Shown here in pieces: positions 1 to 64,000 of a stretch of 64,000 nt of DNA; position 1 is the stretch's first letter; each line of letters opens with the position of its first letter. The translations under genes and the position numbers were made by a program. The notes below the pieces were generated by a model, which saw nothing but the letters and a program-made list of their open reading frames with translations, did not search any database and was not told the origin of the DNA. Source of the DNA: Klebsormidium nitens (lineage: Eukaryota; Plantae; Klebsormidiophyceae); assembly GCA_000708835.1 (NCBI GenBank), contig DF237349.1:21216-85215 (forward strand), written 5' to 3'.

Positions 1-435
1 TTGCTAGACTGCATAGCAAAGGTGCGAAAATCTCACATCAGATGCCTCTGGATTTTCCCTTTCGGCCAGCAGAATAGGGTAAAAGGCCACAGTATGGAAT
101 TGAAACATGGTGGTAGCCTGTGCTATGCTCCAAGTTCTGTTCTGCGAGCTTTGATAATACGTTGAGTATAGCCTTGTGGCTTTTTAGCCCTTTCCAGCTG
201 CTTCTTCAGTTGACCCGGTTTCTGAAGTAGGGTGACACACAAAAGCGCTGGCAGTGTCAATTCTCAATTTCACCTGGCAGGACAGTATAGGTGACACATC
301 ATCAACATACTGGATTGAAGTACAAATCGAAGACGTGCGTTAGATTCTGTGGTGCCACAGGGATTCCTCCTGCCTCTAACCCACGTCTTTGGTTTAACTA
401 CCGCCATACTTAACCCACTTCACATACGTTTTCAG

Positions 436-1071
436 GATGAGATCCACGAGCTGCTTCTCAGCTTTGCTGAGGCGGGCGCTACAGTCCTGCGCCTCAAGGG
501 GGGCGACCCGCTTGTCTTCGGAAGGGGTGGGGAGGAGATGGACTTTCTCGAAATGAAGGGCATCCACGTGCAAATTGTTCCGGGCATAACGGCGGCCTCT
601 GGAATCTCGGCATCCTTGGGGATCCCCCTGACTCACCGGGGAGTGGCAAACAACGTTAGGTTCCTCACGGGGCATTCTCGGAAGGGGGGGCACGATCCCC
701 TGTTCGTGGCGGGGGGGGCAGCGGACCCTGACACGACGCTTGTGGTTTACATGGGGTTAGCCACGTTACCCGCTCTGGTAACCCGGTTAGTAGAAAACGG
801 GTTACCAGCGGATACGCCGGCGGTTGCGGTCGAGCGGGGGACGACTCCCGAGCAAAGAACGGTGTTTGGGGAGTTGACACAGTTGCACGATCTGGTAGAA
901 AAAGCACAGCTGGTGTCACCGACGTTGATCATGATCGGTCAAGTGGTGGCCCTCTCGCACCTGTGGCCGCATGGAGCGAAGGCGGACGTCGGGCGGATCT
1001 CGGGAAAGGAGCTGCCAATTGGGCCACGGGATAGGGCGCTTCGGCCAGCAGAGGATGTGGCCTGCTCTTGA
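436..1071 (+). CDS. UPM1: Uroporphyrinogen-III C-methyltransferase (SUMT, CysG-A/CobA family), final exon only; upstream exons not found in the window
   Basis: Acceptor ttttcag|GAT at 435/436, then DEIHELLLSFAEAGATVLRLKGGDPLVFGRGGEE...VPGITAASG...IPLTHRG...TLVVYMG...TPAVAVERGTT, which are the classic tetrapyrrole methylase motifs. TGA at 1069-1071. Confidence 0.95.
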   Translation, partial: DEIHELLLSFAEAGATVLRLKGGDPLVFGRGGEEMDFLEMKGIHVQIVPGITAASGISASLGIPLTHRGVANNVRFLTGHSRKGGHDPLFVAGGAADPDTTLVVYMGLATLPALVTRLVENGLPADTPAVAVERGTTPEQRTVFGELTQLHDLVEKAQLVSPTLIMIGQVVALSHLWPHGAKADVGRISGKELPIGPRDRALRPAEDVACS

Positions 1072-3121
1072 GTTCCAGTACGGGGGATTTAAGCCGGCTT
1101 GGGCTCTGGACACAGCGTGGTGTAAGGTTGAGGGAACGGTGTGAAGTATGGACAAAAGCTGAAATCTGTGTGTAATTTTTGGAGATAGGTAGTCTGCTTA
1201 AGTGTTGCTGGTGAATTTCGGTGGCAGATGTATTGCATTCACGCAGCACGTGCTTTGTGCATCCACAGCTAGGAGCTAGTACAGTCTCTGCATGAGGGCT
1301 CTTACAATGTTATAAATACCTTACTAATTAGCCTGTCCTTAAGGTTAACTAGGATAAGTACGTCACTCAGTAGTACGGTAGTGGGTAGAGGTTATGAGAG
1401 GGATGCTTCTTTCTGTGCAACATAACACAGAGTGGCAAACGTTTGGATAGCAGCAAACATTTCAGTCGCAAAGAGGGCTTGAAGCAATTGATCAATGAGT
1501 CTGGGCCACATTGGCTTAGTACTAAGGTTGTTGAAGCGCAGTGACCGGTCACACTGACAACTTTTCAAGAGATGAACAATTAATTGGCATTAAACTTATA
1601 CCTTACTTCTCCACAATTGAAATAACTTTATTGACAGTCAGATATTGCATGCGCTTAGGTACTGTTCCGTTCGTTGAAACCGTCGGAGTGATCGACCAAC
1701 ATGGCATGTATCTTTCAGCATTTATCATAGCCGGGGGCCATTTAAGAAATGGATAAGCATGTTTGTGATGCATCCGCCCATGATATTGTTGCACTCGTCA
1801 GTATACTAGTCAAAAACTTTCTTCTAGCTGCAGCCCGACCACGTCGGTCTAAACGACCACGTCGATCAATAATCTCAAGAAACTTAATTGTTCAGTCGGA
1901 GCTCCTCGATCGGTGCTGTCTCAACTTCCAACCGTTAAACGTAAAGTCACGATTGTATGCAGCTGCACGCTCAGCTACCATATTCAATTGCGTGGCGGGC
2001 GCCTCAACCATGCACATGCGTCCGACTTTGCACTGAGCAGATCTTTGTACGTTGATATGCAGGCTTCCGTGAGTCCGCGACATTCTGAATCGCGCCGGCA
2101 GCCTCGAATGATCCATGTCAGAGTCCAGTATAGCAATCAAAGTCCTGACCGCTTTCAATCATGCGACGTATATAAGCAAAACATACGCTGTCGAGTTGCG
2201 CATGTTGGCACAAGCCTAGTGGCACTAATTCGACGTACTTCTGCATTGCCGGCCGGGAAATCGGTTCCATGGAAACGGCCCTCATAGGAACGATAGATCA
2301 ACGCCATTAATTGAGACACTGCCAAGGGTTTCCAATTGGTCCTTTCAGCTTGGAAGGGCGCGATACTTAATCAATCAGGGACGACGACGCACGTGGCCAG
2401 GTGCCTGCGGAAGCTTTCTATAGAGAAAATTGATCCAACCGTCAATGACTTCTCTAAACGCGACCTAGGTTTGGCCTCCAACCGGTACCGACCTGATTTG
2501 AAGGTCGAATTATCGTATCAGATGATCTGATTTTTCCTAAGCGGGGTTGATGCCAGCTAGCTCAAGTATTCCACGTAGCGCAACGAATCAAAAGCTACTG
2601 AACCTGCCGCACTTGCGAGCAGCAAGATAATGATCCTAGCGTGACGTCGCAATCGTACTTCTTTGCTATGCACGCAGGGTTCTATACGTACCAACTTATC
2701 TGCATCACGTTGGATACGTGCCACCTCGCGTGCGACGCGGCACTAGCCCAAATGAATGGCTAACTGTTCTGTCGTATTTCGTAGCTATCAACCGAGTGCT
2801 TCTTTTGACCCGAGACGTCTCAACTACGTCGGTTGTGTAAAACGTCCCTAGCTTCTCAGCAGAGATCGTCGAAGGACGCCGAACGGAGTAAAGTGTGCCA
2901 AACAACGCTGTCTGTCTATCATGATGATACCAGCCGCCTATTTTACGAGAATCCGTAAAGTTACGACTCACGCTGCACGCATTGCTCTTCTTCTGAGACA
3001 GACTGATCGGATGACGCGCGCTTTCACGTTACAGCCCACCTTGTGCGCGAGCGCGAGCTAGTACGATTCCCTGACAACGCGCGCGCGTGTGTGCGCGCAC
3101 TCTTAACTCGCGGCGGCGCTC

Positions 3122-5893
3122 TTACACATTCTCGATGTCCTGATCTATAGCGTCGTGAATCTTTATGCTCGCCTGGTGCGCGAACGTGCGCGCGCGCTGC
3201 AGGCTAGTCTGCCGTACGAAACGCGCACTCGCCGGCGCACTCTGGCTCCGGTTGAACGCGGGCGCCTTCTGCTCCTCTTCGGGCGCGGCTTCCAGCTGCC
3301 ACGTCACCGTCTTCTCCGCGGCGTCGCTGCCATCATCACCAGACGGGGAGTCGTCACCGCTGAGGTCGGCTGAGCGCGCGCGCGCCTCGAGCCGCGTCGC
3401 GATGACGTGGATGATGTAGACGGAGTAGAGTTGGGAGGCGAAGAGAGCCATGTTGAGGAAAGGGAGCAGGATGGGCCATACGATATGCCAGTTGGTGCCG
3501 CTGCGTGACGCGGACGGCTCGTCGTACTGGGTAACGTAGAAGTCGATCAGGAGTGCCCACGTCAGCACGTTGATGACGAGCTTGAAGACGAGGACCTGCC
3601 ACGTGGAGATCTGCAGAAAGGGCACTCCTGAGAAAGTGTCGGAGTGTTAGCAAGAATGGAGGCCAGAGCCGAGCCAAAACAAACCCAGGCCGCGGCAGAT
3701 TGAGAGCGACAGTCAAAAAATGGACTCTGATCTCGCGCCGTCAATTGGAGCAGCCGAGTCGAATGTGTTGGTGAAGTCATCCGAGTCCGACACCTGAGTA
3801 TTGAGATGTGTCTACGCGTCCAGAACCAAGGCAACAACGGCTTTCAAAGGCCTGGTTTCTTTACGTCAGTGGACCGGTCAGTGTCCGAACGGTCGTTGAA
3901 CAGACTCTATACGGCACCTCAGACAAGGCAAGGTTCTGTCAAGGTCTAGGGAAGAGGAAGAAACTAGCTGGAGATAATTGAATTGCATTCCGAACCGCCT
4001 GAAGACATCGGCGCTCAAACCGACAGTCTTCAGACGGGGTTCAGAAACGTTCGTTCTTTGCAACGGTTTTTTTAGACCCAAACAAATGGATACATGCTGC
4101 CCCGCTCGACCCGAATCACAGCACCAAATATTGGAAAGAATCATGCGAGTCGGAGTAAGGACTTTTGGGTAGGATAATAGAAACTCAGAGCGTTCGCAAG
4201 GCACGAAATTCGTTGCTCGCTCATCGCTGGCACGCGACATGAGAATTCGCGCTCGCGCTCCTTTTCCTGACAGGCGCGGCCCAGGGGTGACGCAGCGGGT
4301 AACTCGGAGCGCACAAGTTTCTTTCTGGTTTAAGACGCAAGCACACCATCAGACTCTCGCGCGCGCTCACCTTCATGACGCGCGCGGCCCAAGGGTGCCC
4401 CAGCCGGTACATGGCGAGCCCCACGAACGTCAGCTGTTCCGTCGACGCGTGAAGCGATACGAGCAGCCCAAACCTCTGGAACGCGCGCGCCTCGGCGGAC
4501 GGCGCGTCGTCCTTGCTCGAGAAGTCCAGCAGCACGATCAGCAGGATCGTCACCACGTGGTGCAGCATGAGCGGAATTCCGGTCTCGTTCCGGTAGACGA
4601 GCTCGAAGACGTACAGGCTCGCGATCAGCAGCAGCCCGATGCGCGCGTTTGTCGCGGCCGCGACCGAGCCGCTCCGCCCGAAGAACAGCACGTCCCCGCC
4701 GTAGGCCAACGTCAGCACGAGCGCAGCTGACGTCACCAGAATCTCGAGGAGGTACGTCGCAGTGTTCCGCTGCTTGAGCGCGGACAGCGTCCGGTAGGGC
4801 GGCGCCCGCCGGCGGAGCGCGGAGTGCGCGACCGCGCACAGGACCCAGTAGATCAGCAGGAGGGTAATCATATTGGGCACGAGCGCGCGCCACAGGTATG
4901 GATCGGACCTTACGGCGAGCGTCGGGCAGTGGCCATTTGTTTCGCCGTACCAGTTGGTCTGCAGCCCGTAGTCGGTCCAGCAGTCGGACAGAACCTGGGA
5001 GGGTAAGTGGTGGGTTGGTGAATGCGCTTCGACTCTATCTGAGTAACGTGAAGTCTGAGTCAGGTATCGCTCTGATATTCTGGCGGAATACGCGTCAAGG
5101 CTGCGTCAATCGACTTGCAAATGGCTCAAAGCAGCGAAACGAAGGAAAGTCGGGAGCCTCAGTGAGCGCCAGATCATCGGCGACATAAAGTGCACATGAG
5201 TTGAAAGAACAGATACCAAGTCCCTTTAAACCAGGCGTACATTATCCGACAAAGCGCAGCCTTTCGTTGAAGAATAATCTGGGGTGCTAGATTTCACCAT
5301 CTCCAAAACCGCAAAGCCTGACAGGCGGTTGTAACCTATAAGCGTCTTAGAACACAAGATCGAACGGGCCAAAAGCATGTGCCCCGACATCTTCGACCTT
5401 CGCCAGAAGGCGAGTTGTATACCTTCTTCAAAGATCCTTGACTTACGAGCCGACGCGGCCGCCTCACCTTGTTGAAGTCGACCCCAAACCCGAGCGCCAC
5501 GTGGAGCCCCGTGGTTGCGACGTCCGGCAGGCACAGACAGTTTCTGGTTGACGCTTTAGTCCCGGGCGCGAAGGCCGCGTCAATCGCCGCGCAACACACT
5601 TCGGACGCGCCCCCCAAACAGCTCTCCATGGGGGTTAACAAATCTCTAACCGAGCAGTCGACCACCGGGTTACCGGGCAAATCGTCTAGGTTCATATCCG
5701 GCTGGTTTGCCAGGTTTTGCGCGAGAATATCGGCAGCAGAAACCGGCTGAGGTGACCGGTTCTGCAGACCCGGGCGGATATTGCCATTGGCGGCTAGCTT
5801 GGCGTTTTCGACGTCGTAGGCGCTCGGTAGCGCGACGGCATGCGGACAAGTGGAATCACCGTCTGACCCGGCCCGGAGGCTGAGGCCGGCCAT
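3122..5893 (-). CDS. ~512-aa membrane protein: N-terminal eight-cysteine-motif (LTP/prolamin-like) domain plus TLC (TRAM/LAG1/CLN8)-like multi-pass domain; exons 5893-5468, 4994-4371, 3610-3122
   Basis: Three ORF segments join in phase 0 at canonical AAG|gtgagg, cag|GTT, AAG|gtgagc and cag|ATC junctions. There are about 6-7 hydrophobic segments with YVFELVYR, LMLHHVVT and HASTEQ motifs typical of TLC-like proteins (family call from recollection). Cys spacing is C-x11-C-x7-CC-x17-CxC-x25-C-x17-C. Confidence 0.75.
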
Positions 5894-6254
5894 GACTAGC
5901 CTATACTAGGAAACCGTCCCGCTCGTCTTCACTGTCCGACCAAAAAAGTATCACACATCAAGGCCCCAACCGTCTCATGCAGTGCAAGTGACTTTCTGTG
6001 ATCACGAAGTAGCTAAAATGCCAGACAACCGCATCCACGCATGCATGAGTTGTATGAGGAAAGACGGATTGATGATGCTTCACCGATCCTCCAGTCAGTT
6101 ATATAGGTTTATCGTAGGTTAGCGAGCTCTAGGCTAGGCTCCCAGTGCCAGGGTACTCCACTTTTTAAATGAGAGCGATTTAACTCCGGTTCTAAGATTT
6201 CACGGGCCGCCACTAGCATCCTGTTCTCTAAAGCACCGCAATGAGGGGCCCCGC

Positions 6255-9200
6255 TCACATAACAATCAGGTTCTGCCGTTTGGCGTACGCGATGACCGCG
6301 AAAAAGATGACGAACATCCCGAATATGCTGCTCCCCACCACCCACTTGAACATGGACCCTTTGTGGTAAAGCTTGTTTGGGATGTTCATTCCGAACACGC
6401 CGACCACGACCGTGTAGCAGCCGACTACGAAGGTTGCTGTCGTCAGCATGAGCTGCATCGTCAGCAGGATGTTACGCTGGTTGTCCAGCTCGATGTTGAT
6501 GTAGTCCTCCGTGTCGTCGATGAACTCGTTCAGCTGCACGAGCGAGCGCCACGTGTCAGCCCGTCATTCAAAGTCTTCGATGCAATCAGTCGGGGAGTAA
6601 AGGTTGCAATGACGAGTCCTATTCGCCCCCTGCAACTTTCGAGGGTTCCTCCAAGCAGAGCGGCAGAAGGACGACCGTAGCCTTCGTCCAGAATCCCAAC
6701 AGAAATCATAGGGTGAGGGAGGTCTTACTCTACAAACAGATTGACTCGACATGGCTTGTTTCATATCCCAAGCGCTTCCCCAATCAGCCCTTTAAGAAAT
6801 CGTACAGAAAAGCGACGTAGAAAGCCTGCTTGTTAAGCGAGTAAGTCCGCGCACAGGCAAACACTGCAAATGTGCTCCTTCAAAACCTACGTGATTTCCG
6901 CTCCCAGACGAGAAGAGACTGACCATAAGGAGAGGACGAAGGCAAATCGCGACCACCCTTTTAGGAGAGGCGTCAAACCGCAGAAGACATTTTCAATTGT
7001 CCTCTTTCTAGGTATAAGGCCGCACATTCAACCGGTGGGCACGGAACAACCTTAAACTCAGAACGGGAACGGCGATGTGCTGATGCTTTGAAAGAGACGC
7101 GAGCCTACCGTGGAGAGCTTATTGAGCGAGGTGTCGATCTGTAGAAAGTACGACTCGAGCAGCATCTCCAGCTCCTCCACGTCGAACTTGCCGTCGCTGC
7201 TGTCGCTGTCGCTGTCGCTCTCCATCTGGCTCAGCGCGCCGGACGCGCGCCGGCTGCTGGCCCTGTTGAGCGAAAAAGGCAGGTTAAGTCCCGGTCAACC
7301 CGGTGAAAAAGGCAGGTTAAGTCCCGGTCAACCCGGTGAAAAAGGCAGGTTAAGTCCCGGTCAACCCGGTGAAAAGGGCAGCTTAAGTTTCGGCAATCCG
7401 GAAGAATATCACCCGTGATGTCCAACATGCTCGACGATAGACTGGAGAATACCATCACCCGAAACTTACTTAGGCGTAATTCCCGAACATGGCTGGAATT
7501 TCCGTGAACGAAATCGTTCGTAATAAACAATGTGACGAATCGGTTGCCCGCCTGTCAAGGCACTGGCGGTTTCAAAACCGCTGCAGCTTCCTAGCTGGCT
7601 CAGCGCGCCACACGCACGCCGGATTGAAGGATCGGAAAAAAAGAGACGGATGGAAAGCGAGAATCTGCAACGGCACAACACTGATTTCTGACTTCCGAAG
7701 GTTTCGCGCTCTCCTTCGAACACATGTAGACTGACCCGCTGTCAAATCCCGGCTGGCCCTGCTGCTGTTCACGCTCTCTTCGATCAAACCAGAAGGCAGG
7801 TTCAGATTTGACAAGGTACTAAAGTGTTCGATAGGTTTGAAGGCTGCCAGTGATTGGGCACGTGATAGGTTGGCTGCCTTCCCAAAAACTTCAAAAACCG
7901 GTGACCGAGAACCATCCGTTTTGACTAATTCCGAGAGTCATGCTATAGCAAAGGAAAGCAAAGTACGGAAGCCTGATTGAACACTCGCCCCACCGGCCTA
8001 CCTTTAGATGACAATCTACGAAAGAAAGTTTGATATGATCCTCACCGGAACATGACTACTTCGATATTTTATTGTCCGGCACGACCCTGACTCCCACACG
8101 CAAGATGTTCTCTGGGCGGATTTTAAAGTGACGCCTTCAAATTCGAAAGCAAAACAAGATTTTGCTCTGGATTCTGGGCGGATCTTAAAGTGACGCATTC
8201 AAACTAGAAAGCAAGAAGAAAACTTTGCTCCAGAATGCACCAGGACATGACCATCGGCGAAATCAGCGCCTCCTCGTTTAGCGCAACCGCGAACTCCGCG
8301 CGCAACACCTCCTTCCCGGCGTTCAGAAAGTCCTGCTTTGACAACGAAGCTCCGCACAAAACCTTGATGAATCGCCCGAAACATAAGCACGAGATAAAAG
8401 ATCCTGCTTCAAAAGGATAAGTGAGAACATAACCACCTACGGCGCCTACCGAGACATCGGCGAATTCAACACTTGGTCTTTCGGCGCAATCGCAAGCTCC
8501 GGGCGCGAGCCCTCTTTCCGGGCGCCAGAAAGTTCTCCTTTTGAGCACGAACTAAGCACAGGAAAATTGATAAAACGCTCACCGAGACATGACCATGGGC
8601 GAGTTCAGGATTTCGTCGTCCGGCGCAACCGTGAACCCCGCGCGCGATGCCTCCTTCTGAGCGTTCAGCATCTTGCGCGTCAGGTACATATCGTCCATGT
8701 CGCCGTCGTCGTCCAACAGCTGCTCCAGCTCGTCGCGCACCTGCAAAGAATTCTAAAAACCGGTTGGCCTCTCTGAACACCCGTCTTATTTTCTTTTGAC
8801 ATAAAGAGCTTCATCATGCGATCCGAAATCAGGTACTAGACGGGCTGCAGATTCGTTATCTCCCCATCGTCGTCCAAGAACTGTTTCCAGCTCGCTGCGC
8901 ACCTGCAGAGAGTAAGCCGGAAGTCCGTTTGAACCCCTCTGAAATTGCTCTCGACCCACCACTCCCAAAACTTGGCGGGATCATGTCGCCGTCAAGAATC
9001 ACTTAGCAGCTGCTCCATCTTGTGCACCTGCCAAAAGGGTCTCCTCTTAACACCTGCAAAAAGGGTCTTCTCTCAACCCGTCTTAACCAAAAACCGCTGG
9101 TCTCAGAATTCCCAATGAGGTACTGAGTGGGCTGCAAAGTTTCCCAACAGCTACTGCAGCCCGTCGCACGCCCGCAAGAAGGGACAGAAGCGCCCCTCTC

Positions 9201-11538
9201 GACCTCTCTTAATAAATCTAAAAATAAAATATAAATATAAATCTATCCACCAAAATTGGGTAAGATTCACAAAATCCAAATGAGGTACTCAATGAGCTAC
9301 GAAGCCATCCTGAGGCCGTTGCTGCCCCAGACAGGTCCAATCCATGCTGCTTTTCCAGTGACGGGGAGAACCTGATCATGCTTTTGCGACATAGACACGG
9401 CGGAAACGAAAGCAAGGCCAGTCCAGCTGGGCGCTGGAGGGGCTTGAAGGAGGAAAATCAGAAAGCGGCAGTTAACAGTGTTATCCACGCGACACTGAGA
9501 TATCTACACGCTTGATGCCTGACGTAGAACAAGCCAATAGGGGAACAGAACACAAGAGCGAAACTGTCGTTGTACTGCTGCAGCATCTGCCAGTAAGAAA
9601 CACCAGTCGACGGACTTCGGTCTCTGCAAGCCAGCACAGAAGTCAACCGCTTGCAGACCACCACTTTAAGCAAGGCATTCCTACAGCGATAACTTGCAAT
9701 ACCTGAGCTCTGCACGATGACGTAATGCAAACACCTGAAGAAGACACGTACTTGTTTCGAGGTTGACAGCTAGCCTAAAAATACCAATCGAATCCACGAC
9801 GACATATGCACCGCACCTACCTTCTGCACCCTGGCCGTGAGACGCGTCAGCCGACTCTTGAGCCCTCTGACCCGGTCCAGGTTCATCACCGTCACCTTTG
9901 CCGTGAGCTCGTCCAGGGCCGGATACGCGTCGCCCTCGAGCTCTTGCGTCCGAGCGTCGAGGTAACTACACACCTGCAGATTTGAGGAAGTCGTTCAGGG
10001 ACTACAGATTTGTACGTGGGAGTTTGCGGAGTGCTTGTCTACGGGCTTGAAATGGTTCAAAAAGCACGTTGAGGTAACTACAAACCTGCACATTTGGAGG
10101 GGTACTTCAGTGACTCTCCTTGACGGGGGAATATTGCGAAGTGCTTCTGAACGGGCTTTGAATGCTTCAGACAGCACTGAAATTGGGAGTGTTATTCTTG
10201 CCGTAAGCTCGTCGGGGCCGGGTATGCGTCGCCCTCGAGCTCTTGCATCCGCGCGTCGAAATAAGTACACACCAGTATTTCGGTCAGAACGGGATTACGG
10301 GACTTTTCGGAGTGCTTGTGAATGGGCTTGAGAAGGTTACAGAGAGCACTAGATCTGGGAGTGTAATCTTTGCCGTGAGCTCGTCCAGGGCCGGGTATGC
10401 GTCGCCCTCCAGCTCTTGAGTCCGAGCGTCAAGGAAACTACACACCTGGAGAATGAGGAGAGATTCCACTGACAACGGGAATTGTGCAAGTTTGCGGAAT
10501 GCTTGTGAAGGGGCTTGAGATGGTTCAGAAAGGACTTGATATTGGAGTTAATTTCTTGCGGTGAGCTCGTCCAGGGCCAGGGAATGCGTCGCCCTCGAGC
10601 TCTTGTGTCCGAGCGTCCAGATAACTACACACCTGTGAAGTAGGGGCGTGCATTTGAGTCACGGAGGGTGTCGACGATTTGCAGAGTGCTCGTAAAGTGA
10701 TACAGACAAGACGAGGTTGCTTGAAAGAGGGTCTTCTCTCCCAGCATCCACAGCACCTCAGCTAACACTACCTTTGACAAAAGAAGGAGACAAGGAGAGA
10801 ATGAAAGGAAAAGGAAAAGGCACAAAGGCGTCGATCAGATCAAGCTGACCACTCCAGCCTGCGATGACCAAACAATATCAGAAGACATTTGCCATCATTG
10901 GTACGGATCCTTCGACCAGATCTTTTTGTCAGATCCGCGTGGTCTTACTGTCGACATTGGGATGGCATGATGAACGAACATCTTACATAACGCGGCCTAT
11001 GAAGCAAGAGGAAAAGCTGATAAGCTTTTGGCTGATTGACAACGCCAATGTCTGAACAAACTCAGATCCCCCGGACAGTCTAATAAAATGTACTCACCGC
11101 CTCAAGCGCCACCTCCATCACGCGGAACTCGAACGGCAGCGAATCGTGGTTCTGCATCCCGTTCGCCCGGTCCGGGCTCGCCGCCTCCTCCCTCAGGGGG
11201 CTCGTCGCCGGCAGCGAGATCCGCCTCCTGAGCTCCTCCACAAACGGGATCACCGCCGCGCTGTTTGCATTGAGCAGCAGGACCTCTTCTGCCGTGATGA
11301 TCGCCTTGATGTGCTCCAAGTTCAGCACGATCGCCTTCTCGCGCCCCAGAATGGTCGACGAGTTCGACATCAGCGGCCCGAGGATGCGGAGGTCGCGCGC
11401 GGGGATGGACGCGCGCCGCATGATTGCATATTTGTCCACCTCAAGCACCTCGGTGTTCCCGTAAATGTCGAACCGGAGCCACATGCGGCACCCCGGCTTC
11501 TTCTTCTTCCCGAGCGCGGGGAGGTCTGTGTTCGACAT
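6255..11538 (-). CDS. MRS2: MRS2/CorA-family magnesium transporter; exons 11538-11098, 9973-9821, 8740-8583, 7262-7109, 6533-6255
   Basis: [96 protein letters not shown] and the GMN signature (GVFGMNIP) followed by a final TM helix. All junctions are GT-AG and phase-consistent. The start ATG is the first in frame; an upstream exon cannot be excluded. Confidence 0.95.
7272..7400. repeat. 33-bp tandem repeat (3 perfect copies plus 1 degenerate) abutting the MRS2 exon-4 acceptor
   Basis: Unit gaaaaaggcaggttaagtcccggtcaacccggt at 7272, 7305 and 7338. On the transcribed strand each unit has a CTTAAC branch-point-like motif followed by a pyrimidine run. Confidence 0.95.
8040..8560 (-). repeat. Degenerate intronic copies of the 3' end of MRS2 exon 3 plus flanking ~60-bp tandem units
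   Basis: 8240-8330 (gacatgaccatcggcgaaatcagcgcctcctcgtttagcgcaaccgcgaactccgcgcgcaacacctccttc) parallels exon sequence 8586-8660. A weaker copy lies near 8440-8520, and ctgggcggat..taaagtgacgc is repeated at 8112 and 8173. Confidence 0.8.
8820..9310 (-). repeat. Degenerate intronic copies of the MRS2 exon-3 acceptor and exon start (~150-170-bp period)
   Basis: cag|gtgcgcagcgagctggaaac near 8903 and cag|gtgcacaagatggagcagctg near 9030 versus the true cag|gtgcgcgacgagctggagcagctg. The spacer motif aat(c/g)aggtact recurs near 8828, 9115 and 9279. Confidence 0.8.
10060..10640 (-). repeat. Three near-complete (plus one short) intronic copies of the MRS2 exon-2 acceptor and first ~26 codons
   Basis: Copies at about 10200-10275, 10368-10447 and 10560-10634 of gtgtgtagttacctcgacgctcggacgcaagagctcgagggcgacgcgtatccggccctggacgagctcacggcaaag. 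The 10445 copy keeps cag|GTG and reads [26 protein letters not shown]. Confidence 0.95.
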
Positions 11539-12687
11539 GTTGGCGGCCGTGAGCGCGATGTGGGGGGGCGGCTGCGCCGCCGGCCCCACCCCCTTGAACA
11601 GCGCCCTGAACGTCGTGCGCCGTGTTTCACCGCTCTGGGGGGGTGAACCCTGCTCTCCCGGCCTGACTTTGCTGGCCCCCTGGTGCGACGGTCTGGCTGC
11701 TGCCAGACGTGAACATCGCCCACAGGCGCCTCAGCTCGGCCCTTCCACTTGTTCGGAACTCCAATATCAAACAATCCAAGCACTCCCTTTGTGGGGCACT
11801 CCTGCTTGATTAGTGTGACAATAAGTTTGATTGAGCACGTCAGCTGCTTCTCATTGAATTTACGATTCAAACCCTGCTGTACTGAGGCTTGAGCTGTCAG
11901 CTGGCAGAACAAACGAGTGACCAATTGCAAAAGGGGACTTTGCGGCACTCACTGAAGAGTGGCCCATCCCCAGCAATAGCTTACATCTTGGTGGTGTCCA
12001 AGTGCAACAGACCCGTTGGATTTCTCTAGTGCGTTTCTAGAGGTTCAGGCATGCTCGCTACAAACTTGATTGGTGGCACTCAGACCGCTGCTTGCCTGTG
12101 TATACCAGTCTACCCCGCCACCTTGCCGCTACTCAGTTGGGAGCCGCAAGGTCATTTCAAAAGTTCAGAGAGCGCAACGTCTGGAAACCCCTGACCGCCG
12201 AAAGAAACTCCCCTTCCTTCCTTACGTGCAACCACTGCAGAAAGGACTTTGCTTTCAATCCCAACTATTTTCTGCTGGACGTGAAGAATGATATTCTTCA
12301 ACACCTCAGCTACAGGTGCCTGAAAGAGGGCCTGAAAAATCATGAGAATGCAGCAAACAGAAACTGGTGCTCACTGCTCCACAGCTCAGACTCGGAGGCG
12401 CCAGGCAGATTGGATCTGGAATTGCAGCTGATCTGAACTTTGAAGACTGTTGGCAGTGTTGAAAAAGTGGCAATCAACATGAACCGGCATATGTATGCAA
12501 GCCGCTCCAAGATCTGATTGGTTAGCACATTGTTGAGTTCCTGGGACGTTGAGGACTTTTCTGAACTTCGATTGGATTTAGAGATCAGAAGTTTCAGCAA
12601 AGTTGCAAGAAAGTTGTAATTCAAGCTGAAACTAGAGAGATCGAAGCAGCTAAGGCAATTTTGTAAGGGTAAGGTCATTTTGTAGTG

Positions 12688-12977
12688 GACCCCCTATGTT
12701 CAGTCCAGAGCCCCTCGAGACCCGAACGGCCAGGCCCCCCCACCTCCCGCTGTCCTCCACTCAAGGATAAGCCGAGCCCCCCCCCCCTCCGGCTGTATGA
12801 ATATGTGTATTTTGCGGCTATTTTGCCCCTGAAAACAGCATTTTCAGACCGATATTACAACAATTTCCGAGCCTGCGGCTCGACCATGGCGGAAACCCCG
12901 AGCCCCCCCTCCCGCTGCCCTTAGGATTTTAAACCCCCAACCCCCCACCCTCTGAACTGAACATACCGTAGGGGGTC
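12688..12977. mobile_element. Possible ~290-bp MITE relic between divergent MRS2 and LSM3
   Basis: Left gaccccctatgttcagtccagag (12688-12710) is the reverse complement of right ctctgaactgaacata[ccgta]gggggtc (12950-12977), with one mismatch and a 5-bp insert. Internal direct repeats ccgagccccccc(c)tcc. No clear TSD. Confidence 0.5.
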
Positions 12978-13180
12978 AGCTTCAACATGACCTTACCCTA
13001 AATATTACAGACACAAGAGAAAAGCGGGCCAGCCTCTGCACACACAGCCATTCCTGGTCCTGAGCCTGAGGCGAGAGCAACTGCCCAGGGGCCAGGGCGC
13101 ATTTTCCAGCAATTGATCTGCAACTTGTAAGGCTTCCAGCAAATCCTCTGCTTGTTGTCCCACACAACCTACAGCGGGTC

Positions 13181-14946
13181 ATGGCAGCCGCAGAAGAGGA
13201 CAACACAGTAAAGGAGCCGCTCGATCTTATAAGGCTGAGCCTAGATGAGAGGATATATGTCAAGCTGCGCGGGGATCGGGAATTGAGAGGGAAACTTCAT
13301 GTGAGTCTTGAGGAAGCTGCTTGGGTGGCCTCTTGTCAAAACAAGTGGTTTCCGCAGGCTGCACTGTCACACTTGTGTAAAACCTACAATGGGTCGTTTT
13401 GCTGCTCATTTTGGTATCTGGCCTGCGGAAAGGTGGTATGGTCACTCAATCAGGCCAACTCTAGCAGTTTTTGAAGGTCGAGTTGCTCTGCACGTTACTG
13501 CCCTTCCGTTCAAGATGGATTTCTTTGGTGCAATACCTGGTTGAGCTCCGTGATCCTGAAGTACCTGAGGCCATCTTCATTTGGATTGCACTTTCCGAAC
13601 GCAGGGGGCAGTTGCTTAATTTCAAAAAGGGGCAGCCGGTCCCACCTTGTATGCTTCTCCTGTGCAACTTATTGCTTATGCGATTGTCCTGTTGGTCCCC
13701 CCCAGAACTCACCAAAACTTCCAGAAGCACCTCAATCTGACATCTGGGTCCATGCTTTCCTATGCTCCATAATAAAGAAGGTAGACACACAAGGCAACCT
13801 GGGTTGCCTCCAAACTTAGGGACTTCATATTTTAGGGGGGAAGCTGCCCTTTCGACCACCAAACCTCAAAGGGTTCACTGCTGCTGTCGAGAAGCGGTGA
13901 TGCTGAAAGCGCTTCCATTTTGCAGGCGTATGATCAGCACTTAAACATGGTTCTTGGAGACGTAGAGGAGTCGGTCACGCTGGTGGAAATAGACGATGAG
14001 ACATATGAGGAGATTGTGAGGGTGAGTGAGCAGAGGACGCACGCTAGTAATTGGACTTCGTTTTTCCCTTTTGCTGTTTGCACTTCTGTTGCCGGGGCGT
14101 TGTCTGAGGGCTTCAGTACATCGTGAAAGCTCTCGCATCCTGGACCATCCTTCAGTTGAGTTTGTGCATGAAGCAGCGTTTAAAGCATGTATCAAACATC
14201 AGGTGCATATTTGGAGTGGATTGACAAGGATTGGTAAGGAGACAGGACGGGGCATCATGTCCCTTTTTGTGGAGGACTCTCCGTGGCTTCGAGTTCTTCT
14301 AAGGTTGTTACTGCGGGTCAACAGTAGCAAAAGGGATCATCAAGATTTAATTATGCGAGGAGTATTCGAATAGCCCCAGCCATAAAGCAGCCCCAGGTTT
14401 GTTGTTAAGCATTTTCCTTCTCCTTGTGCCCTAGTCTCCAGAAGCTTCTGTTTGGTCGGAAATTTGATACAAGAGTCCTACCAGCCAGGATTTTGCCCCT
14501 GAAAGTCGCAGATTCGCAGTCTGTATAGGAGTCCGGGTGTGACTCCTAAAAGATGTCCTTCTGCATCAGCTTTGGCAGGTTTTGGGGGGCACTTTCACAA
14601 GCTTTTGCTCCAGGTTGCGTAGCTTGGACTAGTCCAAAAATGTTGGTTTCCCATAGCTTCGATGCTGTATAAGACCCACTTGGACGTGCTGACCTTTCGT
14701 TCTGTATGGATGCGTAGATAGACCTCAAGTTTTACTCCAACCACCCCGACTTAGAAGGTCAATTGTGCCGAAAGCTTCAGAGGTAAGTCTTAGTGTCTGG
14801 TGGGATGAGCTTCGGACTTGGTTAAGGAGAGCAGCATGTCAATCTCCAAGTTCTCCACTCTGCAGGTGGATAAACGCACAATACCCTTCTTGTTCGTGAG
14901 AGGGGACGGAGTCATCTTAGTTTCACCACCTTTGCGGACGTCATGA
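13181..14946 (+). CDS. LSM3: Sm-like protein LSm3 (98 aa); exons 13181-13300, 13926-14021, 14866-14946
   Basis: [40 protein letters not shown]|[32 protein letters not shown]|[26 protein letters not shown]; Sm1/Sm2 motifs and phase-0 GT-AG introns. Confidence 0.97.
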
Positions 14947-15906
14947 GAGCAGCCCTTTGGGCTGAAGTTCGATGCATTGCTCTTCTCATAAATCACGGAA
15001 GGGAGGGTTGAAAGCCTTCCCCCTTAGGCGAGCAAAATTTGTATCCACTGCGCCTTCTATTAGCGGTGTGATGCAGAGTAAGTCACTGCGTCATGATGAT
15101 GCACGACAAACCTAGAGTGCGTGACCAAGCAGGCGTGAAACCTGGAGAGGGGCTGCTGCTCCCTAGCAAACAATTTTAAGAGCCTTTGACATTGATCATA
15201 CTGTCAGGAGAGACGGCAGCCAGACGCTGCTTGCTTTGCAAGCGAGCCTCGGAGGTGTTGAATGAAACTTACAAATCGAATGGTGTATGTGTCAAAAGTT
15301 TCAAGTTTGACATCACATAGTTCTTATTGCACACCATAGCGTATGTTAATGAAAGCGGCCCAGCCATGCATTCGATCGATGTTGAGACGATCTTCATGGC
15401 ATGGTAGTGGGCGTGCAATGCAATTACATACAACCGATATAAACTATCTCATCCCACGTAGTTTATACCGTTCATATGCAAATTTTCAGAGAATGCGTTC
15501 ACATGGTGTCGGATACTGGATGGCGGCCGCAATTAAACATCCATTGAAAACTTGGAGTGTTGCTTTCCGTACACAACATTTACATTTTCTGTTTTACAGA
15601 AATCGGGAGATCGTTCAATGTATGCTAGCGCAATCAGTCCATCGTTACCAGCCACTTCGTCTCGAACGGCTACCATACAATTAAGCTACAGTCCCAACGC
15701 GTGCCTCTTATCCATTCTCAAGATAACCCTCTATCTTCATTTTACTGTTACTTCCAACAAAGTGTTGATCTCACCGAGTCAGTCAGCGCGCTAGTTTACA
15801 TTGTTAGAATACAGACTCAAAACCGGGGGCGCTTTAGCTTGTCAGGCCCCCGTAGAACTACAATACAACGCGTGCAACACATACCGGACATTTACTCAAT
15901 CCAAAT

Positions 15907-18052
15907 CTAAACTGGGCTCGACTTTTCCCCGGCAGACTTGCCAGGGCTCTTGCCTTGCAGAATACCAGCGGGGCTCGATTTCTTGGAGTCAACGTCCTGT
16001 CCAATTGTCAGGGTGTCACTCTGAGGAGACCGGTAAGCACCGCCGGGCTTCTCCATCTTCGGAGCTCCCTGCAAAAATAAGGATTCCAGATTAGCACATG
16101 ATTCGTAGGTGTAAGACCGTTTTGAGGATTGGGTTGCAGCCACTAGAACAGAACCTTCCACCTTCAAGAAAGCATGTGATCAAAACCTGTAAATGACCTT
16201 GTTTGAACCTTATTTCTCAAGCTACAGTGTTCAGGAAAAACTCTCATCATATGACAATCACACGAAGAGGGGGACAGGAATCCAGGCTATGATTGGCCCC
16301 CTATTGAGCACTTCTGTCAATGGCTGATGCATGGATAGATGGGACCACCAAATAATGCATGCATAAACCTGACACCACACCTCTTATAGAGTAGAGTAGC
16401 AAGTTTGTGCACAGAGAAAGTCTTTCCAACTCACTGTGATTGTGCCGCCTGAGGCCTGAGCATTGACGCGTCCAGCTTCCTGGACAGTGTTTCCAGCCCC
16501 GCGCCCAAGAGTGGAGGGCTCTCTCCTACCCTGCGAGTGAAGAAGCGGAATGACTAGATGAGTTACTCAAACAAAATTTGCAAGTCAACATGAACTATTG
16601 TAAAGTCTTTGATGCAGCGACGATGTTTTCGGGCATAAGGAGCTTAATGTAGATGACATCATCAAGGAAGACACGCGTCAGTAGAGTCACTGAGACACAA
16701 AATCTGGAGCAAGATGTTCATGGCAAGACGCTTCTCAGTCGCCATAGCATGCAGGGCTTCTCAAGACTCTTACGGCGATGAGGAGGAAAGCTTATGGAAG
16801 GAGGACCCACTAAACTACGACATATTGTCTTTCGCATGAATGACGAAAATCTGAACCACATGAAACAAAGCCAACCCAAAGCCATCGTCACAGCCTGTTC
16901 AATAGAAAGGCTCTCCTTCTAACACTCCACATGTATTTCACAGAATCAAAGATAGTACAACTTCAAAGGGACATACCTGAGTGACAGCATCCTGCTCATC
17001 TCTTACAGCACCTTCCACCTTCTGAATGTCAGCCTTGGCATTGCCGCTTGCAAAGGTCTCGCCGACCAGTGCAGCGGTAAGAGCAACAGCTGCCGCCATG
17101 ATGCTCCTCCTCTGTACCTTTAGCTCGGAAGCATCCTGTGGAGGTTAGAACCAAGGGTTGTCAGTGTTTGTTGCAAGATTCTGAAGTAGCAAAGAAGCTA
17201 TGTACTAACCGCAGTGATTCACTGCTTTACTAGTGCCTTAGTCTCACCTTCTGTGGAACCCGGTAAGGTCAGTATGGTGACAGATTAAACCAAAATGCTT
17301 CCGCAGTTGCTGGCGATTTCAAATGGACGGAAACAGACTTTATGGATTCAATGGACGCCTTACCAGCAAAGGTCGAAGACTTGATTAGGCCTGATAAAGA
17401 CTGGAAACTTTCTTTGTATTAGATTTGCACTTCTGGGATTTACGAGTTCAAATTTGAGGAACTATCCAATACCGGAAGTAGGCACGCATGCATGCATTCA
17501 TTCAGTGGGTAATCTAATGGCCCACTTTTATTGCAAGACACAACAATACTTGAGGCTACAGACCACTTACTACCCGCCAATCTCGCCAATCTTTCATGCG
17601 TAACATAGTCGTATTGGTAAAGGTAATTATCAACCTCACAAACTGATGGAACAGACCTAGATTTTGGAATACCACGAACCACATTGTTCAAAGATACATT
17701 GTTCAAAGATACAAAAAATCAAGCCACATTGAACCTACATTTTCCGCAGCAGAGTTGCAACGTTCTCGAAGAGGCATACAAAGGGTGGCTTGGAAACGCA
17801 TCAAGGTGACATTGGCATCTCTGTGAATGATGTCAGCAAGTCCCTCACCTCATTCTGCTCGGCAAGTGCACACACAACCCTGCTGCGCTGCGCGCAATTC
17901 TTGCTGCTGCATCTGAGTCCGGCGGGGGTGAACGTGCTCGTCTTCAAAGAGGAGCTGAATGCTGAGCCAGCGGTTGCATGCCGGCGCTCCGCATGAGACA
18001 AGGCTACGGTTTGGCCCGCCAAGCGGGAGGCAATGGCTGCAGATGATGCCAT
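15907..18052 (-). CDS. Uncharacterised ~206-aa protein with bipartite plastid/thylakoid (Tat-type) targeting peptide; exons 18052-17849, 17135-16977, 16530-16435, 16068-15907
   Basis: Ser/Ala/Arg-rich transit peptide (MASSAAIASRLAG...RVVCALAE), then twin-arginine VQRRSIM, hydrophobic AAAVALTAALVG and an A-x-A site (NAKA|DIQK). Four exons join in phase 0 at canonical sites. The mature part is hydrophilic with no recognised domain. Confidence 0.75.
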
Positions 18053-18733
18053 GTCAAATACGCAATCAGTCAACACGAAACGTAAGATGGATAAAGTCAC
18101 CCGCACGAGGATGATGCAAGGCTCCTTGGGACTTGGGTAATGGAGCTATTCTGGATGTGGAAATAAGGAGAGCGGCGCCTGCATTGATAGCTTTTGCAGT
18201 GGCGCATTCCAATCCGCCCGTCTCCTTCTATCCGCCCTTCTCGTGGGCCAACTTGAACTTCTGGAGCAGAATTCTGCATGCATTTGAGGCCGGAAAAAGA
18301 TGCACGGCTCAGGAACCAACAAAGTGGCGCGAATGGAGGGGCTTTCAAGATTTTGTCCCCATCCATAATGCACATCGGTCTGACAAGTGGTGCCCTCTAA
18401 AGTTGCTCTACAAATTTGAACCAATCAGAGGACGCACGCTAGATCCCCCGGGCGTACGTCATCCTGATGCTTACTCGTGCCACGTGCTGCTCTCAGAAGC
18501 TTCTTGAAGGTGAAATCCAACGCGACGAGGTTCACGGCCGCCATGGAAGCGCGGTCGCCAACGTCAGAAGGTGTCTCCGGAAAAGCTTTCTGTATTGGCT
18601 CACGCCATTCCTCTCAGGCTGCTGCAAAGTTCAGCTGGGAAGAGCTTTCTTCCAAATCAGGAGCCCACTTCAATCCTGCAAGAAAAACAAACCTCCGAGC
18701 TGTTTTGGAAGAAACTTCTCTGAGCACGAAAGC

Positions 18734-21700
18734 ATGGCTACGTCATCTGCGATACAGAGGGGCTCGCTAGCTCCTCTGTCATCGGTGACGCACACCACCG
18801 CTGTGGTTGAAGAATCAAGATGCTTCTCTGCGGTGGCACGCAAAAGCAAACCCGCAAAGTTTTCCAACTATGGTCATGGTATGCAAAAACTAACCTTCTC
18901 GAGCCTTTTGGGTGGCGGCCAGCGTTCTTTGGGACAAGGCTTTAGGAACCCTGAGCAACAGGAACCGCGGAAAGCTGGGAGCGAGATTGTAGCGCAGGCG
19001 GTGAGCACTCGGTTCAACAGGAAGGCACGCAGGGCAGAGAACGTGGAGGGGGACTTCTTTGTTGGTGAGAGCTTTTTGGAATGATTGTTGTTGTGCCCTT
19101 TTCACATGAGGTCGCTGGAGTGGGTCTAAGAGTTTGTCGAGGGCTGTGGATTGGTGGTGTGAGAGCGTTTCACCTGGAAGTCAATGGAAGAGATTAACGA
19201 AGTGCTTCTGCTTGCAAAGTGAGGTTGTTTAGGCTCGCCATACACGGAGAATTCGCAAGAGACGGACTGCCTTGAATTTTGCTCCTAAAAAGGAAGAGAG
19301 AGTAGTGCTTATGGTACTTTTGGAGCTTGAAAACTGTCACGAGAAGGAGTTGGGCTGGGCCTGTGGGATGACTGGATAGACCTGATTCGGATTCAATCGA
19401 TTTCTGGACCAGTGGAAGTCTATAGACGGTTACTTGTTGGAGATGCCACAGCATTTAAACCAATTTTGAATGGTTTATTCATCATAGGCTGCTGTTGATG
19501 ATACGCTTTGTAATAATACATCTGGCTGACACGCCCATCATTTGTTGCTCAACGGTTTCGCCTGACGGTTTCTCAAGTCGTTGTTTGTTTGAGTTTTTCT
19601 AGTCACAATGCTGCTGCATCCAGCTGAATGGGAATCTTGATTGGACAGGTTTCCTTGTCATTACTGGTTGGATATAGACACATGGATAGACGTGTAGCTC
19701 GAATGACTCAACAAGCGTGACAGGGGAACTTATATACTCCATAAAGGCAATTGCAGCTCCCAGAGGAGATTTGCTCTGAAACCAAGAGCCTTGCCAGAAA
19801 ATAGTAGCTGGTTTCAAATTCATTGTGACCTACTTCAGTTAACCGCCTGGTTGTGGCATTTTTTGTATGTCTTATCTCGTCACACGGCCAGTCAATCTAG
19901 CCAAAGGTCGATCGTACATTGATTTGCGCTCCACACAGGTCAAGGACTTCCTAGTCCATTTTTAATATCCTGAGTTTTGCTTCGTTCTTCAACTATTGCA
20001 GATCACACCTGCATCGATTGCGATACCTGTCGATGGATGGCCCCCGAGACCTTCTCTCATTTGAACGGCCAGTCTGCGGTTCACCGACAGCCGCAAACAC
20101 CGGACGAGCGGACGCGTGCGCTGCAGGCGCTCCTTGCGTGTCCGACGGCGTCGATCCGGACGGAAACGCCGCCAAAGGACATCAAAGATGCGCAGAACAC
20201 GTTTCCACTCGCCATAGATCCTGAAACACTACCGGTGAGGCTCTGTAACTCCAGCAGTGCCTTTGAGGAGCAGCATGGTGTGCCTCAACTTGAAGCGCCG
20301 TTGCGAGGGTCGACTTATCTTGCGAACAAATTGCAGTGCTTTCGTTTGCAGAACCACGTGGGTAAGTATTGCCTACAAGGTGTTCTTAAGAGGTTACGTC
20401 ACGCGCGGCACCAACATCGTGTGACAGAATGCAAACGGCGATACAACTGTTCTGTTGAAGGGTCAGAAGCTGTAAGATGTGGGAACTCGTGATGATTCTT
20501 AAAAGTGGGACTTGTGATGACTACTGATGACGTCACTCCGTTTGCAGGGGGTGTACCACAGCGGGTACCACTCCGAAAACTCGTACGGCGCCACGTCGTA
20601 TTTCGTGCATCGGCCGGAGCGGGGCAACATCCTCATTGACAGGTGGGCTTTCGTCACCCCCTTACGTCAAACATCTGTACGTCTGACGTCACATAGGGTG
20701 CGTTCAATGCCGGGCTTCTTTATGCCCAGACCGCTTGGGAAACTGCAGGCTGAATCAGAGGTTTTCGTTTAGGGCATTCGGTTAAAGATTGGTAATTGCA
20801 CAAGACCACGAGGTTGTTGCCTCCGAGGTGGGTCAGGGGAGCTCCAGTCAAGCGCAGAGTTCGGCTGCGGCCATGTCAAGCGGTGTATAATTCCAATTTG
20901 ACAGAACAATTCTGCGCACAGGTTTGTTTACCTTCTTAGTTAGATTGGGTGTCGTTCCGTGACACGGGCAGCGTCGACCGTTGATGACGTTCGCACGCGT
21001 TTGATATCAATGTCTGCAGACCCTCCTCAGTTGCACGCTGCTATGACAAAAAGACGTTGTATGGGACTTTGCTTACTCTGCATTCCTGGCATCGCTGGAA
21101 GTTTCGGGACTGCTGAAAGGAGCGTGCGCCGTTTTGACCCGACTTTGTTGTCAGGTAGCCTGAAAGAGGAGCATGATGGCGGTTGTTGACCGTATTTGCA
21201 GCCCCGCATCGATTGAACGTCCACAAATAACTTCAAAGTTTGGCAGCGGGCAGTACTCCTTCCTGCTTTTCTGAACGCGTTAGGCCGTCTTCGATGCCAG
21301 CTGACGTCATGAGCTGACGTCATGAGTCTTCTTGCCGCAGCCCCCGCTTTACCGAAGTCCTCGCGAAGCGGATCGAACAGATGGGCGGCGTGCGGTACAT
21401 GTTCCTGACGCACCAGGACGACGTGGCAGATCACGCCAAGTGGGCGGCGCGCTTCGGGTGTGAGCGCATCATACACGAAGATGACGTAAGCACCTTTCTT
21501 CTGGTACCGGGTTCTGCAGTGTTTGGTAGAAAGCCGTCAGGAGTGACACACTCATTTTCACCGTCGAAGATTGAGAGTTGCCGAAGTTGATAGTGCGCTT
21601 CAGGTAGGAGCGACTTCTGGGAATGAGATCAGCCAGTTCATCTTGGTCCTCTCAACCCTCGAGGCATCTGCAAAAAGTCAGGCTTGCAGAGTCCGACAGA

Positions 21701-24467
21701 ATGTGTACGTTTTAAGAGCGACTAACAATTGGGCGTCGGGCGTTGGGTGTGTTGGCAGTATTCGCGACCAGATGACAACAAAAAACTCTTGCTTGGTTGC
21801 AACAAAGCTTGACTCCTGACTGTCAATCTTTCGTTTCCAAAAAAGTCACACATTTGCCAGTGAGGTTAGGAAACAAAGTAGGTCTTGTTTTCTCGAATCC
21901 GTTGCTCCTCGGTTCGACTGAGTGGAATAAGAGATTGAATGCGAAGCAAAGTTTTTCAAGCTTCTGGGCTCTTTCAACTCCTCCGAAATGGACGGCCGGA
22001 ACGCGCTCACCTCTTGTGGCACAGACATTGCTCGTGGCGACTTATCGGCAGCCCCCTAACAACATCCGCAAGGGAACTAGAAAACATGCTCTTTCTGCGT
22101 GTGCCAGGTACTGTCTCGTGATGTTCTCCCGGGTCAATGTGGAAGACACCAAATAAACTCCATTTGTCCACTTCGTTTAACTTTTTCCAAAAAGGTTCAA
22201 TGTCGAAGACGAGGGAAACTGACTCTAGTTGTGGTTTACAGGTGCGGTCGAGCACGCGAGACGTTGAGCGGAAGCTAGAGGGCAGCGGCCCGTGGACGCT
22301 CGACGAGGAGGTGGAGCTTATTCACACCCCTGGGCACACCGCGGTGAGCTAACTCCTGCGCATTTCTGGTCGTATTCATGCTTTTTATCATGCGTGCCAC
22401 TGTAGCCATGTTTGAGAGTTCACAGTACTTATGCGGTGTCGATTAGGATAATATACGTGTTACCTGTCAAGGTAGTCCGTCTCGCTGCATTTGCAAAACC
22501 TGCTTAAGAACAAGTCTTTATCCGTTAATATCAAATCAGGAGGGAATGCTTTCGGGTTTAACGGGGTTTGCCAGTCTACAGACTCCTTCTGATGCGCTGC
22601 GTGTGGCCTGATTAGTCATACCCAAAGATGAGCGGAATGCTTGACCAGAAGCATAGAAACTATCAGTCCGGAAGGATCGAACCCTTACCGGTTCACGTAC
22701 TTCTCAAAGCGACTGTGCCACTGAGCCAGGCATTATTGCAGTTGTCCCTTTCATATTGCAGTTGTCCCTTTCATGCAGTCAGCAGTAAGGAAAAACTTTT
22801 CCTTACTACTGACTGCGCCATTGCAAAGGCAAACAAAACAAGAATTTCGCCAAACGGATACCAAACAAACACAACACTGGCAAAGCTTAAGCAGGCGGGC
22901 TCCAAAGAGCCCATGTTTCTGAGTCTCCTTTTGTTGAACCCCTCTATACAGGGCTGCGTGTCTCTCTTCTACAAGCCGCACAAGGCCCTCTTCACAGGGG
23001 ACCATTTGGCCTACTCCCGGCGGCAAGAAGGGCTGTCTATCTTCCGCGGTGTAAACTGGTACTCAGGTGAGGGAGTATTCACACTGAGGCTTTGTGGAGT
23101 ATCCTTCGGGCCGTAGAGGGAGACTCTGGTCCATTATGATGCACACCGAGCACCTTCTGCGGCCTTATTGGCAGTCCACACAATCGAATTTGCGTCGACA
23201 CCCCCGAATGCGTGTATCGGATTGTGGATTGGGAATTATGTAAGCTGAGTTCGCACGGCGGCCTTGTTTGCGTTGGTTCAATCCGTTATCCGGTCCTAGG
23301 CATCCGTTGAAAAGCTTTTCCGTTCCGCCTGGCAGATCGGACCCGTGTCATTCTTTTTTTTTCGTTTTGCTGGTCTTTTGACTCGTAAAAAGGAAGGCTC
23401 CTGTTTCAAATGAGTGTTGGTTTCCTCCTACGAACCGCTCCAAAAAAAAAATCCCCGTCTCTTGTCCGCAGTGTCCAAGCAAATTGACAGCGTCCGCAAA
23501 CTGATCCCACTCGATTTCCTTTGGCTTCTCCCTGGTAAGTCCCGCGTACGTTAACTGGAGTTGGGTTATACTGGAGTTTGCATTTAACCTGTTCGCGCTG
23601 GGAGGTTCAGAAAATGGCGTGACACTCGAATCTCAAAAAGTCTTGATTCACGAATCTGGTCCGGACAAACCGAGGACGCTGATATGGTCCACCGTTTGTG
23701 GCAAAAGTGCCCAGGGGTCTCAAACGACCAGTTTTGTTCATCGAAACCGAACCGGGTTCCGTTCCGCGCCTGTACTTTGGGATAGCCGACAGTGGACAAC
23801 TTTGACGCAAACTCGGATATGTCAAACAAACAAGTGGCGGTTCCGGCCTTGTGAATCCAGGCATAAATTTCATTCGAAGCCTTGGTTTTTGAGTACGGGC
23901 ATTTAGCGCTTTGAACGCCAGACCCCCTGGAAACGCTTCGCTCCTTTGGCATCGCTCGCATATGCTGAAGCAGCTTGTCGAAGGGCACTGCTCAGTGGCG
24001 TAGTTTTCTTTTGTTTGTGTCGTTTCGATTTGCTTCGTTTCGTTCGTTCTTTCGAAAAGAGCAAAGGGCTTCACACCTTCGATCTGGAAAAAGGGCTAAC
24101 GAACCCGCAGAAATCATGCCTTGACTACTTGAAACAGAGATGCCAACATTCAATAAACACCCCTTGTCTTAGCAGCATTTCAATGCCGGTCACGTCATGC
24201 TCCTGCGCTAATTCATTGTTAGCTGGATTGATGTCCGACTGACCCTGAGCTGTGTTCGTTTGAAATTTGGCTGAAACGACATCTGATAGCCGGTAATATC
24301 TTTTTACCCTACTTATTGCTATCTATTATGAATGATAGGCGATGGTAAACTGCTACTGACATCGCCCACTTTGCTATTGTGTTTCAGGGCACGGCCGGCG
24401 TTACCACTTCGAAAGCGAAGCCGACAGACGGGAAAAGCTGGAGGAGCTAGTTGCTCAGGAGAGTTAA
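18734..24467 (+). CDS. Plastid-targeted single-cluster ferredoxin / metallo-beta-lactamase-fold fusion (cyanobacterial/plant family); exons 18734-19064, 20002-20234, 20548-20642, 21341-21485, 22242-22343, 22952-23066, 23472-23534, 24388-24467
   Basis: [23 protein letters not shown]...[10 protein letters not shown] (CxxCxxC...CP), then [43 protein letters not shown] and WLLPGHG (MBL metal-ligand motifs). All intron phases are consistent. Confidence 0.92.
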
Positions 24468-25585
24468 GCATAGGCGACGCTACCGCACGCAACCGACTAT
24501 ATTTGATTATGTTGACTACACTTGAATTTGAGAGAAGCACCAATTGTTATCTCCTGTACAGCCTATAGCGTTTCTAGTAAGTTCTAAAGCTAGCTAGACT
24601 AAGTTTGCTGGAGGTTGATTTGGGTTGTAAATTTGTGCTCGCGTTTTGGTTGCGCCTCATTCTATTGCGTTGCCAGACTAGCAATTGACCTTGAAAACGC
24701 TTATATCTTATACTAATTGGCTGAAAGGATTTGTGTACATTCGATATGAGTTGAATTTCGATCAGGACGCTTAAATTAACACGCGAGTGACCCCATCAAT
24801 CATTTTCAAAGCTCCGGATTGCATTTCAACTTATAATCCCCATTAGTACGGGTCAAAAAGGTTTGCCTCAAGCTGGTGTATGAGTTGCCTGCACTGAGTG
24901 CTGGAGCACGAAGCTGCAATGAACACAAATTAACAGCATGAACGCCACGGCGCGTCACCTGCTAATGGGCCCCGGCCCTTGGTTGTGCTAAATTGCTGCA
25001 GCTTTAAAAGCAGGCTCAGTGACGGAGATTGAACTTACAAAACAAGATAACGAGCGGGCGGCCCGCGTGGCATGCAATCAAGCGGCGGCCCCCGTAGACA
25101 TATCCAGTTTGGAGTACAGCTTAAGTTAGGCTGAAGTGACAACCGTCAACAGAATTCACTGTATACACGTTGCACAATTTCTGCATGCAGAGGGCCGTGC
25201 GGCCGAGCTCAGCCTCTGACTGATTTGGACATTTGAGTGATTTCTTTGGTGCGCTCAGTCAGTGTGCAACAAGTGTGGCATGCTTTAATCTAGCGGTGCC
25301 AGGTTCCTTTCGAGCTAGACTTCTAATTCAAAGACCTCATCCTCCGACATGATCTTCTGTATCCTTTCCAAGGGAAGCCAATCCTGCGAGGCTCTAGATT
25401 TGAACGTATACGCGCTACAATCGCCGTGCGTGCAACGCTAGACACGTGCATCGCCATTAGCACAAAAGGTTTACCGCGACGGCGCGAGGTACGCGGCGAC
25501 TCTAGAGCCAATGTCATCTTGCTCGCTGTACTGTACAACTGTTGGAAGTGCATGATCAGGTCCAATCGTAGCTCGCCACGTGGCC

Positions 25586-28500
25586 CTAGACGTAGTATTG
25601 CGGCTTCATGAAAGCCGGACGGTCCAGCTCCGCATCCTCCTCGTCCGTGCCCCATTCGTACACGGGCTCCTCGACGTCCGCGCGCGAGCGCGAGCGCGAA
25701 AACGTCCGCCCTTCCGCCGCCTTCTTCTTCAAGCTCTGGAGGCTCGCTTTCACGACCGGAGCGACGCGGATTCCGCCGGCCCTCCGCCCATCGCCGTCGA
25801 AAAACTCGCCGGACTCCGTGTTCAGCCGCGATCCGCTGACCGCCATTCGGCGCGCGTGTGGCCGTTCCGGCGGATCCGCCCGGCCGAACGCCCCCGGGGA
25901 TGACATGTTGCTGACGTTGCTTATGGTCCGCTCGCGGCGCGGGGGTCTGTGTGCACTAAGGTCGGCCGACTGTGTGCTAAGCTTCCGCGTCCGCCTTTGA
26001 CCCTCTCGGGGGGATCCCCCGGCCAACGGGCTCCCCCGGGGGGATCCCTCGAGAAGCGACACCAACCGGGGCGCTTTTTCTCTTGTACTGCCCGGAGATC
26101 CTTTCGAAGGACGTACCCCCGCACGGCCCTCAAAGTTGGACTGGTACCGTCTCGGGCTGCCCCTGTGACTTCCGCCGGGCTCACTCCTCTCCGGAATCCG
26201 CTCATGATGTTGGAGGGATCCCTCGACAAGCGACACCATCCGGGGTGCTCCTACTCTATGACTGCCCCGCGAGGATGAATCGCTCTCTTCGTAGGTCGTC
26301 TGGTACCGTCTTGGGCTGCCTCGGTGAGCTATCCGTTCGTGATCTTCCCGGGGGGATCCCCCAACCAACGGGCTTCCCCGGGGGGACCCCTCGACCAGCG
26401 AGACCAAATGGGGGGCTTTCTCTATTAAAGACGGAGCTCCGTTCGACGGGCTGCGAGAGTGCATCCCCGCACGGCCTTCGTAGCTGGTCTGGTACCGTCT
26501 TGCGTTGCCGCGGTGCAATGCTCCAGGATCGCTCCTTGTTAAAGATGCTTGGTTTGAAAGCTTTGAGCCCCGGAGTGATTCCGGCGACCTGTCATACCTC
26601 TGGTCCGACTTCGAGTGCGCCTCCCGATTCTGGATGATCATCTGTTCCTCTTCATAGCTCCTTTCATCACCTTCGAAGTCCCTTTCCGGCGGAGCTCCAC
26701 CGGAATACCCCTGTTGTTCTCCGAGCGACGACACGCGCGTCTTGCGCCGCGGCGCGCCCGCGGCGCGCGCACGCGCATCCGTCCAGCTCACCGACCGCCC
26801 GGCCGGCCGCAGCCCTTCCGTTTCCGCGTCGTAGGTTCCGCTGCTCCGGCGTCGAAGCGCCGGAGCCTGCCGCGCCGACCTGTGCGATTCGACGCTGTTC
26901 CTCGCTTGCGGCAGCTCACTTTCGCCGTATTCCCCTCCGTCCATTTCGGCCTCCGGCAGCAGGTCTCTTCCGGCGGAATCCTCCGCTTCAGTGTCGGACG
27001 GAGTCCGCTCCTCTAGCTCGTCCGAAACCTCTTCCGCGCGCGTGCTCCCCTTCCGACTTCCGCTCTTCCGGCTCCCTTTCCGGTGGAGGCTCCTCGATGT
27101 CCGCCGCTCCTCCGAGTCTGCGGCGTCCGCCTTTCTTCCAAACAGTCCGCGCAATTTCTTCATCAAGATCGCACGCTGTGTGTAGATCGCTTTTGCGATA
27201 CTGCATAGGAAAGAGCATAGAAGGTCATTCATAGGCTTTTGAGCTTTGATGCGTTGACAGGTTTCCGAACGTTCATTCACAGAAATCTCATACCCAAATC
27301 GTCCGGCCCAAACTTCGGCGTGGCTTGCTAATGCAATGAAGTGGGAAGAGGTAGTGACACCTTTGCTAAGATGAGAGAGAGAAAAAGAAAGAGATCCCGA
27401 CGGGAGGGTCGTCATTACAAGCCCACAAGTCCACCAAAATCCACACAGCGAGGATTGGTATCGATAGAGAGCAGCTCTGAGAATTGTAGCGCATCGATTT
27501 TAGCCACGATCAGTCGCTTCTAACAATGAAACTCTGTCCTTCATTCCGCTCCGGTCGATTGTACCGCTGGTGCAAAAGCGGAACCGGAACACAGAGCAAC
27601 TCGCAGGGGTCGTGAAGCTCGAAATGAACAAGCAAGAACCATTGAATCCCTCTATACTTCGTTCCGTTCCGCTCGGTTGCACCGGTGGTGCACGAGCAGC
27701 ATTTAAATGGTCAGCAGCTGCGCAAAGAGGAGCAGCAAACAACAGGAGAAGACCCTTTAGACAGGATTCTGTTGGAGCTCCGTTCCGTCCGTTCCATTTT
27801 GTTCTGCTCATATGCGCACGAGCTGCACCATAACGGACAGTAGCGGCGCGGAAAGGAGCAGCAGAGAGTTCTAAAACAACAAGGTACCAAAGCTTCATTC
27901 CGTTCCGTTCCGCTCGATTTGAACATGTTGCACGAGCTGCGCCGGAACGGGCAGCAGCTACGTGGAGCCGAACATCACATGTCATGAGAAACAAGACAAC
28001 AAGAGCGTATAGAACAAGAAAGTGCCAAACGCCTCGTCCGTTCCGGTCGTTCCGTTCCGCTCACTTGTACCACTGGTGCACGAGCTGCACCAGAACGGAC
28101 AGCAGCTGCGCGCGAGAGCAGGACTACAAACGACGAAGTAAAACCTCAGAACAACAAACGCAGAATCTGCGTTCCGTTCCCTTTTTCAAAGTTCCGTTCC
28201 GCTCACTTGTACCACTGGTGCACGAGCTGCACCAGAACGGACAGCAGCTGCGCGGAGAGGAGCAGCGACTGGATGGCGCTGTCGCTGAGGCGCGCCTGCG
28301 CCCAGCCGCTCGCGGTGCGCCAGAGAACTAGGATGGCGAGCAAAAAGCTGACGGTCTCGCAGATGAGCACGATCTCCTCAATGGCCTGGATGCTCCGGTC
28401 GAGGTACGGCTTGAAGAACATGAGGTATGAGAGCTGGAAGAGAGAATAAACGAACAGGATAACCACCTGCGAGAAAAGGATTTAGCTTTTTATGTTCTGA

Positions 28501-31500
28501 TCCCTTGTTTCAAATTACGTTGTGAAGCCTTTGTTGAATACTCAAACGTGGCGGACGAACATGATGCAGGAGAGCTGGAAAGAGAATAAACGAACAGGAT
28601 AACCACCTGCGAGAGAAGAGTTTGCGGTCTTAGCATGTTGGTCTTGAGGGCATTTTTGCTTTTATTTTGGACCATATCTTGAATGCTTCATTTCTTGGTT
28701 GGAAGATTTAATAAAGGTTTCGTTCCAATCAGGTACGAATGATCGAAGGAGGAAGGAAGGAGGAGCAAAGAAGAACCGCCTGAGAAAGAGGGCTTGGCAG
28801 ATAAGCTTTGGCCCGATTGATCTTGTGTGGGTATTGGGTGATGAATGATCTGGGTAATAGATAAAAACAGAACGTTTGCAGGAACATGAGGTAGGAGAGC
28901 TGAAAGAAGGAGTAAACGAACAAGATGACCACCTGCGAAAAAAAGAATGGACAATATGAGGTTTGGCCTCGAAGGGATTCAGGTCAAATTGGAATCGAGG
29001 AGACTCTAGTCCTGATAAAGGTTTTAACCGGTCTTGAAAAACCATGAATAAGGTTTGCGTTTTCCGGTCTTGGGGTTTGATTCCGAGATCTTGCGTGCAC
29101 CAGGGCTCGCGTCTAGGATGGGTTAAAGATCACCAAACCACTACGTAAAGTAAATGAAAGGAGGAGCGAGAAAATAGCGGGCATCGTTTCGAAAAGAGGG
29201 TTTAGGGTTTCGAATGAAATCAGAGGTCAATGGCCTGTCAACACGAGTACCAACGCCTAGTCTGCCGGATGGGAAACGTCATGTCTTCCGCCGGGGACGA
29301 AGGGTGATGAAAGAAGGTTGTGCAGTAAGTTGAGTCTCCCCACCGAAGTCCAGCTCTTTGTCACCTCGTTACACCTCCAAAGAGGGTCTTGACCAGCAGC
29401 CGTTTGACCAATAAAGAGAGATGTCGCACAGTCTTCTTTTACTTTTAAAGGAGTAGTACAATCTTCTTTGAATTTTAAAGGAGTAGCTCGAGAGAACAGA
29501 CAAGCTGAAACTGAGCAGCAAGTTTTCGGTTCGAAAGTTCATTTCCTACCTGAGTCCAGCTTTCCTTCCCTCCGTACGGTCCAAAAAGTAGCCCTTACAA
29601 CATCTTTTTAACGAGGTACACCGAAGGTAGCACATTTTCATTGAGAAGGAAAGCAGTATCTCGAACGGGATCGAAGTTGAAAGCTCAGAAAATACTTCAA
29701 CCTGGGCGCAAACTCACCTGCGATCCCGCTTTCCTTTCCTCCGTACAATCCAAACAGTAGCCCTTACAACATCTCCTTGACGAGATACACCGAAGGTAGC
29801 ACATTTTCATTAAGAAGGAAAGAAGTATCTCGAATTCGGATCGAAGTTGAAGGCTCAGAAAATACTTCAACCTGGGCGCAAATTTACCCGTGTCCAGCTT
29901 TCCTTTCCTCCGTACAACCCGAACAGTAGGTCATACAACATCTTCTTGACGAGATAAACCGAGAAGTGTATTAATTGAGACAAGAAGAAGCATCTGAACT
30001 TGAGACCGAATTTGACAGCTTAGAAAAACAATGCGTGTTGAATGTGAGCAGGTTGGGAAAACAGGTTGCGCCCACAAAACCCTACCTGGGTCCAGCTTTC
30101 TTTTCCTCCGTACAATCCGAACAGTAGTCCGTACAACATCTTCTTGACGAGGTACACGGAAAAGTAGCACGACCGGAACTTGTCCGCTCCCAAGCCGTGG
30201 AGAAAGAAGTACTCGCCCCACGTGCGCGCGCGCTTCTTCGCGTGCTTGCCGCGCCCGTTGTGGGGCTTCTTTTCGTCCGCCTCTGCGCGTGTAGAGAAAA
30301 TCGTGCCGTCTGAGAAAAAGATCAGCCGGAAGGAATTATGCTGGGCTGTGTGCAGTTTTCAGCGGTTCGTCACGCCTTTTCGCGTGCTTTCCGCGCGTGT
30401 TGTAGGACTTCTTTTCGTCCGGTACTGCACGTGTGAAAGAAAAGTTGTGCGCTTTGAGGAAAAGATCAGCCGGAAGGAATTATGCTGGGTTGTGTGCACT
30501 TTTCAGCGGTTCGTCACGCTTCTTCGCGTGCTTTTCCGCGCGCGTTGTAGGGCTTCTTTTCGTCCGTTACTGCACGTGTGAAGAAAAGTTGTGCGCTTTG
30601 AGGATATAATTTGCCGGATGGGGTTATGCTTGGCTATGTGCACTTTTTTGCGGGTTTCGAATCGGAAGGTGACAAGAACTCAACAGGTTGAGATACTTGT
30701 GACATTTATTTTTCTCGTGTAGGTCTGTTAGTTCTCGTGGGGTTTGAGGCAGCTATGCTAGCAAAACGACAGGGGCAGAAAAACCTCCCTTGACATGAGG
30801 AAAAGCAGAACCCACTCCTGTGAACCAGCTTTCAAGCCGCCCCCGCGTCAAAAGAGTATGTGAGCTTAATTCTTGCATCTACAGATCATTGGAAGAGCTC
30901 TCTGACGTCATCACTATCATTGTGAACGCTTCCAGGTACGTTTCACCAAAGAAGATTTCATCTACGTGTATTCGGCCAGACAATGGATGCTGTAAAACCC
31001 AAGGTCTTTCAGTTTTTAACACACGAAACGGTGAGAGTTCTTCGCCTCTCCCGCACCGGGCGGCAGGTTTTGGCCAAGACAAAATATTGCTGTGTTACTC
31101 TAGTGCGCACCTGGCGGCGGGTTAAACCCGCCCACCCGTGTACGATCAATGGACTAGTGCGCACCTGGCGAGCGGGTAATTCGTCAAACCGTAAACGTTA
31201 TGGGTTAATGCGCACCTGGCGGCGGGTTAAACCCCCGAAAGTTTTGGAAGAACACCCCGTATCGCGCCACGAAATGCTTGTCCTTGCTGTCCTCCCACTT
31301 TCCCTCCACGGGTTTTGCGGCGTTTCCAAAAGGCGTCGCGGCCGCGACGCGGCCCAGGAGCGCGCCGCGCTTCGCGGCCGCGGGCCCCATGCCCGCGACC
31401 GCGCTCGCGCTCAAGCGCCGCGCGCCCTTCTTGCCCGCGAGGGTTTGGGGGTTCGGCTCGGCGGCGGGGTCGGAAACGGCGACGAAGGTAGCGGCTTGTG

Positions 31501-34500
31501 ACTGCGACGAGTTAGTGACAAGACGGTCAACACTGGATAGGTTATGTCAAACCAAGTCACTATCGGCCGCTAAGCTAAGCCTATTCAGATCCCGGGCAGA
31601 GCCCCTATGAACGGCAAAGGATTCGAGACTATTTTCTCGAAGGATCTTAAGCAACGCAAGCATTTAAATGTTCGCTTGTGAGTTCGAATTCCAGCTCCAA
31701 ATGGCTACCTTCCGCGATTGTTGGGAGTATTGTAAAGCTTAAACATCCTAGGTTTGACTCATCGCTGCCCACGATCTTGTTTCAATCTTACTACGCCCCA
31801 GGCGTGCCATTCCATGCGGTAAGCGAAGACCAAACTCACCTCCAATGCGTTGTCAACTTTTGAAAATGTCAGGAGGAAAGCTTGCGCAGATTGGCAGCGC
31901 TTGGAGTTCAAGGGCGAGCAGGCAAAGCCTCCAAAATATCTTTAGTGTTCGTCAAGGATCCTCAATCCAAAAACGCTAAAACGTTTGGCCGCGAGCGCCT
32001 TCACCTTATGAACTCTCTTACTTAAAAGAAGGCGAGGATGGACCCATGATGTGCCTTGTTCCGCTCGTTATAAAACCCTAACAGTTCAAAACCGTGAAAC
32101 CGTGAAGACTCCACGCCCCGCGGCCTCCCTCACCTTGTACATCTTTTAAACCACTATATACAAGAAGATTGATGGAGCTAAGGGTCTCCATTCCTCTACT
32201 GATTCTAACCCCGAATAACATATAAGGCAAACCCCACGCCGTCGCGCAGCGGCCGCGGCCGCGGCCGCGCTCACCTTGTAGATCTTGTAGACGACGATGT
32301 AGAAGAAGAAGGCGATGATGGATCCCGGTACGCAGATGAATATGATGGTGCCCACCAGGCGCCCCCGCGCAGTACCTCCTGTAACCACAGGGGATCGTTA
32401 AGTCGTTAAACGGTAATTAGGTAAGTCTGGTCTCTTGCGGAATCTCCAGCCGGAGATAAGCAGGGCGACTTCAGCGGCAAAGTCGCGATTCAACCGAGCC
32501 CGAATCTTCCGCTGCAAACAATCTTTGACAATGAGAAGGTCTCGACCGGTGTTGAAATCTCTGTCCTCGTCGGATTTTTCCTTTCATCCCCCTGAGTCTT
32601 CGACTCCATTCTCAATGTTTTCTCAGACATGTCCACTCATGATCTATTCCAGTTTCGGAAGGCGCAGTTAAGACGGCCCCTCATGATCGCCATGATTTCG
32701 CACCACTCTAACAAGCGAATCCACTCCATCGCTCACGAAAGACGTCATCTTGACGTCACTCACCCGCAATGATAAGCCCGCACGCTTGCGCGAGCCCTTC
32801 GACCGTCAGCATGATGACCATGATTTCACAGCGCGGGAACATGAGAATGTCCGGAATGGTCTGCTCCGTCCACATGCGCCAGAGCCGGACGACGATCATG
32901 TGCAGCGCCGTCGAGCCGAAGACTAAGAGGAGGGACCAGCCGATAACGCGGTCGAAAGTTGACCACCTGCGGAGATAAGGAGTAAGAAAGTTAGGTTTCA
33001 GAATTGTAAAGAATTTAATGCAGGGGTGTAGCCCCTTACGATGCTTTGTTCGCATTCATTAGACACGGAAGGCGATCATGTGCAGCGCCGTCGAGCCGAA
33101 AAAGGGGAGGAGAGACCAGCCGATAACGCGGTCGAAAGTAGACCAGCTGCGGGTTAAAGTTTGCTTGCTGGAGTTTGAGGAATTTGAACGGAAGCTTTAG
33201 ATCTTGAGATCCATTTAATAGAGCTGGAAGACTATTCTTGTACGCGCCGTCGAGCCGAAGACGGGGAGAGGCGACCAGCCAATAACCTGGTCGAAAGTGG
33301 ACCACTTGCGGTGTTTAAACTTTAGCGTTCAGGGTCTGAACGGCTTTATGAGGTTGATGCAAAGGATTAAAATTCTTTAGATGCTCCTTCCACATGCGCT
33401 AGAGTCGGACGAGAATCATTTGCAGCGCCGTCGAGTCGAAGAGTAAGAGGAGGGACCAGCCGATAACGCGGTCGAACGTGGACCACCGGCGGGTTAGGGT
33501 TTCAAGGATGATTGGATTTGGCGCTCCCAGGTCCGACGGGTTTATTTACATCAAACTCAGGAAAAATAGTAGTAAGCCGAGATAATAATAAGGTAACCGT
33601 ACTGGGACGGGTAGGGCTAGTTTGGTGGTTAATTAGGGTGGGTAGGGGTGCGGAGCGGGTGTCTTTTTGGGTTAGGGTTTTCAGTGTTAGTCGGAGCTTA
33701 CTATCATCTTGGTTTACTATTGTCTTTCTTGAGTTTTAGGTGATTTATATTCATTAGAGACAGCGGCGATAAAGTGTAGCGCGGTCGAGAAGATAAATAT
33801 GAGGAGCGACCAATGACACGGTCAAACGTAGATCACCTACGGGTTAGGGGCTTAACATAAGAGGGTTCCGGGTTGATTGAGTTTGCCAGAGGCAGACGAA
33901 AATCATGTGTAGAGCCTTTGAGAACGTAACCTAGGGCTGAGAGGCGCGACTGCATGGTTGGAAAAAACATCCACACCCATGTGAGAACTGAAGGATAAAA
34001 GTACACTGCTTGAGAGAGCACAAGGAATGCGAATGACCCTCGAGGGGCGTATTCTCACCCTTGATCCACCTTTCCAATGACAGAGCTGACGAGCTGCTGC
34101 GCCGCCGACTGCCGGGTTGCCTGGAGCGGAACGCCAACGGAAAGAGAGTCAGCATGCGTTTTGGAGAAACAGATTCCTCAAGTGCCTTGCCCTGCATTGA
34201 TTTTTGAAAATGCGCGCAGATGGGCGACTTTAAATCGTAGATGATTTCGGAATCACTGGAATCCACAAAACGATACGGGTAGCGTCCGTTCCGATTGTTG
34301 CGGCGCTACTCTAGCAGCAATTGGCTCGTTTAATTTTAAAAATGGTGCCCCTACGCGGTCTCCCGGCGCCCTCGAAGAACGCCTCATGGTCGCCGCATGG
34401 TAGAGTACGTTCATCACATGCGGAGCGACCAAGCAGGTGCGTTGCTGTTTGCAAATTCGTCGAATTTTAGAGTCCAGTACACGGTCAAGTGCCGAGTCTT

Positions 34501-37500
34501 GGCAGTGAGGAAGTGAAACTTCGTAGTGCGCGAAGGTCCAAAAACGAGAACGACAAACGTATGTCGAAGCTCCGTTATTCTCGTGGTAAGCACACGAATC
34601 CACCAGTCAATGCTTGCCACGTACGTCTTCCAGCTGGACTGCATTTGCCACGTCAGTATTGTTCGCGGGCGCTGACGCGAGCAGACGCCTTCGGGCCGGA
34701 GCCTCGGTCGCGGACTCAGACGCGGCCGCGGGAGCTGTCGCGTTCGGGGTTTGGAAGCTTGGCGGAGCGATCCCCAGGCCGAACGGCAGTGTTGCGTCCA
34801 TGTTCTGACACGTGTCACAGCGAGAGTGGATGAGCAAGTGACATTGCAGGCGGCAACAAAACGAGCAAGAAGGAAGCGGTAAGATGACGGACTAATTTAC
34901 GTGTAATAAGAGCCACGTATAATAAGCTCCAACTAACACTTAAAAACCTAACCCAGTAATCTACCTGCTCCGCACCCGTACTCACCCTAACCCCCAAAGT
35001 AACCCCACCCGTCCCAGGCTGCCAAGCTTATTATACCTGTCGCTTGTTATTCCTAAATTAGTCCGAGTAAGCGGTATAAGGATCAACGAGACTTGGGGGT
35101 TGGCACTCGCTCCACATCCGTCTGAAAAAGAAGTCTCGTTGAAGTACAATGACCATTTTATTCGTTGTCTTGCGATCGCGTAATTGAAAGCTGGCTTCCG
35201 TTCGTCGAATCCGGGAGGCAAATCGGGATTCCTCGACGGAAGAGGACATCCGATGCAAGAATCCAAAGCGAAGCGCCGAGCGTCAGGAGCTTATCATATC
35301 AGCCGCGTGCCGGGGGCTCGGCCAGCATTATGTTAGACCCTAAGATTCGTTCTGCTACCAGGGCGGGGTCAAGGAGAGTCAGTAATTTGGCGACCGGGGC
35401 CGGGGGTGCTGTCGGAAGGATTGACGTGGCGAGGTTTAGGGTTTTGACCCGGGGCTTCACGATCAATGATTGGTCGAAAGCAGCCTAGCCCAGGGTTTCG
35501 CCCTTAGATCCCGCTACGTCAGCCCTTCCAACAGCGTCCCCGGCCCCGGTCCCAAAATTACTGATTCTACCTGACCCCGCTCTACCAGTAGAAGCTCAGC
35601 CGGGGACAAGCTCCGGGAATGGTGCAAGTGGGACCCATCAAACCTCTTGATCCCTTCCGGGCTCTGATTTCCACAACAGCGCCAGCCGAGACTTGTTTCG
35701 CCCACTTAAGTTTTTGATAAGAGCCCGGGGAAAACGGTACGTACCGCCCACTGGAATCTGCCGGTCATCTCCGTGAGCGTGACGCTCTGCTTGATCGCCA
35801 GGTGATTCACCATCGCGAAGCGCTGGATCACTGTGAATAGGCCCTGCAAAAGAAGCAGTGCATAAGTGTGAATAGGCCCTGAAGACAGAGCAGTGAGCAA
35901 GCTTGAAGAGGCAAAGGAGAAGAGCAGTGTGTTACGTAAAGTGGGCGTAGGGGTTTGACGGACGGCATCACCGGCGTCAACCTCTTGACGAATCAAAACC
36001 GAGGGCGGCACTGGCTGTCTTGTATCGCGGCGATCTGAGCCGTCCGATCACCATTGCAAGCGCGCTTGCTACGCCCACTTTAAAAAGGTGGAAAAAGATC
36101 TCTCTATCTCTGGTAACGGATAAAGAGTGCCGACAGCTTGTTCAAGGATCCCTCAAAAACACAGCGCTTAGTAGCTTCCATTGGGTGCTGGAAAGCGACA
36201 TTATTCTCGAGATTGACAAGAAACGAAAATCGACCAGCAAAAGCTATGTTTCAAGCTGCACACATCACTGCTGTAAACGATTTCGAAGCAGATTGAAAGA
36301 GACTTTTCTATAATCCACTTGTTGATAGACTCCTCCTAGCCTGCCTCGGCTTCAGCCAGACAACTCATCCATCCTCCTCTTTCTCCACTCGTAGTTAAGG
36401 GCACTATTACTGTGCAAAAGCACATCCTTTCTCCACAGCTTAACTCAAGAGCGAATCATTGCCCAGGCAGTAGAAATTCGAGCAAACAAAGAAAAGTAAC
36501 ATTCCGACCGCTCACCAGGAGGTTTCCGCTCACTGCGAGTCCGGCGGTACCCATGCCTCCGGCGACGGAAGCCCCGGTCGAAATGGCGCTGGTGCCGACG
36601 ACAGCGGTGGCCGCCGTGGTAGCAGCGGCAGTTACTGCCGCCGGAACCACGTCTGAACGGAACGGAACGGATCGGACGTTCGGTCAGAGATTGAAAAGAA
36701 GCGGCTACGGAGACGAAAGGGAAAGGAATGACGAGAGGCTAAGGAAAGGGGAGCTGCAAATGTCGGCGCGGGCGACCCTGTTGGAAACCGGAACGGAAAG
36801 AACGCAGGAAAAACGACAGGAGGTGGTTAGAAACGACCTTTGCGGTTAGATGAGCTGAATGGAACAAAATGGATCCACTCGTTTAATAACTCGTTTAACA
36901 GCAAGGTAGGTTAGTGTCGGGTTCAAATCCTGCAAGCCCATGCACAGTAGGCTTTTGGATACCTAAAATTCTCAACCAAAGGTTACCAGCATTGCAAACT
37001 TGCCCACCCTAACCCTTCTCTAACCCCACCCGTCCCAGTTACCATCCACTGGCCTTGGATCGATTTTAGAGTTGGGCCAGATGGTTTTGAAAGCTTGAAC
37101 AGACGCATCATATCGCATTTGATATGGACATCCCGGAGGCAGTACCCAAGCAAATGGTTGAAGGGTCGAAGCATCAAAGGTTTGAAGGGTAAACGGGTCT
37201 GACGATCACTTACAGTGCTGCACGGTTAGCAGGGTGGAACCGAGGTTAAGGTTTCCCGCCCGGTCCCTAACCACCCCGGGGGGCACATTCACACCAACCG
37301 ATTGCTCAGGAAAAGCCTCCACCCGCAGCCCGTACGTTCCGCCGTCCCCGGCAAATGACGTCACGTTGGCGTTGCTGACGTTCAGATGCTTAACCAGGAC
37401 GGGATCGTCCAAGACTTCGCTAAGCGTAATGAGGATCCCGATCAAAGAATCTTTGGTTTTGTAGCCGGAGAGTGACGTCAGCGTGAACTCAGGGGGCTGC

Positions 37501-40500
37501 CGGTCGACCTGTGCGCGCGCAGAGAGCTCCGTGCATTACAGTTTTGCTCGTTTGCACCTTGCCTCGTGAAATCTTTTTTCAAAGGTGGGACTTTGAAAAT
37601 GAAATTGACTTCTTCTTTCGGATAATGCCTTGTTTCATTCCTCTGCGAACTTCTGGGAGTTTGGAAAAGGGATGTAAGAGTTTGGCGGTCTTCGGAATTT
37701 TTTATACGCACCCACCCGTGTACTCAACGTCATTTTCATGATGACGACAAAGTGAGTCACGGGAACGCGCAATTATTGGCACCCGCGTATGTAATTGTTC
37801 GATTTTTCGCGACTCCTATTTCACCTGGGAAGCCTGCTCTATACTTTACACCCGTTTCTGGGCTATCCTTCGTTTCTCTAAAGCTGTTTTTGCAAGAGCA
37901 AATCGTTCAAGAAATGAAGAAAGAATCGAAGAGATATGAGCCGGTGTTGACATTGGATTTGCCGAGATGAAGGTCCGGGTGTCCTAGCACGTTTGGAGCA
38001 TAAAAGAGCTCAAAGTCTCTTCATCAATAAAAAAGGCTAACGTATTTTTTGCCGGTTTTCAAGACCGGTACTTTCAACCGCTCAGACACTTAATAATATT
38101 TGCTCGCTCGGTGAAATTGGTAAACACATCTTTTAGGGCGGAATTCTGTCCAAGAATTCTTAAAATTTCGAGCCTCGGTAGCCTAGGACAATTTTGTTCA
38201 GGAAAAATGTCTCACAATCTATGTTTCAATTTGTTTCAATGGGATCTTGGCTATCCTCCTTTTTTCAAAACTGGCTTTGCTAAATCTGATTCCGCAAGAA
38301 CGTCGAAGGGTCTCGTGGCTATTCTTCTTTTGTCGAAACTCGCTTTGCTACACCAAGATATCTAGAAACGATGAAAGGGAAGAAGGAAAATGAGCGCACC
38401 TGAATGGACAAGGTTTCGGACGCCAAGGAGGGGTTTCCGTTGGTGTCCGTTGCAGCGCTGTCCGCAATCCCCACGCGGACCCAGCCGTCGACCGCGACTT
38501 TCACGGAGAAGCTATAGGCCGCCCCTGAGGACGTTGTCCCCGAGGAGTCTTCTAAAGCTTTGAGCTGCAGCAAGACGAAATTGCTTTGGTTGGGCTTGAT
38601 CTTGTGCTGATCTTGAAAGTTAACGGTCAAATGTAGAGTCCGCTCCAGTTTTGTTTTTCCCCAAAATTGAGACTCTTCCAAGGCCATCCAAGAAGACTTC
38701 GTCAGTCTGTTACGTGACAGAACGTTTCACTTCTGTGTGATATTTACGTAACAGCAACCTTTGTGGCCGGATTAAGTTTTGGAGTTTAGCATACCAATCG
38801 TCGCAGTTAGCAACGGATTGAAGGTTAAACTCAGTTTGGCGGTAAGACCGTTAGGAAAGCATAAAAGCCGCAGGTTCCGCCCACTGAAGGAAAGGCAACG
38901 CAGCGTATGGAGGATAGCGAGAGTAGATGAACCCACCTCCCCCGCTGATCCTCCAACCACAACGATTGACTTCGCCGCAAACCCCGTGACCGGGTTGCCG
39001 AAATCCACCGTAAAGTTTAGCAACCCCGCGTTGGTTCTCCGAACCACGTACGTCGTGTTGCCAAAGACGCTAATGGTCCCCGGGATGTCCGTCGCCAGGA
39101 CGGGGATCCCCCTGACGTCATTGAATGTCACATTTCCCGCGGCCGCGGGGCTCAGGTTGCCGGCCGCGTCGGCGCAGGCGCCGGCCGCAACCGTCAGGCT
39201 GACGTCATACATCCCGCTCGCCGAGGGTGCGAGGTTGAGCGCGAGCGAACTCGCGCTCAGAAGTTGCGCGCTCTTCGCCACAATCGTCGCCTTAGTCACA
39301 CCGATCTTCGCCAGGAGACTCGAGCTGATGTTGAGGCCCGCGCCGCACGTGGAGTTCGCTGACGCGTTGCTGACGCCAGCGCAGTTCGGGAAGCCGAAGT
39401 TGACGCAGGGTTTCGAAAACGTGATGCGCAAGGGCATCGGGTTTCGGTTCGTCGGCGAAGCGCCCAGATCGATCGTGGCCACAGGATCGATCGTATCGAC
39501 CGTCCAGGTCACTCTGCTGAATGCCGTTAACCCGACCGGGTTAGTCACGGTTATCACCAACTTATGGGCTCCGTCTGAGACTCCGAGATACGTCACTTGG
39601 CCGACGGAACCGCCCGTGAAGCAGTCGTCCAGCGGGCCGCCGTCCAGCTGACACGTGTACCCGCAATTAATGCAGGTGGGCGTGCTGTCGTTTGCGACGA
39701 ACGCGACGAACGCGCGCGTGGTGTTGACCAGGTTAGCGGGCTGGGTTAGGATGGTTAGCGTGGGCGGAACGAGGTCGACGGTCCAGTTGAAGGTGACAGC
39801 AGCGCCGACGTTTCCCGCCTACGGAAAGGAGATGCGTTCAGTTGAGCGGAAGGAAAGACGGCGTATCTCAAAAGTAGCTCTGAGAGGGCGGACTGCGGAA
39901 AGAACTTCGAAGGTTCAACATCGTACGATCAGAAAACTTTGACCGGTTTGACACCGGTGATTTGGATAAGGACTCACATCTCAGGAAGAAATAGGGGAAA
40001 CGATATGAAAAACAGGCGGGGACTCAATTCCATCCGATGAGTCGCCTCCTAATTCAACCTCAAATGTGGCTCAGTGTTTCTTTTTCAAAGCTCGAGAAAG
40101 TGCGTTTCCAAAACCCTCTTCATTTAGTTCCGCTCTCGTTCCGCTTTTGTAGGTCTCCACGGAGACGCAGGTCTACGAAGCTCCCGGGCCCCGCCAGCAA
40201 TATCGCGGGTCTACGATTCTTGAAACGGAGTCAAGTCTTAAGCGAAAAAGCTTCACAGTCTTTGAAAACTTGCGGTCCCTAGAGGAGCCGAAGTGCGGAT
40301 TGCGCGAAGCACCGTCGGAAGAAATAGAACGGCTCAAATCTTCTCATCTGTCCCTAGGCTCAATAATCTCTCAAGGTTAATCCCAAAATCCTACTTTTTA
40401 CCAACATGCTTCTTCGCGAAGTTTCTTGAAAGGTTCTCAACAAGCCGTCCGGCGCAATCTGCTTGTATTGCATGCACACTCTTGCGTAAGCGTGTTGATT

Positions 40501-43500
40501 GCAAACCGAGAGGACATCGTCGTACGACGCTGATCCGAATTGTGAGCAACTGTAATAGTGAAGGTAGGAATACGATTCCTTTCAAATCTTTAAGCTTCAG
40601 TGCCCCGAAAACCCAAAACTTCTAGAACGTTCCGTTCTGAACGGCAAAGTTCATTTCTATGGCACATGACAATACCACACAGATGATAAACATAACGTTC
40701 GCGGGACCCATCATTGAAGTGCGAAGCGATTTTCAGGAGAACGCGGGGAGAACGCTCCCTTACTTGGTTCGTCGGCACGATTGTAAATGCGTGGCTCGTC
40801 GTCTTCCCCGGCGATCCAAGCCCCGGATACTTCGCCCCTTGCGCCGGCGTGCATGCTTGCACCGGCAACGAGTCCAGCTGACACATGAACGTGCAACGTG
40901 CGCAGCTGACGTCATAATCGTCCGTCGCCGTGAACGTGAAACTCGCGGCGTCGGACGTCGTCCTCGCCGCGGGCGATCCGGTGATGGTAACGGTGGGGCC
41001 CGTCAGCTGGACGAGCCACGACGCGGTGGTAACGGTCTTCAAGTTGCCGTCGGGGTCCGTCACGGTGATCGACAGGTTGTGCGCGCCTTGCGCGAGCGCG
41101 GGGAAGATGGCCGCGCCCGGCGACTGCGCGCACGGCTGCGCGGCGCCGCCGTCGAGCGCGCACGCGAACGCGCACGCCGCGCAGCGCGCGACGATGCCCC
41201 CGATCGCGCCTTGGAAGCGGAAGCTCGCGATTGGAGAATTCGACAGCGTCGCCGGCTGTTGGAGAATCGTGACCGTTGGGGCGCTCAGATCGACGGTCCA
41301 GAAGAGGGATACGATCGGGCCGACGTTCCAGGCCGCGTCTGTGGCTCGGGCGTGAAACGAGTGTAACCCGGGGGTTAACCCGGTAACCGTGTAGTTCGTT
41401 TTCGTTGCCGTGCAGTCAGCGAAAGGCGCGGAATCCAACGCGCAGGCTAAAGTAGTCGGGAGGGGGTCGCTGCTGTTGAAGGAGATCACCGCGGTTTGGA
41501 GGCTGGTTATGGAGTGGTTAGCGGGGCCGCCGGAGAAGGTGACACTGGGGGCGTCCGTGTGGAGGAGCCACGTGACCTGCGAAACGGAAGCGGAAACGTA
41601 AGCAAGATCTCGTGAGAAGGAATTTCACACCGACATTGTGATTGAGAAGAGATTTTCTCGATCGGTCGAGAACGCTTCGAACGAGACTGGTCGATTCGAG
41701 ACGGATAAATGCTCCGTGACGGCTAAGGGGATTCTGAAACAGGAAAGGCGACAAAGCGTAAAAAAGATTTCGTTCGTCACTGTGGACGGGACTTGACGGC
41801 TGCTGATGTGACTGAGGAAAATTTAAGGTTTTGATCGCGAGCAGGGGACCCAAAGTCTTCACGAAGGGAAGATTCGCCCGTTCAGAAACAGTAGGCAGGC
41901 GGTGTCTTGGCTTTGCTAATAAAAGGGACGCACGACATGCTTTCTAACTCCCCTTTGTTCGGCCACGAATCACAGTAAGGGGGACGGTTGTTGCGAATGG
42001 GAAAGCCTGCTGCCGACGTTGACGATATAATTGCAGATAGACCAAAAGCAATAACAAGGATTGCAAAGCGGCGGGTGACTCCTTCCTCTCGGACAATGGC
42101 TCTTCGAAAGACCTACTCATCAAAGTGGGTTTTCCGTCCCACACGTCAGACTCTGGGGGTGCCATGCTTACTGAGAAATGTCGGGTCAAGGAAACGCGGA
42201 ACTCATTTTATGCTAGCCGTAAGACCCATTTTAAGGGTTGTGTCCTTTCACATCTTACTTGAAAGGACCTGTGGATTACAAAGTCTGGTGCTTTCAGTCT
42301 GAGTCTCAGATCCATGAAACCAAAAACTTCGAGCCCCTCGGACTGCTCTAGAAAAATAATCCCATTCTGCAAGCGTCGCATTTGTGCACAATTAATTCCA
42401 ATTCGCTCATGGCCCCACAAGTTTTATGCCCAACAGCTCCTACTAAACTGCATGAGCTATCGATGTCGAACTTCGGTGTAAGCTGATATCTCGGCTTCCA
42501 CACTGAGTTCTGACTACGCAGAACGGTTGAGCGGTCCCCGCAGAATCGAGCCCTACGAACTTCGCATAGACTTTCCATGCAGGTTGCCTACGCTGTTCGC
42601 TTACTTCGGCTGCCGTCCCATGACGCCCGCTTTCCCCCACATTGTCATTCTCAGTCCCGTCATTTTCTGCCACAGTACTTAAAGTACCTGGAAATCTCTA
42701 GATGAACGAAACAACACGAGGCCTCATGTCGCGCACGAGCGATTGTCACACGTCCGCCACTGCGCCACAGACGCACAATTTATTCGCATTCCGGGTCCAG
42801 CCCAACAGTTCGGTCACTCGCTGCCACAATACCTCAGCACCCAAGGAGCATACATACCGAACCAATCCGCGACCCGATGGAGCGCATAAGCTATCCACTT
42901 ACCTCCGCCAACATCCTTTTCACGCACGCTTTCCCTCGGTTCGGATCCTCCCCCAAACTCCGGCCACGCTTTCGAGTCCCAGACACCCAGGGAGTTAAGT
43001 AATAAGCTATCAAAAGCTCTCGCCTCACCTCCGCCACCGTGCCGTTCACGCACGCACTCCGCAGTTCGGCTCCTGCCTCGCATTGCACTCATTCGCGATC
43101 CCAGTACCATATAAGCACCCCAGAATCCCCAGAAGCTCAAATACGAACCGATATGCGACCCGATGTCACTCATAAGCTATTGCCTCACCTCGGCCACCGT
43201 TCCGTTCACGCACGCGTTCCCGCAGTTCGGCTCCTGCCCCCACAGATCAAGCACGTACGGCCCCTCTTCTAACGCGGGCGACAGCGCCTTGCTGCTGACG
43301 TAAGTCCCGTTCGGCCCTTGCGTCGGCGCCTCTTTTAACACGTCACAATGCTGGTCGACCCCGTTCAGCGTGCAGAATGCGGCGCACGAGGGGCAGTCGT
43401 TTCCGGCGCCGTCGATCGCGTACCACGAGATCGACCAACCGGAGGAGGTGTTTGTGTAACGGGGGGGGTATGTGACGAGGACCATTTGCACTCGCCCAGT

Positions 43501-43607
43501 GCCGGAGAGGAGGCGCCGGGAGGATGCGGGGAGCGGAATGCAGGGGGCGGAGTGCGGCGTAGAGGGAATGGTTTGCGGCGTGGAGGGAAGGGTCTGCGGC
43601 GAGGGTT
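25586..43607 (-). CDS. Giant (>1900 aa) protein: tandem Cys-containing bacterial-Ig-like repeats, ~8 TM helices (TRP/FLC-like C-terminal module) and a ~530-aa disordered Ser/Arg tail. Exons 43607-43189, 41576-40764, 39818-38937, 38564-38400, 37508-37214, 36652-36534, 35843-35745, 34804-34625, 34120-34059, 32966-32764, 32378-32275, 31501-31216, 30282-30086, 28466-28207, 27200-25586; first exon unresolved
   Basis: Fifteen exons join with matching phases at GT-AG sites into one ORF (5699 nt). Repeats have the form P-T-V-T-I...F-x-F...C-x-x-C-x-F-x-C-x-LDG...C...G-x-H-x-F-x-V...D-x-x-GN...W-T-V-D. The TM part includes QRFAMVNHLA, ILMFPRCE and FKPY. It resembles land-plant Ig-like membrane proteins (At3g48200-type, from memory; needs BLAST). 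Confidence 0.85.
27540..28120 (-). repeat. Series of ~5 progressively degenerate copies of the end and donor of exon 28466-28207 (~120-130-bp period)
   Basis: 28058-28113 is nearly identical to 28199-28255 (cgctcacttgtaccactggtgcacgagctgcaccagaacggacagcagctgcgc). Weaker copies near 27900, 27780, 27660 and 27545 each begin with ttccgttcc. Confidence 0.9.
28555..28945 (-). repeat. Two intronic copies of the acceptor and start of exon 28466
   Basis: cag|gtggttatcctgttcgtttattctc near 28606 (1-nt deletion) and cag|gtggtcatcttgttcgtttactccttctttcagctctcctacctcatgttc near 28932 (VVILFVYSFFQLSYLMF). Confidence 0.92.
29545..29960 (-). repeat. Three intronic copies of the end and donor of exon 30282-30086 (~165-bp period)
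   Basis: Copies of gtgtacctcgtcaagaagatgttgtacggactactgttcggattgtacggaggaaaagaaagctggacccag|gt at about 29885-29957, 29715-29795 and 29548-29625, each ending in a GT donor-like site. Confidence 0.92.
30340..30660 (-). repeat. ~120-bp tandem repeats upstream of exon 30282 containing copies of its acceptor region
   Basis: gaaaagatcagccggaaggaattatgctggg...ttttcagcggttcgtcacgc...cttcttttcgtcc repeated about three times; cttcttttcgtcc also occurs in the exon start at 30266-30278. Confidence 0.85.
31100..31185 (-). repeat. Two extra copies of the donor site of exon 31501-31216
   Basis: gtgcgcacctggcggcgggttaaaccc near 31103 and gtgcgcacctggcg near 31157 versus the true site at 31209-31235. Confidence 0.9.
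33075..33850 (-). repeat. Four intronic copies of the acceptor and first ~25 codons of exon 32966
   Basis: Copies of tggtcaactttcgaccgcgttatcggctggtccctcctcttagtcttcggctcgacggcgctgcacatg at about 33075-33147, 33244-33305, 33420-33486 and 33775-33838. Confidence 0.92.
33550..33720 (-). repeat. Dispersed ~150-bp repeat, copy 1 (inverted relative to the other copies)
   Basis: Reverse complement reads taagctccgactaacactgaaaaccctaaccc...cgctccgcacccctacccaccctaa...ccctacccgtcccagt...ttattat, matching 34910-35070. Confidence 0.75.
34910..35070 (+). repeat. Dispersed ~150-bp repeat, copy 2 (further partial copies at ~36995-37045 and ~61130-61220)
   Basis: taagctccaactaacacttaaaaacctaaccc...tgctccgcacccgtactcaccctaaccccc...accccacccgtcccagg...ttattat. 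The core cgctccgcacccta...accccacccgtc recurs at 61157-61204. Confidence 0.75.
42890..43090 (-). repeat. Two intronic copies of the end and donor of exon 43607-43189
   Basis: 43022-43078 (gagccgaactgcggagtgcgtgcgtgaacggcacggtggcggag|gtgagg) and a more decayed copy at about 42895-42955 ending in gag|gtaagt. Confidence 0.9.
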
Positions 43608-44469
43608 CTGTAAAACGGAAGAGGATGAGTGAGTTGCCGCACAGTTTGAACGGGAAGTGACGTGGAGAGAGAAGTTCGTGGACGGGATCTAGGATGGGGT
43701 GGTGAAGTGTGAAACGGTCGAGTTACCGGCGAGCGTCAGCAACGAACGGCACAGCACGGGAATTACTTTGTGCGGTAAACGTTGGATAAATGAATCGATG
43801 AGCCTGCTGGGCCCTGTCAAGGGTGTGGTACAGTAGAAGCTTCTGATGTCATGCCACGAGAGTACTAGGAAAGCGGGTAATGACTTTCTTTTTCGAAAAG
43901 TACAGCTAGTTCTGAAAGCGGAGTCAGCATGTTCAGCGGCCTTCCAAACATAAACGACAAATTTGGGTCTTGTTTCTGGACAGTGACCTGATTTAACCAA
44001 GGGACTGCAGCTCTTACAGAACGCTTTCTCAAGCAAAGCGCTTCTGCTGGTCCAGACAAAGTTTGCATTAACTATCGTGGACTATTCGGGCTATGCCTCA
44101 GACGCTGCCCTCCGGTCTCAGATCTGAGCAGCTTTTTGCCCCTCCTACCACTGCTTGCACAAAGAAGGCAGTGATTTGTCTTTCCATGCTGGGCAAGGAT
44201 GCATAGCTCACAGAAATCTCATCCGCAAGGCGAGTTGTGAGCAATGGGTATGAGAAACAGAATGGACTTTGAACGACCGCTACATGTGGCGCTGTGTGAT
44301 TGACAAGCAAGCTCTTTGGGCGTGGACTTCTATCTGAGCTCCTCGCTCCATGATATTGATCCACTTGCAACCATGCTTCAGCCACAAAGCTGCATTGTGT
44401 ATGCCTTCTTACACGCATTTTCAGTCACCGCTAAGGCACAAGATGGACGGAAGCTTCTTTTATCCAGAT

Positions 44470-44721
44470 TTAAATAGTGCTAAAGCTGCAGACTTGCGCT
44501 TGCTTTTGGAAATTGAACAGGAAAAGGGGCAAGCCTTTGACGTAAGCAGGAAGTATGCACGGCTGAGACCCCGGAAACATATCGAGGCGGCGCTGACCTG
44601 CTGTTACGGCCATGCCTGCAGCCCAGCTCAACAGAATGCCGACCCAGAGCAACAACAGACCAGCTCGTTTGCTCCGGTGTCGCTCCATTGTGCCCCAAGG
44701 GAATGCTGAGCCCAAGCTCAT
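44470..44721 (-). CDS. Candidate signal-peptide first exon of the giant Ig-like membrane protein
   Basis: MERHRSKRAGLLLLWVGILLSWAAGMAVTA looks like a signal peptide on the correct strand about 1 kb upstream of the phase-1 acceptor at 43607. I could not find a convincing phase-1 donor. Confidence 0.4.
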   Translation of the reverse strand: MSLGSAFPWGTMERHRSKRAGLLLLWVGILLSWAAGMAVTAGQRRLDMFPGSQPCILPAYVKGLPLFLFNFQKQAQVCSFSTI

Positions 44722-45665
44722 TGGTCCCGTGATATTTTGAGTCTGACGCCGCTGTCTGGTCGTCTTCGAGTGGCATTCTCTCAGCTAGAGGTCACCGCAG
44801 GCTGTGGCTTGCAATTGCATTGGTGCTTTTCTGTAACAGCATAGTCCCTGCTTTTTGCAACTCAGAAGTTCAAGGGTGTCTCAGGCTTGTCTGCTTCACG
44901 CTGGTTCTCCAGTTGATATCCTACTCTCGCCGCTGACCGTTGAAGTAAAAGCGTTCAGGCGTCAAATAACTGGAAAGACCTTCATGAGATTTAGCTTTCT
45001 CGTTCCGCCTCATTGGTGTCTAGCCTACCAGTCTTGACCTTTGAACATCGAGCTGATGCCCTTCAGCTTGCAGATGTGTCACAAGCCAGAGTTTACAAGG
45101 TATATGCTTTCCTTGCGAAGCACCTTTTGCTTGCCACTGAGCTCTCTTAAGAAGAGGCAAAGCTGCGCAGCTGCATGCAAAAGGCACCCTGGTTACCGGG
45201 GCGGTGATCTCCAGAGTCACATGCGGATCCCTGTGCCCTTCTGATTTACAAGACAATGAAGCTCCAGGCCTGGTGCAGGTGGTCAGTACAGACGGTGTTG
45301 CATATGTTGGTGGACGATCTTCCGGGACATGTTGTCGTGCTCACATTACATAGCACCAAGGCAAGCTGAAGGTGAAACAACAATGTGGTTGAGTGTACCC
45401 AAGTATACCTACAGGTATGTACTGTAGTCAGAACTACTTGACAGTAGGTATCGGTGAAGCTACATGCAGGTACTGGCGTACCTCGCTTTCCTGATTGCCC
45501 AGCAGAGATTGGAAACCTTCGTCCAACTGCCGCACCCTGCCCGTCGATCGATGAAACGGACGACCAGGATGGCCCTCGGCCGATTGGCTGCGTGCCACCT
45601 TTGACGCATGCAAATGGCGCCAACTTGACTATCAGAAATCTTAATCTTCAACTTTCAGCTCCATT

Positions 45666-46018
45666 GAGGCGTTTTACATGGAGGGTAAAGCCCCGACGGT
45701 AAGTCGAATTTCGGACTTACCACGACTTGCCTTTTACATGGTAGCGACTTACCGTGGTAACTCGACTTTACCGACGGTAAAGTAGGCCCCAATTCAACTC
45801 GTCGAAATCGATGAGGTAAACCGTGGTAAGTCGTGGTAAGTCCGAAATGAGTGCGGATTTGCCCTCGATCGGGACTTACCATCGACTTACCATCGGACCA
45901 TGTAAAAGGCCGATCGCAACGAGCCCACGGTAAGTCGGGGCGGTACAAGTTTAGTCGCGACAGTGCGCGGTAAGTCGGCACTTACCGTCGGCAAACTACC
46001 TCTCATGTAAAACGCCTC
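45666..46018. mobile_element. 353-bp non-autonomous DNA transposon (MITE), PIF/Harbinger (Tourist)-like
   Basis: TIRs gaggcgttttacatg / catgtaaaacgcctc (15 bp perfect, extended imperfectly to ccgacggtaagt / acttaccgtcgg). ATT lies immediately on both sides (45663-45665, 46019-46021), a 3-bp TSD. Many internal ggtaagtcg/cgacttacc subterminal motifs occur in both orientations. Confidence 0.88.
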
Positions 46019-46137
46019 ATTGCTCAGCTTGTCTTCTAACTTCCATGGCAGCCTAACTCTAAGTGCTGCAGGCGGTTCACCTTATTTTTTCTAGTTTCGA
46101 GCACTCGCCTCCTCTGACTTTGGTTTCTCTGGTTGCA

Positions 46138-49100
46138 ATGCCGTCCGATGCTGCCAAGAAGAAGGCTGCTCAAAAGCGGATAGCAGCCGCCACTAAACGG
46201 GTGCCAGGGGGCAAGAAAGATGCTGACGCTCCTGCCGGCGAAGAGCTTTCAGTACCTGAAAAGAATGACGGAGTGAGCTCTGAGACTCATGACTCAGCAC
46301 AGGGAAGTGCATCTGCGGGGCTGTCTGGAGGAGGGAAAGTTGAGAAGGTTAGAGGTGGGGGAGGAAGCAATGCCGCAGAGTGTAATGTGACGCGCATCGT
46401 GTTTCCAACGACTTTAAGCGCAAGGCAAAGGGCGCTTGTCCATGGTGAGCGACAAGCTCTGGAGAACGTCATTTCTTTTGCTTGATTCTACAAAGTGACC
46501 TGTGCCACCCATGCATAATAAAGTGAACCCACTACGGCATTCCGGTCAGGTCAACTGCCTAGCACTGGTGGTTCTTTGATACTCTGGTTCCCTATGGTCT
46601 GCTGAAAGAAGTCGCTAAAGGTGCCAGAGTATCCTTTATTCGATATTGATCAGTGTATCAATCAAGCTAAGGCTTCGGAGATCAAATTCAAGCGATGATC
46701 TCTACGATTGTTTACAAATCTTCTCCTCGCTACTTGATGATTTGTTGAAGATCTGGTGCTAATGCCGTTACCACCATGGGACGTGCATATTTCGGTACCA
46801 CAAATGTGCTAAAGTTGTTTCTTCTATCAGCGATGCCTCAAAAAACTTCCAGAAATAGGGGAGCCGAGAGTAATCCGGGCATCACTAAACAAGGGTAGTA
46901 GAATCAACAACCAGTGACCAAGTAGTCAAACCATGCTTCTTAGAAAATAAGCAACTTTGAGTTAGTGGTGTATATGTTGCATTGCCACACCACTGTCACT
47001 TCTTCGTTTGAAGTATCTTCTCTCCTTTTTTAATCCATTTGACTAAGTAGTCCGGAGAGTGGTACCAAGCAATCTTCCTATCGTTGGTAAGCCGGACTCC
47101 CTGAATAGGCCTACAGTGACCACAACCAGCCTTTCTCTTCTGATGAGCAGACTCAAATAGATGGTGACTGAACTGGCAACCCATCAAAACATGATCGTCG
47201 AATCTCTTCCCGACATGAGAAGCTGGCAAGTGCCAACAAAGTGCCGGATCCATCCCTTCCACAGAGGTGGTTGTATGGGAGACCAATTGTCTTGAGGAGT
47301 GCAACAATGCACTCAGCTCCCCAGCAGATTTTACAGGGGGCTAATGTTCAAAAAAGAAGTACACCTCTAACCAACACCTAACTCAACCCCTTAACCGAGA
47401 GTCTCCATTTGCAGAGGTGGCAGAGGAGGCGGGGTGGAACCACGCCAGCGCAGGCCCCACGGTAGACACGCGCAGACTCGCGCTCTGGCAGAATGCAGAG
47501 GGCGACCACCTCGACGTCCCCGAAACAGGGCCTTCGTTCGACGATGCCGACATCGCTGACGTTCTTGAACGCGTTCTTAGGATTTCAGTCCGGGACAAGT
47601 TTCTCGATGGGGGTGGTGCTGGGAAGAAGAGCGGAGAGAAGGGGGCGTCGGCGAAAGGAGGGGTGACGTCAGCAGGGAGGGGTGTGACGTCAGCCGGAAG
47701 AGGGATGAGATCAGCGGGGACCGGAATTGAAGCCACGGGGAAGACGGTGTCGTTGGAGGGGTTCGTGAGCGCTATGATGCCGTTGCTGGAGCTTGAGAAG
47801 GTGGGTTACATTCTTAATCCAACAGGTTGATTCAGCTTGTAGGTCAGAACCGCAATGGAACCTCGGTGGTTCGAAATTCTTGGTTAAAAGAGCCAGAGCT
47901 TCGGTCTGCGATAAGTTGGTTGGCCTGAGGCACTGCTGAAGTTTGAGAAGGCAGGTTAAAGTCCCCAACCGGGACTTGGTGAAGAAAACCAGTGACTGAG
48001 TGAAATACGGAAACTTTTCTTGTCTGGTTCTGTAGACATGGCAATGCAGCTGCTATCCCATCTGTGACCGGGTTGGGTTAAGCTTTTATCTGACAGAAGT
48101 GACCTAGCTTCGAAACCTGGTCTTTCGATCCGTTTTTGTTGAACCAATTGGAGAAAAGCCTTCGCTCCGCGAAATCCAATAATACCGCATTTGACCCTAT
48201 AAGCGAGCATTCTCTCTCATGAAGGCTAAGAGACCTCTTTTGTCAGATTTGCATGTCCTCTAAACAACAAAAAAACTCACCTCCATGCAACCTAGTCTTT
48301 CAGACACTCTTAATGTATTCCCAGACACCTCTGCAACACTATCGACGTTCCTTCTGTTCCTAGACGCTGCAGGAAGCCGAAGTCCGCTGCATCTACCGTG
48401 ACCAGCACCATGCTCAAACGTGAGATTGCCCAAGCCGAGCACTTTCGACGCTTTGCAATATCTCTCAAACACCTCTTGAACGCGATCGAAAACGTTGCTC
48501 CTACTGCCGAGGTCGCGGCATCCAACGTAACTAAACCCACGCTGAATCTGGGACCGCTCAGAAATGCGCTTCTAACCCCTGAGCGCTTTCGAACGCTCCT
48601 GAATACTCCTCGGACACTTTTTGGACGCATTTGGGGATTTCTGTTTTTATCAGCTCACTGCAGGACGCTGAGGTCGCCGCATCCACTGTGACCAACACCA
48701 CTCTCAAATACGAAACCGCCCATAAGCGTGGCCGCGCGCTTCACCATCTGAGCTCCTTCGGATACTGTCTGATAATTCTTCAACGAAGTTGAACATTCGT
48801 CACGTTTCTGCCCGTCAGAGGAAGCGGAGGTTGCGGCATCTACCGAAACCAACACCACGCTGAAATCCGAGACCGCCCAAAAACGCGGCCGCGCGTTTGG
48901 TCATTTCCGTTGTTATCACTCGATGCAGGAAGCCGAAGTTGCCGCATCTACCGGAACCAACACCACTCTGAAATCCGAGACCGCCCAAAAGCGCGGGCGC
49001 GCACTTCATTACCTGACACTTCATACACTTTTGGACACATTTCTGATACGTTCNNNNNNNNNNNNNNNNNNNNNNNNNNNNNNNNNNNNNNNNNNNNNNN

Positions 49101-52100
49101 NNNNNNNNNNNNNNNNNNNNNNNNNNNNNNNNNNNNNNNNNNNNNNNNNNNNNNNNNNNNNNNNNNNNNNNNNNNNNNNNNNNNNNNNNNNNNNNNNNNN
49201 NNNNNNNNNNNNNNNNNNNNNNNNNNNNNNNNNNNNNNNNNNNNNNNNNNNNNNNNNNNNNNNNNNNNNNNNNNNNNAACTTCCGGCGTGCACGGAAGCC
49301 GAAGTCGCAGCGTCCACCGAGACCAACACTACGCTCAAACCCGAGACCGCCCAAAAGCGCGGCCGCGCGCTTCTCAACCTCAAGTGCACTGACGCCCAGA
49401 GCGGTCTTCTCGGAAAAACGCTCCTGGTCCTCGAACCGAACCGGGGGGATCTATTTCCGCCCCATAAGTTTACCCCCCACGACGTGGTTGCGCTAAAGTT
49501 GAACAAAGCAGATGGGTCGGCGCCGGCACTGGGTCAGGGGGTGGTTTACCAGGTTAAGGATAACGCGATCACGGTCGCGTTTGAGGACGTTCCGGAAGAC
49601 GGGCTGGATTCGCCGCTGCGGATCGAGAAGCTGACAAATGAGGTGGGTCCGAACTTGGCTGGAGCTTTGACTGGTGATCCAGTATATCTGGAGTGACTGC
49701 TGAGCTTTGACTCTGTCAGTTTTGAACACTTCAACAACTCCCGTCTAGGGTCTAGTAGGAAGGTGTTCGGGTATCTGAAACCACAAGGCAACGAAGGCTT
49801 CGATCGCGAAGTCAGAAAAGGTTCCTCTGAGGATTGATTGACGAATTTGCTGGGTTTCTTCAGCTTCAAGAACTGGAGCGACGAGAAAAGATCCGTCCCA
49901 AGCCAATGCTCTACGTGTCGCCCAATGGTCTCAGGTACCGTACTGAGGGCTTGCTCCGAAGCGCTAACCTGCCAGTCGGCAAACCCTACAGTCGGTCACC
50001 ATTGCTGGTCCACGTCACCTTTTCCACTCATCAAACTTCCAAAGTCCTGCTCAGACTTTCAAAAATCCTATAGCTCTGCTGTGGCTCAGCGTTCATTTCC
50101 CCGCCTGAGTTCCTTTGAAAATTGACTGGAGCAACGAGTTCGTCTTTGCACGGTGCACTCATTCCGCGAGCTGCGGAGCCCATGTAACGCTTGGGGTCTG
50201 TTGCCAGGTGACGTTTCGTCGCCTGAAAGACACCCTGATCGAGCTCAGCAAGGGCCCAAAGGGACCGGCCGTCGATCTAGTTCCGGTTCTGTTCGGCGAG
50301 CGGGCGCCGCGCTTTGCTAAGAAGCCGCTCCCGTTCACGCCGATCAACGTGAACCTTGACCACTCTCAGGTGAGGTGCCAAGCTCAATTAAGGGTCCTGC
50401 TTGCGAAAAGTGACTGGCTGGAATGCTTCAAAGGCTTGAAGCATTGTCGTTTCTCGAAAGCTGAGAACGGCTGCGTTTCGTGAGGGTTTGCCTCATTACG
50501 AATCAATACTTGGACTGCCAAGGGGGGGCTGTTTTCAGCATGTTGCGCTAGGTTTGGAGGAGCGAAGCTTTTGGGCAGAAACGCTGTAAAAAGGCCGATA
50601 ACAAGTGTGGGATACAATAAAGAGGGTTATGGCCCCGCATTTACGATTTCACGAGCCGGGTACAACGTCTAGGATATCATCTTAGCTAACCAGAGAAGCC
50701 TGCATTGCGAAAAGAGAAGATTATTCTTGCCCAGTACGTAACGCCGTACTCTGCGTGCAGAGGGAGGCCGTTTCGCGCGCGCTCGGGGCGGAGGACTTTC
50801 TGCTGTTGCACGGGCCGCCGGGCACGGGGAAAACGACAGCCGTCATCGAGGTCAGACAATCCTTATTATTTGGAGTTTGAAATCTTTGCACTCGAGATTG
50901 TCAAACATTTCGAAGAACCAGCAGAAGGGCTGAGATGACGGGATCGGATTCGACCCTTCCTTGCTAGCTCAACAGTCAGGGGACCCGATAGGAAAAGAAA
51001 TGGAATCTGAAGAGATGACCTTTTAAGCACCCTCAATCAAAGGCTGAGAGGAACGAGCGCTCTGCTCTCCGTTGATTGACCAAGTTGCGATGACGTCCGC
51101 TGCTCAGCCACTCGCTGACATCATCCTTTTGTGTCACTTGACGTCATTGCCTATGCCCTGCACAAAGCGGGTTACCATTCATGCAACTTCTGACGTCAGC
51201 GGCTGTAAAATGGACGCTTATGCCATACTTTTCCAAGGAGCAGAAACTAGGCTTTTAGTTTGTCATGGTCATCAATCTCCTGAAGCAGAGACAATGACGT
51301 TATCGAGCAGGGACAAACGACGTCATCAGAAGGAGAGAAAGCCGTAACTAACATCAGCGAAAGAGCGCCATGAGAGTCTGGTGCGCACGGCGTCAGATGT
51401 GTGGTGCAACCCGTCTTATTATGCTGACGTCATCTCCTCCGTTCTGCAGTTGATTTTGCAGGAAGTGAAGAAGGGCCGGAAGATCCTGGCGTGCGCGGCT
51501 TCCAATATCGCGGTGGATAACATGGTGGAGCGGTTGGCAAAGCACAAGTGAGCAGGTGATACATGGTGCCGACGCGCTGGTTTTGCGCTTTGTGTTTGCA
51601 AATATAACCATCGTCCTTCGAAAATGCAAACGAAAGTTTGTCTCATATCTTGTCTCTGGGATCAAGTCGAACAGTATATGATAACATGAGGCGCTTTGAA
51701 TCATGTGGCCGGTTCTTGCGATGGTAGACTTTGAAGATCATACTCAAATCGGTTTGGAGTGTACACGAGAGCTCCGATTCCGAGGTCTATCTGGGGATAT
51801 AGTTGCTGGGCAGCCTAGAAAGAGGGTAGAAGCCGCTTCTAGAAAGTTTGTTTTTAATCCGAATACACACAGCCCGGCAAGTAAACGTGGACTTGGATGA
51901 CCGGATTAGCGCACGCCGTGAAGATTTTTGTTCTGCTGATCGTGATAGGGCAGGATGCAAGAGGAGCTTCCGTCATGACCCAAAGATCATGGAGTTGTAG
52001 ATCAATTTTGGAACGTTTCAAAAATTCCTGAGGTCACCCAATTCCTAGCACTCAGGGTCGGGCTGGAGCGGAATTGCAAAACGTCGATGCTTCAAGCTGT

Positions 52101-55100
52101 CGAACCTCAAATCTTTCGAGTGTGCAAAGCGTGAAATCCTACACATTGCCTCAAAATCTCCGGATGTCAGAGTTTCACTCAAGACTTCAAACTCCAAAAG
52201 CAAGCTATTTTTGTGTACTTTAACTCAGGGTTAAGCTGTTGCGGTCAGCTCACTCGCAAGTAACCTTGGAAACCCTAAATCCCTAGCCCTTAACCCTGCA
52301 GGGTTAAACTGGTGGGGGGAGGCTACCCCGCCCTGCTGCTGCCCCGATTTTCGGACAGCACTTTGGACGGGCTCGTCATCCAAGACGGACAAGATCTCCC
52401 TCGCGGATAACCTGAAAATCCTGAAACTCTCGCCCCTAACCTTGCAGGGTTAAGCTGGTGCGGTTAGGCCACCCCGCACGGTTGCTGCCCCAGGTTCTGG
52501 ACAGCGCTTTGGACGCCCTCGTGATGCGCACGGACAACAGCTCGCTCGCGAACGACGTCCGAAAGGAAATGAAGCAGATTGGGAACAAGCTGCTGAAAAC
52601 CAAGGATAGGTGAGCGCTAGCAACTTTCCTGATTGTTGAATTTTCTCATCGAAGTGGTCAGAGAAACCGTTCTCTCGGACAACGGCGGTCCGAGCTGGGT
52701 CGGACGGAGGCGCTTACGGGCATGATACCAGTGTGCTTCTTCGTATGGTCTTGATTGTGCTGCGTTATCCTCGATCATCTGCAGTCTGTAGTCCTGTGAG
52801 AAGCAATATTGGACCCTCGAATTCTTGGCTTCGACTTTGGAAAAACAGGGCAGTCGTCGGTCACGCCGCTAGTCACTAGAGCTGGATCACTTTTGGTCGA
52901 TAGTTGAGACAAAGCAGTGAACGGCGCTGCTTTTCCCCAGAAAGACTCTTATCATGCGGCAAGCAATCCTCCGGATAGATTATATTGAGAACCCTCCAAG
53001 ACCGTTTTTCTCTAACTGTCAAGTCAAAGCTTGCGAGTTGCTAAAGCTGCTGAGTCCAGAAGCCCCGCTCGCTTCCAGGCGCGAGAAAGGCGACCTCCGG
53101 CGCGAGCTCAAGAAGCTGGCCAAGGAGGAGAAGCAACGTCAGCAGCAGGCCGTGAATGACGTCATCAAGGACTCCACCGTCATCCTGACGACGCTGACGG
53201 GCGCGCTGAGCTTCCAGCTCAAAGGAACGGACTTCGATCTAGTTGTGCTGGACGAGGCGGCGCAGGCGCTTGAGTGCGCGTGCTGGATCCCCATTCTCAA
53301 GGTGGGTTAGTGTTTGTGAAACCTAGGGTTTGAAGTTTTAAACCGGGTTAAAGCGCGACATTGCCAAGGTTTCAAACCGCGAAAGTGTAGGATTTTAGGT
53401 TCCAGTCTCAAAGTGGATGAAAGGTGCAGAATCAAAGGCTTACTAGAGTTCCAATCCTCAAGGCGGGGCGACAGTTGATGACCTTCTTTCTGTATTGTCA
53501 GTTACCTTCTCCTCATGAATGTTACGTGGTTGGCGCTTCGGTGAAGAAGTTGAGGCTGTATATTCATTTATAAGGCATGTTAATGTGCTCTTAGCTGACC
53601 CTCTTGTTTGCGTTCCCGAAAGCCCCTGAGTGGTGGGCGGCCTAGCTTTGAGACCCTTTTCTTTCTTGAGACTTGGAGGAACCTGCCCGATCGACTCACG
53701 AGGAAGAGAAACCCAATTGACATTGTAAACAAGCGAAGAAAGCAGAAAGAAGAGAAGGGGTTTTTCTGAAACCTTCTGTATCTCGTATTGAAATTCTCGA
53801 AAGTTTCTGAAATCCCGGCCTTTCTGCAGGGCCGGCGTTGCATTCTCGCGGGCGACCACCTCCAGCTGCCGCCCACTGTGCAGAGCGCCGAGGCCGAGAA
53901 AAAGGGGTTAGGCACAACCCTTTTTGAGCGGTTAACTAGGCTGTACGGTGATGACGTTACGGCGCTGCTAACGGTGCAGTACCGGATGAACGAAGACGTC
54001 ATGCGGTGGTCGTCAGAGGAGCTTTACGGAGGAAAGGTGCGTGCCGCCTTAACCAGAGCTTAACCCTGGACAGTTACCTACAGCTCTTTGCGTCAAACCT
54101 GCCATCGTGTTTCTAACTCTCCGATCATGGTCCCCAATCTTGAACCGTTCGATCGACGACAAGGATGGCACCGGACGGCCCAAGATGAGAAACCAGGCTT
54201 AGAAAGCGTTAAACCCGATGGCAAGTTTCCGCAAACAGCTGTAAAAGCCGCTTGATTTATGATAAATCAAATATCTCAGCAGAGTTCGTAGTCCTGAATG
54301 CTAGATTCTGAAGCTGCGAACTATTGACGGCGCTGGATGACTCAGCCCCAAAAGTTTGAGGCCTTTCGGATCGTTCTGTGGTGTCCAAAAAGCTCTGGAA
54401 GAACCGGAGCGGATTGTCTGCGTGTGCTGGGTATGTGTCGCAAGGTGACGTCCTCAGATGTGGAGTCCGGGTGGTCTGAGCTGCCGATGTGTCAGGGATT
54501 GACGCACGTCTCCTGCTCCCCAGATCACGGCCCACGAGAGCGTTGCGTCGCACGGGCTCTGCGACGTGGAGGGAGTGACGTCATCGCCAGCGACGGACCC
54601 GGTCCTCATCATGATTGACACTGCGGGGTGAGTCCACTTTCATTTTCTTGCGTTATGTTTACGTAATAAGAACTGGCAACCGTCTCGCGCAATTGAATTT
54701 GGCACTCAGTGAAGTATGTGCTCATACCAGCTCCAAGGTGGTCTTCCGACGACTCACGTTATGGGCATTCAGAACCCGTCCGTCGGACATTTGACCTCTT
54801 TAGACATACAAGTTGCAGTTGACGCTCGAAGCTGGGCGTTCTTCCCTCACGAGGTTAAGAAGGCTCTATCAAAGGAAACAAAAACAGGTCACGAAACTTA
54901 ACCCGGATTTTTGTCCTTGCCTGTCCGTACAGCACCAATCAACTAAGCAGAAGCCGATTATGTTAGCTATTCCATCCACCATCCCCCTGCGTCCCTTACT
55001 TTAGTTCGGCCAAGTGATCTGCCATGAGGGATTCTAATCCTCAAAGTTTCGACAATCACTGTGAACAGACTGTAAACCGTCGGAAGAAACATCTTACAAC

Positions 55101-56997
55101 CTAGAGTAACCGCAAGAACTCTGAAAGGCCCAAAAGGCTGACAGCCGGGAGGCCCTAACATTAACCTGCGGGATTGCGAGAGGTTGACGAGTTCCTGAAA
55201 GGCCTGGAACCCAACTTTTCTTGAACCTGGGATCCTGAAAACCTGCACCCCCGAACCGAAACCCTAACCCGAACCCGAAATCGAACGTGAGCCTCGACGT
55301 AAACCTAACCGGATCTTCACCCGAAGCTCAACCCCGCAGGTGCGACATGGACGAGCTGAAAGAGGAGGAGGGCGGCAGTACGTCCAACGAGGGGGAGGCG
55401 CGTGTCGTCATGGCCCACGTCAGCCAGCTGCTGGAGGCGGGGGTGGCGGCTGCTGACGTCGGCGTCATCACTCCGTACAGCGCGCAGGTACGGGGCACGT
55501 GTCTGGACAGTATGCAGAAAATAAAGAAGCGGGTGATTCGGCGGTGTGCGATTTGGGACGTCTGCTTGGCATGTAAACAGATTTGAACATTCATAATGCG
55601 GGTCGTCTGGCTTGAATAAAATGATTGTTCTTTGGGGTACAGGTTCTCTTACACTTTTGGGTAGGACATTCATGGTCGAAGCTTGGGGCATCAGTGGGAG
55701 CCTTTGATGACTCCTTTCGCAGGCCATGCACCGATCTGGAGACAAGCACTCCAGGTGCTGAGCAGTTTGAAGGCAGTATCCGTGTCACTTGTGTTGCCTT
55801 TCATTCCCTCGATGACTGATTTGTAGAAGGCTGAAAGAGTACGACGGGATAATGAACTAGAAATGGGCGTTGCCCGCAAAGCTGACGGCATCACAACAGC
55901 GTGACGACGGTTCATCCCAACCACAGCACTTCAATGAGTTCAATTGCTGTCATCCTTCAGCCGACAAACCCTTACTGTATGAGCCCAATCCACCTCAAGC
56001 GCGCAGCGCAATTCCCTAACCCAGAATCGTGAAACCTGAAAACCGAGTTTTTTGTTATGCCGCAGGTAGGAGTGCTCAAGCAGATGCGAGGGGAGGACCG
56101 GAAACTGCGCGACTTGGAGATAAGCACAGTAGACGGATTCCAGGGGCGGGAGAAGGAGGCGATTGTCATCTCAATGGTGCGGTCGAATGACAAGGGCGAG
56201 GTGAGAACGACTGCAACTCTTAGCGTTCAATCATTTTGCAAGGTCTGATCGGCCACTTTCAGGTCGCCTGCATTCAGTTGTAATCCGGTTCTGACGGCAT
56301 TTGTTTCGCTTCAGCTTGAATATCTAATCCGAGCGCCGTTCGGCGCGGCTCGGTCTGTTCCGGCAGCTTCGATCCGGACCACATTCAGCAGGGGGGACGG
56401 AACAATCCGAAGGAATCCCTGAAGTGCGCTTTGAGGGAGTGTCGGCATAACAGAGGGACGGGTCGGTTCGGCTTCGAGAACAGACTACGGGTCACGACAA
56501 GCCACCTGCGATGCCACGTCTTGGGAAGGATGCTAGCGGAAGAGCGGAACAGTGTCAGCGAAACTCTTCAAATACCGCTTCTCGGCCGTCCTCGTTGAGC
56601 TTGGTTTATCCCAGTTTTAATCCACTTTGCGTCTCGACGAATTATGGGACGCATGGTGTCAAAAATAGGATGAATCCGAGTCGGCGAACCATTCCTTTTA
56701 GATACTGAGCCTAACATCGGTGAGCTTGTTTTGCACGATTTCTCACGATTTATCGATTGTTCAACCCAAATTCGGGGGTCCGCCTGATATAAAAGCCGAC
56801 TGCTGACGCTCGCAGATTGTCTGCAGGTCGGTTTTCTGGCGGACAGCCGGAGAATGAACGTCGCAGTCACACGAGCCCGGCGGCAATGCACAGTGATCTG
56901 CGACAGCGAGACCGTCAGCAACGACCCCTTTCTAAAACGGATGGTTAAGTACTTTGAGGAGAACGGAGAGTACTTGAGTGCTATGGAGTACAAGTAA
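46138..56997 (+). CDS. IGHMBP2: SMUBP-2/IGHMBP2-like UPF1-family SF1 helicase with N-terminal R3H domain; exons 46138-46444, 47415-47800, (start uncertain, ~49296)-49642, 50208-50369, 50761-50850, 51450-51547, 52448-52609, 53079-53301, 53830-54036, 54524-54627, 55340-55487, 56066-56200, 56827-56997
   Basis: Walker [31 protein letters not shown], Walker [54 protein letters not shown] and [18 protein letters not shown]. The IGHMBP2-specific 1B insert ([10 protein letters not shown]) is present. The exon-3 acceptor is probably inside the N gap. Confidence 0.93.
48370..49010 (+). repeat. About five tandem intronic copies of the start of helicase exon 3 ([25 protein letters not shown])
   Basis: Copies begin near 48372, 48500, 48660, 48821 and 48929; three (48372, 48660, 48929) directly follow tgcag|g. 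The true copy is at 49296. Confidence 0.93.
49054..49277. other. Assembly gap (224 N) inside the helicase intron-2 repeat array
   Basis: Run of n characters; its length may be an estimate. Confidence 1.
51090..51432. promoter_or_regulatory. Cluster of TGACGTCA (CRE/branch-point-like) palindromes in a helicase intron
   Basis: Perfect TGACGTCA at 51139, 51191 and 51425, plus four one-mismatch copies at about 51091, 51116, 51295 and 51318. Function is inferred. Confidence 0.45.
52290..52440 (+). repeat. Single decayed copy of the acceptor and first ~35 codons of helicase exon 7
   Basis: cctgcag|ggttaaactggtggggggaggctaccccgccctgctgctgccc...gacagcactttggacgggctcgtc versus the true cttgcag|ggttaagctggtgcggttaggccaccccgcacggttgctgccc...gacagcgctttggacgccctcgtg. 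Confidence 0.9.
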
Positions 56998-58188
56998 CGA
57001 ATGGTCACTGTTTTCGGAGGAGAGAAGAGAGTACCTGAGCCTGTGTGCTCTGGATGTACTAGCTTCTGCAAAGAAGACTGGCTTCATTGGCGTCCATCTA
57101 CGTGTCTCCAGACAGCTCAGTGACGTTGGTGTTCGAAGGAGGTACGATATCAAGGAGTCCACCAAGGAGTTCAATTGATTGAAAGCGTTGCGCCCGCTCG
57201 GTACAGCCGCCGGATGGTCGATTTTGGGTCAAGTCTCTTCTTGATGTGTCTCAAGGCAAAGGCGCTCCTGCGGCGGCCCAGCCAGATTGCTTTGAAAAGG
57301 GACAAAGCTAAGTGTTATCGAAGTGACCCGGAACGTGCACTGACGGTATCATGAAATGCGCGCGCTTGCGTTAATTGGACTCCGAATCATTGCATGCCAG
57401 AAGTCGCGTGCCTGGCCAATTGCCTCAACATTTTCATACTTATTGAATGACGTACTGCAGGTCGATCCGGCTCGGGACCGATCGACGGTACACGTACGTT
57501 CAATTAATGAAGAACGGGCGGGCCTGCCTCAGTGCCCAGGCTCGGCAAGAAACCGTATACCGTCCAAGTAATAGTACCGATGACGCCGCGGTCGTGATCG
57601 AAATTCCACTAGCTATAGTTGTGTTACAATGGAAAGCTCGATCAGGCATACATTACGCTATATATAATTCCCGTGCCGAATGAAGATGCATGACGTTGAC
57701 GGCGCTACTTAATTCATTGAATTTGACGCCCTTTGCTGGCACATGTGCATAATTCAAACACGTATCGGCTCGATTGTGTAAGAAATGAACGACTTATGTG
57801 ACTAAATCCATGTGGAAGTCTGTCAGAAGGCCAGGCACGTAATTAAGTGGGATCATATGCGAGCCTGCAGCCACTCCGAATCTCAAGCTCTTATACTCTA
57901 GCTCTTCGCAAGCTCATAACTACCTGAACAAACCACGCAATCAACATTCGGAACACGTTCTATTGCCGCTTTATCTGAGCAAGACAACACTCTGCTTTTG
58001 ACTGGGCCCTCCAGCTTGATTGCAATTCGAGTAGCCTAGAGAAGATCACGATGACGAACGGCATACGATGCCAGACGCCCTTGCAAATCAAGCCTGGTGG
58101 ACGGAAGCAAGATGGATTAACGGTTTTAAGGCTTTCGATGGACTTTGAATGCTCTAGATGCAACTCAATTGGACGATCTAATGACGCC

Positions 58189-60620
58189 CTATCTGTTACC
58201 CGCTGCCCTGGTGATGCGCCCAGTGACTCTCAGATTCAGGTCGCTGTCCTCGCCCCCAGAGAACATCAAGGCGACCTTCCTCTGCAGAACCAGTCCGTCG
58301 TGAGCGTCTCTGACCGCACGAGGGCTGGTCCGGATGCTGGCGGGAACGCCCTGCCACGTCATCTTCCTTTCGCTGTGGCCGACCTCGAGCGTGTAAGAGA
58401 AGCGAGCGGCGTCGGCCTCATCCCCCATGAATTGAATGTAAGCCATGTAGACCGGAGCGCGCCCTAGCTGGAAAGCTTCGAAGTGCAGGCAGAAGTAGCT
58501 GCCGAAGGCGTCCAGCACGGTAGGCCTTCAGCAAGTAAGGTAGACAGCGGTTAAGGTTCGCAGAAGTCTCAATCGAATGCTTCGCTATCAAGGTGCAAGC
58601 TGTGGCGAGAGACTGCCTCCCAAGGTCAATCGTCAAACACTCTGGAAAAGCTACCAAACATCGACTCTGTGGCTCCGAGAAGTCAATCACTCTCAAGTGT
58701 TTGCAAGATTATGAGGAGCAGGATACATGAAAGCGAAGGAAAGTGAACCTTGTTAGAAGCCATACCAACCATCTTTGTCTACCTTTTCAGATTGAGTCCT
58801 TCTGAATCAACCATTCTGAACCGCTAGTCGCACCCCACAAAAGGGACGGACGGGATAAGGATATTGGCAGCTCACATCCAGGTAGCATTCTCGACCTCAG
58901 TCGGTCGCGTCATGACGTATCGATGGATGAATGAAGGGCCGGTGCGCATGTCGACCTTTTCAGAAGCAGCAACAACGTCAGCAGAAGTAAAGTGGTTCTG
59001 CAAGGTATCGTGCCTAGAAGAGCGCTTAAATGAAGCAACATCTGCCAGCCAATGAGATGTTCGAACAGACTAAATGGAAGGAGCGGATGCTAAGAGACAA
59101 TATCTCAATGCTCGATTACCATTATACAAAGTACTGACCTTATGGAACTCTACCAGATGAGAGACCAGCTGCGCAATCTCTCCAGAGAAGTTACAGGAGG
59201 TGCTAGAAGAAGGGGACCCAGCATAGGGGCAGGCGAAAGGCCGGAAGATGCAGCGCTCCTCGTGGTTCTGCAAGAAGCTACCACAGAATCTGCTCCGACA
59301 AAAACAAGACAACGAAAACTAAAAATGTCAAGCTAGAAAGTGACAATTGAGGACTAAATGGTCAATACTGACTCAGACTCCATCTGCAAGGTAGGTTCGC
59401 TAAACCGGAGATAAATGTGCTGCATGAAGCTCACAGAAGCAGCTGATCTGTTACTAACAACGAATCTATTTTCTACCTGCTTCTGTGCGTAGTCGACGAT
59501 CTCGCTGCAGCCTCGAGGAAAGAATGCACAAGGGAGCCTAAGAGTCGATGCCACCTGCAAATTGAATACTGAGCCGATTTAAGAAGGAAGTAGAACTGCG
59601 GTCCTTTGACGGTTACTGTGGTGCAACATTAATGAGGGGAATGCTTGCTTTGCATGTGGGAGCTTCTTGAGCATCTTTCATGGATTGCAAACAGAGCTTC
59701 TCAACTTGAAGATTATACAAATGATATTGTCAAAAATAGAAAAAAAATCCTCGACACGCACCTTCTCCAACACCAGACACCGGATAGAACCTAGTGGACA
59801 TCTGCAGCTCGGACAGCGATCTTCAACTTTGGCCTTGCAAGTTGAACAGATTGTATGACCGTTCTGACACTGCACGAGAAACATGTGAGACGGTCAACAT
59901 CCGGTATAGGGGAGAGCAACTTTGAGAAGTTCAGTCGAACACAATGCCTTCTTTTTTGCAAGGGTCTTGTGGAGACAAAGACCTCCGTGGGGTCGGTCTG
60001 TTTGTCTCAACAGTTTCACCATAGTTACAATTGAGACCGCTTCTGTTGCAGTGACCAATCAATACTCTGGAGGATTGGCAAGCAACTTGCCAATCCGGAC
60101 GTCCTGATAGGAACGAAAAGACATGTTCTCGAGGAGCATTTCCGCCTGCATATCTTTTGAAGCTGACTGACTCAAGAAAGGCTGCAAAATTACACATTCA
60201 ACGCGATCGATCAGTTTAAAGTTGAACATCATACGAATACTGAAATCAACTGACCTGGAAGATCGGGGGAAGCATGAGATCCTGACAGACTGGACATTCC
60301 AGCATTTCATTGACTCCGGTCATGAGCCTCAATGCAGCTCCTGAGGACCGCTCTCCTTCTCTTGGACCTTCTACCGGAATCAGCGGCGTCCGTCGCTCCA
60401 CCTCCGTTCCAACCTGGATGACTTCGTCTGTCTCGTCTGAAGCGCCTCCATTGCTTGTATCGCCGTTAGCTCGAGAAAGGTCCCCTTCGCGACTGCTGCC
60501 ATTGGAGATAGAGACGTGCTGCTGCTCAGATGACCCTGTTCTGTCTTCGGAGACGATTCTTTCTGCTGCTTGCGACATGGAGGAAAGGGATGGCGGCCAC
60601 ACTGTTCCCAACGCAGCCAT
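58189..60620 (-). CDS. SINAT: SINA/SIAH-family E3 ubiquitin ligase (SINAT); exons 60620-60255, 59869-59762, 59554-59477, 59267-59139, 58955-58876, 58525-58189
   Basis: RING LECPVCQDLMLPPIFQCQNGHTICSTCKAKVEDRCPSCR, IRCLVLEKVA, Zn fingers (LPC...GC...HEERC, ACPYAG...C...HL...HK), HRYVMTRPTEVENATWM, FGSYFCLHFEAFQLG and SYTLEVG...WQGVPASIR. Phases are consistent. Confidence 0.96.
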
Positions 60621-61292
60621 CTTGCAGCATTTCAGGAAAGAAAGTCAGAACGGGTTAGGGAACAAAGCTCTCACAGACACCTGCTTTACGCCGTCCCCAG
60701 AGAGCGCCTCTCAAACTGAGGACCAATGTTTCAAGGTAGAAAGGAAAAGGCGTGCGACTTGGACGTTATTTTTTCAGCCTCTGCGTCAGATACAAGCAAT
60801 CTGGCCAAATGCATCCTCTAAAAGTGGAAAGAGCGAAGCCTGTAAATCTGAATTTCAGAAAGAACTCAGGTACGCAAAACCGTTCTGCCTTGCCAGCCTG
60901 ATCTTGTTAAGATTATATCTAAGCCAAACTCTACTTTCATTGTCTCAAGCAGCAACGTCGAGCAACTATACGCTTTTCTATGATGACAAGGAAAATTGAG
61001 CAGAGCACACTCCGCCAGTAACAAGAGCTTTTGAGGACGTCTGCTGCGACCAGAGTTGAAGATACTGGTAACTCTCGTGTGACCTAACGGGCGTGTGACC
61101 TAACATTTGAGTTACCCGGGCACACAAACTAGAAATCCTAACCGAGAAAATCACACGCTCCGCACCCTAACCCACGCTAACCACCTTACCTACCCCACCC
61201 GTCTCCTGGGCGCCTCTAAAGTCACACGCCTCTAGAATCACATGAGAATTGCCAGAGTCGCTACGTCTCGGTTCCTGCACTTTTGTAAGTGG

Positions 61293-62760
61293 GTACCAGA
61301 CGTACTGGAGGGGTATTGTACTGGTGAAGCGAGGAAGCCATTATAATTTTGACCTTTAGCTTTCGATTGGAAGAATGTAGGTACCGGTGCTGGATACTCC
61401 AGCTTCCCTCTTAGAAGGCATACACTGAGGATCGTCTAGTCTTATCATCTTCAAACTTCACTGGCAGGCTACAGTACCCTTAATTAGTATCCGGTGGACA
61501 TGCGTGCAAACGGTTTGCATGTACGCGTGTGCAATTGCATCAATCTCGAGGAATGCACCTTGGAATATAATATAATATTAGCTCATGGAAGGCGTGTACA
61601 CAGTACTTGGAACGTACTATACTATATTGAGCTTCGATGCGGTTTATCTAGGTTATAGCTATCAGAGATGGATGCCAGGCTTGCAATCCGCGATCCCTGA
61701 TACGAACCTTCCGCTCCTTTCCAGGCTGCAGAATTTTGCAGCCGCTTCGACTGAGATCTATTTAGAATTCCACCTCGATATAAACACCGCTGCAGATTAA
61801 GCCACTCGCATATGACCGTCAATCGAGTTGACTAAGTGGAGCAGCTGCGGTGATCCTCGTGAAGTTCGAAGCAGGGCAAACTCCAGAAAGCTTCATAATA
61901 GGAATCATCATCATTGTGAGGGCATGACGAGTCTCTTCTAGCTTACCCCCTACCTATTGCGTACGATTGTGCTTGCATCGTATAAAGGTAGGGCTTGATG
62001 GAATTGCCGAGTTGTACCTGGGATTTTGAGGCATTGATTTCGAGTTGATCAACTTAATGTCTTCAAAAGTAAAGATTTGCATCGAGGTCCCGTTACTGCT
62101 TCGAACCGACTCATATGCTGTTAAGGCTATAACGCATGATTGTAAGCAGCGCTTTGATTTGAGGCGCATATCCTTACTATCCTCGTTTCTTTCAACAATA
62201 TGTCCTCGTGCAACCTAGGAACCGTCAATTCCAGCTCCGGATGTTGCTGGTCTTGCATTGTATGTACAGGCTGTCAAGACTTGAAGTACGTAAGCAGTAT
62301 TCTGCGGTCACTTCCAGAGGGCGGCAAAGGCAATTTTCAGCCCGGCGTTTGCGTCACGAAACTCCCCGAGGTGTGGATACGATACATTCGTGTATCAGAG
62401 CCGTACACATCGTGGTCGTGTACAGCTTGTGTACCACTTGGGCATGGCTAGTCTGACATGTGTACGAGAAGGTCCTGCTGTACACGACGTGGATCGAGGC
62501 CGTATGGTACACCCTGTGTAGCTTTGTGTAGCAAACCTGTACCCCTTTGACACAAGCATTGCACGGCATTCAGTACCGATAGCTGAGGAGCACCCGACAT
62601 GTACACGATCACCTGCAGGACCTGCACTCGGCTTAGATGCTTTGCCGCCCGGGGCTGGGGGCTGCGGATTGTCGCGGCCGGCGGTCTATTTGCGCCGCGG
62701 CCGCCCCGCGGTCCGGCCAGCTAGGATACCGGTACGGTACAGGGTACCTACGGTAGGTAC
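61293..62760. promoter_or_regulatory. Dense GTAC clusters (candidate SBP/CRR1-type copper-response elements) upstream of SINAT
   Basis: 26 GTAC counted in ~1.47 kb: 9 in 61293-61617 and 15 in 62264-62760. About 6 are expected at 1/256 per position. Confidence 0.5.
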
Positions 62761-63003
62761 CCGGGTAGCCTTCTGCATATTGTGAAGGGGTGCCAGGCTG
62801 AGCCAGCGCCGTCACGGTCCGGACCGGAAAAGTGTTGTAACTGCCGACGGTGTCTGTCAATCTGACCACGTGCTCATCCAACGGCCCCTCTTGCTAAGAC
62901 AGAATATCGACGGTCCGCTGGCTCAACGGTTCACCTTTCAAAAGCGTCATCATGAAGTTCATGTAGGTAGACTGAAGCATTCTCTGAACCGTAGAACGGA
63001 AGC

Positions 63004-63058
63004 CTTGAACTTCAGCCGGGCTGAAGTGCTTGAACTTCAGCCGGGCTGAAGTTCAAGC
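63004..63058. repeat. Perfect 15-bp-arm inverted repeat (1-nt centre) preceded by a partial tandem copy
   Basis: gcttgaacttcagcc-g-ggctgaagttcaagc at 63028-63058; cttgaacttcagccgggctgaagt at 63004-63027. Confidence 0.92.
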
Positions 63059-63133
63059 AGTCCGCCTGAACAAACTGATGTACAGCACTTGGTAAGATGG
63101 TAGGATGGCGCCTTGATAGCAATTCAATTGATA

Positions 63134-63170
63134 GCTATTCCGCTGTTTGGAGTCCAAACAGCGGAATAGC
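63134..63170. repeat. Perfect 18-bp-arm inverted repeat (1-nt centre)
   Basis: gctattccgctgtttgga-g-tccaaacagcggaatagc. Confidence 0.95.
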
Positions 63171-64000
63171 ACCGTAGTGGAGTTTTTGGGGTCTGGAAGC
63201 CAGGAAGCGGCTCAGTGGTTGGATGCAGTGGCAGACTCGGACATTGGAGGCGGTGACCAAATGAGCATAAGTTTTAGGTCCCGACGAGTGGTGAGCATCG
63301 ATGTCAGCCTCAACCTTAAACGAATCTCAAAGTGTCTGCTTTCTGGCTTTCTCAAGCAGCTGGATTTTTTTCCATGAACTCGTTCTGTAAGTTCTGCTCC
63401 ATGAGATGTGACCGTTGTGGCCAGTGGCACTGGTGATGCTCAGTATTGTATGCCAGTCTTTGTGTTATTGGTTTTTGCCCAAGACAGCACATGTGACGGT
63501 TGGACAGAGTCACACGCTGCCTGTCTACTTCACATGTGCGGAAACCATGCAAAGCTTCTCAGCACGCCTTGGGATCACCTCAGCAAGAGCGCCTCTCAGA
63601 AAAATTGCGTCTTCTCGCCTTCTTCCCAAAGACTGATTAGTTAGGAGACGAAGAGGCTCCATATTCAGTCGAAGAGTCTCGAGACTCGCACCTCGCAAGG
63701 CACTTGCTTCTTTACGCTTGATGAAATCACAAGAGCCATGTCGAGAAGACGTCTCAACGTCTCTGCCCTCGATATGGGTTGATAACGTCTCATCCACGAT
63801 CAGAAAGCCATGTCAAGAGATAAGACAATTGAATCCACATATGTTGAGCACGTTGCGCTGTCGCGATGAGGATCACCACAAGTCGAGACAGATCAGCACG
63901 TCACGATACATGATGTGACTAGATATGCATCAATAGCATACGACTCTACATACAACGTGGATTATGCGGCTACTTATATAGCTCTCTCTTGTCCACTACC

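Follow-up and report, generated by a model that had tools for sequence, protein, structure and literature searches.

The tandem copies of exon edges that line introns in the 64,000-nucleotide stretch of Klebsormidium nitens DNA analysed here (the window) are most probably harmless remains of short duplications, in which older silent-site states of the adjoining exons are kept, and not hidden coding exons. Such partial copies accompany 12 exon boundaries, with one to five copies at each, in MRS2, a TM/giant Ig-like gene and a SMUBP-2-type helicase (gene identities in the window were checked against Pfam). An earlier note on this DNA had reported at least 12 boundaries with one to five tandem intronic copies, and self-BLAST and TRF bear this out. 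The copy-bearing boundaries and their arrays are as follows.

MRS2, minus strand: copies at exon start 8740, exon end 8583 and exon start 9973
8238-8668, minus strand: array B_dn, end of exon 8583-8740 and its GT donor, with downstream copies at 8441-8529 and 8238-8326
8690-9036, minus strand: array B_up, exon start 8740, with upstream copies at 8858-8911 and, older, about 8985-9036
9896-10640, minus strand: array C, first 78 nt of exon 9851-9973, with three upstream units (exon parts 10198-10272, 10368-10445 and 10556-10632) and a truncated unit at about 10064-10085
TM/giant gene, minus strand: copies at exon ends 28208, 30086, 32275 and 43189 and at exon starts 28466, 30282 and 32966
27551-28262, minus strand: array E, end of exon 28208-28466 and its donor, with five downstream copies
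28413-28936, minus strand: array F, exon start 28466, with upstream copies at 28554-28610 and 28882-28936
29550-30160, minus strand: array G, last 75 nt of exon 30086-30282 and the donor, with three downstream copies
30232-30653, minus strand: array H, exon start 30282, with two upstream 144-bp units
32124-32319, minus strand: array J, exon end 32275 and its donor, with one downstream copy
32860-33849, minus strand: array K, exon start 32966, with four upstream copies that contain stops and frameshifts
42903-43250, minus strand: array L, giant-gene exon end 43189 and its donor, with two downstream copies
Helicase, plus strand: copies at exon starts 49295 and 52448
48373-49384, plus strand: array M, start of exon 49295-49644, with upstream copies at 48929, 48821, 48664, 48506 and 48373
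52302-52530, plus strand: array N, helicase exon start 52448, with one upstream copy

At all 12 boundaries the unit is a direct head-to-tail repeat that holds a splice site together with flanking exon and intron sequence. Acceptor-side copies comprise a branch-point-like motif, the AG and the first 15-35 codons of the exon (a cag precedes each B_up copy, and each array F copy has a pyrimidine tract and cag), while donor-side copies comprise the last codons of the exon and the GT. The copies lie intron-ward in every array, without exception to the polarity that had been described as never reversing. Their spacing, earlier put at usually 110-190 bp, has a median of 152 bp (interquartile range 138-175 bp; n = 32 spacings), and most spacings are not multiples of 3. 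Units diverge by 10-35% and inherit the exon-to-intron junction, which is common to the units within an array. All 12 of the arrays with 100-200-bp units touch a splice junction.

The repeats are strictly local. Self-BLAST of the window gives 40 direct local HSPs, each with an offset below 700 bp, and no dispersed ones; TRF and a separate repeat finder recover the same repeats, and in a sensitive self-search 63 of the 65 direct HSPs are local, the other two being distant and weak. The dispersed copies at unrelated loci that mark introners or transposable elements are thus not seen in the window, and the units derive from the adjoining exon. The repeat search detects no local repeats at 12-25 kb and 57-64 kb (LSM3, the Fer4 gene and SINA), in keeping with the earlier statement that LSM3, SINAT and a thylakoid gene are free of arrays. 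One further repeat falls outside the intronic phenomenon and was rejected as an array:

25998-26536, minus strand: in-frame coding tandem repeat within the 637-codon ORF 25589-27499, with all offsets multiples of 3

A 7048-residue protein (P0001), which had 62 matches in a representative search, is a translated satellite, and its match was discarded as spurious.

Roughly one copy in two is interrupted by a 1-nt indel or an in-frame stop. C c1, C c3, F c1, K c2, M c4 and M c5 are frameshifted, and stop codons occur in G c2 and G c3 (TAA in both), J, K c1 and K c3. The AG or GT is gone in eight of the 31 copies, including the AG of two array K copies; in array E all copies except the nearest lack the GT. 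Frame and splice dinucleotides are both intact in M c1-c3, C c2, G c1, F c2 and three copies from Closterium. Each copy has a single splice site, and none is a complete exon with acceptor and donor and of matching length and phase, as mutually exclusive exons are: no conserved GT donor lies behind the acceptor-side copies and no AG acceptor in front of the donor-side copies. Homologous proteins align solely to the exon-contiguous unit and not to the intronic copies, and we infer that the splice sites in use in the window genes are the exon-contiguous ones.

Using orthologous exons as outgroups, changes were polarised onto the exon and the copy lineages. Exon-lineage changes are distributed 13:2:41 over the three codon positions (41 of 56 at the third), while copy-lineage changes are uniform (112:88:90), as they are in array E taken alone. 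The copies decay neutrally and retain ancestral states, codons since lost from the resident exon but still present in orthologous exons of relatives: those of B_up keep GAT where the resident exon now has GAC, and those of array C keep the ancestral codons GCA and TAC. This is the pattern of the second alternative in the earlier note, serial duplication that leaves snapshots of an evolving exon. In array C the unit consists of about 100 nt of intron 3' end and 78 nt of exon. Its tail is homologous to the last ∼100 nt of a single-copy intron in a relative, locus L024, which displays the ancestral intron 3' end and rules out that the tails are a decayed remainder of the exon. Conversion is seen occasionally; the nearest copy of array E is 100% identical to the exon over 64 nt with diverged flanks, and appears to be a recent conversion or duplication tract.

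We consider serial tandem duplication across splice junctions, followed by decay of the snapshots, the best explanation and a probable one. The duplication mechanism that we infer would start from a high rate of short tandem duplications, of ∼110-190 bp, in this green-algal lineage. A duplication across an intron-exon junction would be harmless as long as splicing uses the unit contiguous with the rest of the exon; among acceptor-side units this would be the last, among donor-side units the first. The surplus units, each a splice module with an exon edge, would remain intronic and lengthen the intron, and repeated unequal exchange would add more. Each intronic unit would then be a snapshot of the exon edge from the time of its making or last conversion and would afterwards decay neutrally. 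The functional exon would meanwhile keep changing almost solely at silent sites, so that differences between exon and copy would be enriched at third codon positions. The enrichment at junctions (12 of 12) is not predicted by duplications placed uniformly and is unexplained.

The silent excess itself is uneven. Nei-Gojobori counts of silent to replacement differences are 5:1 and 6:1 in array C, 10:2 in M, and 7.5:2.5 and 9.5:2.5 in G, with pN/pS of 0.05-0.2. The high ratios previously given therefore hold for the best copies of C, M and G and do not extend to every copy: K has pN/pS values of 0.4-0.55, and those of B_dn, E, H, L and N range from 0.5 to above 1. Within this group B_dn is neutral-like at 0.5-0.7, array H has equally diverged intron and exon parts with values of ∼0.4-1, and the array N copy has eight replacements in 27 codons. 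In array J all seven differences are at third positions, one of them creating its TAA stop. The premise that neutral decay should yield mostly replacements takes no account of the constrained exon lineage, on which half of every exon-copy comparison falls, nor of the best-preserved copies being a selected subset.

For all arrays of the window together, the third-position fraction is 0.51, compared with a ceiling of ∼0.47 under a simple snapshot model, and the arrays are heterogeneous (chi-square P = 0.01). In array M, 18 variable-column events fall at third positions and four elsewhere (P = 0.0009 against 0.47), and the few replacements cluster in two codons that are invariant in the orthologues. 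Also at odds with the simple model, the copies of array C differ from one another by 0.04-0.08 at positions 1 and 2 against 0.22-0.30 in their own intron tails, three to six times less. Exon-copy pairs in Closterium are distributed 15:14:48 (48 of 77 at the third position), also above the ceiling. The silent excess of array M and of Closterium is not fully explained by the simple model, and these are the exceptions to a picture in which the extra units otherwise appear to evolve as non-coding DNA. A CpG or base-composition bias was rejected as the source of the excess: G and C bases at positions 1 and 2 hardly change, the first-position G of CpG sites is unchanged and copy-lineage changes are uniform. 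Gene conversion from the resident exon, on a simple argument from rates, cannot lift the per-site ratio of third to other positions above ∼1.75, and although conversion occurs (E copy 1) it fails to account for array M. A 'conversion load' acting on the copies is too weak a form of selection, since a divergence of 0.2-0.4 at third positions means that conversion proceeds at close to the mutation rate.

Arrays of this type occur in metagenome contigs from JGI, in contigs from Logan and in the NCBI genome of Closterium, some of them at orthologous positions, and further arrays are seen solely in relatives and not in the window. A copy at the B_up boundary occurs in L024 too, and intronic copies are probably common to the window and this locus. 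L004 has an array at the boundary orthologous to array L, the L004 copy retains the ancestral codons AAC, TGC and GAG, and L023 has an independent array with a different unit at the boundary of array F. Array C is absent from L024 and L025, and array M from L003, L004 and L005, so the copies are not conserved across related species under purifying selection as in an exon cluster. Arrays turn over quickly, with rapid gain and loss between close relatives. L004 and L005 are collinear versions of the helicase locus within one metagenome sample. Divergence between them is 0.24 in introns, 0.18 at exon third positions and 0.009 at exon positions 1 and 2; their orthologous intronic copies differ by 0.11-0.22, with a distribution of 2:2:3 and no 3-base periodicity. 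The comparison with orthologous introns that the earlier note had proposed thus shows arrays C and M lacking in relatives and copies that diverge without periodicity. Locus L001 matches just the 3' part of the helicase exon and is uninformative, as is a metagenome contig scan that returned distant relatives alone (at most 72% identity).

The nearest named homologues of the helicase are from zygnematophytes and land plants. In Closterium sp. NIES-68, a separate published assembly, six of 22 helicase exon boundaries have copies, and the annotated helicase protein maps exactly to the exon-contiguous units. One helicase exon start carries an array in both the window and Closterium.

An unlikely alternative, albeit the best of those we weighed, is that some copies are born diverged. 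In a very diverse, hybrid or polyploid population, diverged alleles or homeologues could recombine by unequal crossing-over or ectopic conversion, and a new unit would then derive from a functional allele other than that of the resident exon. Its divergence would be mostly silent, and its intron part diverged, from the outset, with neutral decay thereafter. This would account for third-position divergence of ∼0.2-0.4 regardless of a position-1/2 divergence that ranges from 0.02 to 0.3, for intron parts in M, F and K that are scarcely alignable beside alignable exon parts, and for the silent excess in array M and Closterium. The third-position states of the M units form a mosaic and not a tree, and L004 and L005, with the differences given above, co-occur in one sample. 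However, neither L004 nor L005 is closer to the M copies than to the resident exon, about eight of 14 third positions differ in M codons 1-14, which exceeds plausible within-species diversity, and amino acids specific to the window are present in the copies too.

It is still less probable that a minority of copies is under purifying selection at the amino-acid level as used alternative, back-up or regulatory exon starts, be it as alternative 3' or 5' splice modules, mini-exons or recursive splice sites. Candidates would be helicase array M and the Closterium array at this exon start, with arrays C and G as further possibilities. Even between copies pN/pS is 0.05-0.3 in arrays C, F, G and M. 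The intact copies listed above and the exon start arrayed in both the window and Closterium point the same way. In C, F, K and B_up the exon starts with GT directly behind the AG, which gives the shape of a recursive site. Recursive splice sites, or ratchet points, belong to long introns of Drosophila and vertebrates. The window introns, in contrast, are short (0.4-1.5 kb), the AG and GT of these four arrays are a copied exon start (Val codon GTG), the motif is absent from the three acceptor-side arrays M, H and N, and conservation covers 50-100 nt of exon, beyond a recursive site alone. Dscam-type clusters of mutually exclusive exons are formed by tandem exon duplication. They share with the arrays tandem exon copies with their own splice site, diverged introns and some copy pairs of low dN/dS, but the window copies are partial, have a single splice site, are in many cases disabled and are unconserved between relatives. 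They also encode near-identical peptides, so that there is no diversity to gain from them. Frameshifts and stops within the very same arrays, missing partner splice sites, spacings out of phase, uniform copy-lineage changes, the lack of periodicity between L004 and L005 and the fast turnover all argue against coding constraint, the first alternative of the earlier note.

An assembly artefact, with variant fragments from a heterozygous or mixed sample placed in tandem during scaffolding or gap closing, is very improbable: a unit size near short-read length, an N gap inside array M and an aberrant acceptor beside it (gcacg at the expected AG of the exon-contiguous unit) would fit, but each unit has its own diverged version of the shared exon-to-intron junction, like arrays occur in the independent JGI, Logan and NCBI Closterium assemblies, and orthologous copies are common to L004 and L005 and probably to the window and L024. 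The gap (49054-49277) sits between intronic copy c1 and the last 17 intron nt, and no reading frame therefore crosses it. The repeat unit stays in register on either side; at zero length the gap would give a copy-to-exon spacing of 142 nt, and zero to about two units may be missing.

Tandem genomic duplication across a splice junction has precedents in intron sliding and in intron gain through tandem duplicates, among them the Rogers model and cases in Drosophila (PMC2891723), in a vertebrate experimental system (PMC3265369) and in potato RdRp (PMC4974935). As in the window, a direct duplicate contains a splice site and exon edge, one site is used and the transcript stays intact. Each known case is a single event by which one intron arises or is shifted, whereas the window has two to six units at many pre-existing boundaries, with a ∼150-bp unit, recurrence in several lineages, and existing introns lengthened and none created. 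In Chlamydomonas and Volvox, intronic tandem repeats are enriched near intron-exon junctions (PMC3887541), and in Chlamydomonas intronic satellites cause genic assembly gaps (bioRxiv 10.1101/2022.06.16.496473). These too are green algae with repeats concentrated in introns and near junctions and with assembly gaps inside repeats; the passages retrieved by term search make no mention of an exon edge and splice site in the units, of polarity or of a codon-position pattern. Both genera are chlorophytes, whereas the window groups with streptophyte-type sequences. Our literature search found only such related duplication and intronic-repeat items, and no description of exon-edge arrays as such.

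Gene prediction can be misled by the arrays, whose decoy splice sites look intact and stand in rows, and one decoy copy may have entered a Spirogloea gene model; the arrays also cause assembly gaps. If some copies did function, the arrays would amount to more than debris and would add a level of splicing control to this algal lineage. If serial duplication with neutral decay is the correct reading, they would represent a largely undescribed route of intron growth, by repeated ∼150-bp duplication anchored at splice junctions. The leftover copies would then be a fossil record of earlier codon states of the adjoining exon, and could accordingly serve to polarise silent substitutions, date duplications and gauge gene conversion and neutral decay within genes.

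The window is eukaryotic, with GT-AG introns and ∼51% G+C. Reading on the gene strand and alignment of exon edges to the neighbouring introns yielded tandem partial copies at 12 exon boundaries, which bears out the claim of the earlier note that splice-site-bearing copies occur at at least 12 boundaries of MRS2, the giant gene and the helicase. The genes, the boundaries with copies and the shorter repeats are as follows.

∼6.2-11.7 kb, minus strand: MRS2/CorA gene; copies at exon start 8740, exon end 8583 and exon start 9973
Present in the window: LSM3 gene
Present in the window: Fer4_13-domain gene
27.5-34 kb (transmembrane, TM, exons) and 38.7-44 kb (weak Big_13/Big_3_3 Ig-like exons), minus strand: long gene or genes (TM/giant gene); copies at exon ends 28208, 30086, 32275 and 43189 and at exon starts 28466, 30282 and 32966
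46-57 kb, plus strand: SMUBP-2/IGHMBP2-type helicase gene; copies at exon starts 49295 and 52448
Present in the window: SINA gene
4247-4409, 8111-8230 and 31100-31234: shorter local repeats (offsets 108, 62 and 51 bp, respectively)

In copies upstream of an exon, a CTAAC-like motif and a pyrimidine run precede AG and the first 15-35 codons; those downstream contain the last codons and GT. The unit spacing has a median of 152 bp (interquartile range 138-175 bp), all units within one array have a common exon-to-intron junction, and homologues match the exon-contiguous unit. In array C (arrays are lettered, one per boundary, and their copies numbered c1, c2 and so on) the sequence past the 78 nt exon part shares homology with the final ∼100 nt of the corresponding intron in a close relative (L024), where it is single-copy, and the unit thus joins ∼100 nt from the 3′ end of the intron to the exon start. 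Because no unit but the terminal one is continuous with the remaining exon, all other units are intronic by construction; the fixed polarity reported earlier is confirmed and is a consequence of this arrangement. In arrays K and N (e.g. 33836 and 52448) the CTAAC-like motif lies within ccctaaccc, 8-20 nt before the AG, with similar motifs in the relative L023, and it looks like the branch-point consensus of the lineage. The intronic copies include this motif, which makes every acceptor-side unit a complete 3′ splice module. Directly upstream of an MRS2 exon, a 33 bp unit is repeated 3.5 times (7272-7388); with a CTTAAC-like motif and a pyrimidine run on the gene strand, it resembles repeated branch-point/polypyrimidine modules without the exon part.

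All 12 arrays with 100-200 bp units touch a junction, and the introns offer at least equal room for purely intronic arrays. This location points to a junction-linked mutational mechanism or a retention bias. A sensitive self-comparison of the window found no arrays in LSM3, the Fer4 gene or SINA, as had been stated. The 40 direct repeat pairs of the window self-comparison are all local, with offsets below 700 bp; it contained no dispersed repeats, and a more sensitive search added only two weak distant matches. The intronic copies are not a mobile-element family. A further tandem repeat at 25998-26536 (minus strand, units of 53-63 codons) has only offsets that are multiples of three and sits within a 637-codon ORF (25589-27499), and is consequently a coding repeat, unlike the intronic arrays. 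This ORF has no Pfam match and probably forms the final exon of the TM/giant gene; an orthologous ORF lies downstream of the TM exon in L023.

Genomic contigs of relatives were reached via protein searches with single exons. L004 and L005, from one JGI metagenome, are syntenic with the helicase and giant-gene region of the window (exon identity 82-88%), and L002 and L003 have ∼70% amino-acid identity. L023, L025 and L026 are Logan assemblies with exon nucleotide identities of ∼76-83%, and L024, also from Logan, has 95% amino-acid identity in MRS2 exon 1. The arrays in these relatives are of the same kind as those of the window but are mostly found at different boundaries. L004 and L005 have common donor-side copies on the helicase exon that bears the acceptor-side array M in the window, and a common donor-side copy on a second helicase exon. 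In L004 an array occupies the orthologous boundary of array L; L024 has a copy at the B_up boundary and L023 a donor-side copy at the array E boundary. L023 also has an acceptor-side array at the F boundary, of which the unit includes ∼145 nt of exon, unlike that of the window, and which hence arose independently. L024 and L025 lack array C (the intron is 430 nt in L024 versus 1114 nt in the window), L003, L004 and L005 lack array M, and L002 and L003 have no arrays whatsoever. In the helicase of Closterium sp. NIES-68 (GCA_027943385.1; locus L027) copies occur at six of the 22 exon boundaries, including the exon start of array M, and the annotated protein maps exactly onto the exon-contiguous units. 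From these gains and absences, the arrays are real, recurrent and evolutionarily short-lived, at least in the clade of the window and one zygnematophyte. An assembly artefact is rejected, as arrays of the same kind are present in JGI, Logan and NCBI assemblies.

Independently formed arrays at the same boundaries (L023 136-586, L004 10273-10739, L005 7013-7459 and L027 4603-4894) suggest that certain boundaries are hot spots or that the overall rate is very high; on the helicase 'EAEV' exon, the array is acceptor-side in the window and Closterium and donor-side in L004 and L005. In the Spirogloea muscicola helicase gene model (P0005), residues ∼165-200 ('LLDLEK VLLDLRK...'), which precede the conserved 'DAEL...' exon, look as if a donor-side exon-edge copy had been incorporated into the model. 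Intron 5 of the Closterium helicase is mostly filled by a 2.1 kb satellite with an 8 bp period (L027 5326-7427), and more repeats with 37-120 bp periods are found in other introns and upstream of the gene. L002 and L003 have an extra intron after '...LKCSDVQ' (L003 846-950 versus window 49295-49644), which interrupts what is one helicase exon in the window, L004 and L005.

In several arrays the mismatches between units are strongly 3-periodic. The high silent-to-replacement ratios of the earlier note hold for the best copies (arrays C, F, G, J and M c1-c3; pN/pS 0.05-0.2) but not for the remaining arrays (0.4 to >1). It had offered two readings: use of the copies as alternative or recursive splice sites or mini-exons under coding constraint, or serial junction-spanning tandem duplication that leaves snapshots of an exon evolving at silent sites. 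About half of the copies have 1 nt indels or in-frame stops, and AG or GT is lost in eight of 31. Using orthologous exons as outgroups, differences were assigned to the exon or the copy lineage. By codon position these are distributed 13:2:41 in the functional-exon lineage and 112:88:90 in the intronic-copy lineage, the latter being indistinguishable from uniform; unassignable differences are nearly all third-position, at fast sites that also vary among orthologues. Copies repeatedly retain orthologue states that are gone from the resident exon: array C has kept GCA (codon 16) and TAC (codon 17), B_up GAT, and an L004 copy AAC, TGC and GAG. The copies of array M retain the orthologue state ACC at codon 12, and GAC and GCG at codons 1 and 5 are possibly stepwise states. 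Orthologous intronic copies of L004 and L005 differ by 0.11-0.22 with a codon distribution of 2:2:3, compared with 0.24 for introns, 0.18 for exon third positions and 0.009 for exon positions 1+2.

Given the uniform changes, frameshifts and stops, coding or recursive use is not supported; arrays C, F, K and B_up have AG directly followed by GT, as a recursive splice site would, and M, H and N do not. The uniform copy-lineage changes, the retained ancestral states and the L004-L005 comparison fit and support serial duplication, in which the copies would be neutrally decaying snapshots of an exon that itself continues to change at silent sites. As half of each exon-copy comparison lies on a constrained lineage, a third-position share of up to ∼0.47 is expected without selection on the copies; the share for the whole window is 0.51. 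Gene conversion also acts, since copy 1 of array E (28049-28112) is 100% identical to the exon (28191-28254) over 64 nt while the flanks have diverged. This stretch, which takes in the end of the exon with its donor as well as 16 nt of intron, is a very recent conversion or duplication tract. The adjacent intron opens with GGAACGGAACG pentamer runs.

Array M contains an N run (49054-49277). On one side of it is the tail of intronic copy c1, on the other are the final 17 nt of the intron, and no reading frames cross it. The two flanks match one common part of the repeat unit as well as the L004 intron end, so the gap spans some whole number of units; at zero length the unit spacing would be 142 nt, a typical value. 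The exon-contiguous unit (49278-49296) reads gcacg, versus gcag or acag in all copies, L004 and L005, and thus lacks the AG acceptor, 17 nt from the gap. The resident acceptor may be damaged, or the reading may be a gap-edge or sequencing error.

The heterogeneity among arrays is real, if modest (P = 0.01). Array M has 18 third-position versus four other events (P = 0.0009 against 0.47). Any two of its units differ at about eight of the 14 third positions of codons 1-14 and otherwise only in codon 9; the few replacements are concentrated in codons 9 and 16, both invariant in orthologues. Closterium exon-copy pairs give 15:14:48 by codon position, and array C copies differ from each other by 0.04-0.08 at positions 1+2 versus 0.22-0.30 in their own intron tails. 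On rate arguments rather than tool results, neither CpG effects and base composition, nor conversion from the resident exon, nor second-order selection through conversion can yield the third-position excess. Two explanations remain: real constraint on a few copies, and units born of diverged alleles through unequal exchange, in a population that is hybrid or highly diverse.

That introns can slide or be gained through a single tandem duplication across a splice junction is well established (PMC2891723, PMC3265369, PMC4974935). In Chlamydomonas and Volvox, tandem repeats are reportedly enriched close to intron-exon junctions (PMC3887541), and in Chlamydomonas assemblies intronic satellites cause genic gaps (10.1101/2022.06.16.496473). 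The window arrays belong neither to mutually exclusive exon clusters nor to introners. A full-text literature search returned no account of exon edges with their splice sites in multi-unit arrays, of the polarity of such arrays or of their ∼150 bp unit, nor of their use as records of ancestral codon states. The excess in array M and Closterium, together with the junction association, keeps exon-edge arrays moderately interesting.
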